Shown here: positions 1-11,680 of the stretch, in pieces
Numbering within the stretch: position 1 is the first letter of the stretch
How the letters are laid out: every line of letters starts with the position of its first letter
Virus record (IMG/VR): IMGVR_UViG_3300028883_000047
Location: 1 to 11,680 of that record
Length of the DNA: 11,680 nt
Direction: 5' to 3' (one strand)
Source: a virus
Taxonomy: Duplodnaviria > Heunggongvirae > Uroviricota > Caudoviricetes
Made by a program: the position numbers and the translations under genes
The notes under the pieces: model-generated
Databases searched by the model: none
Seen by the model: the letters and a program-made list of their open reading frames with translations, nothing else
Told to the model about the DNA's origin: nothing

Positions 1-361
1 TATCACATCGCACCCACTTATTCCACTTGTATAATGGACGTGCAGGATGACGATACCCCTCGAAACAATTAATTTGTTCGCCATTGATGTAATCGGCGGT
101 GAAGTGACGACCTACGAAAAGTTCGCACCAAAAATGACCTTCGTGAAGATGATCGGTGGTATTGGTTAATACTTGATACCTAGCATCCCGTCCCATTCCA
201 AGTAAATTTGTTCTAGGTCGGACTATATACGTACCTGGATGCGGGACGCTGGTTCCTGGAAGCCCGCACTGATATCCCAACCGTTGGGATAGTAACAGTT
301 TATCGTATACCCATTGATCGGCAGGATCGAGTTGCTCCCAGGCGTCGTTATCATCGTACAT
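1..361 (-). CDS. Conserved phage hypothetical protein, ATP-grasp-like (partial, runs off the window start; absent from the ORF track)
   Basis: ATG at 361, open for 120 codons to the window edge: MYDDNDAWEQLDPADQWVYDKLLLSQRLGYQCGLPGTSVPHPGTYIVRPRTNLLGMGRDA...FWCELFVGRHFTADY. YIVRP..N..GMG and FWCE.F.G resemble ATP-grasp motifs. Confidence 0.8.
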   Translation of the reverse strand, partial: MYDDNDAWEQLDPADQWVYDKLLLSQRLGYQCGLPGTSVPHPGTYIVRPRTNLLGMGRDARYQVLTNTTDHLHEGHFWCELFVGRHFTADYINGEQINCFEGYRHPARPLYKWNKWVRCD

Positions 362-376
362 AATGATATTTAGATT

Positions 377-453
377 TGGTGGTAGTGGTGGGGGTCGAAC
401 CCACAAACTCACCCTTATGAGGGGTGCTGTATTACCAATTCACACTCACTACC
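377..453 (-). tRNA. tRNA with CAT anticodon (elongator Met or Ile2/lysidine type)
   Basis: Acceptor GGTAGTG/CACTACC, anticodon arm CACCC-CTCATAA-GGGTG, T arm GTGGG-TTCGACC-CCCAC, A73 and encoded CCA. No initiator features. Confidence 0.9.
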
Positions 454-868
454 ATGTTCTACCGACTGTAAGATGCAAATTCCAGTTCGTCGGCCGCTCT
501 AGCTCTTTCCGAATATCAATAAGAAAAGGGGCGTCAACATCAACAAACCAGTAATGGTCAGGACGATCCCAGCCAGTAGTGTCTCCACTTTGGCGAACTT
601 CGTGTCGGTATTTGAATTCGACTCGCTGTCCATCATACTTTTTCCATAGGTGCATCAGATGATCCGCGGGCTTTTCTCCACGTACGATTGAGACATGAGC
701 ATCCCATGAAGGCTGACATAAGTCAATCCAATATCTGTTTTTGACCCACCAGCGATAATACCGCGTAATCTCGCGGTCTACCTTGAGAATCGCCCACCAA
801 TCTGTTTTTCGCTTCATTCCAGGACGAGGTGGGTCGTACTGAATGATTCCTGAACTTGTATGCCACAT
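449..868 (-). CDS. 2H phosphoesterase family protein (LigT/ThpR/Acb1-like fold)
   Basis: 139 aa with two Hx[S/T] motifs (DAHVSIV, NLHLTVG) at 2H-type spacing. SD AGGAG upstream. Stop TAG lies inside the 5' end of the downstream tRNA. Confidence 0.75.
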   Translation of the reverse strand: MWHTSSGIIQYDPPRPGMKRKTDWWAILKVDREITRYYRWWVKNRYWIDLCQPSWDAHVSIVRGEKPADHLMHLWKKYDGQRVEFKYRHEVRQSGDTTGWDRPDHYWFVDVDAPFLIDIRKELERPTNWNLHLTVGRTW

Positions 869-880
869 CTCTTTATTCTC

Positions 881-887
881 CTAAATA
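881..887 (+). promoter_or_regulatory. Putative T4-like late promoter (CTAAATA)
   Basis: CTAAATA 30 nt upstream of the ATG at 918. The same motif precedes the + strand ORF at 9391. Confidence 0.5.
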
Positions 888-917
888 CATGATATCCCCG
901 ACAACAGGAGAAAAATA

Positions 918-1235
918 ATGGACCAAAATCGTTTACGTAGACTCGCTGGTATGGACACTAGCCTGATGGAACAGTATGAAGCTAGCGTCAAAGAACTGGA
1001 ACTGCTTGAGAAGATGTATCAGGGCAAGCATAACCTCGGAATTGACACCGACGTCATGCCAATCGAAGAAATTCAAAAGCGCATGGAAGCATCATCTCGT
1101 GCATTGGGTATTGCAAACAAACTTCGTGATCCTGGCTATCGCAAACAGCATTTGAGTCGTATCATGTCAAACATGAATACCATTCGTGCAGCTCTGCAGC
1201 ACATGATTAAACAGTCTGAAGAACCACAGATGTAA
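918..1235 (+). CDS. Hypothetical protein (alpha-helical, N-terminal RLRRLAG motif)
   Basis: 105 aa, SD AGGAG 8 nt before ATG, coding-like composition. Confidence 0.8.
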   Translation: MDQNRLRRLAGMDTSLMEQYEASVKELELLEKMYQGKHNLGIDTDVMPIEEIQKRMEASSRALGIANKLRDPGYRKQHLSRIMSNMNTIRAALQHMIKQSEEPQM

Positions 1236-1236
1236 T

Positions 1237-1310
1237 TGGAGACGGGTATCGGAATCGAACCGATGTCCGGAGGGTTGCAATCTCCTATAATACCATTATA
1301 CGAACCCGTC
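1237..1310 (-). tRNA. tRNA-Cys(GCA)
   Basis: Acceptor GACGGGT/ACCCGTC, anticodon loop TTGCAAC, T arm ATCGG-TTCGATT-CCGAT, U73 and CCA. Confidence 0.92.
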
Positions 1311-2000
1311 ATGAGTTTAATAAATCTAATCGAAGCTGACATCCACCAGGAACGAAAACTTCGCGACACTGCTTGGAAGAGCCCACAAGAAGCTATCCGC
1401 TGGATGGAAAAAAATAACTTCCAGAAACTTGGCTCCGGAGCATTCGCTGCTGCTTATGCTGTTCCTGGACACAAACGTGTAGTTCGTCTTTCTTTGGCAG
1501 CGGATAAGTGTTGGACTCACTTCGCTGATTGGGCTATGAATATTACCAGCAACCCCCATCTTCCTCGTATCCAGTGGACTAAGTGGTATGAGGGAACGCG
1601 TAAGGGTAAGCAACAAACATTTGTGTTATCGATCGTGGAACGGTTGGAACGATTTGATGCTCAGGCTATAGCAGGAACGACTGATTTCATTGCTCTAGTA
1701 GAGTTGTACATGTCTGGTAATATTTTCGAAAGCACCATCGAACACATGATAGAAATACGGCTCGAGCGAGAGGGTTTTGATCCCACTACCAAACGGGGTA
1801 GAGACAAGATCGAATTGTATCGTCAACGACATCAAAAAAGTAGATTTAGCAGCACATTAAATGCTGTTCATCAAATGGCAATGAAAACTGGCTGCGAGTA
1901 TGATTTTCATAATGAAAATTTAATGTACCGTCCGCAGACAAAAAACATCGTTCTCATTGACCCATTAGCTGATTTTGATAGCTTAACGCTAGACGATTAA
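1311..2000 (+). CDS. Ser/Thr protein kinase-like protein resembling the T7 gp0.7 kinase domain
   Basis: Gly-rich loop LGSGAFAAAY, catalytic loop YDFHNENLM, metal-binding IVLIDP. ATG 1311 (MSLINLIEA) is preferred over the ORF-track start at 1236, which reads through antisense tRNA-Cys. Confidence 0.8.
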   Translation: MSLINLIEADIHQERKLRDTAWKSPQEAIRWMEKNNFQKLGSGAFAAAYAVPGHKRVVRLSLAADKCWTHFADWAMNITSNPHLPRIQWTKWYEGTRKGKQQTFVLSIVERLERFDAQAIAGTTDFIALVELYMSGNIFESTIEHMIEIRLEREGFDPTTKRGRDKIELYRQRHQKSRFSSTLNAVHQMAMKTGCEYDFHNENLMYRPQTKNIVLIDPLADFDSLTLDD

Positions 2001-2001
2001 T

Positions 2002-2079
2002 TGGTACCCACCCTCGGATTCGAACCGAGATACAAGAGGACTTAAATCTCCCCGCGATTGCCAATTAGCGTAGGTGGGC
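2002..2079 (-). tRNA. tRNA-Leu(TAA), short variable loop
   Basis: GCCCACC/GGTGGGT acceptor, Leu-type D loop AATTGGCAA, anticodon loop TTTAAGT (A31-C39 mismatch), 5-nt variable loop TGTAT, A73 and CCA. Confidence 0.8.
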
Positions 2080-2080
2080 C

Positions 2081-2344
2081 TTAGTCGAAATCAAACTTCA
2101 TGTCATTGGGATCGAATGTGATACCACCAGGTTGTTCTGGCGTCTCAGGTAAATCCGTTTCCATGTACAAAGGATCGAAGTGGCGATTGCGGATAGCTTT
2201 TGCTTGTTCTTCCATTTCCAACTTTCGAGCCATGATTGTTTCATAATCGTCCTCGAAGGGCTTATCTTGATCGAGGTCAAGAACAGTTCCGAGCCCATGA
2301 GTGTTATCAATTTTGATGTGTCTCTTGAAGAAAGGGTTGTCCAT
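2081..2344 (-). CDS. Hypothetical acidic protein
   Basis: 87 aa ORF that fills the gap between two tRNAs exactly. Confidence 0.7.
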   Translation of the reverse strand: MDNPFFKRHIKIDNTHGLGTVLDLDQDKPFEDDYETIMARKLEMEEQAKAIRNRHFDPLYMETDLPETPEQPGGITFDPNDMKFDFD

Positions 2345-2358
2345 AACCCTTATATATG

Positions 2359-2443
2359 TGGTACCGAGGGCGGGATTCGAACCCGCAAGGCCAAAGGCCG
2401 GCAGATTTTAAGTCTGCTGTGTATACCGTTCCACCACCCCGGC
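2359..2443 (-). tRNA. tRNA-Leu(TAA), canonical long variable arm
   Basis: GCCGGGG/CCTCGGT acceptor, GCAGA-CTTAAAA-TCTGC, variable arm GGCC-TTT-GGCC, A73 and CCA. Confidence 0.95.
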
Positions 2444-2444
2444 T

Positions 2445-3590
2445 TTAAAACATATCGTAGTAATTGTAACTCTTGGCTGGAACTTCTTTAGCCATTACAA
2501 GATATTCATCGGTTTCATATACAATCTGACCAGCAGACTCATATGCAACCTGAGTGGAAGCAATATAAATTTCCTCATTGTCGTCGTCATCATCGTCCAT
2601 GTCAATGTCTGCAGCTCTGAGTGCTGCTTTGACCTTTGAATTTTTGCTCGTGTGACTGCCCTTAGGTTTCAGTCTGATATACGTATAGTCATACGAACCT
2701 GAGGGCTTAGCGACGATCGCCTTCTGTGCAAGCTCTCGTTTTTCTTCGGTTCCCTTTTCAACGACTTTGATGATTTCAATTTCGGAACCAATCTGTTGAC
2801 GAACGTCGATGTTCAGTTCATCAATAATTTCATCAACAGGCGATCCGAACCGTAGATGTTCTTCAACGATTGATTGAAGCATATCGAAGCTAAAGATTTT
2901 AGAACGACGCGACAAATCAACGATATCTTTGATCGTTGTAACTGATACCCCATGGTCAGCACAGTATCCTTTGATACTAGCCTCGTCCAACTTCCTGTAA
3001 CGGAAATGATAGTAGATACGACTTGGACGGTTGAGCATGAAGTCGCTGATGTCGATCTCGCTATTCTCTGTCATGATGATCAGACGCTTAGTCTTATCAA
3101 CACCATCCATCAACGACAAAAGAGAATCTTGATGCGTCCCGTCCTGGTGCTTGGACGACGTATACATCTTTCCGAATTCATCAAATACAAGACAACACTC
3201 ACCAAGCGATTGGACGAATTGGTCAAACTGATCGCCAGCGTGAGCATCACGAACGAGAATAACCGGAAGACGGAGAGAGTCGATAACACTATTTGCCAAC
3301 AAAGACATGAACAGAGTTTTACCAGTACCTTTATCACCAGTCAAAAGGATACCAGTTGACATCGGACGATCTTTGTAGGTGGTGATACACTTCTCGACAC
3401 GTTCATGTGCCGTACCGTAAATCTTTTCGGGGATCTGGAGATGATCCTTTATAACAGTGAGATAAAAACCAGAGAACTGACTAAACTGAACTGCATATAC
3501 TCTTGGCGGTAGGTAGTCGAGTGCTGTTTCATCGCTGAGCTGAACAACAGAAACGTGTGTTCCATTGATCAGAAATTTAGTCTGCATCAT
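2445..3590 (-). CDS. AAA+ family ATPase
   Basis: 381 aa. Walker A GDKGTGKT, Walker B LVFDEF, and NRPSR arginine-finger region. Confidence 0.9.
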   Translation of the reverse strand: MMQTKFLINGTHVSVVQLSDETALDYLPPRVYAVQFSQFSGFYLTVIKDHLQIPEKIYGTAHERVEKCITTYKDRPMSTGILLTGDKGTGKTLFMSLLANSVIDSLRLPVILVRDAHAGDQFDQFVQSLGECCLVFDEFGKMYTSSKHQDGTHQDSLLSLMDGVDKTKRLIIMTENSEIDISDFMLNRPSRIYYHFRYRKLDEASIKGYCADHGVSVTTIKDIVDLSRRSKIFSFDMLQSIVEEHLRFGSPVDEIIDELNIDVRQQIGSEIEIIKVVEKGTEEKRELAQKAIVAKPSGSYDYTYIRLKPKGSHTSKNSKVKAALRAADIDMDDDDDDNEEIYIASTQVAYESAGQIVYETDEYLVMAKEVPAKSYNYYDMF

Positions 3591-3615
3591 ATCGTAGTTC
3601 TCATCTTATATTGTT

Positions 3616-3749
3616 TGGCACTTCGGGCAAGAGTTTCACTTGCAGTACCCCCAGATAAAGGGGGCGGTTTAACGACTTACATTATCCCAACCCACTACTT
3701 AACCGGTATTTCGCAGGAATTTCAAACGGTCTATTCAACCTACCGAAGT
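3616..3749 (-). ncRNA. 134-nt tRNA-like RNA with an internal insertion
   Basis: 7-bp acceptor ACTTCGG/CCGAAGT, G73 and CCA. T-like arm GCAAG-TGAAACT-CTTGC, D-like arm GGT-TGAATAG-ACC, hairpin CCCCC-TTTATCT-GGGGG, and an extra CGGTTAA/TTAAACCG helix. Confidence 0.75.
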
Positions 3750-3755
3750 ATTATT

Positions 3756-3845
3756 TGGCGGAAGCGCAGGGATTCGAACCCCGGGACCCCGCGAAGGGTC
3801 GCCTGATTTCAAGTCAGGTGCTTTCGACCACTCAGCCACACTTCC
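3756..3845 (-). tRNA. tRNA-Ser(TGA)
   Basis: GGAAGTG/CGCTTCC acceptor, CCTGA-CTTGAAA-TCAGG, long variable arm, G73 and CCA. Confidence 0.95.
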
Positions 3846-3855
3846 AAATAATTTG

Positions 3856-4128
3856 TTACTCGGCTTTAGAAGGATATCCTTCATCGATAACGGCTTCGCC
3901 AGGAACAGAGGGATAGACCTCGATCGGGGCAGCGTCGTTCGCGTTTAGGTCTTCTTTACCGACTTCACCGAGTTCGTGAGCAGCTTGAGTGCGTCGCTTG
4001 TTGACGCTAGGGTCATTTGTTTCCTGACTGACAGTCAGTGCAGATGCTGCGTCGATTTGATCGAAAGCGGTTGCATTGATAGACAATGTCATCATTGCTG
4101 CCATAGCAGAAATCATTAGGGTTTTCAT
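3856..4128 (-). CDS. Hypothetical exported protein with signal peptide
   Basis: ATG 4128 with SD GGAG. MKTLMISAMAAMMTLSINATA-F looks like a Sec signal peptide; 90 aa. The ORF-track extension to 4332 runs through tRNA genes. Confidence 0.75.
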   Translation of the reverse strand: MKTLMISAMAAMMTLSINATAFDQIDAASALTVSQETNDPSVNKRRTQAAHELGEVGKEDLNANDAAPIEVYPSVPGEAVIDEGYPSKAE

Positions 4129-4170
4129 TTGACGTTCTCCAATTAGTACGTACATCCATTCAGTGTAGCA

Positions 4171-4199
4171 ATCATACTGCTTTGATTGAAGAATATCAA
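4171..4199 (-). promoter_or_regulatory. Sigma70-type promoter
   Basis: TTGATA-17 nt-TATGAT upstream of CDS 3856-4128. Confidence 0.65.
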
Positions 4200-4204
4200 C
4201 AATT

Positions 4205-4296
4205 TGGAGGAAGGTAGAGGAGTCGAACCCCTGCCCGCTCATCACGGACACGCCAGTTTTCAAGACTGGTTGCCATCCTACACGGCCGTACCTTCC
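4205..4296 (-). tRNA. Atypical tRNA-Ser(TGA), possibly 8/4 configuration
   Basis: GGAAGGTA/TACCTTCC can form 8 bp. CCAGT-CTTGAAA-ACTGG, long variable arm TGTCCG/CGGGCA, U73 and CCA, non-canonical A8 C9 and D arm. Confidence 0.8.
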
Positions 4297-4302
4297 ATAA
4301 TT

Positions 4303-4380
4303 TGGCACCCCCTGCAGGATTCGAACCTGCATCTAATCGGGTAGAAGCCGATCGCTCTAGTCCAGTTAAGCTAAAGGGGC
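4303..4380 (-). tRNA. tRNA-Arg(TCT)
   Basis: ATCGG-CTTCTAC-CCGAT anticodon arm, A20, G73 and CCA. Confidence 0.93.
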
Positions 4381-4387
4381 ATAAATT

Positions 4388-4463
4388 TGGTACCCTTGAA
4401 GGGATTCGAACCCCCGACCTCGTCTTTAGGAGAGACGCGTTCTTCCAGCTGAACTACAAGGGT
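4388..4463 (-). tRNA. tRNA-Arg(CCT)
   Basis: ACCCTTG/CAAGGGT acceptor, CGTCT-CTCCTAA-AGACG, A73 and CCA. Confidence 0.93.
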
Positions 4464-4482
4464 AAAAATAAGAAAGGAAAAT

Positions 4483-4558
4483 TGGAGCGGGCAGCGGGGC
4501 TCGAACCCGCGACCTCAACCTTGGCAAGGTTGCGCTCTACCAACTGAGCTATGCCCGC
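4483..4558 (-). tRNA. tRNA-Gly(GCC)
   Basis: GCGGGCA/TGCCCGC acceptor, CAACC-TTGCCAA-GGTTG, U73 and CCA. Confidence 0.96.
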
Positions 4559-4567
4559 ATGTAAGTT

Positions 4568-4575
4568 TATTTATA
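4568..4575 (-). promoter_or_regulatory. T4-type late promoter consensus TATAAATA
   Basis: Exact TATAAATA in the spacer 10 nt upstream of tRNA-Gly(GCC). Confidence 0.5.
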
Positions 4576-4577
4576 AT

Positions 4578-4655
4578 TGGTACCCACCCTCGGACTCGAA
4601 CCGAGACTCATGAACTTTTGAGGATCACCGCTTTGCCAGATTAGCGTAGGTGGGC
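4578..4655 (-). tRNA. tRNA-Leu(CAA), short variable loop
   Basis: GCCCACC/GGTGGGT acceptor, D loop AATCTGGCAAA, TGATC-CTCAAAA-GTTCA, variable loop TGAGT, A73 and CCA. Confidence 0.87.
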
Positions 4656-4660
4656 ATTGT

Positions 4661-4684
4661 GCTGGCTGTTGAGGTACAGCCAGC
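4661..4684. other. Perfect 9-bp hairpin between the DUF2202 stop and tRNA-Leu(CAA)
   Basis: GCTGGCTGT-TGAGGT-ACAGCCAGC with no U-tract on either strand. Possible mRNA-stabilising or processing stem. Confidence 0.5.
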
Positions 4685-4692
4685 TAAACCGA

Positions 4693-5388
4693 TTAGCGAC
4701 CTAGGATCTCGTCAACTTCTTCCTGTGGTAGGAGTTGTGCTTCGTAGTTGCCGTATCCAATGTGACGCTCGATCTGATTGACATATGCTCGGAGATGGTT
4801 TCTGGAACCATTGAGCAAATTGTTCAGAGTGCGTTGAACGTCTGCACGGTCGGTTGATTTAAGACCGCAATCATCTCTTGTGTATAGTTCTACGTTTGCA
4901 TCTAGTATTTGCTGATTGCAGTAGTTGATGTCGATCATATCAAGCTCTTCGATGAATGCCCCAACGTACATTGCGTCAAGAACGCTCATTTCACCTTTTG
5001 TAACGAACTCATTAAACTTCTCAGTGAAGTATTCACTGTACTCAGCACCAGTGAACACACCTACATTATCGTTCGTCGATGGATCAACTACATCATATTT
5101 GTCGAGTAGTTTCTTTACTGCATCGGTGTGTTTTTGTTCTGAGTCGTCGATACGACCGAATGCTCTCGAGCGTGGATACATCTGACTGAAAACGATGTAC
5201 ACGTCACGCGCGAGTTTTTCTTCTTCCCGCATAAAGGTCAGATGCTGCTCTTCTGCAATTGTGAGATTTGCTGTGGTTTGGTTTTGTTGGCCACCTTGCC
5301 ATCCTCCCCATCCCTGACCCCAGCGGGCCATCAGAGGTGCGGAGGTGATCAGTGCAGCCGCCAATAATAGTGTTATTAGCTTTTTCAT
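4693..5388 (-). CDS. DUF2202 ferritin-like domain protein with signal peptide
   Basis: Motifs LTFMREEEKLARDVY, SEQKHTDAVKKLLDKY, GAFIEELD, GSRNHLRAY. N-terminal MKKLITLLLAAALITSAPLMA. SD AGGAGG. Confidence 0.88.
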   Translation of the reverse strand: MKKLITLLLAAALITSAPLMARWGQGWGGWQGGQQNQTTANLTIAEEQHLTFMREEEKLARDVYIVFSQMYPRSRAFGRIDDSEQKHTDAVKKLLDKYDVVDPSTNDNVGVFTGAEYSEYFTEKFNEFVTKGEMSVLDAMYVGAFIEELDMIDINYCNQQILDANVELYTRDDCGLKSTDRADVQRTLNNLLNGSRNHLRAYVNQIERHIGYGNYEAQLLPQEEVDEILGR

Positions 5389-5412
5389 GATTTTCCTCCT
5401 TGTAGCAATTAC

Positions 5413-5441
5413 AATATACTACACCCGTACTTATGGGACAA
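5413..5441 (-). promoter_or_regulatory. Sigma70-type promoter
   Basis: TTGTCC-17 nt-TATATT upstream of the DUF2202 gene. Confidence 0.5.
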
Positions 5442-5448
5442 CGAATAA

Positions 5449-5550
5449 ATTCTCCCACAGGGATCGAACCTGTACCACTTTACCATAAAGAGTCAGCCTA
5501 ACTGTTACTCAACTCAGGGGGAGTGTGTGCTACCATTACACCAAAGAGAA
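5449..5550 (-). ncRNA. tRNA-like RNA with an insertion in place of the anticodon loop
   Basis: Acceptor TTCTCTT/GGGAGAA, D arm GTGT-AATGGTA-GCAC, T arm ACAGG-TTCGATC-CCTGT. Anticodon stem CACT/AGTG encloses about 40 nt. No CCA. Confidence 0.65.
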
Positions 5551-5551
5551 A

Positions 5552-6076
5552 TTATGAATACTTTGCGATAATGTCCTTAATTCCGCGATTAGATGGAGGA
5601 AATGGATTGCTCGGTAAGGTGCTAATAAACTCTATCGACGTGATGGTCTCGCCCACAGGAGTAGTAGCGGTAGCGGTTTCATCAATATAGTCGACGGTTA
5701 CGGGTCCCACCGAACCAGAATCCCCCAAATATACATATTGACCGTTCGCCGCGACTTCACTACCATCCCATGTTCCTATTTTTACACTGGTTGTATCGCT
5801 ATAATTTATTTGAATGAAGTTTTGTCCAGCACTATTGCTTGGAGTGTTGTAATAACCAGTAAAAGTAGCTGTTATTCTACGAACGTTAGCTAAATTTGGG
5901 ATTGTTACCAGTGCTGTTACGGTGCTCCAATTTGGATTAGCATCACTGTAATATCCTCGTGTTGCATTCCAGCTAATCGCGTGGTTAATACTTTCAAATG
6001 CAGATGGAGCATCATTATTAGGAACATAGTAATCAGCTCCCACGCCCTGAATGTAACTCATGACCAAATACGACAT
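5552..6076 (-). CDS. Hypothetical protein (beta-rich, possibly virion-associated)
   Basis: 174 aa, SD AGGAG, late-type promoter upstream. Rich in Thr, Ser, Gly and Asn. Confidence 0.75.
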   Translation of the reverse strand: MSYLVMSYIQGVGADYYVPNNDAPSAFESINHAISWNATRGYYSDANPNWSTVTALVTIPNLANVRRITATFTGYYNTPSNSAGQNFIQINYSDTTSVKIGTWDGSEVAANGQYVYLGDSGSVGPVTVDYIDETATATTPVGETITSIEFISTLPSNPFPPSNRGIKDIIAKYS

Positions 6077-6102
6077 GTTTTTCTCCTAAGTTTGGGTTAT
6101 TA

Positions 6103-6110
6103 TATTTATG
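6103..6110 (-). promoter_or_regulatory. Putative late promoter CATAAATA
   Basis: ATAAATA core 27 nt upstream of ATG 6076. Confidence 0.5.
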
Positions 6111-6117
6111 GAGAAAT

Positions 6118-6194
6118 TGGCACCCCCGGAGAGATTCGAACTCCCGACTTCAACGTTCGAAGCGTTGCACTCTAGTCCACTGAGTTACGGAGGC
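6118..6194 (-). tRNA. tRNA-Arg(TCG)
   Basis: CAACG-CTTCGAA-CGTTG anticodon arm, A20, G73 and CCA. Confidence 0.92.
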
Positions 6195-6203
6195 AATAAA
6201 ATT

Positions 6204-6279
6204 TGGAGCGGGTGAAGGGACTCGAACCCTCAACATCTGACTTGGAAGGACAGCACTCTACCAATTGAGTTACACCCGC
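6204..6279 (-). tRNA. tRNA-Gly(TCC)
   Basis: GCGGGTG/CACCCGC acceptor, CTGTC-CTTCCAA-GTCAG, U73 and CCA. Confidence 0.95.
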
Positions 6280-6282
6280 ATA

Positions 6283-6406
6283 ACAAGACGCATTTTTGCA
6301 TGGCTGGTGTTCTACCATTGAACTACAGACCAACATTCATCGATCTGGTGGGGTTCGAACCCACAACCCCCAGCTTGGGATAGCATTATTGCTGTTAGCG
6401 TCTTAA
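6283..6406 (-). ncRNA. CAGCAA-scaffold element A enclosing a circularly permuted tRNA
   Basis: Order on the minus strand: AAGACGC..ACAGCAA, GCTGG (anticodon stem 3'), T arm, CAGATCG, linker, TGGTCTG, D arm GTTC-AATGGTA-GAAC, CCAGC (anticodon stem 5'), GCGTCTT. Confidence 0.75.
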
Positions 6407-6410
6407 AATC

Positions 6411-6520
6411 AACAAGGCACGTTTTTTGCGAACCTAGGCGTCCAAAGCCAGCCACGGACTCGAACCGTGTTTCGGGTGTTTTACAGACACATGCTTTTAA
6501 ATTGCTGTGCGTGCCTTTAA
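6411..6520 (-). ncRNA. CAGCAA-scaffold element B with anticodon arm (GTA) and T arm
   Basis: AAGGCACG/CGTGCCTT helix, ACAGCAA, GTGT-CTGTAAA-ACAC, CACGG-TTCGAGT-CCGTG. Confidence 0.7.
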
Positions 6521-6524
6521 TTTG

Positions 6525-6671
6525 TTACTTATTGTCTATACACTCTACAAATTCTTTCTTGCCGAGAGCACAGCGAATAACTTGCCACGCTACCCAACCA
6601 ACAAAGCCAATTGATGCAAAAACAACAAGCGTAAGGCCACCGATCATGGCCGCTGGATATAAAATTTCCAT
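6525..6671 (-). CDS. Small single-pass membrane protein (48 aa; absent from the ORF track)
   Basis: MEILYPAAMIGGLTLVVFASIGFVGWVAWQVIRCALGKKEFVECIDNK with SD GGAG 7 nt upstream. Confidence 0.75.
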   Translation of the reverse strand: MEILYPAAMIGGLTLVVFASIGFVGWVAWQVIRCALGKKEFVECIDNK

Positions 6672-6701
6672 GATTGAACTCCATATATTAAAGTTTTCTA
6701 A

Positions 6702-6739
6702 TATTTAGAAGTATCCATCAAAGAAATGAAAAAAGTCAA
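6702..6739 (-). promoter_or_regulatory. Putative tandem promoters: sigma70-like (TTGACT-18-GATACT) and late-type CTAAATA
   Basis: TTGACT at 6739-6734, GATACT at 6715-6710, CTAAATA at 6708-6702, all upstream of ATG 6671. Confidence 0.45.
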
Positions 6740-6820
6740 GGCACACTTGTCGGGATTGAACCGATCTATTCGATTTTTGAAATCAAACGTTATCCTAAGA
6801 TATTGCTGTTCGTGCCTTTA
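6735..6820 (-). ncRNA. CAGCAA-scaffold element C with anticodon arm (CAA) and T arm
   Basis: AAGGCAC/GTGCCTT helix, ACAGCAA, TTTGAT-TTCAAAA-ATCGAA, TCGG-TTCAATC-CCGA. Confidence 0.7.
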
Positions 6821-7252
6821 AATCGTTTTAATTGCTGCCATAATGACAACACATCCACTAGTGGTATCTTCTAGTTCCATTGAGTGGGTTTCGTTATGAT
6901 TGAATTCATATATGTGACCAAGCTGGACTTCTTCTGTCTGGCCATTCGCTGTTATAGTCGATTTACCAGTTGGTAAGATAACAGGAATTACGTATGTGGT
7001 GTCGGTGAATTTATCACCCAGCTGATCTGTGTGTGGTTCAGCTCCCTGACATACACTAAAATATACCCAATCAACTCGGTTAACATCAACTCCAGCAATT
7101 GCCGCAATTGACTGTTCCAACTCAGAACTAACAGCCCCGTGTTTTTGGAATTTTGCTGGCGTGTTTGTTTTGTAGTTTTCGTACTTGATCGTATCGGCAT
7201 GTGATACTACATGCTGGGGGATCTGTACGCTTCCGTGGTCGATTATATTCAT
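6818..7252 (-). CDS. Cupin/2OG-Fe(II) oxygenase-like protein (Asp/Asn beta-hydroxylase-like)
   Basis: HxD motif (EPHTD) and distal His (YEFNHNETHS) in a beta-strand-rich 144-aa protein. Confidence 0.65.
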   Translation of the reverse strand: MNIIDHGSVQIPQHVVSHADTIKYENYKTNTPAKFQKHGAVSSELEQSIAAIAGVDVNRVDWVYFSVCQGAEPHTDQLGDKFTDTTYVIPVILPTGKSTITANGQTEEVQLGHIYEFNHNETHSMELEDTTSGCVVIMAAIKTI

Positions 7253-7446
7253 TAGTGAACAGACTCGAACGCCTTTTCATAGACGAAGTCGCGGTGTTCT
7301 TCGTTCAACTCGTTGAGCTCGTCTTCCGTCAACTCTTCTCCGGTATCTTCCCAAACTGCGTATGCGATATATGCATCACAAAAGTCTGGATAGTCCCACA
7401 TATGGACATCTTCAACTTCAATGTCTGTTATATTATCGAGGTTCAT
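7252..7446 (-). CDS. Conserved acidic phage hypothetical protein
   Basis: 64 aa with DYPDFCDAYI motif. Stop/start overlaps with both neighbouring CDSs. Confidence 0.8.
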   Translation of the reverse strand: MNLDNITDIEVEDVHMWDYPDFCDAYIAYAVWEDTGEELTEDELNELNEEHRDFVYEKAFESVH

Positions 7447-7760
7447 TAAGCACCACCTGGTGAAATTTGTATAGGTATGTAGATGAATGCAGCTCCTTCT
7501 GTGAGCTGTACGGCTACATCAGCTTTGAGTATGCCCCTTTTGGAATCTTCAAGGTTGTTGTTACTTTCATCACACACTACTGTAAAATCATTTAGCTTGC
7601 GAGTTACTACAAGCGGGGATAGGTAATTGGTTATTGCAACTTTAAAGTTGTTACGCAAGAGCTGATCGTTGACCTCAAATAGAGCATGTTTAGCTAGCTC
7701 TATTAGATTGTCTTTGATGTTTTCAAGAACTTCTCTTTGACTGTCTTTCGTTACTTTCAT
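7446..7760 (-). CDS. Stand-alone tail sheath C-terminal domain-like protein
   Basis: LFEVND...F...I..YL...DFTVVCDESNN...ADVAV...FIYIPI resembles the C-terminal region of T4 gp18-type sheath proteins. Only 104 aa. Confidence 0.7.
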   Translation of the reverse strand: MKVTKDSQREVLENIKDNLIELAKHALFEVNDQLLRNNFKVAITNYLSPLVVTRKLNDFTVVCDESNNNLEDSKRGILKADVAVQLTEGAAFIYIPIQISPGGA

Positions 7761-7780
7761 CAGTTACCTTTCTTTTGGTT

Positions 7781-7865
7781 TGGTGGGCCCGGAGAGACTC
7801 GAACTCTCACGCCTCACGGCACTAGAACCTAAATCTAGCGTGTATACCAATTTCACCACAGGCCC
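7781..7865 (-). tRNA. tRNA-Leu(TAG), canonical long variable arm
   Basis: GGGCCTG/CGGGCCC acceptor, CTAGA-TTTAGGT-TCTAG, long variable arm, A73 and CCA. Confidence 0.95.
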
Positions 7866-7866
7866 G

Positions 7867-8127
7867 TTAGTTTATTGGATACAAGACGACGCACCGAGGA
7901 TGTTTTTGTTTAAACTCATCCCACTCGTCTTCTTCCATATCTGCATCTTCTGCCGACCATGATGGAGTCCATACTTCACCGCTCCAGGTCGTTTCAGCAA
8001 CGTAGATAGCATCATTATCAGCACCAGCGCATGGTGAGTATCCGTTACCTTCAGCATCCTTCTGCATGATTACATCAAGTTCAGGATCCATCTCGCTCAG
8101 CTGTTTTATCAGATCTTTTACTTTCAT
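7867..8127 (-). CDS. Conserved phage hypothetical protein
   Basis: MKVKDLIKQLSEMDPELDVIMQKDAEGNGYSP... Start moved to 8127 because the ORF-track extension to 8172 overlaps the RNase P RNA 3' end. Confidence 0.8.
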   Translation of the reverse strand: MKVKDLIKQLSEMDPELDVIMQKDAEGNGYSPCAGADNDAIYVAETTWSGEVWTPSWSAEDADMEEDEWDEFKQKHPRCVVLYPIN

Positions 8128-8136
8128 TTGTTCATC

Positions 8137-8327
8137 GTAACCGATAGCCAGGATTCTGTCAAGGGACATCATTCATCTATTTGCCACAACCCGTCCTCAT
8201 AGGGTAGAGCTTCCCTCGGACTGTTTGTGTTGCATAGGACTTTTATTTGTAGTAAAACGCCGTAGCTCCTACAACATGCTCCGCCTATGTCCTGAGCTTC
8301 CTCACCGTAGTGCGATGCCCTGGTTAC
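8137..8327 (-). ncRNA. rnpB: Minimal type-A-like RNase P RNA (catalytic domain only)
   Basis: P1 GTAACC/GGTTAC, P2 GGCATC/GATGTC, P3 CAC-TACG-GTG. P4 AGC-(U)-CAGGA/TCCTGGCT lies in GAGGAAGCTC and ACAGAATCCTGGCTATC contexts. J5/15 CAA, L15 AAACA/GGGTT, and TAGATGAATGA. Confidence 0.88.
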
Positions 8328-8331
8328 AATT

Positions 8332-8409
8332 TGGTGCCCACGGTCAGAGTCGAACTGACACTCACTACCCTCTCAAGATAGCCGCTTTGCCAGATTAGCG
8401 TACGTGGGC
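8332..8409 (-). tRNA. tRNA-Leu(GAG), short variable loop
   Basis: GCCCACG/CGTGGGC acceptor, D loop AATCTGGCAAA, CTATC-TTGAGAG-GGTAG, variable loop TGAGT, A73 and CCA. Confidence 0.87.
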
Positions 8410-8422
8410 ATAGAAATAAGTT

Positions 8423-8520
8423 GAGCGGCGCTTAATGCTACCGGATGGACTTGAACCACCAACAAGACGTTTTCACGCGTCCGTTCTACGTTGAACTACA
8501 GTGACACTCGCATACCGCTC
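8423..8520 (-). ncRNA. Degenerate tRNA-Phe(GAA)-like core enclosed by an outer helix
   Basis: Core 8436-8505 has D arm GTTC-AACGTA-GAAC, GACG-CGTGAAAA-CGTC, T arm GGTGG-TTCAAGT-CCATC and no CCA. Outer stem GAGCGG/CCGCTC. Confidence 0.6.
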
Positions 8521-8528
8521 GTTACTGT

Positions 8529-8558
8529 AATGTAACATGAAATTGACTTAAAAGTCAA
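8529..8558 (-). promoter_or_regulatory. Sigma70-like promoter overlapping a perfect palindrome
   Basis: TTGACT-18-TACATT with TGn extension. Palindrome TTGACTT-AA-AAGTCAA at 8543-8558. Confidence 0.5.
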
Positions 8559-8566
8559 CAAGAATC

Positions 8567-8633
8567 TGGAGGGTCCCGCTATGTAGGCTTTCGCGTGGCC
8601 CAATCACCGTTAATCAACCTACACGGTGCTGCA
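8567..8633 (-). ncRNA. Possible structured 3' trailer of tRNA-Ser(GCT)
   Basis: CACCGT/ACGGTG hairpin whose loop TGTAGGTT can pair with downstream AGCCTACA. Ends in GGGACCCTCCA. Confidence 0.3.
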
Positions 8634-8635
8634 GT

Positions 8636-8729
8636 TGGCGGAAGGTCAGGGATTCGAACCCTGATGCCCATACAATGGACTTTCGGTTTAGCAAACCGCC
8701 CCGGACTGACCTATCCCGGCACACCTTCC
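8636..8729 (-). tRNA. tRNA-Ser(GCT), atypical D region
   Basis: GGAAGGT/ACCTTCC acceptor, CGGT-TTGCTAA-ACCG, long variable arm GTCCAT/ATGGGC, G73 and CCA. G8 and a 3-nt acceptor-to-D linker are unusual. Confidence 0.85.
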
Positions 8730-9155
8730 TTTAAACGTTTTATGAGACCATTCGGGTGCCTCATCTGTTAGGTCAAGAAAATCCTCGTACCACAAAAATT
8801 TGTTCCCATTCTTCGGTGCGACGAATTTTATTCTCCGTCCACCAAAGTGGAATGCCGGAAATACTACACGCTGCACATCGGGCAAGTATAAAGCGTAGTA
8901 TTCAAAGTCGCCGTCTTGGTACCTGACTTCGTGGTTTCCAGCCTTTGTTGCATACGATGTTGCATTGCGTATTGTTCCGTCAGCACTATGCTTCACTTGG
9001 ATACGCACTAGTCGTTTTCCAGTATCTGCGATGATGTCGTATGGTAAGTGTTCGCTCAACGGAATCGATATATCATATCCTAGTGCCGTCAACGCCGCCA
9101 CAGCCTGCGCCAGCGCTAGATCTGATTTGTTCTTAGTGTGATGTTCCCGTGCCAT
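8688..9155 (-). CDS. PD-(D/E)XK endonuclease, free-standing homing-endonuclease type (I-Ssp6803I/PDDEXK_5-like)
   Basis: HHTKNKSDLA...GYDISIPLSEHLPYDIIAD...RIQVKH gives PYD...QVK catalytic motifs. SD AGGAG. The last 14 codons lie in tRNA-Ser(GCT). Confidence 0.85.
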   Translation of the reverse strand: MAREHHTKNKSDLALAQAVAALTALGYDISIPLSEHLPYDIIADTGKRLVRIQVKHSADGTIRNATSYATKAGNHEVRYQDGDFEYYALYLPDVQRVVFPAFHFGGRRIKFVAPKNGNKFLWYEDFLDLTDEAPEWSHKTFKGRCAGIGQSGAVC

Positions 9156-9179
9156 AACATTCTCCTGATGTTGTGGCCG

Positions 9180-9187
9180 TATTTATG
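9180..9187 (-). promoter_or_regulatory. Putative late promoter CATAAATA for the endonuclease gene
   Basis: ATAAATA core 25 nt upstream of ATG 9155. Confidence 0.5.
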
Positions 9188-9282
9188 CTCTATGGGACAC
9201 CTGCGCCAGGTTCTCGCATATCTACCATTAGGTTTGAATTTGCCTTATTCTTCAATGGGTTATAAACTTGTTGACTTTGTTC

Positions 9283-9289
9283 CTAAATA
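9283..9289 (+). promoter_or_regulatory. Putative late promoter CTAAATA
   Basis: Same motif as 881-887, about 100 nt upstream of the + strand ORF at 9391. Confidence 0.4.
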
Positions 9290-9390
9290 TTTACGGATGC
9301 CCCGCGTAAGGCGTTCAACTCCCTTAGTTATTACGCAGTTAAGTTCGAGGTTTTTCTCGGACATCACTCTCAACAATAGGAGGACAAATC

Positions 9391-9549
9391 ATGAAATTGT
9401 CAGACATCAAGGATGTGGACTTTGATTGTGATGAGGAACTCCGAGAAAGTTTTCACGAAAAGGCGAAAGTCGTAAAGAAAAACAGAGCTCGGTACTTGCC
9501 ATCACTTGAAGAGATGGTCAAGGAACTTCATGAAGAGAACTCTTCGTGA
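9391..9549 (+). CDS. Small hypothetical protein (52 aa; absent from the ORF track)
   Basis: MKLSDIKDVDFDCDEELRESFHEKAKVVKKNRARYLPSLEEMVKELHEENSS. Strong SD AGGAGG, followed directly by a terminator. Confidence 0.8.
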   Translation: MKLSDIKDVDFDCDEELRESFHEKAKVVKKNRARYLPSLEEMVKELHEENSS

Positions 9550-9550
9550 C

Positions 9551-9588
9551 CGAAAAAAGGGGGCCTTAAATAAGGCCCCCTTTTTTCG
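9551..9588. terminator. Bidirectional intrinsic terminator
   Basis: AAAAAA-GGGGGCCTTA-AA-TAAGGCCCCC-TTTTTT between convergent CDSs. Confidence 0.9.
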
Positions 9589-9593
9589 ACTTA

Positions 9594-10007
9594 TTAGGTA
9601 CTGAGGCGACGCCCTCCTATCAGCTCAGCAAGGTACTCGCGTGACTCGTCCGACAACCCATCATACTCAGCGTTTCCGATGTCTTCATGAAGCTGTAATA
9701 TTTCAGGAGTGGCTTCTCCTTCCAGGTCGTACCCTCGTTGGAGGCACTCGTGCTGAAATACGGCGGTCAGTATCTCACCGAATTCTTCCGCTTTTACCAC
9801 CGTCTTGTTCCGTCGAGGCGGATCGGCGATCTTCTTCCTGTATGAAAGACCTGTTCCTCGCAGGCCGACGTTTGCGTGAACGCCTTGTTTTCCGACGGAT
9901 AGAGATGTTCCGCGAGGACCAATCCCAACACTTGATACTCCTTGCTTCCCGATGTTTATTCGGAAAAACTTACCGAGCGAGAAAATCTTTCGAAATCGAA
10001 AACCCAC
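9594..10007 (-). CDS. DUF4236 domain-containing protein
   Basis: GTG start at 10007 with SD GGAGG. MGFRFRKIFSLGKFFRINIGKQGVSSVGIG...NVGLRGTGLSY is the DUF4236 pattern. Confidence 0.85.
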   Translation of the reverse strand: MGFRFRKIFSLGKFFRINIGKQGVSSVGIGPRGTSLSVGKQGVHANVGLRGTGLSYRKKIADPPRRNKTVVKAEEFGEILTAVFQHECLQRGYDLEGEATPEILQLHEDIGNAEYDGLSDESREYLAELIGGRRLST

Positions 10008-10041
10008 GACTTGACCTCCATTTAATGTAGTACGTCTTCGC

Positions 10042-10070
10042 ATTATAGGAGCAAATCCCGTTGGGGTCAA
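10042..10070 (-). promoter_or_regulatory. Near-consensus sigma70 promoter
   Basis: TTGACC-17 nt-TATAAT upstream of the DUF4236 gene. Confidence 0.8.
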
Positions 10071-10074
10071 CGTT

Positions 10075-10084
10075 CACACCTTCC
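10075..10084 (-). repeat. 10-bp copy of the tRNA-Ser(GCT) 5' end (GGAAGGTGTG)
   Basis: Identical to 8720-8729. The two copies bracket the 8730-10074 gene block. Confidence 0.6.
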
Positions 10085-10090
10085 ATAATA

Positions 10091-10193
10091 AACAAGACGC
10101 ATCACCCCTGCCTTTGGGGCGAATATCCGTTGGCTGTTACACCGCCGGAATGGACTCGAACCATCAATTTTTGGTTTGCTGCTTGCGTCTTTA
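10091..10193 (-). ncRNA. CAGCAA-scaffold element D with T arm and two hairpins
   Basis: AAGACGCA/TGCGTCTT helix, GCAGCAA, GATGG-TTCGAGT-CCATT, CCG..CGG hairpin, GCCCC-AAAGGCA-GGGGT. Confidence 0.7.
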
Positions 10194-10298
10194 ATAGCGC
10201 CGCCCCACTGCCGTCAAGGTCCCTCATCCCAAGCATGACCAAGGGTGATGACGCTATCCCTCCCTAGGGGGTTTGTTACGAACAGTCGGAGCTATTAA
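10191..10298 (-). ncRNA. Unknown multibranched structured RNA (108 nt)
   Basis: TTAATAGC/GCTATTAA terminal helix, ACTG/CAGT, CGTCA/TGACG, GGTC/GACC and two side hairpins. No ORF. Confidence 0.5.
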
Positions 10299-10299
10299 T

Positions 10300-10385
10300 T
10301 GGTAGCGGGAGTAGGATTTGCACCTACGAAGCCTTGCGGCGGTGGGTTATGAGCCCAGCTACTTTGTCTACTTGTATATCCCGCG
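10300..10385 (-). tRNA. Initiator-type tRNA-fMet(CAT) with a long variable arm
   Basis: C1/T72 mismatch, GGG/CCC in the anticodon stem, loop CTCATAA, 14-nt variable region CGCCGCAAGGCTTC, T loop TGCAAAT, A73 and CCA. Confidence 0.82.
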
Positions 10386-10393
10386 ATAGAATT

Positions 10394-10468
10394 TGGTCCA
10401 CCCGGTAGGATTCGAACCTACCTCTCCTGCTCTTCAGGCAGGCGCTAATCCAACTCAGCTACAGGTGG
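10394..10468 (-). tRNA. tRNA-Phe(GAA)
   Basis: CCACCTG/CGGGTGG acceptor (C1-G72), CCTGC-CTGAAGA-GCAGG, A73 and CCA. Confidence 0.9.
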
Positions 10469-10479
10469 ATGGAAGAAAT

Positions 10480-10541
10480 TGGGGACCGTCGACGGGATTA
10501 ACCGTCATTAATCTCACGCAAGTCGTCACTTGGAACGGTCC
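10480..10541 (-). ncRNA. 62-nt tRNA-His-like mini RNA
   Basis: G-1, acceptor GACCGTT/GACGGTC, C73 and CCA. T-like arm GACGG-TTAATC-CCGTC and a single middle hairpin CAAGT-GACG-ACTTG. Confidence 0.6.
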
Positions 10542-10549
10542 ATAGAATT

Positions 10550-10623
10550 TGGCAGGCCCCCACGGATTCGAACCGCGACTAAGACTTTTGGAGAGTCGTG
10601 TGCTGCCGTTACACTAAGGGCCC
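10550..10623 (-). tRNA. tRNA-Trp(CCA)
   Basis: Anticodon loop CTCCAAA in stem CGACT/AGTCT, G73 and CCA. Confidence 0.92.
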
Positions 10624-10631
10624 ATTATTTA

Positions 10632-10691
10632 TCACTGAAAATTGGCTTTAATCCAACGCCAGTATTCGCTAATATCTGCTGCTTCTGTCAT
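10632..10691 (-). CDS. Small ORF (19 aa)
   Basis: MTEAADISEYWRWIKANFQ with SD GGAG 9 nt upstream. Fills the spacer between tRNA-Arg and tRNA-Trp. Confidence 0.45.
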   Translation of the reverse strand: MTEAADISEYWRWIKANFQ

Positions 10692-10717
10692 TTTACTATT
10701 CTCCGTTGATATGAATT

Positions 10718-10795
10718 TGGCACCCACCACAGGATTCGAACCTGCATCCACTTGATTCGTAGTCAAGCACTCTAATCCAATTGAGCTAAGTGGGC
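10718..10795 (-). tRNA. tRNA-Arg(ACG)
   Basis: CTTGA-CTACGAA-TCAAG anticodon arm, A20, G73 and CCA. Confidence 0.94.
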
Positions 10796-10802
10796 ATTAA
10801 AT

Positions 10803-10942
10803 AACAAGACACAATTTTTTCCGACAGGCGCCTTTACCAGACTTGGCCATACCCCCAAAGGATGATTGGTGGGGGCAGCGGGATTCGAACCACGCGAATA
10901 CCTGTTTTACCAAAGGAGTTGAGTTGCTGGTTGTGTCTTTAA
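10803..10942 (-). ncRNA. CAGCAA-scaffold element E enclosing a circularly permuted tRNA with encoded CCA
   Basis: Order on the minus strand: AAGACACAA..CCAGCAA, ACAGG, TATTC, T arm, TGCCCCC-A-CCA, 10-nt linker, GGGGGTA, D arm GCC..GGC, CCTGT, TTGTGTCTT. Confidence 0.82.
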
Positions 10943-10944
10943 AC

Positions 10945-11023
10945 TGGTTGTGAGTTGTGGTAACGATCCACGGGGGTAGCTACTCCTAACGGCTCATGAC
11001 GCCGTCCCTTCCTTATACTCACA
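10945..11023 (-). ncRNA. D-armless tRNA-like RNA with CAT anticodon
   Basis: Perfect acceptor TGTGAGT/ACTCACA, A73 and CCA. ACGGC-GTCATGA-GCCGT arm, 11-nt unpaired D-replacement loop, long variable arm, aberrant T loop ATCGTTA. Confidence 0.65.
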
Positions 11024-11029
11024 TTAATT

Positions 11030-11107
11030 TGGTGTTCCGTACGGGATTCGAACCCGTGTTTGAAGATTGAAAGTCTTCTGTCCTAGACCTGACTAGACGA
11101 ACGGAAC
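11030..11107 (-). tRNA. tRNA-Glu(TTC)
   Basis: GTTCCGT/ACGGAAC acceptor, GAAGA-CTTTCAA-TCTTC, A73 and CCA. Confidence 0.93.
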
Positions 11108-11112
11108 AAAAT

Positions 11113-11190
11113 TGGCGTCATCGACGAGATTCGAACTCGCATCTACAAGATTGAAAGTCTTGTGTTCTAGGCCAATTAAACTACGATGAC
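11113..11190 (-). tRNA. tRNA-Glu(TTC), second copy with a divergent body
   Basis: GTCATCG/CGATGAC acceptor, CAAGA-CTTTCAA-TCTTG, G73 and CCA. Confidence 0.9.
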
Positions 11191-11195
11191 AAATT

Positions 11196-11279
11196 TGGTG
11201 GGTGCAGATGGAGTCGAACCACCACGGTCTGAGACGTCTGGTTTACAGCCAGGTGAGCCCGCCAATGCTCAGTACACCC
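11196..11279 (-). tRNA. tRNA-Tyr(GTA)
   Basis: GGGTGTA/TGCACCC acceptor, loop CTGTAAA, long variable arm, A73 and CCA. C at position 8. Confidence 0.9.
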
Positions 11280-11285
11280 AAAATT

Positions 11286-11370
11286 TGGTGGATGAGGTAG
11301 GAATCGAACCTACACGCCCTAAGGGAACTGGGTTACAGCCAGTCGAGCCCACCACCTGCTCAACTCATCC
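11286..11370 (-). tRNA. tRNA-Tyr(GTA), second copy
   Basis: GGATGAG/CTCATCC acceptor, ACTGG-CTGTAAC-CCAGT, long variable arm, A73 and CCA. Confidence 0.9.
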
Positions 11371-11468
11371 AAGTACGGCTGTTACTACGCTTTGTGGCCA
11401 CGCCACGTACCAACAGCACTAACCGACTCACCTACACTCAGAGTGGCCACTCCTTCTTAGCGAGCCTC

Positions 11469-11540
11469 GCACAACGACAGGATTCGAACCTGCGTCCCCG
11501 GCTGTGCGCCGGTATCCTATCCAGACTAGACGACGTCATA
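11469..11540 (-). pseudogene. tRNA-like sequence with a Glu/Asp-type body, degenerate anticodon loop and no CCA
   Basis: TATGACG/CGTTGTG acceptor, D arm GTCT..GGAT, CCGGC-GCACA-GCCGG (no U33), canonical T arm GCAGG-TTCGAAT-CCTGT. Confidence 0.65.
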
Positions 11541-11545
11541 CTATT

Positions 11546-11619
11546 TGGCTACCCCTCCTGGATTTGAACCAGGGACGACTGAGTCAGAGTCAGTAATGTT
11601 ACCGCTACACCAAGGGGCA
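11546..11619 (-). tRNA. tRNA-Gln(CTG)
   Basis: U1-A72 acceptor TGCCCCT/AGGGGTA, ACTGA-CTCTGAC-TCAGT, G73 and CCA. Confidence 0.93.
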
Positions 11620-11625
11620 ATAATT

Positions 11626-11680
11626 TGGTACCACTCCTCGGATTCGAACCGAGACTCACTGCGTTCTGAGCACAGCCGCT
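11626..11680 (-). tRNA. tRNA-Leu(CAG), short variable loop (5' part outside the window)
   Basis: CTGTG-CTCAGAA-CGCAG, variable loop TGAGT, T arm CTCGG-TTCGAAT-CCGAG, A73 and CCA. Confidence 0.82.

What the first reader, a model, noticed from the sequence alone, without database searches (positions are those of the whole stretch)
377..11680. The cluster looks like a self-contained tRNA maturation, repair and decoy module
Seen together: 25 tRNAs with encoded CCA, spacers often only 1-10 nt, an RNase P RNA, a 2H phosphoesterase, permuted and truncated tRNA mimics, and an oxygenase. Inference: a coordinated system in which a relaxed-specificity RNase P releases both standard tRNAs and non-standard mimics from polycistronic transcripts, while the 2H enzyme resolves 2',3'-cyclic phosphate ends from cleavage or ligation. 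This links several observations into one hypothesis and is not shown by the sequence.
Basis: inference. Interest (0 to 1): 0.7.

Follow-up and report, generated by a model that had tools for sequence, protein, structure and literature searches.

The report
Phage tRNA island with separate RNA-care systems
A giant-phage fragment packs about 25 tRNA genes next to a shrunken RNase P ribozyme gene, five Y-RNA-like tRNA mimics and a 2H RNA-end enzyme, but related phages carry these parts independently, so this is a mosaic of separate tRNA-care systems and not one self-contained machine.

Summary
Observation confirmed. The window is the first 11.7 kb of a 75.7-kb IMG/VR jumbo-phage fragment, about 24% complete. 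On the minus strand it holds:
- 24 complete tRNAs plus one cut by the window end, 24 of the 25 with encoded CCA
- 8 of 24 spacers of 4-9 nt
- a 197-nt RNase P RNA with the catalytic domain only (8134-8330)
- five 'CAGCAA' scaffold RNAs and further odd tRNA-like RNAs
- a 2H phosphoesterase (449-868)
- a 2OG-oxygenase-like ORF

Interpretation partly supported. RNase P RNAs lie inside tRNA arrays on the tRNA strand in 12 of 12 phage loci. The scaffold family borders tRNAs on the same strand in 74 of 74 loci.

The parts are not inherited together.
- 22 scaffold-bearing genomes have no RNase P RNA.
- 12 RNase P-bearing records have no 2H.
- The closest complete relative has 2H but neither RNA.

The scaffolds are YrlA-like Y RNAs. 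Records that carry them almost always encode a DUF2828 protein (24 of 26, against 0 of 18 without scaffolds), and its model folds like Ro60. This fragment holds no such gene.

The 2H gene lies near an RNA ligase in relatives, which fits end-healing. An Acb1-like role is not excluded.

No rnpA or RtcB was found, so the cluster is not self-contained. This scan had already noted mini RNase P RNAs in other phage DNA.

The parts
377..453 (-). tRNA-Met (CAU) with encoded CCA; its first 5 nt overlap the end of the 2H ORF
449..868 (-). 2H phosphoesterase, 139 aa, phrog_12204
   Evidence: Invariant HxS and HxT motifs; AF2 pLDDT 85.5; best 32 structural matches all 2H, Z 3.8-6.2; PHROG hit
918..2000 (+). 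Two plus-strand ORFs (105 aa and 254 aa; the second weakly like T7 gp0.7-type protein kinase) that interrupt the minus-strand array
1237..1310 (-). tRNA-Cys (GCA), CCA encoded
2002..2079 (-). tRNA with anticodon UUA (would read UAA), CCA encoded
2359..2443 (-). tRNA-Leu (UAA)
2445..3590 (-). AAA-type ATPase (phrog_2376); directly downstream of the 2H gene in relatives L237 and L238
3616..3749 (-). 134-nt tRNA-like RNA ending in CCA, with extra hairpins
   Evidence: Fold z -2.9, closed by an acceptor-like stem; coordinates from note e1-5385948
3756..3845 (-). tRNA-Ser (UGA)
4205..4655 (-). Block of six tRNAs (Ser, Arg-UCU, Arg-CCU, Gly-GCC, Leu-CAA) with spacers of 6-19 nt
5449..5550 (-). tRNA-like RNA with an insertion of about 30 nt in the anticodon loop and no CCA
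   Evidence: Rfam tRNA 30.7 bits; fold
6118..6279 (-). tRNA-Arg (UCG) and tRNA-Gly (UCC), 9-nt spacer
6284..6404 (-). CAGCAA scaffold RNA, permuted tRNA-like (T arm, acceptor stem-loop, D arm)
   Evidence: Rfam YrlA 37.7 bits, E 2e-5, below the gathering score of 69
6413..6517 (-). CAGCAA scaffold RNA with a T arm and other hairpins
6737..6818 (-). CAGCAA scaffold RNA, short form with a T arm
6818..7252 (-). 2OG-Fe(II)-oxygenase-like ORF, 144 aa
   Evidence: Atlas features 0.95 and structure TM 0.70-0.76; no HMM hit
7781..7865 (-). tRNA-Leu (UAG)
8134..8330 (-). RNase P RNA with the catalytic domain only (P1-P5, P15-P17; no S-domain, no P18); starts 4 nt after the CCA of tRNA-Leu-GAG
   Evidence: close homologue L016 scores 49.7 bits, E 5e-16, with RF00010
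8332..8409 (-). tRNA-Leu (GAG)
8436..8505 (-). Weak tRNA-like RNA (Rfam only, 36.3 bits), no CCA
8636..8729 (-). tRNA-Ser (GCU)
8688..9155 (-). PD-(D/E)XK_5 endonuclease ORF; its 3' end overlaps tRNA-Ser
   Evidence: Pfam PF11645, E 5.5e-20
9552..9587 (.). Perfect GC-rich hairpin flanked by A and T runs, terminator-like in both directions
   Evidence: Sequence; weak Rfam terminator-type hits
10093..10191 (-). CAGCAA scaffold RNA with a T arm and two hairpins
   Evidence: (z -3.35)
10303..10385 (-). Atypical tRNA-like RNA (CAU loop, extra arm, ends in CCA)
   Evidence: Rfam tRNA 37.5 bits
10394..10795 (-). tRNA-Phe, tRNA-Trp and tRNA-Arg (ACG), with a 62-nt acceptor-plus-T-arm mini tRNA-like RNA at 10480-10541
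   Evidence: z -2.7
10805..10939 (-). CAGCAA scaffold RNA: permuted tRNA-like with a 7-bp acceptor stem, internal ACCA and a 10-nt linker
   Evidence: Rfam YrlA 19.6 bits
11030..11680 (-). tRNA-Glu x2, Tyr x2, Val, Gln and Leu-CAG (cut by the window end); spacers of 4-6 nt

Best explanation
The window is part of a jumbo-phage 'tRNA island', an accessory region built by accretion. At least three tRNA-related systems that are inherited separately sit side by side in it.

(1) tRNA supply with its own 5'-end maker.
- About 46 tRNA genes carry encoded CCA and a conserved A/U-rich trailer. They are transcribed in several multi-gene units.
- A 197-nt RNase P RNA with only the catalytic domain sits among them. 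Inferred: it works with the host's RnpA protein and raises or safeguards 5'-leader removal during infection.

(2) Y-RNA-like RNAs.
- The CAGCAA scaffolds are stem-closed, YrlA-type tRNA mimics.
- In other phages they go with a DUF2828 protein whose model folds like Ro60. Inferred: they form an RNA quality-control particle.
- Copies with a 7-bp acceptor stem and NCCA may in addition be cut by RNase P.

(3) RNA-end healing.
- The 2H phosphoesterase probably opens 2',3'-cyclic phosphate ends for an ATP-dependent RNA ligase. That ligase neighbours the 2H gene in relatives but is not on this fragment.
- A CCA-adding-type enzyme lies at about 52 kb on the contig.

The systems share a purpose, keeping tRNAs usable under host attack. 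They are not one obligate, self-contained module.
For: RNase P RNA
- The structure is supported by covariation.
- RNase P-type elements lie inside tRNA arrays on the tRNA strand in 12 of 12 phage loci.
- There is a size series from about 200 to 358 nt, several of them over Rfam's cut-off.
- The C-domain alone, without P18, is catalytically active in vitro (PMC5839562).

Scaffold RNAs
- At least 88 stem-closed copies occur in IMG/VR.
- Covariation is seen in the basal, T, acceptor-like and D stems.
- The nearest tRNA is a median of 12 nt away and on the same strand in 74 of 74 cases.
- DUF2828 is present in 24 of 26 scaffold-bearing records and in 0 of 18 without scaffolds. The RNA lies 15-150 nt upstream of the gene in several.
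- The best 13 PDB matches of the DUF2828 model are all Ro60/TROVE, E 3e-10 to 3e-5, over the full length.

2H enzyme
- Motifs and fold are shown.
- An RNA ligase (PF09414) lies 0.8-2.7 kb away in G001, G005 and G006.
- In cultured phage CBB the order is RNA ligase, HNH, DUF2828, membrane protein, 2H, and further on a CCA-adding enzyme.
- A PolyA_pol-family gene is on the own contig.

Independence of the parts
-.

The general idea that jumbo phages combine tRNAs with RNA repair genes is published (PMC7824862).
Against: - No activity or expression data exist for any part.
- The contig covers only about 24% of the genome, so whether a Ro-like gene, a ligase or a kinase is present cannot be settled here.
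- The reverse association is weak. Only 4 of 19 DUF2828-selected large contigs, and 13 of 80 loci within 4 kb, have a scaffold that model R2 detects. Many Ro-like genes therefore lack this RNA type or have divergent partners.
- The record sets were chosen for carrying one part each and are not phylogenetically independent.
- Rfam does not recognise the window's RNase P RNA.
- The 2H model's single best match is the anti-CBASS nuclease Acb1 (Z 6.2, tied within 1 Z with RNA-acting 2H enzymes).
Confidence: 0.65

Rival explanations
1. One reading: one coordinated, self-contained module. A relaxed-specificity RNase P releases tRNAs and mimics from polycistronic transcripts, and the 2H enzyme resolves the cyclic-phosphate ends made in the same pathway.
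For: All parts lie within 11 kb on one strand with short spacers. The two closest fragments, G005 and G006, also carry 2H and a mini RNase P RNA about 5 kb apart in a tRNA array. The ribozyme lacks the S-domain.
Against: The parts separate in related and unrelated phages. RNase P leaves 3'-OH and 5'-phosphate ends, not cyclic phosphates (established enzymology), so the 2H enzyme has no role downstream of it. No rnpA or RtcB was found. Plus-strand genes and a terminator-like hairpin break up the transcript.
Confidence: 0.1
2. The scaffold RNAs and other mimics are decoys that soak up host tRNA-cutting or tRNA-modifying defence enzymes, independent of any Ro-like protein.
For: They display tRNA arms on non-decoding bodies. 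They sit in arrays thought to counter tRNA-targeting defences (PMC7824862). This fragment has six scaffolds and no Ro-like gene.
Against: The conserved parts are the basal stem with CAGCAA and CUUG, not an anticodon loop. The family tracks a Ro60-like gene almost perfectly in scaffold-bearing genomes and often lies directly upstream of it.
Confidence: 0.15
3. The 2H protein is an Acb1-like immune-evasion enzyme that destroys cyclic-nucleotide defence signals. It has nothing to do with tRNA ends, and its place in the tRNA array is an accident of accessory-gene clustering.
For: The best structural match is phage FBB1 Acb1 (Z 6.2, 104 residues aligned). The size is similar, 139 against 137 aa. 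More distant homologues (about 50% identity) have no tRNA within 10 kb.
Against: Z values for RNA-acting 2H enzymes (Usb1 5.9, archaeal 2'-5' ligase 5.6, LigT 5.0) are tied within 1 Z. An RNA ligase neighbours the gene in four relatives and in CBB, where a Ro-like gene and a CCA-adding enzyme are close too.
Confidence: 0.25

Closest known systems
Bacterial type-A RNase P RNA (Rfam RF00010; E. coli M1 RNA) and S-domain-less forms (Thermoproteaceae type T, PMC3579882; engineered C-domain RNAs, PMC5839562)
   Same: P1-P5, P15-P17, a P4 with a bulged U, the GAGGAA, UAGAUGAAUGA and ACAGAA tracts, and a J16/15 GGGU facing the CCA.
   Different: 197 nt. The S-domain is replaced by a small nested hairpin and there is no P18. 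It is encoded by a phage inside its tRNA array. It is below Rfam's thresholds, and no phage rnpA was found.
YrlA / bacterial and phage Y RNAs with Ro60 (Rsr) (Rfam RF02553; PMC4201824)
   Same: A stem-closed RNA with the T arm, acceptor stem-loop and D arm in that order. Members with a 7-bp acceptor stem resemble M. smegmatis YrlA, which RNase P cuts. The family goes with a Ro60-fold protein.
   Different: The conserved motif is CAGCAA...CUUG, not GNCGAAN0-1G. The partner is the DUF2828+DUF7788 family, not Pfam TROVE (0 of 22 scaffold genomes have TROVE). The RNAs are multi-copy, embedded in tRNA arrays and carry variable 'cargo'. No partner gene lies on this fragment.
Jumbo-phage tRNA provisioning plus RNA repair gene sets (PMC7824862); T4 Pnkp/Rnl1 repair
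   Same: Many tRNAs together with a 2H phosphoesterase, ATP-dependent RNA ligases, a Ro/TROVE-type protein and CCA-adding enzymes in the lineage.
   Different: That survey does not mention RNase P. Here a ribozyme gene and six Y-like RNAs lie within the array. The ligase is missing from the fragment and no RtcB occurs in the lineage.
Acb1 anti-CBASS 2H nuclease (PDB 7t26)
   Same: A small 2H fold with two HxT/S motifs, encoded by a phage.
   Different: No sequence-level similarity was detected. The neighbourhood points to RNA repair genes.

Membership tests
Bacterial type-A RNase P RNA (RF00010) | P4 helix with a bulged U, flanked by the conserved CR-I and CR-V tracts | tested here: met
   AGC(U)CAGGA pairs with UCCUGGCU. 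P4 is 97.6% paired across 13 sequences, with compensatory changes in 4 of 8 pairs, and was not part of the search model.
Bacterial type-A RNase P RNA (RF00010) | Catalytic-domain helices P1-P3, P5 and P15-P17 | tested here: met
   83% of cells paired against 66% after shuffling (0 of 500); 35 pairs change on both sides; slid controls give 42% or less.
Bacterial type-A RNase P RNA (RF00010) | Specificity domain (P7-P14) and P18 | tested here: not met
   Only about 45 nt lie between the two P5 strands, forming a nested hairpin. No P18.
Bacterial type-A RNase P RNA (RF00010) | Rfam gathering score (100 bits) | tested here: not met
   No hit in the window. Close homologue L016 scores 49.7 bits. 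Other short phage forms score 118-146 bits.
Bacterial type-A RNase P RNA (RF00010) | Cleaves pre-tRNA 5' leaders | not testable with these tools
   Needs an in vitro assay.
YrlA Y RNA (RF02553) | tRNA-like module with T arm, acceptor stem-loop and D arm closed by a long stem | tested here: met
   Met by copies 6284-6404 and 10805-10939. Family-wide covariation. The other three copies carry only a T arm.
YrlA Y RNA (RF02553) | 5' GNCGAAN0-1G motif for Rsr binding (PMC4201824) | tested here: not met
   All copies have CAGCAA (variants CCGCAA) instead.
YrlA Y RNA (RF02553) | Rfam gathering score (69 bits) | tested here: not met
   37.7 and 19.6 bits.
YrlA Y RNA (RF02553) | Encoded with a Ro60 orthologue | tested here: inconclusive
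   No TROVE or DUF2828 gene on the 75.7-kb fragment. In other phages the family goes with a Ro60-fold DUF2828 gene (24 of 26 records).
2H phosphoesterase superfamily | Two H-x-S/T-x motifs | tested here: met
   H58-x-S60 and H132-x-T134 are invariant in 10 homologues.
2H phosphoesterase superfamily | 2H fold | tested here: met
   The best 32 structural rows are all 2H proteins (Z 3.8-6.2, 96-115 residues aligned); the next rows are unrelated at Z 2.6 or less. Z below 8 is modest.
2H phosphoesterase superfamily | Match to a curated sequence model | tested here: not met
   No Pfam, NCBIfam or PDB sequence hit. The only hit is phrog_12204, function unknown.
Acb1 anti-CBASS nucleases | Specific similarity to Acb1 above other 2H enzymes | tested here: inconclusive
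   Acb1 Z 6.2 against Usb1 5.9 and archaeal ligase-like 5.6, which counts as tied.
rsr-yrlBA-rtcBA type RNA repair operon | RtcB ligase encoded together with Ro and Y RNA | tested here: not met
   No RtcB on the own contig or in the 2H-bearing relatives G001-G008.

The most novel reading that the evidence does not exclude
The phage RNase P RNA, the Ro60-like/Y-like RNA particles and the 2H-ligase pair are interchangeable cassettes of one anti-defence toolkit for tRNA upkeep. The scaffold copies that carry a 7-bp acceptor stem plus NCCA (18% of family members, about 11 times chance) are cut by RNase P into two-piece tRNA-like Y RNAs with a CCA end and no anticodon. That end would let the Ro-like particle enter tRNA repair or charging pathways.
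Probability: 0.15. Interest if true: 0.85.

Novelty: new variant of a known kind. Interest (0 to 1): 0.6.

Why it matters
It is already known that jumbo phages carry tRNAs and RNA repair genes. Two points are new here, within the limits of the literature I could search.

First, a ribozyme gene (RNase P RNA reduced to its catalytic half) belongs to the phage tRNA arrays.

Second, a very common, unnamed phage RNA family (the CAGCAA scaffolds) is a Y-RNA-like partner of a widespread 'domain of unknown function' protein that folds like Ro60. This assigns a probable role to DUF2828/DUF7788 proteins, of which more than 550 loci occur in IMG/VR. It also offers a cultured system, Pectobacterium phage CBB, for testing viral Ro-Y RNA biology.

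The negative result matters too. Physical clustering inside a tRNA island should not be read as one pathway.

Tried and rejected
- Rfam, at gathering and at E-value thresholds, on the whole window and on 271 nt alone, found no RNase P RNA. The RF00010 'own' search produced no candidate.
- blastn of the window and of the ribozyme against cultured phages gave only tRNA hits or nothing.
- No RNA sequencing run was listed for the window.
- The promoter/terminator scan gave counts equal to shuffled sequence and missed the obvious hairpin at 9552-9587.
- A PDB sequence-profile search with the 2H alignment gave nothing meaningful. Foldseek alone was weak, with a best E of 0.06.
- Model R2 also hits tRNA-tRNA junctions. 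The two hits in G012 were such false positives, so only full-length hits of about 45 bits or more were counted.
- Model R1 misses long-form RNase P RNAs (G016, G019, G022), so RF00010 was added.
- The reciprocal test from DUF2828 to scaffolds was weak: 13 of 80 loci within 4 kb and 4 of 19 large contigs.
- hhalign of DUF2828 against phage TROVE proteins matched only over the vWA part (probability 64%).
- The first attempt to locate NCCA used a wrong offset and was corrected.
- Rnl1 and polynucleotide kinase families were not searched.

Full report
**Setting.** The window is bases 1-11680 of a 75,680-bp IMG/VR virus record that CheckV rates about 24% complete, so the genome is probably near 300 kb. 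Nothing in the cultured-phage collection is close at the DNA level. The best cultured relative by the 2H protein is Vibrio phage 2.275.O, 349 kb, at 60.6% identity.

**Observation: tRNAs and ORFs.**
- ARAGORN finds 24 tRNAs in the window, all on the minus strand, and a 25th cut by the window end. The contig has 46, in two arrays.
- CCA is encoded in 45 of 46. It is nearly always followed by AAUU, AUUU or a similar tract.
- Eight of 24 spacers are 4-9 nt.
- Minus-strand ORFs between the tRNAs include an AAA ATPase, a DUF2202 protein, a PD-(D/E)XK_5 endonuclease, a DUF4236 protein and a sheath-C-like fragment.
- Two plus-strand ORFs (918-2000) and a strong bidirectional hairpin (9552-9587) show that the region is not a single transcript.

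**RNase P RNA: the element in the window.** Rfam reports nothing. Read on the minus strand, 8134-8330 nonetheless has:
- P1 (GUAACC/GGUUAC), P2, and a small P3 with a UACG loop
- GAGGAA followed by a P4 strand with a bulged U, which pairs with the strand after ACAGAA
- P5, J5/15 CAA, P15-P17, a J16/15 GGGU, and UAGAUGAAUGA

PHROG matches to the overlapping ORF 7867-8172 start at its residue 16. The RNA therefore probably lies in non-coding sequence.

**RNase P RNA: homologues.**
- A pattern scan of IMG/VR returned 113 loci. Seventeen passed a P4-pairing test (at least 7 of 8 pairs).
- Twelve of these lie in tRNA arrays on the tRNA strand. Two look host-derived and three are one repeated chance match.
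- A covariance model (R1) found further copies in two loci that had been fetched through the 2H protein.
- On the 13-sequence model alignment, 83% of cells pair against 66% after shuffling (0 of 500), and slid controls give 42% or less. P4, which the model did not contain, is 97.6% paired with four compensatory pairs.
- In whole-record searches RF00010 scores the close homologue L016 at 49.7 bits and other short phage forms (207-270 nt) at 118-146 bits. The sizes run continuously up to 358 nt.
- C-domain RNAs without P18 are active in vitro (PMC5839562).
- No rnpA was found in 17 phage records. A host protein partner is therefore inferred.
- I found no paper describing a phage RNase P RNA.
- Earlier notes of this scan report the same family on other DNA.

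**Scaffold RNAs: structure and spread.**
- Five elements in the window, and a sixth at 44837-44896 of the contig, share the pattern AAAG-stem-NN-CAGCAA ... T arm ... stem'-CUUG, and the basal stems covary.
Eighty-eight copies have the closing stem, mostly on 100-300 kb contigs.
- An alignment of 41 copies shows compensatory changes in the basal stem, the T stem, a 7-bp acceptor-like stem and the D stem.
- The order is T arm, acceptor stem-loop, D arm. This is the YrlA design, and copy 6284-6404 scores 37.7 bits with the YrlA model. The Rsr-binding motif GNCGAAN0-1G of YrlA (PMC4201824) is absent.
- The nearest tRNA is a median of 12 nt away and always on the same strand (74 of 74).
- Twelve of 68 unique copies have NCCA directly after the acceptor 3' strand, followed by a short linker. 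Window copy 10805-10939 is of this kind.
- M. smegmatis YrlA, which also has a 7-bp stem, is cut by RNase P and receives CCA (PMC4201824).

**Scaffold RNAs: partner protein.**
- Pfam TROVE is absent from all 22 scaffold-selected genomes.
- Pectobacterium phage CBB annotates a DUF2828 'RNA-binding protein' two genes from its 2H homologue.
- DUF2828 is present in all 22 scaffold-selected genomes and in G019 and G022, the only RNase P-selected records with true scaffolds. It is absent from all 18 scaffold-negative records.
- The two exceptions are small fragments: the own contig (24% complete) and G007 (15% complete).
- The RNA often lies 15-150 nt upstream of the gene on the same strand.
- The protein consists of DUF2828 plus DUF7788 and has an invariant DxSGS MIDAS motif.
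- The best 13 PDB matches of its AlphaFold model (pLDDT 74.5) are all Ro60/TROVE proteins, over the full length. They include a Thermus phage Ro60 (PMC12135203).
- The reverse direction is weak. Only 13 of 80 DUF2828 loci, and 4 of 19 large DUF2828 contigs, hold a scaffold that R2 detects.
- CBB itself has at least four true scaffolds in its tRNA region.

**2H enzyme.**
- The two HxS/T motifs are invariant.
- The model's best 32 structural matches are all 2H proteins: Acb1 at Z 6.2, Usb1 5.9, archaeal 2'-5' ligase-like 5.6, LigT 5.0. Unrelated folds follow at Z 2.6 or less.
- The family occurs in 76 cultured jumbo phages, everywhere annotated 'hypothetical'.
- In the closest relatives it lies in tRNA arrays. 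At about 50% identity it does not.
- A 341-aa PF09414 RNA ligase lies 0.8-2.7 kb upstream in G001, G005 and G006, and 7.5 kb away in G004.
- In CBB the order is RNA ligase, HNH, DUF2828, membrane protein, 2H, and then a CCA-adding enzyme 3 kb on.
- The own contig has a PolyA_pol-family gene at about 52 kb but only a 19-bit ligase-like hit.
- This context favours end-healing, the role proposed for jumbo-phage 2H enzymes in PMC7824862. An Acb1-like role stays open.

**Test of the linking hypothesis.** I searched 45 IMG/VR records and three cultured phages for each part. Records were chosen for carrying one part each: 2H (G001-G011), RNase P RNA (G012-G023) or scaffolds (G024-G045).

| Part searched | 2H-selected (11) | RNase P-selected (12) | Scaffold-selected (22) |
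|---|---|---|---|
| RNase P RNA | 4 | 12 (by selection) | 0 |
| 2H | 11 (by selection) | 0 | 1 (weak) |
| True scaffolds | 1 | 2 | 22 (by selection) |

- G001, the closest complete relative (363 kb, 2H 76% identical), has 2H, tRNAs, an RNA ligase and a CCA-adding-type enzyme. It has no RNase P RNA, no scaffold and no Ro-like gene.
- Vibrio phage 2.275.O has 2H only.
- CBB has scaffolds, a Ro-like gene, 2H and a ligase, but no RNase P RNA.
- Only G005 and G006, both close fragments, repeat the pairing of 2H and a mini RNase P RNA.
- RtcB is absent from the 2H lineage.
- RNase P chemistry does not produce cyclic phosphates (established knowledge).

Pairwise links do hold: tRNA array with RNase P RNA, scaffold with Ro-like protein, and 2H with RNA ligase.

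**Caveats.** Many records are fragments. The sets were chosen for one part each and are not independent. No expression data could be obtained. All functions are inferred.

Noticed in passing
window 449-453: The last codons of the 2H ORF (UGG-UAG) overlap the first 5 nt of tRNA-Met. RNase P cleavage at the tRNA 5' end would remove the stop codon from the 2H message, so tRNA processing and 2H translation may exclude each other.
   Followed up: no
window and contig, 3' flank of nearly every tRNA: CCA is followed by a conserved AAUU, AUUU or AAYU trailer in almost all 46 tRNAs. The acceptor loops of some scaffold RNAs in other phages read GCCA-AUU in the same way. This may be a 3'-processing signal (A/U-rich, RNase E-like).
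   Followed up: partly
window 2002-2079 (-): tRNA with anticodon UUA and encoded CCA, which would read the UAA stop codon. L019 also carries one.
   Followed up: no
window 4578-4655, 8332-8409, 11626-11703 (-): Three tRNA-Leu genes are only 78 nt long and so lack the long variable arm typical of bacterial tRNA-Leu.
   Followed up: no
window 918-2000 (+): A plus-strand two-gene cassette sits inside the minus-strand array. The 254-aa ORF weakly matches T7 gp0.7-type protein kinase (phrog_15752, E 7e-7).
   Followed up: no
window 8506-8635, 10200-10302, 10940-11029, 11371-11467 (-): Further non-coding stretches of 90-130 nt with obvious hairpins between tRNAs. They are not assigned to any family.
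   Followed up: no
L273:2124-2249(-), L274:2928-3048(-), L279:1979-2093(-), L297:3864-3982(+): A Y-like scaffold RNA lies 15-30 nt upstream of the start of the DUF2828 (Ro60-fold) gene in several unrelated phage contigs. G019 and G022 use the variant motif CCGCAA.
   Followed up: partly
L262 (G002:34400-34757), L261 (G008:194096-194453): A full-length (358 nt) type-A RNase P RNA over Rfam's cut-off (168 bits) occurs in two large phage records that also carry the 2H family. G002 also has a TROVE protein.
   Followed up: no
L237:10001-11572, L238:9995-11565: In two relatives the 2H gene is followed directly by the AAA ATPase homologue (53-54% identity). In the window that ATPase lies 1.6 kb upstream of 2H, which suggests a possible functional pair.
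   Followed up: no
L291, about 120 nt upstream of the DUF2828 gene start (4001): A D-arm-like GUAGCUCAGUGGUAGAGCA lies in a different arrangement just upstream of a DUF2828 gene that has no R2 hit. It may be a divergent partner RNA.
   Followed up: no

What the first reader, a model, noticed from the sequence alone, without database searches (positions are those of the whole stretch)
3616..3749. 134-nt CCA-ending tRNA-like RNA with a large insertion between the D arm and the anticodon-like arm
Seen: a perfect 7-bp acceptor with G73-CCA, a T-like arm with UGAAACU loop, a 4-nt variable region and a D-like arm. A 5-bp/7-nt hairpin CCCCC-UUUAUCU-GGGGG sits where the anticodon arm belongs (UAU would read Ile AUA, but C37 is atypical). 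About 60 extra nt include a CGGUUAA/UUAAACCG helix and repeated UGAAAU/CGAAAU pentamers resembling T-loop motifs. Established: the T4 tRNA cluster also encodes stable non-tRNA species of similar size and unknown function, and Y/YrlA RNAs contain tRNA-like domains. Inference: a tRNA-mimic regulatory or decoy RNA processed by RNase P.
Basis: partly seen in the sequence, partly recalled or inferred. Interest (0 to 1): 0.75.

Follow-up and report, generated by a model that had tools for sequence, protein, structure and literature searches.

The report
Orphan phage tRNA-like gene with insert
A large marine-sediment phage carries, in its tRNA gene array, one 134-base gene that folds like a tRNA but has a 62-base two-hairpin insert and an altered elbow. 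It is clearly not chance, but I found no relative, so its function stays open.

Summary
On the minus strand of 3616-3749 lies a 134-nt gene with a perfect 7-bp acceptor stem, G73-CCA, a D arm, an anticodon-type hairpin (loop UUUAUCU) and a T arm (loop UGAAACU). Sixty-two extra nt sit between the D and anticodon arms. Deleting them makes ARAGORN call tRNA-Ile(UAU). A search for this architecture finds only this site in the 75.7-kb virus record and none in 40 shuffles. It sits 6 nt after tRNA-Ser, like the other genes in the array.

It matches no Rfam family, tmRNA, Y RNA/YrlA or T4 species 1/2 RNA. It differs from all 46 ordinary tRNAs of the record: no G18G19, no T-Psi-C, C37, and G73 where Ile tRNAs have A73.

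It is an orphan. Relatives whose neighbouring ATPase is 67% and 64% identical lack it cleanly at the same site. Model and pattern searches found no homologue, so covariation could not be tested. No RNA data cover it.

Most likely (about 0.4) it is a tRNA-derived RNA that is released like a tRNA but does not decode. Rivals are a functionless relic (0.3), a derived AUA decoder (0.15) and an excisable insert (0.1). I class it as a new variant of a known kind, of moderate interest. This scan found other odd tRNA-like genes in this window, but not this design elsewhere.

The parts
3616..3749 (-). Whole 134-nt tRNA-like gene
   Evidence: Sequence and fold. It is the only hit of the architecture scan, with 0 hits in 40 shuffles.
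3743..3749 (-). Acceptor stem 5' strand ACUUCGG (element nt 1-7). U lies at -1.
   Evidence: Pairs perfectly with 3620-3626.
3728..3740 (-). D arm GGUU-GAAUA-GACC (nt 10-22). The 5-nt loop lacks G18G19.
   Evidence: All 46 ordinary tRNAs of the record have GG here.
3665..3726 (-). 62-nt insert between the D stem and the anticodon stem (nt 24-85). Its boundary is ambiguous by one G.
   Evidence: Its removal yields an ARAGORN tRNA-Ile(tat).
3689..3721 (-). Predicted hairpin I of the insert (nt 29-61), with a GA/AA internal loop
   Evidence: Pair probabilities are 0.82-0.96 in the main stem and 0.72-0.77 for the three apical pairs. This is a thermodynamic prediction only.
3666..3688 (-). Predicted hairpin II of the insert (nt 62-84), with a GA/AA internal loop. 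It contains GGGAUAAU.
   Evidence: Pair probabilities are 0.96-0.98. This is a thermodynamic prediction only.
3648..3664 (-). Anticodon-type arm CCCCC-UUUAUCU-GGGGG (nt 86-102): U33, UAU, C37, U38. A sixth pair, G85.U103, is possible.
3627..3643 (-). T arm GCAAG-UGAAACU-CUUGC (nt 107-123). It keeps G53-C61, U54 and A58 but lacks U55 and C56.
   Evidence: Of the 46 ordinary tRNAs, 45 have TTCRA here.
3616..3626 (-). Acceptor 3' strand CCGAAGU, discriminator G73 and encoded CCA (nt 124-134)
3750..3755 (-). 6-nt spacer AAUAAU between the tRNA-Ser(UGA) CCA end and the element
   Evidence: The spacing is typical of the array.
3756..3845 (-). Upstream neighbour, tRNA-Ser(UGA). In relatives it directly precedes the ATPase gene.
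2445..3590 (-). Downstream neighbour, an AAA+ ATPase gene. Its ATG lies 25 nt after the element's CCA. I used it as the synteny anchor.

Best explanation
This is a tRNA-derived gene cassette, probably of isoleucine-tRNA ancestry, that yields a 134-nt structured RNA.

Inferred steps, none shown:
1. It is transcribed with the neighbouring tRNAs.
2. RNase P cuts at A1, and the 3' end is trimmed to the encoded CCA.
3. It folds as a cloverleaf whose normal D-loop/T-loop elbow contacts are gone. Two extra hairpins project from the hinge between the D and anticodon stems.

With C37, U38 and G73 and no standard elbow, I think it does not decode. More likely it acts as a tRNA look-alike that occupies a protein which normally handles tRNA, for example a host tRNA-cleaving defence nuclease or a tRNA-processing or tRNA-modifying enzyme.

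Shown here: the gene, its helices, its placement and its uniqueness.
For: - The architecture is far beyond chance: 1 hit in the real record against 0 in 40 shuffles.
- All 21 cloverleaf pairs are intact, with only one G.U. Meanwhile both partners of the elbow contact (G18G19 and U55C56) are replaced together. That looks like a maintained but remodelled structure, not random decay.
- It sits in register in the array: a 6-nt spacer after tRNA-Ser, U at -1, and an encoded CCA as in 45 of 46 tRNAs of the record.
- The insert is predicted to form two stable hairpins, with pair probabilities mostly above 0.9.
- It lacks decoder features: C37, and G73 where the record's two tRNA-Ile(GAU) and the relatives' tRNA-Ile(UAU) have A73.
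- An AUA reader is probably already present. The tRNA(CAU) at 377-453 has the anticodon arm of tRNA-Ile(GAU) except for nt 34.
- The context points to conflict over tRNAs. The record carries a T4 Rnl1-type RNA ligase, and relatives carry RNA ligases and 2H phosphoesterases beside the array. Phage tRNA sets have been proposed to counter host anticodon nucleases (PMC10264068).
Against: - No homologue was found, so there is no covariation or conservation.
- Relatives with 67% and 64% ATPase identity lack it at the same site. Gene calls on the contig of the 90% relative leave only 27 nt upstream of its ATPase.
- I have no target or partner to name for the proposed mimicry.
- The insert's fold rests on thermodynamic prediction alone, and the whole-element z-score is modest at -2.37.
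Confidence: 0.4

Rival explanations
1. It is a functionless relic: a tRNA gene, probably tRNA-Ile(UAU)-like, that took up 62 nt and lost its elbow and identity nucleotides. It is carried along in a fast-turnover array.
For: - It is an orphan, cleanly absent at the same site in the 67% and 64% relatives.
- The region upstream of the ATPase differs in every relative examined.
- It has several departures from a working tRNA: C37, G73, no T-Psi-C, no GG.
- No family match at all.
Against: - All four stems are perfectly paired, and the CCA end and spacing are intact. Random decay should hit stems as often as loops.
- The shell has no close paralogue, so it is not a recent copy. Yet it has kept its pairing.
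Confidence: 0.3
2. It is a working AUA-decoding tRNA-Ile(UAU) with an extra domain. On this reading it is a local variant of the five-arm tRNA-Ile(UAU) of related phages.
For: - It has a UAU anticodon with U33 in a 7-nt loop, A1-U72 as in the record's Ile tRNAs, and U12-A23.
- Three relatives carry 92-94-nt tRNA-Ile(UAU) genes with an extra arm whose loop reads CAGAU(A/U)A. The insert here contains GGGAUAAU.
- No other UAU tRNA occurs in the 75.7-kb fragment.
- AUA makes up 19% of Ile codons.
- tRNAPyl shows that a 5-nt D loop and a T loop without T-Psi-C can still work in translation (PMC7609411).
Against: - It has G73 instead of A73, and C37 and U38 instead of A37 and A38.
- GAU is not displayed in a hairpin loop in the favoured fold.
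- The extra domain is at nt 26, not in the variable region.
- A tRNA(CAU) that looks like tRNA-Ile2 is already present.
- The record is only 24% complete, so a normal five-arm tRNA-Ile(UAU) may lie off the contig.
Confidence: 0.15
3. It is an interrupted tRNA gene whose 62-nt insert is cut out and the halves rejoined by proteins, which would make the insert an intron at position 26.
For: - Deleting the insert restores a 72-nt cloverleaf.
- Relatives carry tRNA-Leu-like genes with a ~34-nt hairpin inside the anticodon loop, seen in two phages whose hairpin sequences differ.
- Lak megaphage tRNAs have unexplained introns (PMC6784885).
- The record encodes an Rnl1-type RNA ligase.
Against: - No bulge-helix-bulge motif can excise nt 24-85.
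- No splicing endonuclease or RtcB was found in the fragment.
- No group I intron or small ribozyme match at E <= 10.
- No uninterrupted copy is known.
- The product would still have C37, G73 and an abnormal elbow.
Confidence: 0.1
4. It is not an RNA gene at all, but a chance structure, a plus-strand feature, or a promoter or leader of the ATPase gene.
For: A GATAAT with TG upstream lies inside the insert. The 64% relative has a promoter-like TTGAAT-17-GATAAT in the same intergenic position.
Against: - 0 architecture hits in 40 shuffles.
- The promoter scan finds no minus-strand site inside the element.
- The 67% relative has only a 28-nt spacer and no element, so the ATPase gene does not need one.
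- 59 of the record's 67 long ORFs and all its tRNA genes lie on the minus strand.
Confidence: 0.03

Closest known systems
Canonical bacterial/phage elongator tRNA (Rfam RF00005), in particular tRNA-Ile(UAU) such as that of phage T4
   Same: 7-bp acceptor stem, discriminator plus CCA, 5-bp T stem closed by G53-C61 with U54 and A58, 5-bp anticodon stem with a 7-nt loop, U33 and UAU, a 4-nt variable region, and tandem placement in a tRNA array.
   Different: A 62-nt insert at the D/anticodon junction. No G18G19, no U55C56, C37, and G73. It gets no RF00005 score even at E <= 10.
Five-arm phage tRNA-Ile(UAU) with an extra arm showing a GAU loop
   Same: UAU anticodon loop beginning UUUAU, A1-U72 in one of the three (L031; the other two begin G1·U72), an extra structured domain, and the same phage group and the same kind of array.
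   Different: Those have A73, A37, normal T and D loops, and a short extra arm in the variable region. Here the extra domain is 62 nt, sits on the other strand of the hinge (nt 26), and does not show GAU in a loop.
tRNAPyl and mammalian mitochondrial tRNA-Ser(UCN) compact-core tRNAs (review PMC7609411)
   Same: A 5-nt D loop without G18G19, a T loop without T-Psi-C (as in tRNAPyl only; per PMC7609411, mt-tRNA-Ser(UCN) keeps G18G19 and T-Psi-C), G73, and a possible 6-bp anticodon stem with a 3-nt variable loop.
   Different: Anticodon UAU instead of CUA, A1-U72 instead of G1-C72, two linker nt instead of one, and the 62-nt insert. No PylS-like gene occurs in the fragment.
Phage T4 species 1 and 2 RNAs (rnaC, rnaD)
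   Same: Similar size (139 and 119 nt) and position at the edge of a phage tRNA cluster. rnaC contains a T arm. Their function is unknown (PMC9697503).
   Different: No sequence or model similarity. As annotated, rnaC ends without CCA, has a canonical UUCGAAU T loop and has no anticodon-type arm.
Insert-bearing tRNA genes of large phages ('enigmatic introns' of Lak megaphages, PMC6784885; anticodon-loop hairpin inserts in relatives L051:2081-2199 and L031:9290-9407)
   Same: A short insert that is not a group I intron, inside a phage tRNA gene, within a large tRNA array.
   Different: Those inserts lie in the anticodon loop and leave a normal tRNA once removed. This one lies at nt 26, and its shell is abnormal even without the insert.
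Bacterial and phage Y RNAs (YrlA, Rfam RF02553)
   Same: A non-coding RNA that imitates part of a tRNA. Earlier notes of this scan place Y-like RNAs in the same window.
   Different: No Rfam match at E <= 10. The ends form a true acceptor stem with CCA, not a Ro-binding stem. An anticodon-type arm is present and the T loop is non-canonical.

Membership tests
Elongator tRNA (RF00005) | 7/5 acceptor/T stack with discriminator and CCA | tested here: met
Elongator tRNA (RF00005) | Elbow nucleotides G18G19 and U54-U55-C56 | tested here: not met
   D loop is GAAUA and T loop is UGAAACU. 46/46 and 45/46 ordinary tRNAs of the record have these nucleotides.
Elongator tRNA (RF00005) | D arm joined to the anticodon arm by one nucleotide | tested here: not met
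   63 nt lie between the two stems.
Elongator tRNA (RF00005) | Score at or above the Rfam gathering threshold, or an ARAGORN call | tested here: not met
   No RF00005 hit on 3616-3749 even at E <= 10. ARAGORN calls nothing at default settings.
tRNA-Ile(UAU) | UAU anticodon after U33 in a 7-nt loop | tested here: met
   Loop UUUAUCU.
tRNA-Ile(UAU) | Ile identity set: A73, A37, A38 (established for E. coli IleRS; my knowledge) | tested here: not met
   The element has G73, C37 and U38. The relatives' tRNA-Ile(UAU) and the record's tRNA-Ile(GAU) have A73.
Five-arm phage tRNA-Ile(UAU) | Extra hairpin in the variable region with a GAU-containing 7-nt loop | tested here: not met
   The variable region is 4 nt. 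GAUAA lies in the insert but is not in a hairpin loop in the favoured fold.
tRNAPyl-type compact core | 5-nt D loop without GG and T loop without T-Psi-C | tested here: met
   Feature list taken from PMC7609411.
tRNAPyl-type compact core | 6-bp anticodon stem with a 3-nt variable loop | tested here: inconclusive
   Only if G85.U103 forms (probability 0.92 in the model). G85 is also the last nt of the insert.
tRNAPyl-type compact core | CUA anticodon, G1:C72, and a PylS partner | tested here: not met
   The element has UAU and A1-U72. TIGR02367 has no match in the 75.7-kb fragment.
Y RNA / YrlA | Match to RF00019 or RF02553; a Ro-binding stem formed by the two ends | tested here: not met
   No hit at E <= 10. 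The ends form an acceptor stem plus CCA.
T4 species 1/2 RNA | Sequence or structure similarity to rnaC or rnaD | tested here: not met
   Model R1 finds nothing in T4 68000-76000 at E <= 10. The folds differ.
tmRNA | ARAGORN tmRNA call, G3:U70, tag reading frame | tested here: not met
   No tmRNA call. The third acceptor pair is U3-A70.
Archaeal-type spliced tRNA intron | Bulge-helix-bulge at the insert boundaries; splicing endonuclease | tested here: not met
   An exhaustive search found no such motif able to excise nt 24-85. PF01974 is absent from the fragment.
Group I intron / small self-cleaving ribozymes | Match to the Rfam models | tested here: not met
   No hit at E <= 10 over 3500-3900.

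The most novel reading that the evidence does not exclude
The element is a functional six-helix tRNA mimic: a CCA-ended cloverleaf in which two extra hairpins at the D/anticodon hinge, rich in Y-GAAA-Y T-loop-like motifs, replace the normal elbow. The phage would use it to bind or distract a tRNA-handling protein, for example a host anticodon nuclease. That would be a design of tRNA look-alike not described so far.
Probability: 0.25. Interest if true: 0.65.

Novelty: new variant of a known kind. Interest (0 to 1): 0.4.

Why it matters
Large phages carry big tRNA arrays. Their purpose is debated, with codon supply and escape from host tRNA-cutting defences both proposed. These arrays also hide non-standard tRNA-shaped genes that tRNA finders and Rfam miss.

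This element puts an extra domain at a place in the tRNA body where I found none described, and it has lost the elbow contacts that most tRNA-binding machines read. If it is made and stable, it would show that the tRNA scaffold tolerates a domain at nucleotide 26. It would also give a handle on which proteins recognise a tRNA without its elbow.

If it is a relic, it documents how fast cassettes turn over in these arrays.

Tried and rejected
**Homologue searches, all empty**
- megablast and blastn against the phage collection.
- An exact 38-mer and three loop-only patterns in viral contigs, which gave only chance hits or none.
- A covariance model built from the single sequence. I ran it over 8 other whole virus records and about 555 kb of related loci. 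It matched only ordinary tRNAs at 10-22 bits.
- A sequence-blind architecture scan of all loci. It found one analogue in shape only, L050:11350-11485, which has no sequence similarity to the element.

**Closer relatives**
- ATPase homologues reach 90% identity, but the DNA of that contig (JGI 3300040801) could not be fetched.
- The metagenome and genome scans returned nothing closer than 56%.
- An N-terminal fragment query gave 60% identity at best.
- The upstream ORF has no homologue at all.

**Expression**
- No RNA holder was listed for the longer stretch.
- For the shorter stretch, the one RNA run and the other DNA runs match only the neighbouring tRNA-Ser (3751-3849). Only the probable source run covers the element.
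- So I have no evidence on transcription either way.

**Other checks**
My Rfam check at E <= 1 shows no RNase P match there, so I did not build on it.
- I considered and rejected: a bulge-helix-bulge intron, tmRNA, YrlA and ribozymes, T4 rnaC/rnaD kinship, a promoter inside the element, a recent copy of another tRNA, and a repeat of the insert elsewhere.

Full report
**Source.** The window is the first 11,680 bases of an IMG/VR virus record of 75,680 bp. CheckV estimates it at 24% complete. The only run holding it is a marine sediment metagenome. ARAGORN finds 24 tRNA genes in the window and 46 in the record, all on the minus strand. The neighbouring 381-aa AAA+ ATPase has its best matches in jumbo phages. 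Its closest accessible relatives are 290-360-kb virus contigs. So this is a large phage with a near-complete tRNA set.

Read on the minus strand, 3749 to 3616 gives the following:
- acceptor 5' strand ACUUCGG, then UA
- D arm GGUU-GAAUA-GACC
- 63 nt between the D stem and the anticodon stem
- anticodon-type arm CCCCC-UUUAUCU-GGGGG
- variable region UACU
- T arm GCAAG-UGAAACU-CUUGC
- acceptor 3' strand CCGAAGU, then G and CCA

RNAfold recovers this cloverleaf without constraints, at -42.9 kcal/mol and z = -2.37. Deleting nt 24-85 leaves 72 nt that ARAGORN calls tRNA-Ile(tat) at default settings. I wrote a scan for the whole architecture: a 7-bp acceptor, CCA, a T arm, a 4-5-nt variable region, an anticodon arm with U33, a 20-90-nt gap, and a 4-bp D stem. 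It finds exactly this site on both strands of the record and nothing in 40 shuffled copies.

**Placement.** The gene starts 6 nt after the CCA of tRNA-Ser(UGA) at 3756-3845, which is the usual spacing in the array. U lies at -1. It ends 25 nt before the ATG of the ATPase gene.

**How it differs from the ordinary tRNAs.**
- All 46 ordinary tRNAs have GG in the D loop and 45 have TTCRA in the T loop. The element has neither, so both partners of the elbow contact are replaced. G53-C61, U54 and A58, which form the core of the T-loop fold, are kept.
- Position 37 is C.
- The discriminator is G. The record's two tRNA-Ile(GAU) and the relatives' tRNA-Ile(UAU) have A73.
- The small D loop, the T loop without T-Psi-C, G73 and a possible 6-bp anticodon stem with a 3-nt variable loop recall tRNAPyl (PMC7609411). 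However, the anticodon, the first base pair and the linker length do not fit, and no PylS-like gene lies in the fragment.

**The insert.** The thermodynamic model places a 6-nt linker (GUUUGA), a 33-nt hairpin (nt 29-61) and a 23-nt hairpin (nt 62-84). Each hairpin has a GA/AA internal loop. Y-GAAA-Y occurs three times (nt 26, 37 and 112, the last being the T loop). Dinucleotide shuffles predict 0.22 copies, with P about 0.0014, but the motif was chosen after the fact. Without homologues, none of the insert's pairs can be tested by covariation.

**It belongs to no described family.** There is no Rfam hit over 3616-3749 even at E <= 10. That covers tRNA, Y RNA/YrlA, tmRNA, group I introns and the small ribozymes. 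ARAGORN finds no tmRNA. I fetched the T4 tRNA region. As annotated there, rnaC (139 nt) has a canonical T arm and two long hairpins but no CCA end and no anticodon-type arm, and rnaD has no T arm. My model of the element finds nothing in that region.

**It is an orphan.** The closest relatives with readable DNA keep the local gene order: Gly(GCC), Arg(CCU), Arg(UCU), ORFs, Ser(UGA), ATPase, Leu(UAA). They lack the element.
- In the 67% relative, the Ser CCA is followed directly by AACAAUAUAA, the same ten bases that follow the element's CCA in the window. The element plus its spacer is therefore a clean 140-nt indel bounded by GCCAAAUAAU and GCCAAACAAU.
- The 64% relative has a 77-nt AT-rich spacer instead.
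- For the 90% relative only gene calls are available. They leave 27 nt between a 100-aa ORF and the ATPase gene.
- A covariance model built from the single sequence found no homologue in eight other whole virus records or about 555 kb of related loci.
- Three loop-only patterns and an exact 38-mer found nothing real in the viral collection.
- The shell is not a recent copy of any of 173 distinct tRNAs collected, and the insert is not repeated elsewhere.
- Other sequencing runs match only the neighbouring tRNA-Ser. No RNA data cover the element.

**Context that bears on function.**
- Insert-bearing and extra-armed tRNA genes are common in this phage group.
  - Two relatives have a tRNA-Leu-like gene with a ~34-nt hairpin in the anticodon loop.
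  - Three relatives have 92-94-nt tRNA-Ile(UAU) genes with an extra variable arm whose loop reads CAGAU(A/U)A.
  - One relative has a 136-nt CCA-ended RNA of similar layout but unrelated sequence.
- The element shares a UUUAU loop start and U12-A23 with the Ile tRNAs. It shares A1-U72 with the record's two tRNA-Ile(GAU) and one of the relatives' three tRNA-Ile(UAU). This makes Ile ancestry plausible.
- The record probably already has an AUA reader. The tRNA(CAU) at 377-453 has the anticodon arm of tRNA-Ile(GAU) except for nt 34. AUA makes up 19% of Ile codons.
- The record encodes a T4 Rnl1-type RNA ligase. No splicing endonuclease or RtcB lies in the fragment. No bulge-helix-bulge motif can remove the insert.

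**Verdict.** The gene is real and unusual. I rank four readings:
1. A tRNA-derived RNA that is released like a tRNA but does not decode, acting as a look-alike for some tRNA-handling protein (0.4). Intact stems alongside a jointly remodelled elbow argue for a maintained structure. The identity nucleotides argue against decoding. Every functional step is inferred.
2. A relic without function (0.3). This is favoured by its orphan status and the fast turnover of this intergenic site.
3. A derived AUA decoder (0.15).
4. An excisable insert (0.1).

I class it as a new variant of a known kind, namely non-canonical tRNA-like genes in large-phage tRNA arrays. I score interest at 0.4. It would rise sharply if a stable 134-nt RNA or conserved relatives were found.

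Noticed in passing
window 377-453 (-), compared with G000:42865-42941: The only tRNA(CAU) in the record has an anticodon arm (CACCC-CUCAUAA-GGGUG) identical to that of tRNA-Ile(GAU) except for nt 34, and it has A73. It is probably tRNA-Ile2 (lysidine type, reading AUA), not tRNA-Met.
   Followed up: partly
window 2002-2079 (-): A tRNA with anticodon UUA, which would read the stop codon UAA. It shares its body with the short-armed Leu tRNAs of the array. TAA is the commonest stop of the long ORFs (38 of 67), so wholesale recoding looks unlikely.
   Followed up: no
L004:4507-4598, L052:2633-2726, L031:5683-5774: Related phages carry 92-94-nt tRNA-Ile(UAU) genes (A73) with an extra hairpin in the variable region. 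Its 7-nt loop reads CAGAUAA or CAGAUUA, which imitates the GAU anticodon loop. This agrees with earlier notes of this scan on other phages.
   Followed up: partly
L051:2081-2199 and L031:9290-9407: These are 118-119-nt tRNA-Leu-like genes with a ~34-nt hairpin inserted in the anticodon loop (fold z = -4.5 and -5.6). They occur in two different phages, and the hairpin sequences differ while both keep a paired stem.
   Followed up: partly
L050:11350-11485: A 136-nt CCA-ended tRNA-like sequence in a 59% relative, just downstream of its ATPase gene. About 62 nt lie between a 7-bp D-like hairpin and an anticodon-like hairpin. It has no sequence similarity to the element here. Its 5' part resembles L031:2246-2290.
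   Followed up: partly
L003:2525-2660: A tRNA-His gene sits inside a perfect inverted repeat of about 35 nt per arm that extends the acceptor stem into a very long helix (fold -83.5 kcal/mol).
   Followed up: no
G000:24352-24960 (-): A T4 Rnl1-type RNA ligase (PF09511, 68 bits) lies in the same virus record. Relatives have RNA ligases and 2H phosphoesterases next to the tRNA array and the ATPase gene.
   Followed up: partly
L022:1661-1759; window 8436-8505 (-): The first is a 99-nt tRNA-Ser-like gene missed by ARAGORN. The second is a 70-nt Rfam tRNA hit (36 bits) in the window that ARAGORN does not call and that does not end in CCA.
   Followed up: no
My Rfam search of 8050-8420 at E <= 1 shows only the neighbouring tRNA, so that claim is not confirmed by this check.
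   Followed up: partly

What the first reader, a model, noticed from the sequence alone, without database searches (positions are those of the whole stretch)
6283..10942. Five-member CAGCAA scaffold RNA family carrying interchangeable tRNA-derived cargo
Seen: five elements (6283-6406, 6411-6520, 6735-6820, 10091-10193, 10803-10942) share a minus-strand frame: TAAG(A/G)C(A/G)C (A substituted for T in some), 1-3 nt, CAGCAA, cargo, G(C/T)G(T/C)CTTG. The closing helix co-varies (AAGACGC/GCGTCTT, AAGGCAC/GTGCCTT, AAGACAC/GTGTCTT) while CAGCAA is invariant and unpaired. Every cargo contains a T arm, but the rest differs: a full permuted tRNA (A, E), anticodon plus T arm (B, C), or T arm plus hairpins (D). 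Inference: the helix plus CAGCAA is a protein- or enzyme-binding handle, and the cargo presents tRNA mimicry. It could serve as a decoy for anticodon nucleases or tRNA-sensing defences, as an antitoxin RNA, or as a processing/ligation substrate. It may correspond to an already catalogued orphan Rfam motif (skipping-rope is one to test), but I have not seen the tRNA cargo described.
Basis: partly seen in the sequence, partly recalled or inferred. Interest (0 to 1): 0.9.

Follow-up and report, generated by a model that had tools for sequence, protein, structure and literature searches.

The report
Phage Y-like RNAs with CAGCAA handle
The five repeats are genes for small stem-closed RNAs that share one conserved "handle" and carry different pieces of tRNA; elsewhere the same handle occurs in hundreds of phage contigs, often right beside a gene for a Ro60-shaped RNA-binding protein, so they look like an uncatalogued phage branch of the Ro60/Y-RNA system, although the partner gene is not on this genome fragment.

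Summary
Five minus-strand elements in the window, plus a sixth at about 44.8 kb of the same 75.7-kb virus record, share this frame: a 7-bp helix AAGRCRC/GYGYCUU, exactly 3 nt, invariant CAGCAA, variable cargo, and a closing G. The plus strand and the controls have none. The helix co-varies in the six copies and across 857 copies from 309 IMG/VR loci (73 in a reversed-sequence control). The copies lie in tRNA arrays, and 93% are on the strand of the nearest tRNA.

Rfam 15 has no family for them. Only element A gives a sub-threshold YrlA hit. A and E are YrlA-style tRNA mimics without an anticodon loop. B and C carry an anticodon-like hairpin plus a T arm, and D carries a T arm plus hairpins.

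All 49 long handle-bearing contigs encode a DUF2828/DUF7788 protein, and its AlphaFold model matches Ro60 over its full length. Handles sit directly upstream of that gene in 11 of 12 loci, and in 2 of 3 loci chosen by protein alone.

Best reading: these are Y-RNA-like partners of a Ro60-like phage protein. Its Felix O1-type homologue (Bas63 gp130) counters the Ppl defence.

Caveats: this fragment is about 24% complete and has no such gene, and neither binding nor expression has been tested. Earlier notes of this scan report the same handle on other DNA.

The parts
6284..6404 (-). Element A. Handle: AAGACGC at 6404-6398, spacer UAA, CAGCAA at 6394-6389, GCGUCUU at 6291-6285, closing G at 6284. 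Cargo is a YrlA-style tRNA mimic: a 4-bp anticodon-like stem CUGG/CCAG, a T arm, a 9-bp acceptor-like hairpin closed by a 4-nt loop, and a D arm with GG. It ends 4 nt before tRNA-Gly(UCC), whose 5' end is at 6279.
   Evidence: Rfam YrlA RF02553 scores 37.7 bits, E 1e-6, below the gathering score of 69.
6413..6517 (-). Element B, in tandem 8 nt upstream of A. Handle: AAGGCAC(G)/(C)GUGCCUU plus CAGCAA at 6507-6502. Cargo: a 4-bp hairpin with a 7-nt loop CUGUAAA (Tyr-GUA-like anticodon loop), a perfect T arm CACGG-UUCGAGU-CCGUG, and a weak 3' hairpin.
6737..6818 (-). Element C. Handle: AAGGCAC/GUGCCUU plus CAGCAA at 6808-6803. The 5' end abuts the stop codon of ORF 6818-7252. Cargo: a small hairpin, an 8-bp hairpin that can also be drawn as a 5-bp stem with loop UUCAAAA, and a 4-bp T arm UCGG-UUCAAUC-CCGA.
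10093..10191 (-). Element D. Handle: AAGACGC(A)/(U)GCGUCUU plus CAGCAA at 10181-10176. Cargo: T arm GAUGG-UUCGAGU-CCAUU followed by two further hairpins. It lies just upstream of the DUF4236 ORF at 9594-10070.
   Evidence: (z = -3.2).
10805..10939 (-). Element E. Handle: AAGACAC(AA)/(UU)GUGUCUU plus CAGCAA at 10929-10924. Cargo is a permuted tRNA-like body: an anticodon-stem 3' strand, a T arm with a bulged U, an acceptor 3' strand with ACCA, a 10-nt linker, an acceptor 5' strand (7 bp in all), a class-II-like D arm, and an anticodon-stem 5' strand. It has no anticodon loop. It ends 9 nt before tRNA-Arg(ACG).
6118..6279 (-). tRNA-Gly(UCC) and tRNA-Arg(UCG) immediately downstream of A. They are part of the minus-strand tRNA array (24 tRNAs in the window, 46 in the record) in which all the elements are embedded.
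10718..10795 (-). tRNA-Arg(ACG) immediately downstream of E. RNase P cleavage at its 5' end would trim the trailer of E (inference).

Best explanation
The elements are genes for small non-coding RNAs that are co-transcribed with the phage tRNA array and released by ordinary tRNA-end processing. Each RNA is closed by a 7-bp helix, followed on the 5' strand by a 3-nt spacer and the invariant CAGCAA.

This 'handle' is the docking site for a phage Ro60-like ring protein of the DUF2828/DUF7788 family. In the same way, the basal stem and the GNCGAA motif of bacterial Y RNAs dock Ro60/Rsr. The variable cargo is the effector module of the resulting particle. It can be a tRNA body without an anticodon loop, an anticodon-like hairpin, a T arm or other hairpins. 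It either presents tRNA look-alikes to tRNA-binding or tRNA-cleaving host factors, or tethers such factors to the ring protein. The likely outcome is counter-defence or RNA quality control during infection.

Shown here:
- the handle, its covariation and its strand bias;
- its location in tRNA arrays;
- its genome-level and gene-adjacent association with DUF2828;
- the Ro60 fold of the DUF2828 protein.

Inferred:
- that the protein binds the handle;
- that this phage carries the protein in the unsampled three quarters of its genome;
- the biological role.
For: 1. The handle is real and specific. There are six copies on one strand and none on the other strand or in controls. Only the helix is shared among the copies, with compensatory changes.

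2. It is a large family. The 309 fetched loci hold 857 distinct helix-NNN-CAGCAA elements against 73 in the reversed control. Leave-one-out pairing is 87-92% against 52-82% after shuffling, with AU/GC/UA/CG swaps.

3. It acts at the RNA level and is linked to tRNAs. 93% of copies are on the strand of the nearest tRNA, and 303 of 734 lie within 10 nt of one.

4. Partner protein. 49 of 49 long handle-bearing contigs encode DUF2828, including 39 of 39 that are at least 90% complete. In 11 of 12 loci, 1-3 handles sit directly upstream of the gene on the same strand. In loci chosen by protein alone, 2 of 3 show the same arrangement. These DUF2828 proteins are only 30-79% identical to each other.

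5. Negative controls. Seven tRNA-rich large phages without DUF2828 have no handle: T4, XacN1, Xoo-sp13, RAS14, DSS3_MAL1, Atu_ph07 and Phosso. This includes two that carry canonical TROVE Ro60.

6. Fold. The DUF2828/DUF7788 model has pLDDT 88.7. Its 13 best PDB matches are all Ro60, with E-values from 2e-7 to 6e-4, most with TM 0.5-0.6, and alignments of about 520-600 columns.

7. Felix O1 has DUF2828 ORF42 immediately followed by a tRNA array holding four handles. The Bas63 homologue gp130 is reported to be Ro60-like and to counter the Ppl defence. Its authors guessed that some neighbouring 'tRNAs' are Y RNAs (bioRxiv 10.1101/2024.10.10.617714).

8. A and E have the YrlA architecture (Chen 2014, PMC4201824).
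Against: - No DUF2828 or TROVE gene is present on this 75.7-kb record, by Pfam models or by my own profile. The record is only about 24% complete, but the partner is simply unobserved here.
- The nearest GenBank relatives by ligase (about 40% identity) lack both the handle and DUF2828.
- The CAGCAA motif does not match the known Rsr motif GNCGAAN0-1G.
- The YrlA model also scores tandem tRNA pairs at 27 bits, so the 37.7-bit hit of A is weak evidence.
- No binding test was possible, and there is no RNA evidence for this window.
- The 49 contigs were chosen because they carry the handle, and many come from one metagenome. DUF2828-positive KVP40 and Munch have no canonical handle.
Confidence: 0.6

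Rival explanations
1. The RNAs are protein-independent decoys. They act on their own as sponges or bait for tRNA-targeting defence nucleases or tRNA sensors, and the helix plus CAGCAA only clamps and stabilises the RNA or sets its ends. The link with DUF2828 would then reflect a shared anti-defence island, not binding.
For: - Family cargos include exact anticodon-loop copies: CUGUUAA (Asn), CUUUUAA (Lys) and CUGAUAA (Ile).
- B carries a Tyr-like loop, and the sixth copy an Asn-like loop.
- DUF2828 loci have anti-defence neighbours, Acb2/Tad1-like and Apyc1-like.
- No partner gene is present on this record.
Against: - A stabilising clamp would not need an invariant single-stranded hexamer at a fixed 3-nt distance.
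- Handles sit immediately 5' of the DUF2828 gene even where no tRNA is near.
- Only about a fifth of cargos have anticodon-like loops.
Confidence: 0.14
2. They are canonical YrlA/YrlB-type Y RNAs that serve a TROVE-type Ro60. That Ro60 would be either a phage copy in the missing part of the genome, as in the distant relatives Atu_ph07 and Phosso, or the host's Rsr.
For: - A scores 37.7 bits on YrlA over the full model length.
- A and E have the YrlA domain order.
- Atu_ph07 and Phosso, which are distantly related by ligase, encode TROVE proteins.
Against: - The GNCGAA motif is absent.
- The TROVE-bearing phages Atu_ph07 and Phosso have no CAGCAA handle.
- Across contigs the handle tracks DUF2828, not TROVE.
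- Scores lie far below the gathering threshold, at a level that tandem tRNAs almost reach.
Confidence: 0.1
3. They are punctuation or processing elements of the tRNA operon (sites for RNase E, RNase III or RNase P), or decaying tRNA pseudogenes, with no function of their own.
For: - They lie between tRNAs, often within 10 nt of one.
- Cargos are tRNA fragments.
Against: - The handle is conserved across phages whose DUF2828 proteins share only 30-79% identity.
- Pseudogenes would not keep a co-varying closing helix.
- The cargo is not a recent copy of the resident tRNAs.
- Handles also occur beside DUF2828 outside tRNA arrays.
Confidence: 0.08
4. They are DNA-level repeats, such as a recombination site or miniature mobile cassette with inverted ends that captures tRNA fragments.
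For: - They have inverted terminal repeats, variable cargo length and many copies per genome.
Against: - Strand bias with the tRNAs is strong (93%).
- CAGCAA is asymmetric, present on one arm only.
- The helix is kept by compensatory changes, not by identical ends.
- G-U is more frequent than A-C at pair 4 (43 against 13).
- No transposase or integrase association was seen.
Confidence: 0.04

Closest known systems
Bacterial and phage Y RNAs YrlA/YrlB with Ro60 (Rsr, TROVE); Rfam RF02553; Chen et al. 2014, PMC4201824; Thermus phage phiLo Ro60 with Yrl1/Yrl2, PMC12135203
   Same: - A 5'-3' basal stem closes the RNA, and a short conserved single-stranded motif on the 5' strand lies next to the stem.
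- A modular upper part is often a tRNA mimic in the order T arm, closed acceptor, D arm (A and E here).
- There are several different RNAs per genome.
- At family level the RNA genes lie just upstream of, and on the same strand as, a gene for a Ro60-fold ring protein.
   Different: - The motif is CAGCAA at a fixed 3 nt from a 7-bp helix, not GNCGAAN0-1G.
- The associated protein is DUF2828/DUF7788. It has no detectable sequence similarity to TROVE and only fold similarity.
- Copy numbers are much higher, and the RNAs are scattered through tRNA arrays.
- The cargo range is wider: bare anticodon-like hairpins, bare T arms, and near-complete tRNA bodies.
- No Rfam model reaches its threshold.
Bas63 gp130 / Felix O1 ORF42, the Ro60-like counter of the Ppl defence (PhageMaP preprint, bioRxiv 10.1101/2024.10.10.617714)
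   Same: - It belongs to the same protein family that tracks the handle (DUF2828).
- Its gene sits at the head of a tRNA array that holds four handle RNAs.
- The authors proposed that some of the 'tRNAs' are Y RNAs.
   Different: - The RNAs themselves were not identified in that work.
- The Felix O1 handle helix reads AGACCNN/NNGGUCU, not AAGRCRC/GYGYCUU.
- This window has the RNAs but not the gene.
Permuted and split tRNA genes (for example Cyanidioschyzon merolae), and tRNA-like decoys encoded by phages
   Same: E has the 3' half, then CCA, then a linker, then the 5' half, with a 7-bp acceptor stem.
   Different: There is no anticodon loop and no bulge-helix-bulge junction. The T stem is imperfect. 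The termini are closed by the family handle, so it cannot be a decoding tRNA.

Membership tests
YrlA (Rfam RF02553) | Score at or above the curated gathering threshold of 69 bits | tested here: not met
   A scores 37.7 bits. B-E give no hit even at E<=10 on a 581-nt or whole-window search. Tandem tRNAs in other phages score up to 27.5 bits on the same model.
YrlA / bacterial Y RNA | A tRNA-like module (T arm, stem-loop in the acceptor position, D arm) joined through an anticodon-like stem to the basal stem | tested here: met
   Met for A and E by direct reading and folding. Not met for B, C, D or the sixth copy, which resemble the shorter YrlB-type partners at most.
YrlA / bacterial Y RNA | The GNCGAAN0-1G (CGAA) motif near the 5' end, thought to contact Ro60 | tested here: not met
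   All six copies carry CAGCAA instead, 3 nt after the helix. The motif definition comes from PMC4201824 and PMC12135203.
YrlA / bacterial Y RNA | Encoded within about 4 kb of a Ro60 (TROVE) gene, on the same strand | tested here: not met
   No TROVE match in the 75.7-kb record. The record is about 24% complete, so this says nothing about the whole genome.
CAGCAA-handle RNAs associated with DUF2828 Ro60-like proteins (uncatalogued family defined here) | A 7-bp co-varying closing helix, a 3-nt spacer, invariant CAGCAA, variable cargo and a 3' closing G | tested here: met
   All five window elements and the sixth copy meet it. The family consensus comes from 857 copies.
CAGCAA-handle RNAs associated with DUF2828 Ro60-like proteins | Embedded in, and co-oriented with, a phage tRNA array or the DUF2828 gene | tested here: met
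   All six copies lie on the tRNA strand. A and E end 4 and 9 nt before a tRNA, and the sixth copy starts at the CCA of a tRNA.
CAGCAA-handle RNAs associated with DUF2828 Ro60-like proteins | A DUF2828/DUF7788 gene in the same genome | tested here: inconclusive
   Absent from the record by Pfam PF11443 and by profile A2, but three quarters of the genome are missing. Present in 49 of 49 other handle-bearing contigs.
CAGCAA-handle RNAs associated with DUF2828 Ro60-like proteins | Physical binding of the handle by the protein | not testable with these tools
   No tool here predicts RNA-protein complexes. Binding is inferred from synteny and from the fold.
Canonical tRNA (Rfam RF00005; ARAGORN) | A cloverleaf with an anticodon loop, detected by a tRNA model | tested here: not met
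   ARAGORN and the tRNA covariance model call none of the five. There is only a truncated 16-bit hit inside A.
skipping-rope and other orphan Rfam motifs | Any Rfam 15 match overlapping the elements | tested here: not met
   No such match in the window at E<=1, nor in 6270-6850 at E<=10. None at gathering scores in 133 kb of element-rich loci, where only tRNA, tmRNA, ROOL and an OLE fragment were found.

The most novel reading that the evidence does not exclude
The handle RNAs form a modular, RNA-based counter-defence array. One Ro60-like ring protein is loaded with a library of interchangeable tRNA parts: anticodon loops of Lys, Asn, Ile and Tyr tRNAs, T arms, and whole tRNA elbows. Each part baits or sequesters a different tRNA-cleaving or tRNA-sensing host immune nuclease. 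Phages then diversify their protection by swapping cargo within a constant handle.
Probability: 0.22. Interest if true: 0.9.

Novelty: new variant of a known kind. Interest (0 to 1): 0.72.

Why it matters
Ro60 and Y RNAs are a classic ribonucleoprotein whose bacterial and phage roles are still poorly understood. Phage tRNA arrays are now seen as counter-defence tools.

A very common, uncatalogued RNA family that shares a protein-type handle and carries swappable tRNA parts would supply three things:
- the missing RNA partners of a large family of Ro60-shaped phage proteins, one of which is already reported to counter a defence system;
- an explanation for many unexplained gaps in phage tRNA clusters;
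- a directly testable system in Felix O1 or Bas63 with E. coli or Salmonella laboratory strains.

The family should be added to Rfam, and phage annotation pipelines should recognise it so that they stop calling parts of it tRNA pseudogenes.

Tried and rejected
- **Rfam.** No family other than sub-threshold YrlA matches. Skipping-rope is rejected.
- **YrlA hits in XacN1, Phosso and Atu_ph07.** These turned out to be tandem tRNA pairs, so they are false positives of the model.
- **Pattern hits in XacN1, Phosso, Atu_ph07, KVP40, Munch and DSS3_MAL1.** They lie in coding sequence or lack a canonical helix, so they are chance matches. The hit 1.3 kb from the Atu_ph07 TROVE gene lies inside the tail-sheath gene.
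- **The 467-aa ORF at the head of the array (14677-16080).** It is low-complexity with no Ro-like features and was rejected as a partner.
- **Single-sequence AlphaFold of the DUF2828 protein.** It failed at pLDDT 38. The alignment-based run succeeded.
- **Sequence-profile search of the PDB.** It did not find Ro60. Only the fold search did.
- **Close relatives of this phage.** None were found in IMG/VR using the ligase as query, and megablast against GenBank phages hit only tRNA genes. Jumbo contigs that carry handles are not close kin, with ligase identity of 26-30%.
- **Expression.** No RNA run holds the window. Bovine-gut metatranscriptome contigs cover relatives of two elements of locus L095, but contigs cannot prove transcription or map ends.
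- **Cargo as recent copies of the resident tRNAs.** Rejected, because only generic T-arm matches were found.

Full report
**Where the window lies.** The window is the first 11,680 nt of a 75,680-nt IMG/VR virus record that CheckV rates about 24% complete. The only public run holding this DNA is a marine-sediment metagenome. The record carries 46 tRNA genes, all on the minus strand. It also carries a T4 Rnl1-type RNA ligase next to a metallophosphoesterase, and an NAD-dependent DNA ligase. The ligase's best GenBank matches, at about 40% identity, are the jumbo phages XacN1, Phosso, Xoo-sp13 and Atu_ph07. The source is therefore most likely a fragment of a jumbo myovirus of about 300 kb.

**Observation.** Reading the minus strand confirms the five elements within 2-3 nt of the stated coordinates.
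- The pattern AAGRCRC-N-CAGCAA occurs six times on the minus strand of the record. It occurs zero times on the plus strand and zero times in the reversed-pattern control.
- A relaxed scan allowing one mismatch in CAGCAA and one unpaired position finds no further copies.
- The sixth copy, at genome 44837-44896, starts right at the CCA of a tRNA-Lys. It carries only a 36-nt cargo with an Asn-like hairpin loop CCGUUAA.
- The spacer between helix and CAGCAA is exactly 3 nt in all six copies, and a G follows the 3' arm in all six.
- RNAalifold on the six copies returns only the closing helix as common structure. A-U/G-C double changes occur at two pairs, and a further compensatory change at an optional eighth pair.

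**Cargo in the window.**
- A runs anticodon-like stem, variable region, T arm, 9-bp hairpin in the acceptor position, D arm, then back to the stem.
- E is a true permutation, with a 7-bp acceptor stem, discriminator A, CCA and a 10-nt linker. Its T stem has a bulged U, and it has no anticodon loop.
- B and C carry a hairpin with a 7-nt anticodon-type loop plus a T arm.
- D carries a T arm plus two hairpins.
- Apart from generic T-arm identity, the cargos are not copies of the phage's own tRNAs.

**Comparison with Rfam.** The only non-tRNA match is YrlA (RF02553) on element A, at 37.7 bits against a gathering score of 69. This was a useful lead, because YrlA is the bacterial Y RNA with exactly this domain order (PMC4201824). 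It is weak evidence, though. The same model scores tandem tRNA pairs in other phages at up to 27.5 bits, and the published Ro60-contact motif GNCGAAN0-1G is absent. A gathering-threshold scan of 133 kb of element-rich loci from other phages found only tRNA, tmRNA, ROOL and an OLE fragment. The family is therefore not in Rfam 15. Literature searches found no description of it.

**The family is very large.**
- The 309 fetched loci (2.6 Mb) hold 857 distinct helix-NNN-CAGCAA elements with a perfect 7-bp helix, against 73 in a reversed-sequence control.
- The consensus is W-A-A-G-R-C-R-C, W-W-A, CAGCAA ... G-Y-G-Y-C-U-U, G.
- In a leave-one-out test, each helix position pairs in 87-92% of copies against 52-82% after shuffling. 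All four Watson-Crick types occur at positions 1, 6 and 7.
- Of the 734 elements with a tRNA in the same locus, 93% lie on its strand and 303 lie within 10 nt of it.
- Cargo length runs from about 15 to 160 nt, with a median of 64.
- Among 566 consensus-like copies, 183 T-loops were found.
- Anticodon-type loops are dominated by CUGUUAA (Asn), CUUUUAA (Lys) and CUGAUAA (Ile).
- In at least two copies the cargo is a tRNA body matching positions 6-65 of the tRNA model.

**The partner protein.** After I had reached the Y-RNA-like reading, earlier notes of this scan pointed to DUF2828 as a Ro60-shaped protein next to the same handle. I tested this myself.
- PF11443 (DUF2828) is present in 49 of 49 long handle-bearing contigs, including 39 of 39 that are at least 90% complete.
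- In 11 of 12 DUF2828 loci, one to three handles lie within about 1 kb upstream of the gene on its strand.
- These DUF2828 proteins share only 30-79% identity, and their loci range from 29 to 47% GC.
- Sampling by protein alone, blind to the RNA, gave the same arrangement in 2 of 3 loci: a Clostridium perfringens SPbeta-like element and a Paenibacillus contig. No tRNA array was called around the gene there, and Acb2/Tad1-like and Apyc1-like genes lie nearby.
- Controls: T4, XacN1, Xoo-sp13, RAS14, DSS3_MAL1, Atu_ph07 and Phosso have neither DUF2828 nor the handle. The last two do have canonical TROVE Ro60.
- KVP40 and Munch have DUF2828 but no canonical handle, so the rule is not perfect, or their handles have diverged.
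- An alignment-based AlphaFold model of a DUF2828/DUF7788 protein reached pLDDT 88.7. Its 13 best PDB matches are all Ro60 structures: Xenopus, human, Deinococcus Rsr and Thermus phage phiLo. E-values run from 2e-7 to 6e-4, and most have TM 0.5-0.6 over about 520-600 aligned columns. vWA domains follow lower in the list.
- Sequence profiles do not see this relation.

**Link to experiment.** Felix O1 ORF42 is a DUF2828 protein, and a tRNA array follows it directly. That array holds four handles of the form AGACCNN-NNN-CAGCAA...NNGGUCU-GG. The Bas63 homologue gp130 was reported to resemble Ro60 structurally and to counter the Ppl defence. Its authors speculated that some neighbouring tRNA genes are Y RNAs, without identifying them. 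Thermus phage phiLo shows that a TROVE-type phage Ro60 binds Y-like RNAs encoded just upstream and can recruit host PNPase.

**Mechanism proposed.** The elements are transcribed with the tRNA operon, and RNase P and the 3' tRNA-processing enzymes acting on neighbouring tRNAs trim them. This step is inferred from spacers of 4-10 nt. The handle docks the Ro60-like ring. This step is inferred from synteny, co-occurrence, the fold, and the analogy with the Y-RNA stem and motif. The cargo then presents tRNA parts to host factors. E-type cargos with a 7-bp acceptor and CCA could also be cut by RNase P, as reported for Mycobacterium smegmatis YrlA. The biological role is open between counter-defence (decoy or tether) and RNA repair or quality control. 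I favour counter-defence because of Bas63 gp130, the anti-defence neighbours and the anticodon-loop cargos.

**Limits for this window.**
- No DUF2828 or TROVE gene lies on the record.
- No close relative could be fetched.
- No RNA data exist for this window.
- Metatranscriptome contigs from bovine gut cover relatives of two elements in another phage, but they cannot show transcription or ends.
- The assignment of these five RNAs to a Ro60-like partner therefore rests on family-level evidence.

**Verdict.** The closest known system is Ro60/Y RNA (YrlA). Membership in YrlA proper fails on score, motif and partner family, so this is a new variant of a known kind. Earlier notes of this scan recorded the same handle on other DNA.

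Noticed in passing
window 2002-2079 (-): ARAGORN calls a tRNA with anticodon UUA, which would read the UAA stop codon (a suppressor-type tRNA), inside the array.
   Followed up: no
window 10303-10385, 8436-8505 and 5449-5550 (-): The Rfam tRNA model finds three extra tRNA-like genes (37.5, 36.3 and 30.7 bits) that ARAGORN does not call. The first has a long extra arm, and the third is 102 nt long and may hold an insertion.
   Followed up: no
window 10195-10300 (-): The roughly 105-nt stretch between the tRNA-like gene at 10303-10385 and element D is G+C-rich with several hairpin-forming inverted repeats and no ORF. It may be another structured RNA.
   Followed up: no
window 2445-3590, 4693-5388, 8688-9155 and 9594-10070 (-): Protein genes are interleaved with the tRNAs: an AAA/STAND-like ATPase, a DUF2202 protein, a PD-(D/E)XK endonuclease (PDDEXK_5) and a DUF4236 protein.
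   Followed up: partly
own record 23977-25119 and 25701-26432 (-) (L002:4977-6119 and L002:6701-7432): A T4 Rnl1-type RNA ligase, with an HNH endonuclease and a calcineurin-like phosphoesterase next to it. This looks like a tRNA-repair cassette about 11 kb from the first tRNA array.
   Followed up: partly
L203:3837-4428 (+) and L196:4727-5082 (-): Other handle-bearing phage contigs carry a full-length ROOL RNA (312 bits) and a tmRNA (156 bits) inside or beside their tRNA arrays.
   Followed up: no
L381:8140-8511 and L383:2193-2981: DUF2828 loci in a Clostridium perfringens SPbeta-like element and a Paenibacillus contig have neighbours with Acb2/Tad1-hairpin and anti-Pycsar Apyc1 domains. The Ro60-like gene therefore sits in anti-defence islands there.
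   Followed up: no
L374 (KVP40 167443-170694), minus strand near locus position 2303: Just upstream of the KVP40 DUF2828 gene lies a short GACAUU-UUA-CAGCAA-19 nt-AAUGUC element. It may be a minimal, divergent handle.
   Followed up: partly

What the first reader, a model, noticed from the sequence alone, without database searches (positions are those of the whole stretch)
6283..6406. Second, independent permuted tRNA (element A)
Seen: same architecture as element E but unrelated in sequence. It reads TCCCAA-GCTGG, variable GGGTT, T arm GTGGG-TTCGAAC-CCCAC, acceptor CAGATCG plus A, linker TGAATGT, TGGTCTG, D arm GTTC-AATGGTA-GAAC, then CCAGC. Joining C after CCAGC to TCCCAA would give a canonical loop C-U-CCC-AA (Gly GGG), though the acceptor lacks Gly identity elements and there is no CCA. 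Two different tRNA bodies broken at the same place inside the same scaffold make a chance rearrangement unlikely.
Basis: seen in the sequence. Interest (0 to 1): 0.8.

Follow-up and report, generated by a model that had tools for sequence, protein, structure and literature searches.

The report
Phage Y-like RNA mimicking a tRNA
The flagged 120 bases are a real small-RNA gene of a large marine phage: a tRNA body whose ends sit where the anticodon loop should be, mounted on a conserved stem that accompanies a Ro60-like ring protein in many phages, so it is most likely a tRNA mimic and not a glycine tRNA waiting to be re-joined.

Summary
They form a complete tRNA body in permuted order: T arm, 7-bp acceptor stem closed by an 8-nt linker, D arm, 5-bp anticodon-type stem. 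This opens through A-rich strands into a 7-bp basal stem, with an unpaired CAGCAA on its 5' side.

It is not a chance rearrangement. The scaffold occurs in at least 117 viral contigs. There are 99 distinct full-length relatives with 94% pairing and compensatory changes in 25 of 28 pairs. Rfam's closest family is YrlA, the bacterial Y RNA (37.7 bits, below its cut-off).

All 50 records tested carry one DUF2828+DUF7788 protein. None has a Pfam TROVE match. Its predicted fold matches Ro60 rings best. In cultured phages (Felix O1-like, P100-like, Klebsiella, Bacillus, Campylobacter, Mycobacterium cluster E per my recollection) the same RNAs lie beside that gene.

Joining the flanks gives a canonical anticodon loop no more often than chance across the family, so the Gly(CCC) reading is not supported.

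Caveat: this phage's 75.7-kb fragment does not contain the protein.

It is a new variant of the Ro60/Y-RNA system. The scan reached the same reading for element E of this window.

The parts
6285..6404 (-). Whole element A: a Y-like RNA with a tRNA-mimic module (120 nt)
   Evidence: Sequence. Rfam YrlA 37.7 bits. Family model R1 matches over its full length, though the element was in the training set.
6398..6404 (-). Basal stem, 5' strand AAGACGC; pairs with 6285-6291
   Evidence: The pair is kept in 99% of cells in 99 relatives, and 5 of its 7 pairs covary. The stem sequence differs completely between cultured-phage lineages.
6389..6394 (-). Unpaired CAGCAA motif, proposed contact for the Ro60-like protein
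   Evidence: 94-100% conserved per position in 99 distinct relatives. Invariant in the Gabriela, EcoM2, KP13-26, FADO, P100plus and CP81 elements.
6370..6374 (-). 3' strand of the anticodon-type stem (GCUGG); pairs with 6303-6307
   Evidence: All 5 pairs covary in the family.
6348..6364 (-). T arm GUGGG-UUCGAAC-CCCAC
   Evidence: The GGUUCRA..CC positions are 97-100% conserved.
6326..6347 (-). Acceptor-type stem (CAGAUCG/UGGUCUG, 7 bp) closed by A + UGAAUGU. The predicted RNase P site is between 6333 and 6332. The discriminator-like A is at 6340.
   Evidence: All 7 pairs covary. Analogy with the 7-bp stem of M. smegmatis YrlA, which is cut by RNase P and receives CCA. Cleavage here is inferred, not shown.
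6309..6323 (-). D arm GUUC-AAUGGUA-GAAC, preceded by U8-A9 (6325-6324)
   Evidence: In the family U8 is 98%, A14 99% and G18 98% conserved.
6303..6307 (-). 5' strand of the anticodon-type stem (CCAGC)
6285..6302 (-). A-rich 3' strand (CAUGCAAAAAU) and basal stem 3' strand GCGUCUU
   Evidence: The A-rich run before the closing stem is conserved in the family.
6414..6517 (-). Sibling scaffold element, 9 nt upstream on the RNA strand (T arm plus an anticodon-arm-like hairpin)
   Evidence: (32.4 bits).
6738..6818 (-). Sibling scaffold element (T arm only)
10094..10191 (-). Sibling scaffold element (T arm plus other hairpins)
10806..10939 (-). Sibling element E: a second full tRNA-mimic module with an encoded A-CCA after the acceptor 3' strand
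   Evidence: 47.5 bits; not in the R1 training set.
6204..6279 (-). tRNA-Gly(UCC), 5 nt downstream on the RNA strand. The same tRNA array is probably transcribed as one precursor.
8129..8331 (-). Miniature RNase P RNA-like gene in the same array, a possible processing enzyme for the module
   Evidence: Rfam RF00010, 35.7 bits (cut-off 100), E 5.7e-10 in a narrow search; the P4 blocks are aligned.

Best explanation
Element A is a gene for a Y-RNA-like small RNA of the YrlA type. Its 5' and 3' ends pair into a 7-bp basal stem. An unpaired CAGCAA on the 5' side and an A-rich strand on the 3' side lie next to that stem. Together they form the docking site for a phage Ro60-like ring protein of the DUF2828+DUF7788 family (helical-repeat ring plus vWA domain). 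The rest of the RNA folds as a tRNA body without an anticodon loop. That body is handled by tRNA enzymes and is not read on the ribosome. It is made as part of the minus-strand tRNA precursor. The 7-bp acceptor-type stem is likely, but not shown, to be cut by RNase P before U6332. The 5' piece would then be trimmed and receive CCA at A6340, leaving two base-paired pieces as in M. smegmatis YrlA. By analogy with Ro60/Y RNA/PNPase particles, the RNP would tether or gate an RNA-processing activity during infection, perhaps tRNA quality control or a decoy against tRNA-directed host defences. Shown: the fold, the family, the covariation, and the co-occurrence with a Ro60-like fold. Inferred: binding, processing and function.
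For: Rfam's best family is YrlA over the full model. (2) The scaffold pattern hits at least 117 viral contigs. R1 finds 112 full-length matches, 99 distinct, with 94.3% paired cells and 25 of 28 pairs with compensatory change; slid controls give 34-46%. The shuffle control for the architecture parser is 3.6% against 41%. (3) CAGCAA is 94-100% conserved and unpaired, while the basal stem changes sequence between lineages. (4) 50 of 50 records with the RNA carry exactly one DUF7788 match in a roughly 500-aa frame, including 20 of 20 records at least 90% complete. TROVE is in 0 of 50 and RtcB in 3 of 51. The protein occurs in 711 of 50,697 GenBank phage records. In 46 of 118 fetched loci the gene lies on the same strand, often 25-1400 nt away. 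(5) The AlphaFold model of the protein has pLDDT 84 and pTM 0.83. Its top 13 PDB matches are all Ro60: phage phiLo 9KOP at E 2.7e-9 and TM 0.55-0.59, then D. radiodurans, Xenopus and human. A DxSxS MIDAS motif is invariant. (6) Starting from the protein instead of the RNA, CAGCAA elements lie right beside the gene in Gabriela, EcoM2, KP13-26, FADO, P100plus and CP81. T4 and T5 gave no R1 match beyond tandem-tRNA artefacts, and the T4 and T5 stretches fetched contain no scaffold element. (7) Published precedent: YrlA with a 7-bp acceptor stem is cut by RNase P and gains CCA (PMC4201824). Phage phiLo Ro60 binds Yrl RNAs and host PNPase (PMC12135203). In the P100-like phage CKA15 very abundant unannotated RNAs lie upstream of the Rsr-like gene (PMC12282133). 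(8) N-CCA follows the acceptor 3' strand in 22 of 99 relatives, against about 1.6% expected. This record encodes a CCA-adding enzyme homologue and an RNase P RNA-like gene.
Against: The Ro60-like gene is not in this phage's 75.7-kb record, nor in 2.4 kb beyond its end. The record is only about 24% of the genome. In three jumbo records the RNA and the gene lie 50-100 kb or more apart. The nearest relatives by the neighbouring AAA ATPase have neither the protein nor the scaffold. That fits co-occurrence but does not show that this phage has the protein. The Rfam YrlA score is below the gathering cut-off, and the YrlA motif GNCGAA is replaced by CAGCAA. No binding, expression or processing data exist for this element. 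The records tested for co-occurrence were found through the RNA pattern, so only the cultured-phage check runs the other way.
Confidence: 0.75

Rival explanations
1. It is a true circularly permuted tRNA gene. The transcript is cut at both flanks of the anticodon-type stem and in the linker. The ends are then ligated, through a circular intermediate or by RtcB, to give a decoding tRNA-Gly(CCC).
For: Joining C6302 to UCCCAA gives the canonical loop CUCCCAA. ARAGORN then calls tRNA-Gly(CCC) on the de-permuted sequence. The tRNA body is intact. The phage has a CCA-adding enzyme homologue.
Against: A canonical loop on joining is not conserved: 12 of 54 against 8.5 +/- 2.6 for shuffled flanks. Y-U follows the stem in 5 of 54. 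The conserved parts are the basal stem and CAGCAA, which such a pathway would discard. RtcB is in 3 of 51 records and none is in this record. Sibling elements in the same scaffold carry only a T arm and cannot become tRNAs. The array already holds tRNA-Gly(UCC) and tRNA-Gly(GCC). Known permuted tRNA genes rely on the archaeal/eukaryotic splicing endonuclease, which bacteria are not known to have (established knowledge).
Confidence: 0.05
2. It is a two-piece, chargeable tRNA-like RNA. [quoted passage not shown] For element A this would be with alanine, because of G3:U70, G2:C71 and A73.
For: The acceptor stem reads U1:G72, G2:C71, G3:U70 with A73. G3:U70 is the main AlaRS determinant (established knowledge). 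N-CCA is enriched in the family, 22 of 99. M. smegmatis YrlA gains CCA in vivo. The phage has a CCA-adding enzyme homologue.
Against: G3:U70 occurs in only 4 of 99 relatives, so it is not a family trait and may be chance. Encoded CCA could simply be inherited from tRNA genes, which carry CCA in this phage. No charging has been shown for any YrlA.
Confidence: 0.1
3. It is a free-standing tRNA decoy that soaks up host tRNA-cutting or tRNA-modifying enzymes. It acts independently of any Ro60-like protein, which this phage may lack.
For: No Ro60-like gene is found in 78 kb of this phage. The element sits in a tRNA array of a phage that also carries unusual tRNAs.
Against: There is no anticodon loop, which is the usual target of anticodon nucleases. 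The invariant CAGCAA and basal stem imply a dedicated partner. RNA and protein co-occur in 50 of 50 records.
Confidence: 0.07
4. It is a functionless relic: the junction of two tandem tRNA copies that lost their outer halves.
For: A tandem duplicate would automatically give complementary acceptor and anticodon strands. Chen et al. warn that tRNA dimers imitate YrlA. R1 and the Rfam model do hit tandem tRNAs weakly.
Against: The flanks are not tRNA halves. They are the conserved CAGCAA and basal-stem scaffold shared by six elements of this record and by 99 distinct relatives with compensatory changes. The de-permuted body is only 64-69% identical to any tRNA of the window.
Confidence: 0.03

Closest known systems
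YrlA of Mycobacterium smegmatis and Salmonella Typhimurium (bacterial Y RNA, Rfam RF02553; Chen et al. 2014, PMC4201824)
   Same: A tRNA-like module with T arm, D arm and a closed acceptor-type stem. The RNA's own ends are at the anticodon-stem position and lead into a stem with a conserved single-stranded motif on the 5' side. The M. smegmatis RNA has a 7-bp acceptor stem, is cut by RNase P and gains CCA. Several Y RNAs occur per locus, some with only a T arm (YrlB).
   Different: The motif is CAGCAA, not GNCGAAN0-1G. The partner family is DUF2828+DUF7788, not a Pfam TROVE protein. The Rfam score is 37.7 against a cut-off of 69. The copies are scattered in a phage tRNA array and are not within 4 kb of the protein in this record.
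Thermus phage phiLo Ro60 with Yrl1/Yrl2 (PMC12135203; PDB 9KOP, 9L5Y)
   Same: A phage-encoded Ro60 ring plus phage-encoded Y-like RNAs next to the gene. It is the best structural match of the DUF2828+DUF7788 model.
   Different: phiLo Ro60 is catalogued as a TROVE-domain Ro60 (PDB 9KOP title; found as UniProt's Ro60 homologue), and its RNAs carry a CGAA motif. No tRNA-like module is described for Yrl1/2 (the term does not occur in the paper). Sequence identity to the family here is about 15%.
Abundant unannotated RNAs upstream of the Rsr-like gene CKA15_055 of the P100-like Listeria phage CKA15 (PMC12282133)
   Same: Probably the same family. P100plus has three CAGCAA scaffold elements 75-340 nt upstream of the orthologous DUF2828 gene. 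The authors guessed these RNAs were Y RNAs.
   Different: The P100 elements are short (56-108 nt) and have no tRNA module. The paper gives no motif or structure. I did not match coordinates between CKA15 and P100plus.
Circularly permuted tRNA genes of Cyanidioschyzon merolae and other algae and archaea (from my own knowledge; not read here)
   Same: The 3' half lies upstream of the 5' half in one transcript, and the break is in the anticodon region.
   Different: Those are matured through a bulge-helix-bulge motif, the splicing endonuclease and a circular intermediate into decoding tRNAs. Here the conserved flanks form a Y-RNA-type stem, and the family does not conserve an anticodon loop.
Two-piece tmRNA from permuted ssrA genes (alpha-proteobacteria, cyanobacteria; from my own knowledge)
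   Same: A permuted tRNA-like domain processed into two base-paired pieces, with G3:U70-dependent alanine charging.
   Different: There is no tag reading frame and there are no pseudoknots. ARAGORN, which detects permuted tmRNA, calls none here.

Membership tests
YrlA (Rfam RF02553) | Score at or above the curated gathering cut-off (69 bits) | tested here: not met
   37.7 bits, E 2e-5, full model. Note that the TROVE-type mycobacteriophage Bxz1 also reaches only 32.5 bits next to its TROVE gene, so the cut-off excludes accepted phage Y RNAs too.
YrlA (Rfam RF02553) | tRNA-like module: T arm, D arm, closed acceptor-type stem, with the RNA ends at the anticodon-stem position | tested here: met
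   Tertiary-contact residues U8, A14, G18-G19, UUCGA and A15:U48 are present.
YrlA (Rfam RF02553) | GNCGAAN0-1G motif near the 5' end | tested here: not met
   The element has CAGCAA at that place. Bxz1 has GCCGAG / GGCCGAAGG.
YrlA (Rfam RF02553) | Encoded within about 4 kb of a TROVE-domain Ro60 gene, on the same strand | tested here: not met
   There is no TROVE match in the 75.7-kb record or in 50 related records.
YrlA (Rfam RF02553) | Bound by Ro60/Rsr in vivo | not testable with these tools
   Needs immunoprecipitation or EMSA.
   R1 gives 93.6 bits, but the element was in the training set. Element E, which was not in the training set, scores 47.5 bits.
   True for 50 of 50 other records. 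Not found in this record, which is about 24% of the genome.
Circularly permuted tRNA genes | 3' half upstream of 5' half, and the joined product folds as a tRNA | tested here: met
   ARAGORN calls tRNA-Gly(CCC) on the de-permuted sequence.
Circularly permuted tRNA genes | Break point yields a canonical 7-nt anticodon loop, conserved among homologues | tested here: not met
   Met for this element only. In the family it is 12 of 54 against 8.5 +/- 2.6 by chance.
Circularly permuted tRNA genes | Bulge-helix-bulge junction and splicing endonuclease/ligase, with a circular intermediate | not tested
   I saw no conserved bulge-helix-bulge by eye. RtcB is in 3 of 51 records. Circular RNA needs RNA data; no RNA holder is listed.
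Two-piece tmRNA | Tag-peptide reading frame and a tmRNA call | tested here: not met
   ARAGORN reports no tmRNA in the window.

The most novel reading that the evidence does not exclude
[quoted passage not shown] It would be alanine-accepting, through G3:U70, G2:C71 and A73. It would stay permanently tethered by its anticodon-side ends to a Ro60-like ring. That would make a charged tRNA mimic delivered to a protein machine instead of a codon. Alternatively, the halves are really re-joined into a decoding tRNA-Gly(CCC), which would be the first permuted tRNA gene in a bacterial virus.
Probability: 0.1. Interest if true: 0.85.

Novelty: new variant of a known kind. Interest (0 to 1): 0.55.

Why it matters
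Ro60 and Y RNAs are known from animals, some bacteria and a few phages, and what they do in bacteria is still poorly understood. Here the tRNA-mimic design recurs with a different recognition motif (CAGCAA) and a different, unannotated protein family (DUF2828+DUF7788). It is found in more than a hundred uncultured large phages. It is also found in easily handled laboratory phages: Felix O1-like coliphages, Listeria P100, Klebsiella, Bacillus and Campylobacter phages, and Mycobacterium phage Gabriela (cluster E by my recollection; its "Ro-like RNA binding protein" label is from the record). That gives tractable systems for asking what a Ro60/Y-RNA particle does during infection and why it carries a tRNA body. 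It also explains unannotated, very abundant phage RNAs. Finally, it keeps genome annotators from calling these elements broken or permuted tRNAs.

Tried and rejected
- **Pfam TROVE.** No match in the own record or in 50 related records. The partner is therefore not a catalogued Ro60.
- **DUF2828 and DUF7788 in the own record.** No match.
- **Extending the record.** A contig encoding the same 139-aa protein adds only 2.4 kb, with no Ro60-like gene.
- **Relatives found through the neighbouring AAA ATPase.** The 344-kb complete and 293-kb records have neither the protein nor the scaffold. They do not tell us whether this phage has the gene.
- **Sequence profile of the protein family against PDB sequences.** Only weak vWA matches, no Ro60. 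The relationship appeared only at the fold level.
- **RtcB as an obligate partner.** Present in 3 of 51 records.
- **Recent derivation of the cargo from a tRNA of the same array.** The best identity is 64-69% to several unrelated tRNAs. My recollection that it resembles Gly tRNAs is only a lead.
- **Megablast of 5000-8000 against GenBank phages.** It hit only a tRNA-Gly of Acinetobacter phage 133.
- **T4 rnaC/rnaD and T5 RNAI/RNAIII/RNA1.** These are stable RNAs of unknown function in tRNA clusters. They have no CAGCAA scaffold and no R1 match beyond tandem-tRNA artefacts.
- **Sequencing runs.** No RNA holder is listed.
- **Literature.** I found no paper on DUF2828 or DUF7788 as an RNA partner, or on the CAGCAA motif.
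- **Supplement of Chen et al. 2014.** It is not held, so I could not see which 22 phages they listed.
Full report
**What is there.** The window is the first 11.7 kb of a 75.7-kb IMG/VR virus record that CheckV rates at 24% complete. It came from a marine-sediment sample. Nearly everything in the window is on the minus strand. That includes 24 ARAGORN tRNAs plus some extra Rfam tRNA matches, small ORFs, an AAA ATPase, a PD-(D/E)XK nuclease and a tail-sheath-like fragment.

The order is as follows:
- a basal-stem strand AAGACGC, then UAA, then CAGCAA and a 14-nt spacer;
- GCUGG and the variable loop GGGUU;
- the T arm GUGGG-UUCGAAC-CCCAC;
- CAGAUCG, then A, the linker UGAAUGU, and UGGUCUG;
- UA and the D arm GUUC-AAUGGUA-GAAC;
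- A, CCAGC, an A-rich strand, and the closing strand GCGUCUU.

The acceptor-type stem has 7 bp, the anticodon-type stem 5, the T stem 5 and the D stem 4. The residues that build the tRNA elbow are in place: U8, A14, G18-G19, the UUCGA T loop and an A15:U48 Levitt pair. ARAGORN does not call a tRNA because the order is permuted.

**What Rfam says.** The only family that matches is YrlA (RF02553), the bacterial Y RNA. The match covers model positions 1-114 at 6279-6393(-), with 37.7 bits and E 2e-5 for the whole window. The T arm, closed acceptor stem and D arm align well. The basal part aligns poorly, and the score is under the 69-bit cut-off.

YrlA is exactly this kind of permuted tRNA. Chen et al. 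2014 (PMC4201824) showed that Ro60-bound Y RNAs of bacteria and of 22 phages carry a tRNA-like domain whose acceptor stem is closed by a loop. The RNA's own ends emerge where the anticodon arm would be and continue into a stem with a conserved 5' motif, GNCGAAN0-1G. The M. smegmatis RNA has a 7-bp acceptor stem, is cut by RNase P in vitro and in vivo, and acquires CCA.

**The scaffold family.** The record holds six elements with the same frame on the minus strand: AAGRCRC, three bases, CAGCAA, a cargo, an A-rich run and GYGYCUU. Five of them are in the window.
- Element A and element E (10806-10939) carry a whole tRNA body.
- The other four carry only a T arm, other hairpins, or nothing.

A pattern made from the scaffold plus a T loop hit at least 117 IMG/VR contigs, mostly 100-400 kb. 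In those loci I found 172 scaffold elements, 131 of them distinct. Of the distinct ones, 54 pass a strict test for the full permuted-tRNA architecture. Only 3.6% pass when their interiors are shuffled with the T arm kept in place.

An alignment of 23 of them gives 96% paired cells and 20 of 28 pairs with changes on both sides. A covariance model built from that alignment (R1) finds 112 full-length matches, 99 distinct, in 100 sources. These show 94.3% paired cells and compensatory changes in 25 of 28 pairs, against 34-46% pairing when partners are slid. Those alignments were selected for, or fitted to, the structure, so the percentages lean towards it. Even so, every acceptor, anticodon-type and D-stem position takes four to six different pair types, which selection alone cannot produce. 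The unpaired CAGCAA is 94-100% conserved per position. U8, A14, G18 and the T loop are 97-100% conserved.

**The partner protein.** Clustering all ORFs of the fetched loci showed one roughly 500-aa family in 46 of 118 loci. It lies on the same strand as the RNAs and often 25-1400 nt away. It is DUF2828 plus DUF7788 with weak vWA matches and an invariant DxSxS MIDAS motif.
- All 50 whole records tested have exactly one DUF7788 match, including 20 of 20 records at least 90% complete.
- None has a Pfam TROVE match, and RtcB is in 3 of 51.
- In GenBank phages the protein occurs in 711 of 50,697 records, so 50 of 50 is a very strong association.

A sequence profile finds no Ro60 in the PDB. The AlphaFold model (pLDDT 84, pTM 0.83) tells a different story. 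Its thirteen best structural matches are all Ro60 proteins over roughly 500-580 alignment columns. They are led by the Thermus phage phiLo Ro60 (9KOP, E 2.7e-9, TM 0.55-0.59) and followed by D. radiodurans Rsr, Xenopus Ro and human Ro60. The protein is therefore a Ro60-like ring with a vWA domain. Phage annotators already label some orthologues as a Ro-like RNA binding protein.

**The reverse test, starting from the protein in cultured phages.** CAGCAA elements lie next to the gene in every lineage I opened except Vibrio phage K566 (unclear, see below):
- three directly downstream in Mycobacterium phage Gabriela, one with a tRNA module (R1 50 bits);
- four downstream in Klebsiella phage KP13-26 (R1 65.7 and 50.2 bits);
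- five upstream in Bacillus phage FADO (62 and 52.8 bits);
- four in the tRNA array that follows the gene in the Felix O1-like phage EcoM2 (40.6 bits);
- three short ones 75-340 nt upstream in Listeria phage P100plus;
- two upstream in Campylobacter phage CP81.

The basal stem sequence differs completely between these lineages while CAGCAA stays the same. T4 and T5 have only tandem-tRNA artefacts or no match. Vibrio phage K566 was unclear.

For comparison, mycobacteriophage Bxz1 has a genuine TROVE protein. Upstream of it lies a tRNA-like RNA with a long GC-rich stem and GCCGAG/GGCCGAAGG motifs, and no CAGCAA. It too scores only 32.5 bits with the Rfam model. So there are two parallel classes: TROVE with CGAA, and DUF2828+DUF7788 with CAGCAA. 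I found no paper describing the second class. The nearest is a multi-omics study of the P100-like phage CKA15. It reports extremely abundant unannotated RNAs within 2 kb upstream of an HHpred-Rsr-like gene, finds that protein in purified virions, and guesses that the RNAs are Y RNAs (PMC12282133). I did not match its coordinates to P100plus.

**Is it a tRNA that gets re-joined?** For element A, joining C6302 to UCCCAA gives CUCCCAA, and ARAGORN then calls tRNA-Gly(CCC). Several results argue against this as the function:
- Across 54 distinct relatives, any joining offset yields a Y32-U33...R37 loop in only 12, against 8.5 +/- 2.6 with shuffled flanks.
- Y-U follows the stem in only 5 of 54.
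- Selection acts on the parts such a pathway would discard, namely the basal stem and CAGCAA.
- Sibling elements in the same scaffold have no tRNA body.
- A phage RNA ligase of the RtcB type is rare in these records.
- The de-permuted body is only 64-69% identical to any tRNA of the window, so it is not a recent copy.

I therefore read the loop-like flanks as coincidence or an old remnant.

**Likely processing.** The element lies 9 nt after a sibling element and 5 nt before tRNA-Gly(UCC), so it is probably cut out of a tRNA precursor. Its 7-bp acceptor stem stacked on the T arm is the classic RNase P substrate, with U at position -1. The same array holds a miniature RNase P RNA-like gene at 8129-8331(-): RF00010, 35.7 bits, E 5.7e-10 in a narrow search, with the P4 blocks aligned. 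The record also encodes a 381-aa CCA-adding/repair enzyme homologue. Its best NCBIfam model scores E 8e-101 but falls below the equivalog cut-off.

In the family, N-CCA follows the acceptor 3' strand in 22 of 99 elements, where about 1.6% is expected. Element E has it; element A does not. Encoded CCA could be inherited from tRNA genes, which carry it in this phage. Processing into two paired pieces with a CCA end, as in M. smegmatis YrlA, is thus plausible but unproven.

Element A's acceptor stem has G2:C71, G3:U70 and A73, the alanine identity set. Only 4 of 99 relatives have G3:U70, so I treat it as a curiosity worth one charging assay.

**The main weakness.** The Ro60-like gene is not in this phage's 75.7 kb or in the 2.4 kb that another assembly adds. 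In most records the RNA and the gene lie within 10 kb. In three jumbo records (185, 291 and 314 kb) they are 50-100 kb or more apart, so absence from a quarter of a roughly 300-kb genome is not informative. The closest relatives by the neighbouring AAA ATPase lack both the scaffold and the protein. That agrees with the co-occurrence rule but does not settle this phage.

**Verdict.** Element A is a real, conserved small-RNA gene of the Y-RNA (YrlA) kind. It belongs to a large, uncatalogued phage family defined by a CAGCAA scaffold and a DUF2828+DUF7788 Ro60-like partner. It works like YrlA but fails three of YrlA's defining features: the Rfam score, the GNCGAA motif and a TROVE neighbour. I therefore file it as a new variant, not a member. 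An earlier follow-up of this scan reached the same reading for element E of the same window (e1-5385944). I re-derived the evidence independently here and added the family-wide break-point test, the TROVE/CGAA versus DUF2828/CAGCAA contrast, and the cultured-phage examples.

Noticed in passing
window 8129-8331 (-): RNase P class A RNA-like sequence of about 200 nt. RF00010 gives 35.7 bits against a cut-off of 100, E 5.7e-10 in a narrow search. The P4 strands align and most peripheral helices are deleted. It sits inside the tRNA array.
   Followed up: partly
own record G000:51286-52431 (-), outside the window: A 381-aa CCA-adding/repair enzyme homologue. The NCBIfam model for the multifunctional CCA protein gives E 8e-101, below the equivalog cut-off. 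Pfam finds PolyA_pol plus its RNA-binding domain.
   Followed up: partly
own record G000:44838-44896 (-), outside the window: A sixth CAGCAA scaffold element, only 59 nt, with no T arm. It lies far from the tRNA array of the window.
   Followed up: no
window 2445-3590 (-): An AAA ATPase (phrog_2376). Its homologues recur within 0.4-2.8 kb of CAGCAA elements in 20 other loci and sit directly before the DUF2828 gene in L041. Pairing of an AAA+ ATPase with a vWA protein recalls MoxR-vWA pairs, so it may be a third component.
   Followed up: partly
window 2002-2079 (-): ARAGORN calls a tRNA with anticodon UUA, which would read the UAA stop codon (a suppressor type).
   Followed up: no
window 10303-10385, 8436-8505, 5449-5550 (-): Rfam tRNA matches of 30-37 bits that ARAGORN did not call. 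The one at 5449-5550 is 102 nt long and may carry an insertion.
   Followed up: no
L123 (Listeria phage P100plus) 5842-7053: An RtcB RNA ligase gene lies 1.3 kb downstream of the Ro60-like gene, echoing the Salmonella rsr-yrlBA-rtcBA operon. Only 3 of 51 metagenomic records have RtcB. In the related phage CKA15 the Ro60-like protein was detected in purified virions (PMC12282133).
   Followed up: partly
L128 (phage T5) 285-645 and L127 (phage T4) 1909-2172: The classic stable RNAs of unknown function in tRNA clusters are T5 RNAIII, RNAI and the tRNA-like RNA1, and T4 rnaC/rnaD. They lack the CAGCAA scaffold, so they are a different, still unexplained kind.
   Followed up: partly
L154 1501-1603 (-) and L155 1501-1614 (-): Relatives of this phage (found by the AAA ATPase) have permuted-tRNA-like matches to R1 of 45 and 33 bits without CAGCAA or the basal stem. 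One has ACCA after the acceptor strand. They may be tandem tRNAs or a scaffold-less variant.
   Followed up: no
L124 (Campylobacter phage CP81) 2803-2951: Two CAGCAA elements overlap a 45-aa CDS annotated as a hypothetical protein (ORF140). The same may be true of small CDSs annotated in other phages at these places.
   Followed up: no

Follow-up and report, generated by a model that had tools for sequence, protein, structure and literature searches.

A putative phage-encoded, strongly reduced type-A-like RNase P RNA within a tRNA cluster

Reduced and virus-encoded relatives of RNase P RNA

No bacterial-type RNase P RNA without a specificity domain (S-domain) is known to us. Most of this domain is missing from the archaeal type T RNAs. 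These natural RNAs of the Thermoproteaceae, Pyrobaculum among them, are diminutive (~200 nt) and are missed by standard Rfam models (PMC3579882). For the bacterial RNA, an equivalent reduction has been obtained by engineering: the isolated catalytic domain (C-domain) of the E. coli RNA is catalytically active and needs a P6-like pairing for efficient cleavage, P18 adds nothing to it once the S-domain has been removed, and the efficiency of the C-domain by itself falls far short of that of the full-size RNA (PMC5839562). In type-A RNase P, the L15 GGU and a J5/15 adenosine read the CCA and the U(-1) of the tRNA (PMC6582537). Two further systems share single traits with the RNA described here. 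The camelpox RNase P-like RNA (PMC3001073) is a virus-encoded RNA related to RNase P, and theta ribozymes, which are minimal HDV-like catalytic RNAs, are reported to lie beside phage tRNA genes (PMC10879173).

Here we analyse a window, by which we mean the whole stretch of DNA under study, that corresponds to the initial 11.7 kb of an IMG/VR virus record of 75.7 kb (CheckV completeness ~24%) and that encodes a miniature RNase P RNA. With type-A RNase P RNA (RF00010; E. coli M1 RNA, rnpB) it shares the lineage, P1-P6, P15-P17, the L15 GGU and the conserved regions CR-I, CR-IV and CR-V; however, it measures ~197 nt instead of ~380, is devoid of P18, P7-P14, CR-II and CR-III, has a P3 of only 3 bp, and is encoded by a phage within a tRNA array and not by a lone chromosomal gene. 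A preliminary description of the locus had compared it with Pyrobaculum type T, a comparison that is sound as an analogy but not as a statement of lineage: type T combines an archaeal sequence with archaeal proteins, whereas the phage RNA is bacterial type A in sequence. The reduction seen in type T and in the phage minis is convergent and does not reflect shared ancestry.

A laboratory counterpart in design is the engineered 'Eco CP RPR' (PMC5839562), which likewise consists of the C-domain only, keeps a P6-type pairing and lacks P18. Unlike this construct, the phage mini is natural, selected and widespread, and it bears a conserved hairpin at the site of the S-domain; its activity is predicted. 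Theta ribozymes are small and self-cleaving in cis, whereas the phage RNA is putatively trans-acting and has an unrelated fold. The camelpox RNA, in turn, is kin to eukaryotic RNase P, belongs to an animal virus, does not lie in a tRNA array and has been discussed as a possible decoy. Full-text literature searches yielded no report of a phage-encoded RNase P RNA, and a survey of huge phages (PMC7162821) leaves RNase P unmentioned. As far as we could find, a phage-borne RNase P RNA of bacterial type, with an S-domain that is a single hairpin and with no P18, is new.

Architecture and genomic setting of the RNA

The sequence at positions 8330-8134 was confirmed to adopt the catalytic-domain fold of bacterial type-A RNase P RNA (Table 1). 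Every element of the catalytic core that had been listed in the preliminary description was found, all on the minus strand, and so were the tracts UAGAUGAAUGA and ACAGAA...AUCGG. The location first given for the RNA, 8137-8327 with ~191 nt, is right, but its ends had been set too short: 8327/8137 is a G-C pair inside P1, and the full stem extends to 8330/8134, which gives 197 nt.

Table 1. The miniature RNase P RNA gene, its structural elements and its two neighbours (window coordinates)
Feature	Position	Strand	Remark
tRNA-Leu(GAG), encoded CCA	8332-8409	-	RNase P RNA begins 1 nt after the CCA
Whole miniature RNase P RNA gene, 197 nt from P1 to P1	8134-8330	-	RF00010 alignment; 200 bits with model R1
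P1, 5' strand AUUGUAACC	8322-8330	-	pairs with 8134-8142, 9 bp
P2, 5' strand GGGCAUC	8314-8320	-	pairs with 8164-8170
P3 hairpin CAC-UACG-GUG	8303-8312	-	family variants CAC/GUG, CAG/CUG, CUG/CAG
CR-I: GAGGAA and P4 5' strand AGC-U-CAGGA, bulged U8295	8290-8303	-	GAGGAA..UC.GGAC invariant in alignment A1
P5, 5' strand CAUAGG	8284-8289	-	pairs with 8233-8238
P6 pseudoknot, 5' strand GGAGC	8278-8282	-	pairs with 8206-8210, in the P17 loop
Single hairpin replacing the S-domain, stem UUGUAG/CUACAA	8247-8274	-	asymmetric internal loop
P5, 3' strand CCUAUG	8233-8238	-	pairs with 8284-8289
J5/15 CAA and P15 5' strand CAC	8227-8232	-	P15 covaries: AC/GU, GU/AC, GC/GC, UC/GA
P16 (GUCC/GGAC) around P17 (AGGG/CCCU)	8193-8221	-	P16 94% paired
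P6 pseudoknot, 3' strand GCUCU in L17	8206-8210	-	pairs with 8278-8282
L15 CGGGU (GGU at 8191-8189) and P15 3' strand GUG	8185-8193	-	CGGGU invariant in A1; falls on CGGGUa of the RF00010 model in the alignment
CR-IV tract AUAGAUGAAUGA	8169-8180	-	is J15/2 here
P2, 3' strand GAUGUCC	8164-8170	-	pairs with 8314-8320
CR-V: ACAGAA and P4 3' strand UCCUGGCU	8146-8159	-	in register with RF00010
P1, 3' strand GGUUACGAU	8134-8142	-	pairs with 8322-8330
Small acidic ORF, 86 aa, no Pfam match	7867-8127	-	downstream neighbour, outside the RNA

When 207 nt were searched alone, RF00010 matched 8129-8331 (-) over model positions 1-367 with 35.7 bits (E 4.8e-10), and P1/P2, P3, CR-I, P5, GCAA, P15, P16-17, CGGGU, CR-IV and CR-V were in register with the model. 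The Rfam covariance-model alignment that had been proposed as a check on P4 and L15 was thereby obtained, at a score far below the Rfam gathering score for this family, which is 100 bits. RNase P was not matched in Rfam by the whole window at the gathering threshold, nor by a 371-nt slice at E<=10. Since the match appears only with the bare 207 nt and stays below gathering, routine annotation misses the gene, and the family described below would show that standard Rfam annotation systematically overlooks genes of this kind. Against all 4227 Rfam families, the window RNA matched RF00010 only, with no match to the type-T model; weak RNaseP_arch matches (21-36 bits) were obtained in a few relatives. 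BLAST of the window RNA, in near and distant modes against cultured phages and also against E. coli genomes, gave no match, and the same was true of four other family members searched against cultured phages; BLAST is too insensitive for this RNA.

P4 of the window RNA reads AGC-U-CAGGA/UCCUGGCU, with CR-I before it and the CR-V sequence ACAGAA-N-CC.G closing it. The four compensatory changes reported earlier for this helix were upheld when it was set against a fetched enterobacterial rnpB (L041; 328 bits with RF00010). In that reference, as in the window RNA, a spacing of 9 nt separates the CR-IV tract AGAUGAAUGA from the ACAGAA that follows. CR-IV coincides here with J15/2 because P18 is absent: the model columns of P18 are deleted, and only 'A...A' lies between the 3' strand of P15 and CR-IV. 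Also absent is the P7-P14 specificity domain with CR-II and CR-III, where ~140 model positions have given way to one hairpin of 28 nt (8247-8274). The deletion of these columns in the RF00010 alignment bears out the earlier view of the S-domain as one hairpin, UUGUAG/CUACAA, in an RNA without P18. The asymmetric internal loop of this hairpin, GAG opposite (C)GUUnnUA, is conserved across the subfamily, and no match to a known motif was found for it. Folded as a single sequence, the window RNA has an unremarkable stability (z -1.14), and its nested helices were recovered.

The position inside a tRNA cluster was likewise borne out. The gene abuts tRNA-Leu(GAG), and all 24 tRNAs found in the window by ARAGORN lie on the minus strand; CCA is encoded in 23 of them and U occupies position -1 in 18. 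At its other end, the gene stops 6 nt before the ATG (8127) of the small ORF. A search with the covariance model R1, described below, showed it to be a single copy in the contig. No terminator was found near the RNA, and promoter-like sites occur there at chance level only. One sigma-70-like sequence, TTGACA-17-TACGAT at 8162-8134 (-), falls within the 3' portion of the RNA and immediately precedes the ORF at 8127; the count of such sites in the region is that expected by chance, and this TTGACA belongs to the conserved CR-V tract.

The phage nature of the contig is indicated by the IMG/VR virus record and by strong PHROG matches, which comprise a T4 Rnl1-like RNA ligase, an NAD-dependent DNA ligase, NAMPT and a PurZ-like enzyme. 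The sequencing runs that contain the sequence are of DNA only and come from marine sediment (metagenome); no RNA-seq run containing it was found. Several ORFs are interspersed in the array, all on the minus strand, and correspond to a PD-(D/E)XK endonuclease (8688-9155), DUF2202 (4693-5388), an AAA ATPase (2445-3590), DUF4236 (9594-10070) and a 104-aa protein (7446-7760), the last of which matches only a phage tail sheath C-terminal domain.

Covariation and distribution of the family

A pattern based on CR-IV and CR-V brought up clear relatives in viral contigs, in which the distance to CR-I was short in some cases and full-length in others. With a generic, short-gap P4 pattern we obtained two sets of 76 and 62 loci in IMG/VR viral contigs. 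At least 7 of the 8 P4 pairs can form in 140 of 145 pattern matches in viral contigs, a proportion to be read against the ~7% expected by chance for a pattern that itself forces three pairs. From the window RNA and its 15 nearest relatives we built the covariance model R1 (16 sequences, mini only), which at E<=0.001 gave 80 matches to the first set and 54 to the second. About 130 homologues were thus found in IMG/VR viral contigs, mostly of large phages, with most matches on contigs of 50-500 kb. The window RNA is matched over its full length with 200 bits, as its membership in the model ensures by construction. Measured from P1 to P1, the mini class has a median size of 200 nt and a minimum of 186 nt among full-length matches, the window RNA having 197-199 nt.

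The family keeps close company with tRNAs. Within 2 kb of 80 members, all tRNAs (447 of 447) are co-oriented with the RNA; the nearest tRNA lies at a median of 1.5 nt from the match, and at least three tRNAs occur within 2 kb in 54 of the 80.

Longer copies found in phage tRNA arrays score above the Rfam threshold (L023, 209 bits; L019, 168; L048, 146). A 207-nt phage RNase P RNA, L045:10596-10802 (+), also does so (118.5 bits to RF00010), and it keeps P18 and part of the S-domain while lacking P15-P17; it is therefore reduced differently from the minis, and reduction has proceeded by more than one route. Since R1, built from minis only, also matches L023, L019, L048 and L045, these copies provide a transitive link between the minis and canonical RNase P RNA. 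Close relatives of the window RNA match RF00010 below the threshold, with 46-63 bits and E values of 1e-11 to 1e-16 (L114, 62.8 bits; L101, 56.3; L011, 49.7; L084, 48.9; L123, 46.1).

A copy is also present in a cultured phage, Stenotrophomonas phage DLP6 (KU682439.2), where positions 105766-106024 match R1 with 93.7 bits (E 6e-26) and RF00010 with 54.7 bits, below the cut-off. It lies in the tRNA array of this phage, in an unannotated stretch flanked by a hypothetical CDS and tRNA-Arg.

In 596 Gb of bacterial and archaeal genomes, the short-gap P4 pattern occurs at more than 120 loci, and R1 matches nine of the 80 listed; the other 71 were rejected as chance matches. Of the nine, five are found on MAG contigs within dense arrays of co-oriented tRNAs, and the remaining four lack a nearby tRNA. 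The small number of R1 matches among the listed cellular loci indicates that the mini form is concentrated in phage DNA. The four matches with no tRNA in the fetched locus, L258:5903-6133 (-), L283:2040-2261 (+), L225:1331-1544 (-) and L273:7559-7796 (+), come from MAG contigs binned as Gemmataceae, Ca. Shapirobacteria, Elusimicrobiota and Rhizobiales, and could be either reduced RNase P RNAs of cellular origin or phage DNA that ended up in the bins.

Two other observations concern contigs of the family. On a 488-kb viral contig (L178), R1 matches at 1876-2073 (-) and 2368-2627 (-), ~300 nt apart, may represent two tandem mini RNase P RNA genes. GOLLD RNA (191 and 179 bits) or tmRNA (119 bits) occurs near the tRNA array in contigs with a mini RNase P RNA, the loci being L012:1003-1462 (+), L114:5642-6103 (+) and L129:1020-1390 (+).

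Covariation among homologues, proposed as a check in the preliminary description, is strong in the family alignment. RNAalifold, run unguided on a MAFFT alignment, recovered P1, P3, P4, P5, the stem of the S-hairpin, P15 and P16, with double-sided changes in 26 of 38 pairs. The modelled helices were then evaluated on a covariance-model alignment of 70 distinct sequences, which is fitted to these same helices. Here 93.4% of the cells hold a pair, against 64.2% after shuffling and 31-40% with slid partners; double-sided changes number 726 against 225 in shuffles, and the covariation score is 0.634 against 0.155, a value that none of 500 shuffles reached. All 8 modelled pairs of P1 show double-sided changes, as do 5 of 6 pairs in P5 and all 4 in P16, where 94% are paired. 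P4 is 99.3% paired, with 85 double-sided changes against 21 in shuffles, and the S-hairpin stem (helix 5) is 96% paired. A resemblance to RNase P RNA by chance was rejected on the P4 counts given above, the RF00010 E value of 4.8e-10 and this strong covariation.

Because the alignment is fitted to its own helices, those outside the model, P2 and P6, offer cleaner tests. For P2, 82.8% of cells are paired against 50.8% after shuffling, with 159 double-sided changes against 51. P6 was assessed free of register, by comparing each segment following P5 with the P17 loop of its own RNA or of another member: the mean was 5.34 for cognate and 3.87 for non-cognate comparisons (p 8e-19, for sequences that are related). 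The P6 pseudoknot GGAGC/GCUCU proposed from the first reading is thus present in the window RNA and supported by the cognate test, and the pairings found across the family are diverse (GAAACU/AGUUUC, GCAAGUG/CACUUGC, AGGGAAU/AUUCCCU). P17 is weakly supported in column counts; such counts are uninformative for P6, P17 and the outer stem of the S-hairpin because the register drifts in the loops of the covariance-model alignment.

Predicted activity, protein partner and alternative readings

Taken together, the data make it almost certain that the window RNA is a selected homologue of RNase P RNA, and the sequence comparisons support its description as a phage-encoded, strongly reduced, type-A-like RNase P RNA in a tRNA cluster. 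The full mechanism that we favour, and regard as probable, is that of a trans-acting RNase P ribozyme for the pre-tRNAs of the phage itself. The RNA would be transcribed as part of the tRNA array, as suggested by its orientation, which is that of tRNA-Leu, by the single nucleotide between it and the CCA of that tRNA, and by the lack of a nearby terminator. Its catalytic core, kept whole, comprises P1-P5 with the bulged U of P4, the J3/4 adenosines, P6, P15-P17, the L15 GGU as partner of the tRNA 3' RCCA, CR-IV and CR-V; P18 and almost the whole specificity domain have been lost. With this core it would most likely cleave the 5' leaders of the phage's own pre-tRNAs, and it would recognize them by the acceptor stem, the 3' CCA and U(-1) and not by contacts with the T- and D-loops. 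The CCA and U(-1) of the window tRNAs match the retained L15 GGU and J5/15 A.

The protein partner would probably be the host RnpA, since the regions of RNA contact (P2/P3, CR-IV, CR-V) are retained and no phage rnpA was found. The window had been described as lacking an rnpA gene, and PF00825 indeed has no match across the whole 75.7-kb contig, nor in ten related phage genomes, of which five have a completeness rating of 97-100%. Given that the contig is only ~24% complete, the partner may yet be encoded by the phage.

The strong selection on P6 and the loss of P18 and the S-domain in the phage family are what the result with the E. coli C-domain predicts (PMC5839562), so that the minis already agree with the laboratory finding that P6 matters and that P18 is dispensable once the S-domain is gone. 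As a natural C-domain-only family of ~200 nt, they would provide many test cases for what a minimal RNase P core needs. We also propose, tentatively, that they form a widespread phage lineage without S-domain or P18 that is catalytically active in infected cells, with host RnpA or with no protein, and dedicated to tRNA 5' maturation. If this is true, they would be the smallest natural bacterial-type RNase P RNAs, and would constitute an enzyme that reads only acceptor stem and CCA and serves oversized, partly atypical tRNA sets.

The same ribozyme activity might instead be directed mainly at other substrates, such as tRNA-like or scaffold RNAs of the array or mRNA leaders, the loss of the S-domain having retargeted the enzyme. 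This loss does remove T- and D-loop recognition, the window contains atypical tRNA-like elements such as the Rfam-only tRNA at 8436-8505, and bacterial RNase P RNA is reported to be able to cleave non-tRNA substrates with an RCCA end (PMC12710915). We nevertheless think such retargeting unlikely, as the family is strictly associated with ordinary tRNA arrays and canonical tRNAs with CCA and U(-1) predominate in the window.

Somewhat less likely still is that the RNA is a non-catalytic decoy or regulator, which would sequester host RnpA or compete with the host RNase P RNA and thereby redirect or throttle host processing. Such a role has been proposed for the camelpox RNA (PMC3001073), and it would agree with the high conservation of P2/P3, CR-IV and CR-V, which contact RnpA and are among the most conserved regions, and with the failure to find rnpA in the contig and the ten related phages. 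However, elements that serve only catalysis or docking, namely the bulged U of P4, the J3/4 adenosines, CGGGU, the J5/15 CAA and P6, are invariant or covarying, and the CCA and U(-1) that match them are present in the phage tRNAs; these features would be superfluous in a decoy.

That the RNA is a functionless, decaying fragment of a captured host rnpB might be read from its half size and its score below the Rfam gathering threshold, but this is very improbable: in ~130 diverged copies the same helices are maintained by hundreds of compensatory changes, the invariant nucleotides of the core have been kept and the position in tRNA arrays is conserved, so that covariation effectively refutes it. 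We give equally little credence to a protein-coding region, for although an open frame of 101 aa runs from an ATG at 8172, inside the RNA, to 7867, it overlaps only about the last 40 nt, which are CR-IV, P2, CR-V and P4 with conservation at the RNA level and covariation, and the in-frame ATG at 8127 just after P1 gives the 86-aa ORF, which has no family match.

If the RNA cleaves the phage's own pre-tRNAs, the reading we prefer, tRNA 5' processing would join the translation functions that are brought along by large phages. With the copy in DLP6, a cultured phage is available in which the question can be addressed experimentally.

Some minor features of the array and contig are recorded here. 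A weak tRNA detected by Rfam (36.3 bits) at 8436-8505 (-), just upstream of tRNA-Leu(GAG) and unreported by ARAGORN, is an atypical tRNA-like element. Conversely, ARAGORN reports at 2002-2079 (-) a tRNA with anticodon UUA, which reads the stop codon UAA and is unlisted by the Rfam tRNA model at the gathering score; it is possibly an ochre suppressor. In most tRNAs AAUU or AUU directly follows the encoded CCA (for example 8331-8328, 11195-11191 and 4387-4384), and AAUU also starts the 5' flank of the mini RNase P RNA, so that this sequence could be a shared 3'-processing signal. On the same contig, the T4 Rnl1-like RNA ligase (phrog_562; tRNA-repair ligase type) is encoded at L335:12297-13439 (-). 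A match to phrog_1211, annotated as '2-aminooxy adenylosuccinate synthetase' (L337:18510-19733, minus strand), was read as PurZ-like and hints at a diaminopurine (Z) genome.

What the first reader, a model, noticed from the sequence alone, without database searches (positions are those of the whole stretch)
10803..10942. Circularly permuted tRNA with an internal CCA (element E)
Seen: the 3' half comes first: anticodon-stem strand ACAGG (10905-10901), variable loop, T arm, acceptor strand TGCCCCC, A73 and CCA (10869-10867). After a 10-nt linker comes the 5' half: GGGGGTA (10856-10850), D arm and CCTGT (10828-10824). The halves form a full cloverleaf whose anticodon loop is opened and tied into the 9-bp scaffold helix. 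Established: permuted tRNA genes are known in some algae and the archaeon Thermofilum, where they mature through a circular intermediate. Two-piece tmRNAs use the same permutation logic with RNase P removing the linker. Inference: RNase P cutting at G1 and trimming to CCA would give a chargeable two-piece tRNA with no cleavable anticodon loop. Alternatively, ligation could restore a loop; the flanks TGGTAAA and CGGAAAA suggest GTA or GAA, but U33 is absent.
Basis: partly seen in the sequence, partly recalled or inferred. Interest (0 to 1): 0.9.

Follow-up and report, generated by a model that had tools for sequence, protein, structure and literature searches.

The report
Phage Y-like RNA mimicking a tRNA
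The flagged 140 bases are a real small-RNA gene of a large marine phage: a tRNA body with its ends moved to the anticodon position, mounted on a conserved stem. It belongs to an uncatalogued phage family that accompanies a Ro60-like ring protein, so it is a tRNA mimic rather than a decoding tRNA.

Summary
On the minus strand of 10803-10942, a 9-bp closing helix encloses a rotated tRNA body. In order it has an anticodon-stem strand, T arm, 7-nt acceptor strand, A73-CCA, 10-nt linker, acceptor 5' strand, D arm and the second anticodon-stem strand.

It is not an algal or archaeal type of permuted tRNA gene. It has the topology of YrlA, the tRNA-mimicking bacterial Y RNA. It carries a "CAGCAA handle" that five other RNAs of this contig share, as do well over a hundred elements in IMG/VR phages.

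A covariance model built only from other phages scores it 62.6 bits (E about 1e-11). All four helices of the family covary.

In other phages the handle co-occurs with a DUF2828/DUF7788 protein, often right next to its gene. The predicted fold of that protein matches Ro60. This contig is only about 24% complete and holds no such gene.

The 7-bp acceptor stem followed by NCCA recurs in about 12% of tRNA-type members. Mycobacterium smegmatis YrlA, which has the same design, is cut by RNase P into two pieces. Cleavage here is therefore plausible but untested.

This scan has already found the handle family in many other genomes. I class it as a new variant of a known kind.

The parts
10931..10939 (-). 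Handle helix, 5' strand (AAGACACAA). It pairs with 10806-10814.
   Evidence: The helix covaries across the family.
10924..10929 (-). CAGCAA motif. It is unpaired and lies one base 3' of the helix.
   Evidence: It is nearly invariant in 25 family members that were not retrieved through the search pattern.
10906..10923 (-). 5' spacer (internal loop) between the handle and the tRNA-like body.
10901..10905 (-). Anticodon-stem strand ACAGG (tRNA positions 39-43). It pairs with 10824-10828.
10896..10900 (-). Variable region TATTC. C48 can form the Levitt pair with G15.
   Evidence: Read from the sequence. The Levitt pair is an inference.
10878..10895 (-). T arm: GCG(U)GG, then the loop TTCGAAT, then CCCGC. 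One U is bulged.
10871..10877 (-). Acceptor 3' strand TGCCCCC.
   Evidence: It forms 7 of 7 pairs with 10850-10856.
10867..10870 (-). Discriminator A73 and the encoded CCA.
   Evidence: NCCA at this exact offset is enriched in the family.
10857..10866 (-). 10-nt linker that closes the acceptor hairpin. It would serve as both trailer and leader if RNase P cuts.
   Evidence: Cleavage is inferred from M. smegmatis YrlA.
10850..10856 (-). Acceptor 5' strand GGGGGTA. G1 is at 10856.
10829..10849 (-). U8 and G9, a D arm (3-bp stem GCC/GGC with a 12-nt loop holding A14, G18G19 and A21) and G26.
10824..10828 (-). Anticodon-stem strand CCTGT (tRNA positions 27-31).
10815..10823 (-). 3' spacer CGGAAAAAA (internal loop).
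10805..10814 (-). Handle helix 3' strand TTGTGTCTT plus the conserved G that follows it.

Best explanation
Element E is a non-coding RNA of the Y-RNA kind. It is a YrlA-type tRNA mimic mounted on the phage "CAGCAA handle": a closing helix AAAGRCRC/GYGYCUU, an unpaired CAGCAA, and a G after the helix.

The handle is most likely the docking site for a Ro60-like ring protein of the Pfam DUF2828/DUF7788 family. This is inferred from gene linkage in other phages. The gene itself is not in the part of this genome that is held.

The cargo is a complete tRNA body without an anticodon loop. Its anticodon stem opens into the handle. Its acceptor stem is closed by a 14-nt loop that begins A73-CCA.

The RNA sits inside a long tRNA operon. 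It is probably released by the enzymes that process the neighbouring tRNAs (inferred).

It has a 7-bp acceptor stem stacked on a T arm, an encoded RCCA and a single-stranded stretch before G1. It is therefore a plausible RNase P substrate. A cut at 10857/10856 followed by 3' trimming to CCA would give a nicked two-piece RNA. The acceptor stem and the handle would hold the pieces together, as was shown for M. smegmatis YrlA. This cleavage step is inferred, not shown.

Its role would be that of other Y RNAs. It would gate the Ro-like ring or tether it to tRNA-binding or RNA-degrading host factors during infection. It would not decode codons.
For: - Rfam YrlA (RF02553) aligns end to end with E (positions 1-114 of 114) and with its sister at 6282-6404 (36.7 bits, E 2e-6). 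The order is handle, T arm, closed acceptor hairpin, D arm, handle.
- Exactly five handle motifs lie in the window, against 0 of 200 shuffles with that many. A sixth lies at 44.9 kb of the contig.
- Pattern scans of IMG/VR returned several hundred matching stretches. At least 300 distinct handle-bounded elements lie in the 220 loci fetched. Only 4 of 120 matches in bacterial genome contigs are of this paired kind.
- Model R1, built only from other phages, scores E at 62.6 bits.
- On 64 hits, 95.9% of cells are paired, against 36-48% when partners are slid. All 24 pairs show compensatory changes.
- CAGCAA stays nearly invariant in members that were not found through the pattern, while the helix covaries.
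- A DUF2828 gene is present in 5 of 5 and then 35 of 42 contigs that hold the motif. Of these 42 contigs, none of the five with only an unpaired chance match has the gene. A complete relative that lacks the RNA also lacks the gene.
- The RNA lies 14 nt after the gene in G001 and within about 300 nt before it in G003 and G004.
- In a 98%-complete 39-kb phage the gene is followed by five tandem handle RNAs. One of them is the closest analogue of E: a 7-bp acceptor stem, ACCA and a 10-nt linker.
- The AlphaFold model of the DUF2828 protein has Ro60/TROVE structures as its 12 best PDB matches, over the full length. One family member also hits Pfam vWA_Ro60 weakly.
- The apical part of sister element 6410-6521 is 84% identical to an RNA 0.5 kb upstream of the Ro-like gene of Streptomyces phage Genie2.
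- Caulobacter phage CcrPW has a cluster of the same topology next to its TROVE gene. One member has a 7-bp acceptor stem plus ACCA.
- NCCA directly after the acceptor strand is found in 6 of 52 distinct members. CCA at other loop offsets is found 1 time in 190. The binomial p is about 3e-4.
- M. smegmatis YrlA, the one YrlA with a 7-bp acceptor stem, is cut by RNase P in vivo and in vitro and carries a CCA end (PMC4201824).
- A reduced RNase P RNA is encoded 2.5 kb away.
Against: - No DUF2828 or TROVE gene is in the 75.7 kb held, even with all filters off. The contig is about 24% complete, so this is not decisive. However, two contigs with a convincing handle RNA also lack the gene, one of them 100% complete.
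- E reaches only 19.6 bits on Rfam YrlA, whose gathering score is 69. It also lacks the GNCGAA motif.
- There are no expression data for this phage.
- Contigs from RNA libraries cover the analogue in L044 without a break at the linker. This neither shows nor excludes cleavage.
- A member with the same acceptor stem as that analogue reads ACTG instead of ACCA. CCA is therefore not kept everywhere and could be a relic. In this contig 45 of 46 tRNA genes encode CCA.
- The bulged U in the T stem might weaken recognition by RNase P or other tRNA enzymes.
- Binding of any handle RNA to a DUF2828 protein has never been tested.
Confidence: 0.7

Rival explanations
1. E stays one continuous chain. The ACCA and the 10-nt linker are merely the loop that closes the acceptor hairpin, left over from the CCA-encoding tRNA gene that gave rise to the cargo. 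RNase P does not cut it. It is still a Y-like tRNA mimic on the handle.
For: - Most tRNA-type members close the acceptor stem with short loops that have no CCA.
- S. Typhimurium YrlA and D. radiodurans Yrn1 are not cleaved (PMC4201824).
- 45 of 46 tRNA genes of this contig encode CCA, so a captured tRNA would bring CCA along.
- A member with the same acceptor stem as the L044 analogue has ACTG in place of ACCA.
- RNA-library contigs span the linker of the analogue.
Against: - NCCA sits at the exact post-acceptor offset in 6 of 52 otherwise unrelated cargos, but at other offsets only 1 time in 190.
- No tRNA of the contig is a close paralogue of E, so the capture is not recent. Yet CCA and a perfect 7-bp stem persist.
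- The one characterised YrlA with a 7-bp stem is cleaved.
Confidence: 0.3
2. After RNase P cleavage and trimming, the CCA end is aminoacylated. The charged two-piece molecule is the active form. It has no anticodon loop and so cannot be cut by anticodon nucleases.
For: - E has a perfect 7-bp acceptor stem, A73 and an encoded CCA.
- It has the D- and T-loop nucleotides needed for the tRNA elbow: A14, G18G19, T54-C56 and a G15-C48 pair.
- The authors of the YrlA study raise possible aminoacylation of cleaved M. smegmatis YrlA.
Against: - No identity set can be read. There is no G3-U70, no long variable arm and no anticodon.
- The T stem is bulged.
- Aminoacylation has not been shown for any Y RNA.
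- Most family members cannot expose a CCA end at all.
Confidence: 0.08
3. E is a true permuted tRNA gene, as in Cyanidioschyzon or Thermofilum. The transcript would be circularised or ligated at its ends and reopened at the acceptor stem. The product would be a normal decoding tRNA.
For: - The 3' half precedes the 5' half, and all four stems can form.
- The phage carries many unusual tRNAs.
Against: - Joining the flanks gives a 14-nt stretch without U33, which ARAGORN does not accept.
- The termini form a 9-bp helix plus CAGCAA. They do not form a bulge-helix-bulge.
- The identical termini carry dozens of cargos with no tRNA features, and cargos in normal tRNA order.
- The family is linked to a Ro60-like gene, not to splicing enzymes.
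Confidence: 0.03
4. E is a two-piece (permuted) tmRNA gene.
For: The T arm, acceptor strand, CCA, linker and acceptor 5' strand align weakly to part of Rfam tmRNA_permuted, at 10.5 bits.
Against: - The score is far below the gathering score of 47.
- There is no tag reading frame and there are no pseudoknots.
- ARAGORN, which searches for permuted tmRNA, reports none.
- A full D arm and an anticodon stem are present, unlike in tmRNA.
Confidence: 0.01

Closest known systems
YrlA of Mycobacterium smegmatis (bacterial Y RNA, Rfam RF02553; Chen et al. 2014, PMC4201824)
   Same: - The 5' and 3' ends pair in a basal stem.
- The other module is a tRNA mimic in the order T arm, acceptor stem-loop, D arm.
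- The acceptor stem has 7 bp.
- The M. smegmatis RNA is cut by RNase P at the G1 position and ends in CCA, which gives two pieces.
   Different: - E lacks the GNCGAA(N)G motif and has a CAGCAA handle instead.
- It scores 19.6 bits against a gathering score of 69.
- No TROVE gene is nearby. The linked protein family in related phages is DUF2828/DUF7788.
- The whole CCA is encoded and is followed by a 10-nt linker.
- E lies inside a phage tRNA operon.
Y-like RNAs next to the TROVE genes of Caulobacter phage CcrPW (Colossusvirus) and Streptomyces phage Genie2. Phage Y RNAs were noted by Chen et al. 2014. Yrl1 and Yrl2 of Thermus phage phiLo bind its Ro60 (PMC12135203).
   Same: - These are phage-encoded clusters of several stem-closed RNAs with tRNA-like cargo beside a Ro-type gene.
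- One CcrPW member has a 7-bp acceptor stem, ACCA and a linker, like E.
- The Genie2 RNA is 84% identical to the apical part of sister element 6410-6521.
   Different: Their basal stems carry the CGAA-type motif, and the protein is a recognisable TROVE domain. The window's family has a different handle and a partner that Pfam files as DUF2828.
CAGCAA-handle RNAs beside DUF2828 genes in other phages. The family is uncatalogued. Earlier follow-ups of this scan noted it, for example e1-1864752, e1-249635 and e1-5328333.
   Same: The handle, the variable tRNA-derived cargo and the location in tRNA clusters are the same. E fits a model built from such members.
   Different: E is one of the minority (about 12% of tRNA-type members) that keep a 7-nt acceptor strand followed by NCCA. 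No partner gene is visible in the part of the genome held.
Permuted tRNA genes of Cyanidioschyzon merolae and Thermofilum pendens (from my own knowledge of that literature)
   Same: The 3' half is encoded upstream of the 5' half. The acceptor strands are joined by a short linker that holds the CCA or trailer.
   Different: Those genes restore a normal anticodon loop by ligating the termini through a bulge-helix-bulge and a circular intermediate. E has no such motif and no possible loop, and it shares its termini with non-tRNA cargos.
Two-piece tmRNA (Rfam tmRNA_permuted, RF04321)
   Same: It has a permuted tRNA-like domain, with an internal CCA that is exposed by processing.
   Different: E has no tag reading frame or pseudoknots, but it does have a full D arm and an anticodon stem. 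It scores 10.5 bits against a gathering score of 47.

Membership tests
YrlA (Rfam RF02553) | Basal stem formed by the 5' and 3' ends, then T arm, closed acceptor-like stem-loop and D arm, in that order | tested here: met
   The full-length alignment covers positions 1-114 of 114 with this structure. The same layout is found by model R1.
YrlA (Rfam RF02553) | Score at or above Rfam's gathering threshold of 69 bits | tested here: not met
   E scores 19.6 bits. The sister element scores 36.7 to 37.7 bits.
YrlA (Rfam RF02553) | GNCGAA(N0-1)G motif in the 5' strand, the presumed Ro60 contact (PMC4201824) | tested here: not met
   The 5' strand reads AAAGACACAACCAGCAA and has no CGAA.
YrlA (Rfam RF02553) | Encoded within about 4 kb of a TROVE (Ro60) gene on the same strand | tested here: not met
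   There is no TROVE match in the 75.7-kb contig, nor in five large genomes that carry the handle. The contig is only about 24% complete.
YrlA (Rfam RF02553) | Bound by Ro60/Rsr in cells | not testable with these tools
   This needs immunoprecipitation or a gel-shift assay.
CAGCAA-handle phage RNAs (uncatalogued) | Closing helix AAAGRCRC/GYGYCUU of 8-9 bp that covaries | tested here: met
   E has a 9-bp helix. The helix covaries in the family.
CAGCAA-handle phage RNAs (uncatalogued) | Unpaired CAGCAA 1-4 nt after the 5' strand, and a G after the 3' strand | tested here: met
   CAGCAA lies at 10929-10924 and the G at 10805. The motif is nearly invariant in 25 members found independently of the pattern.
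CAGCAA-handle phage RNAs (uncatalogued) | Significant match to a covariance model built from members in other genomes | tested here: met
   Model R1 gives 62.6 bits and E about 1e-11.
CAGCAA-handle phage RNAs (uncatalogued) | The genome encodes a Ro60-like DUF2828/DUF7788 protein, often adjacent to the RNA | tested here: inconclusive
   The gene is absent from the 24% of the genome that is held. It is present in 40 of 47 other contigs with the motif.
Permuted tRNA genes (Cyanidioschyzon, Thermofilum) | 3' half encoded upstream of the 5' half | tested here: met
Permuted tRNA genes (Cyanidioschyzon, Thermofilum) | Joining the termini restores a 7-nt anticodon loop with U33 | tested here: not met
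   The joined flanks are not accepted by ARAGORN. They give 14 nt without U33.
Permuted tRNA genes (Cyanidioschyzon, Thermofilum) | Bulge-helix-bulge motif at the termini for the splicing endonuclease | tested here: not met
   The termini form an uninterrupted 9-bp helix followed by asymmetric loops of 19 nt (a single C, then CAGCAA, then a 12-nt spacer) and 9 nt. This was judged by inspection only.
Two-piece tmRNA | Tag reading frame, pseudoknots and a match to the family model | tested here: not met
   ARAGORN reports no tmRNA. Rfam tmRNA_permuted gives 10.5 bits against a gathering score of 47.

The most novel reading that the evidence does not exclude
E is cut at G1 by RNase P, possibly by the reduced RNase P RNA that the phage encodes 2.5 kb away, and is trimmed to CCA. 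The resulting two-piece tRNA body is then aminoacylated while it is held on a Ro60-like ring. That would make it a charged tRNA mimic with no anticodon loop. Anticodon nucleases could not cut it. The phage could use it to occupy or redirect host factors that bind tRNA.
Probability: 0.08. Interest if true: 0.9.

Novelty: new variant of a known kind. Interest (0 to 1): 0.6.

Why it matters
Y RNAs that mimic tRNA are known from a few bacteria and phages. What they do remains open.

This element belongs to a much larger family that is specific to phages and is absent from Rfam. I found no paper that describes it in the searches I ran. The family has a different docking handle and a partner protein that Pfam still lists as a domain of unknown function. 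Its cargos sample almost every way of rearranging a tRNA.

A subset, including this element, keeps exactly the features that make M. smegmatis YrlA an RNase P substrate: a 7-bp acceptor stem followed by NCCA. Such members offer a compact system for two tests. One is whether Ro-type particles use a free CCA end. The other is why phages place these RNAs inside their tRNA operons, which bears on how phages and hosts fight over tRNA.

For annotation the practical point is that such elements should not be called permuted or split tRNA genes.

Tried and rejected
- **Near-identical phages.** A megablast of 10000-11680 against GenBank phages found nothing. A distant blastn of E alone hit only T-arm stretches of ordinary tRNAs.
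- **TROVE as the partner.** It is absent from the contig and from five large handle-bearing genomes. This pointed to another protein family.
- **Handle in bacterial chromosomes next to rsr.** Only 4 of 120 pattern matches in bacterial genome contigs are of the paired kind, so the family is essentially viral.
- **Relatives of this phage.** They were found through the AAA ATPase gene at 52-56% identity. They have no E orthologue, no handle RNAs in the one complete genome, and no DUF2828 or TROVE gene. Weak model hits there look like tandem tRNA pairs, which I did not check.
- **Origin of the cargo.** No tRNA of the contig is a close paralogue of E; only the T loop matches.
- **Sequence search of the DUF2828 profile against PDB.** It found nothing useful. 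The fold search was needed.
- **Expression.** No RNA run holds the window. RNA-library contigs of the L044 array are continuous across the linker, and contigs cannot show RNA ends.
- **Promoters and terminators.** The scan found no minus-strand promoter or terminator near E.
- **Other readings.** The tmRNA and dimeric-tRNA readings were rejected.

Full report
**Context.** The window is the first 11.7 kb of a 75.7-kb IMG/VR virus contig that CheckV rates about 24% complete. The full genome would then be about 300 kb. The phage comes from marine sediment. The minus strand carries a dense tRNA operon. ARAGORN tRNAs in the window and 46 in the contig, and 45 of the 46 encode their CCA. Small ORFs are interspersed.

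**The observation.** Every coordinate in the finding is right. On the minus strand a 9-bp helix pairs 10939-10931 with 10814-10806. Inside it, in order, lie ACAGG, a 5-nt variable region, a T arm, the acceptor strand TGCCCCC, A73-CCA, a 10-nt linker, GGGGGTA, U8-G9, a D arm and CCTGT.

- Re-joined through an artificial 7-nt loop, the halves are called a tRNA by ARAGORN. Joined through their own flanks, they are not.
- The single-sequence fold reproduces the helices, but its energy is unremarkable (z = -1.45).
- The T stem has one bulged U.
- No tRNA is called over the element. Neither half has a partner half beside it, so it is not a tandem-tRNA artefact.

**What it resembles.** With permissive thresholds, the only Rfam family that spans the element is YrlA, the tRNA-mimicking bacterial Y RNA. 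The match is full-length but weak: 19.6 bits against a gathering score of 69. A sister element at 6282-6404 scores 36.7 bits, E 2e-6.

It is a basal stem made by the two ends, then T arm, closed acceptor stem-loop and D arm.

Chen et al. (PMC4201824) showed that M. smegmatis YrlA is the one member with a 7-bp acceptor stem. It is cut by RNase P in vivo and by M1 RNA in vitro. The 5' piece ends in CCA, and the result is a two-piece RNA bound by the Ro60 orthologue.

**The handle family.** Five elements in the window, and a sixth at 44.9 kb, share the frame AAGRCRC, three bases, CAGCAA, cargo, GYGYCTTG.

- Scanning IMG/VR for the 5' motif returned several hundred matching stretches. In most of them the exact complement of the helix follows within 30-300 nt and is itself followed by G.
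- In bacterial genome contigs only 4 of 120 matches have that form. The family is therefore viral.
- Cargos range from short hairpins to tRNA bodies in normal order. Others are rotated at the anticodon loop, at the variable region, or between the D and anticodon arms.

I aligned 28 members with the YrlA-like order, none from the window, and built covariance model R1.

- R1 scores E at 62.6 bits (E about 1e-11) and its sister at 81.2 bits. The three other window elements score 33-49 bits, and true tRNAs score below 19 bits.
- On 64 hits, 95.9% of cells pair, against 36-48% when partners are slid. All 24 pairs have compensatory changes, and 0 of 500 shuffles reach the observed values. That alignment is fitted to the model, so the figures lean towards the structure, but the contrast is large.
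- In 25 phage rows not retrieved through my pattern, CAGCAA is nearly invariant while the helix changes sequence.

**The partner.** No TROVE gene is in the contig or in five large handle-bearing genomes. Notes from earlier follow-ups of this scan named Pfam DUF2828 as the neighbour. I tested that lead independently.

- DUF2828 is present in 5 of 5 and then in 35 of 42 motif-bearing contigs. It is absent from all 14 control bacteria.
- Of these 42 contigs, the five with only an unpaired, chance-like match all lack it. Two contigs with a convincing RNA also lack it.
- A complete 344-kb relative of this phage has neither the RNA nor the gene.
- The RNA begins 14 nt after the gene's stop codon in G001. 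In G003 and G004 it lies within about 300 nt upstream.
- In a 98%-complete 39-kb phage the gene is followed by five tandem handle RNAs.
- The proteins are about 480-540 residues long and combine DUF2828 with DUF7788, which has weak vWA hits.
- An AlphaFold model (pLDDT 72) has Ro60/TROVE structures as its twelve best PDB matches over the full length. These include Xenopus Ro60, D. radiodurans Rsr and Thermus phage phiLo Ro60, with E down to 6e-7.

Two further links to classical Ro systems emerged.

- The apical part of 6410-6521 is 84% identical to an unannotated RNA 0.5 kb upstream of the Ro-like gene of Streptomyces phage Genie2. That RNA carries the CGAA-type stem.
- Caulobacter phage CcrPW has a cluster of stem-closed tRNA mimics directly upstream of its TROVE gene. 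One of them has a 7-bp acceptor stem, ACCA and a 30-nt linker.

In the window's own contig the partner gene is not present, even at maximum sensitivity. For this phage the partnership therefore remains an inference.

**The internal CCA.** There are 52 distinct members with a tRNA-type module. In six of them NCCA follows directly after the 7-nt acceptor strand: E, L044:4307-4442, L072:4947-5087, L334, L330 and L116. CCA at any other loop offset occurs 1 time in 190. The binomial p is about 3e-4 on the 5 of 51 counted by the script, which dropped the L044 element when removing duplicates.

- The closest analogue, in L044, has the same layout as E (ACCA plus a 10-nt linker) and sits in the Ro-like gene's RNA array.
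- A member with the same acceptor stem as that analogue reads ACTG instead. CCA is therefore not universally kept.
- E has no close paralogue among the contig's 46 tRNAs, so it is not a fresh copy.
- A reduced RNase P RNA lies at 8129-8331. It matches the full length of the class A model with most of its central helices deleted, including those of the specificity domain (35.7 bits, E 5e-10 for that stretch).

**Mechanism.**
- Shown: the structure, the family membership, the covariation, and the linkage of the family to a Ro60-fold protein.
- Inferred: the handle docks that protein, and the RNA is excised from the tRNA operon transcript. No promoter or terminator lies nearby. tRNA-Arg begins 10 nt after the handle.
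- Also inferred: RNase P cuts before G1 and exonucleases trim to CCA, giving a nicked two-piece mimic.
- Speculative: aminoacylation.

**Limits.**
- There are no RNA data for this phage.
- RNA-library contigs cover the L044 array continuously, and contigs cannot reveal RNA ends.
- Neither DUF2828 as a phage Ro partner nor the handle turned up in the literature searches I ran. Those searches cover open-access text only.

**Verdict.** The element is a Y-like tRNA mimic of an uncatalogued phage family, which this scan has already met in many other genomes. It is not a permuted decoding tRNA. It belongs to the minority that keeps a complete acceptor stem plus CCA.

Noticed in passing
window 8129-8331 (minus strand): A reduced RNase P RNA of about 200 nt. 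It matches the full length of Rfam RNaseP_bact_a (positions 1-367 of 367) at 35.7 bits, E 5e-10 for that stretch. The P4 strands and the UAGAUGAAUG tract are kept, but most of the central helices, including those of the specificity domain, are deleted. It is far below the gathering score of 100.
   Followed up: partly
window 6281-6408, 6410-6521, 6734-6822 and 10090-10195 (minus strand); G000:44834-44900: Five further CAGCAA-handle RNAs. 6281-6408 is a second YrlA-type mimic, with its 7-bp acceptor stem closed by ATGAATGT and no CCA. The others carry only a T arm or a short hairpin.
   Followed up: partly
window 6431-6492 (minus strand) and L124:1501-1562: The apical part of the handle RNA at 6410-6521 is 84% identical to an unannotated RNA 0.5 kb upstream of the Ro-like gene in many Streptomyces phages (Genie2, Yaboi, Karimac and others). 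There it is mounted on a CGAA-type stem. The same cargo thus appears on two different handles.
   Followed up: partly
L125:1330-2440 (Caulobacter phage CcrPW, MH588545.1, about 116.0-117.2 kb): An unannotated cluster of at least six stem-closed tRNA mimics. They are framed by GGTGGCGTAG...GTTCCCCCACC and lie directly upstream of a TROVE gene that is annotated only as hypothetical.
   Followed up: partly
L044:3985-5938 (IMGVR_UViG_3300001520_000027, 39 kb, 98% complete): A small phage with a DUF2828/DUF7788 gene followed by five tandem handle RNAs. Two of them have CTGCAA or CTGCAT, and one CAGCAT, in place of CAGCAA. The array is present in animal-gut RNA libraries from two studies.
   Followed up: partly
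window 2002-2079 (minus strand): ARAGORN calls a tRNA with anticodon UUA, a suppressor that would read the UAA stop codon.
   Followed up: no
window 5449-5550, 8436-8505 and 10303-10385 (minus strand): Three tRNA-like genes that Rfam finds (30.7-37.5 bits) but ARAGORN does not. 5449-5550 is about 100 nt long and appears to carry an insertion.
   Followed up: no
window 10945-11023 (minus strand): The stretch directly upstream of E ends in ACCA four bases before the handle. If it is real, its 3' processing would define the 5' end of E.
   Followed up: no
G032 (the 200-kb contig behind L118, 100% complete): This contig has a convincing handle RNA but no DUF2828 match. It is an exception to the RNA-protein linkage and is worth a closer look.
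   Followed up: no
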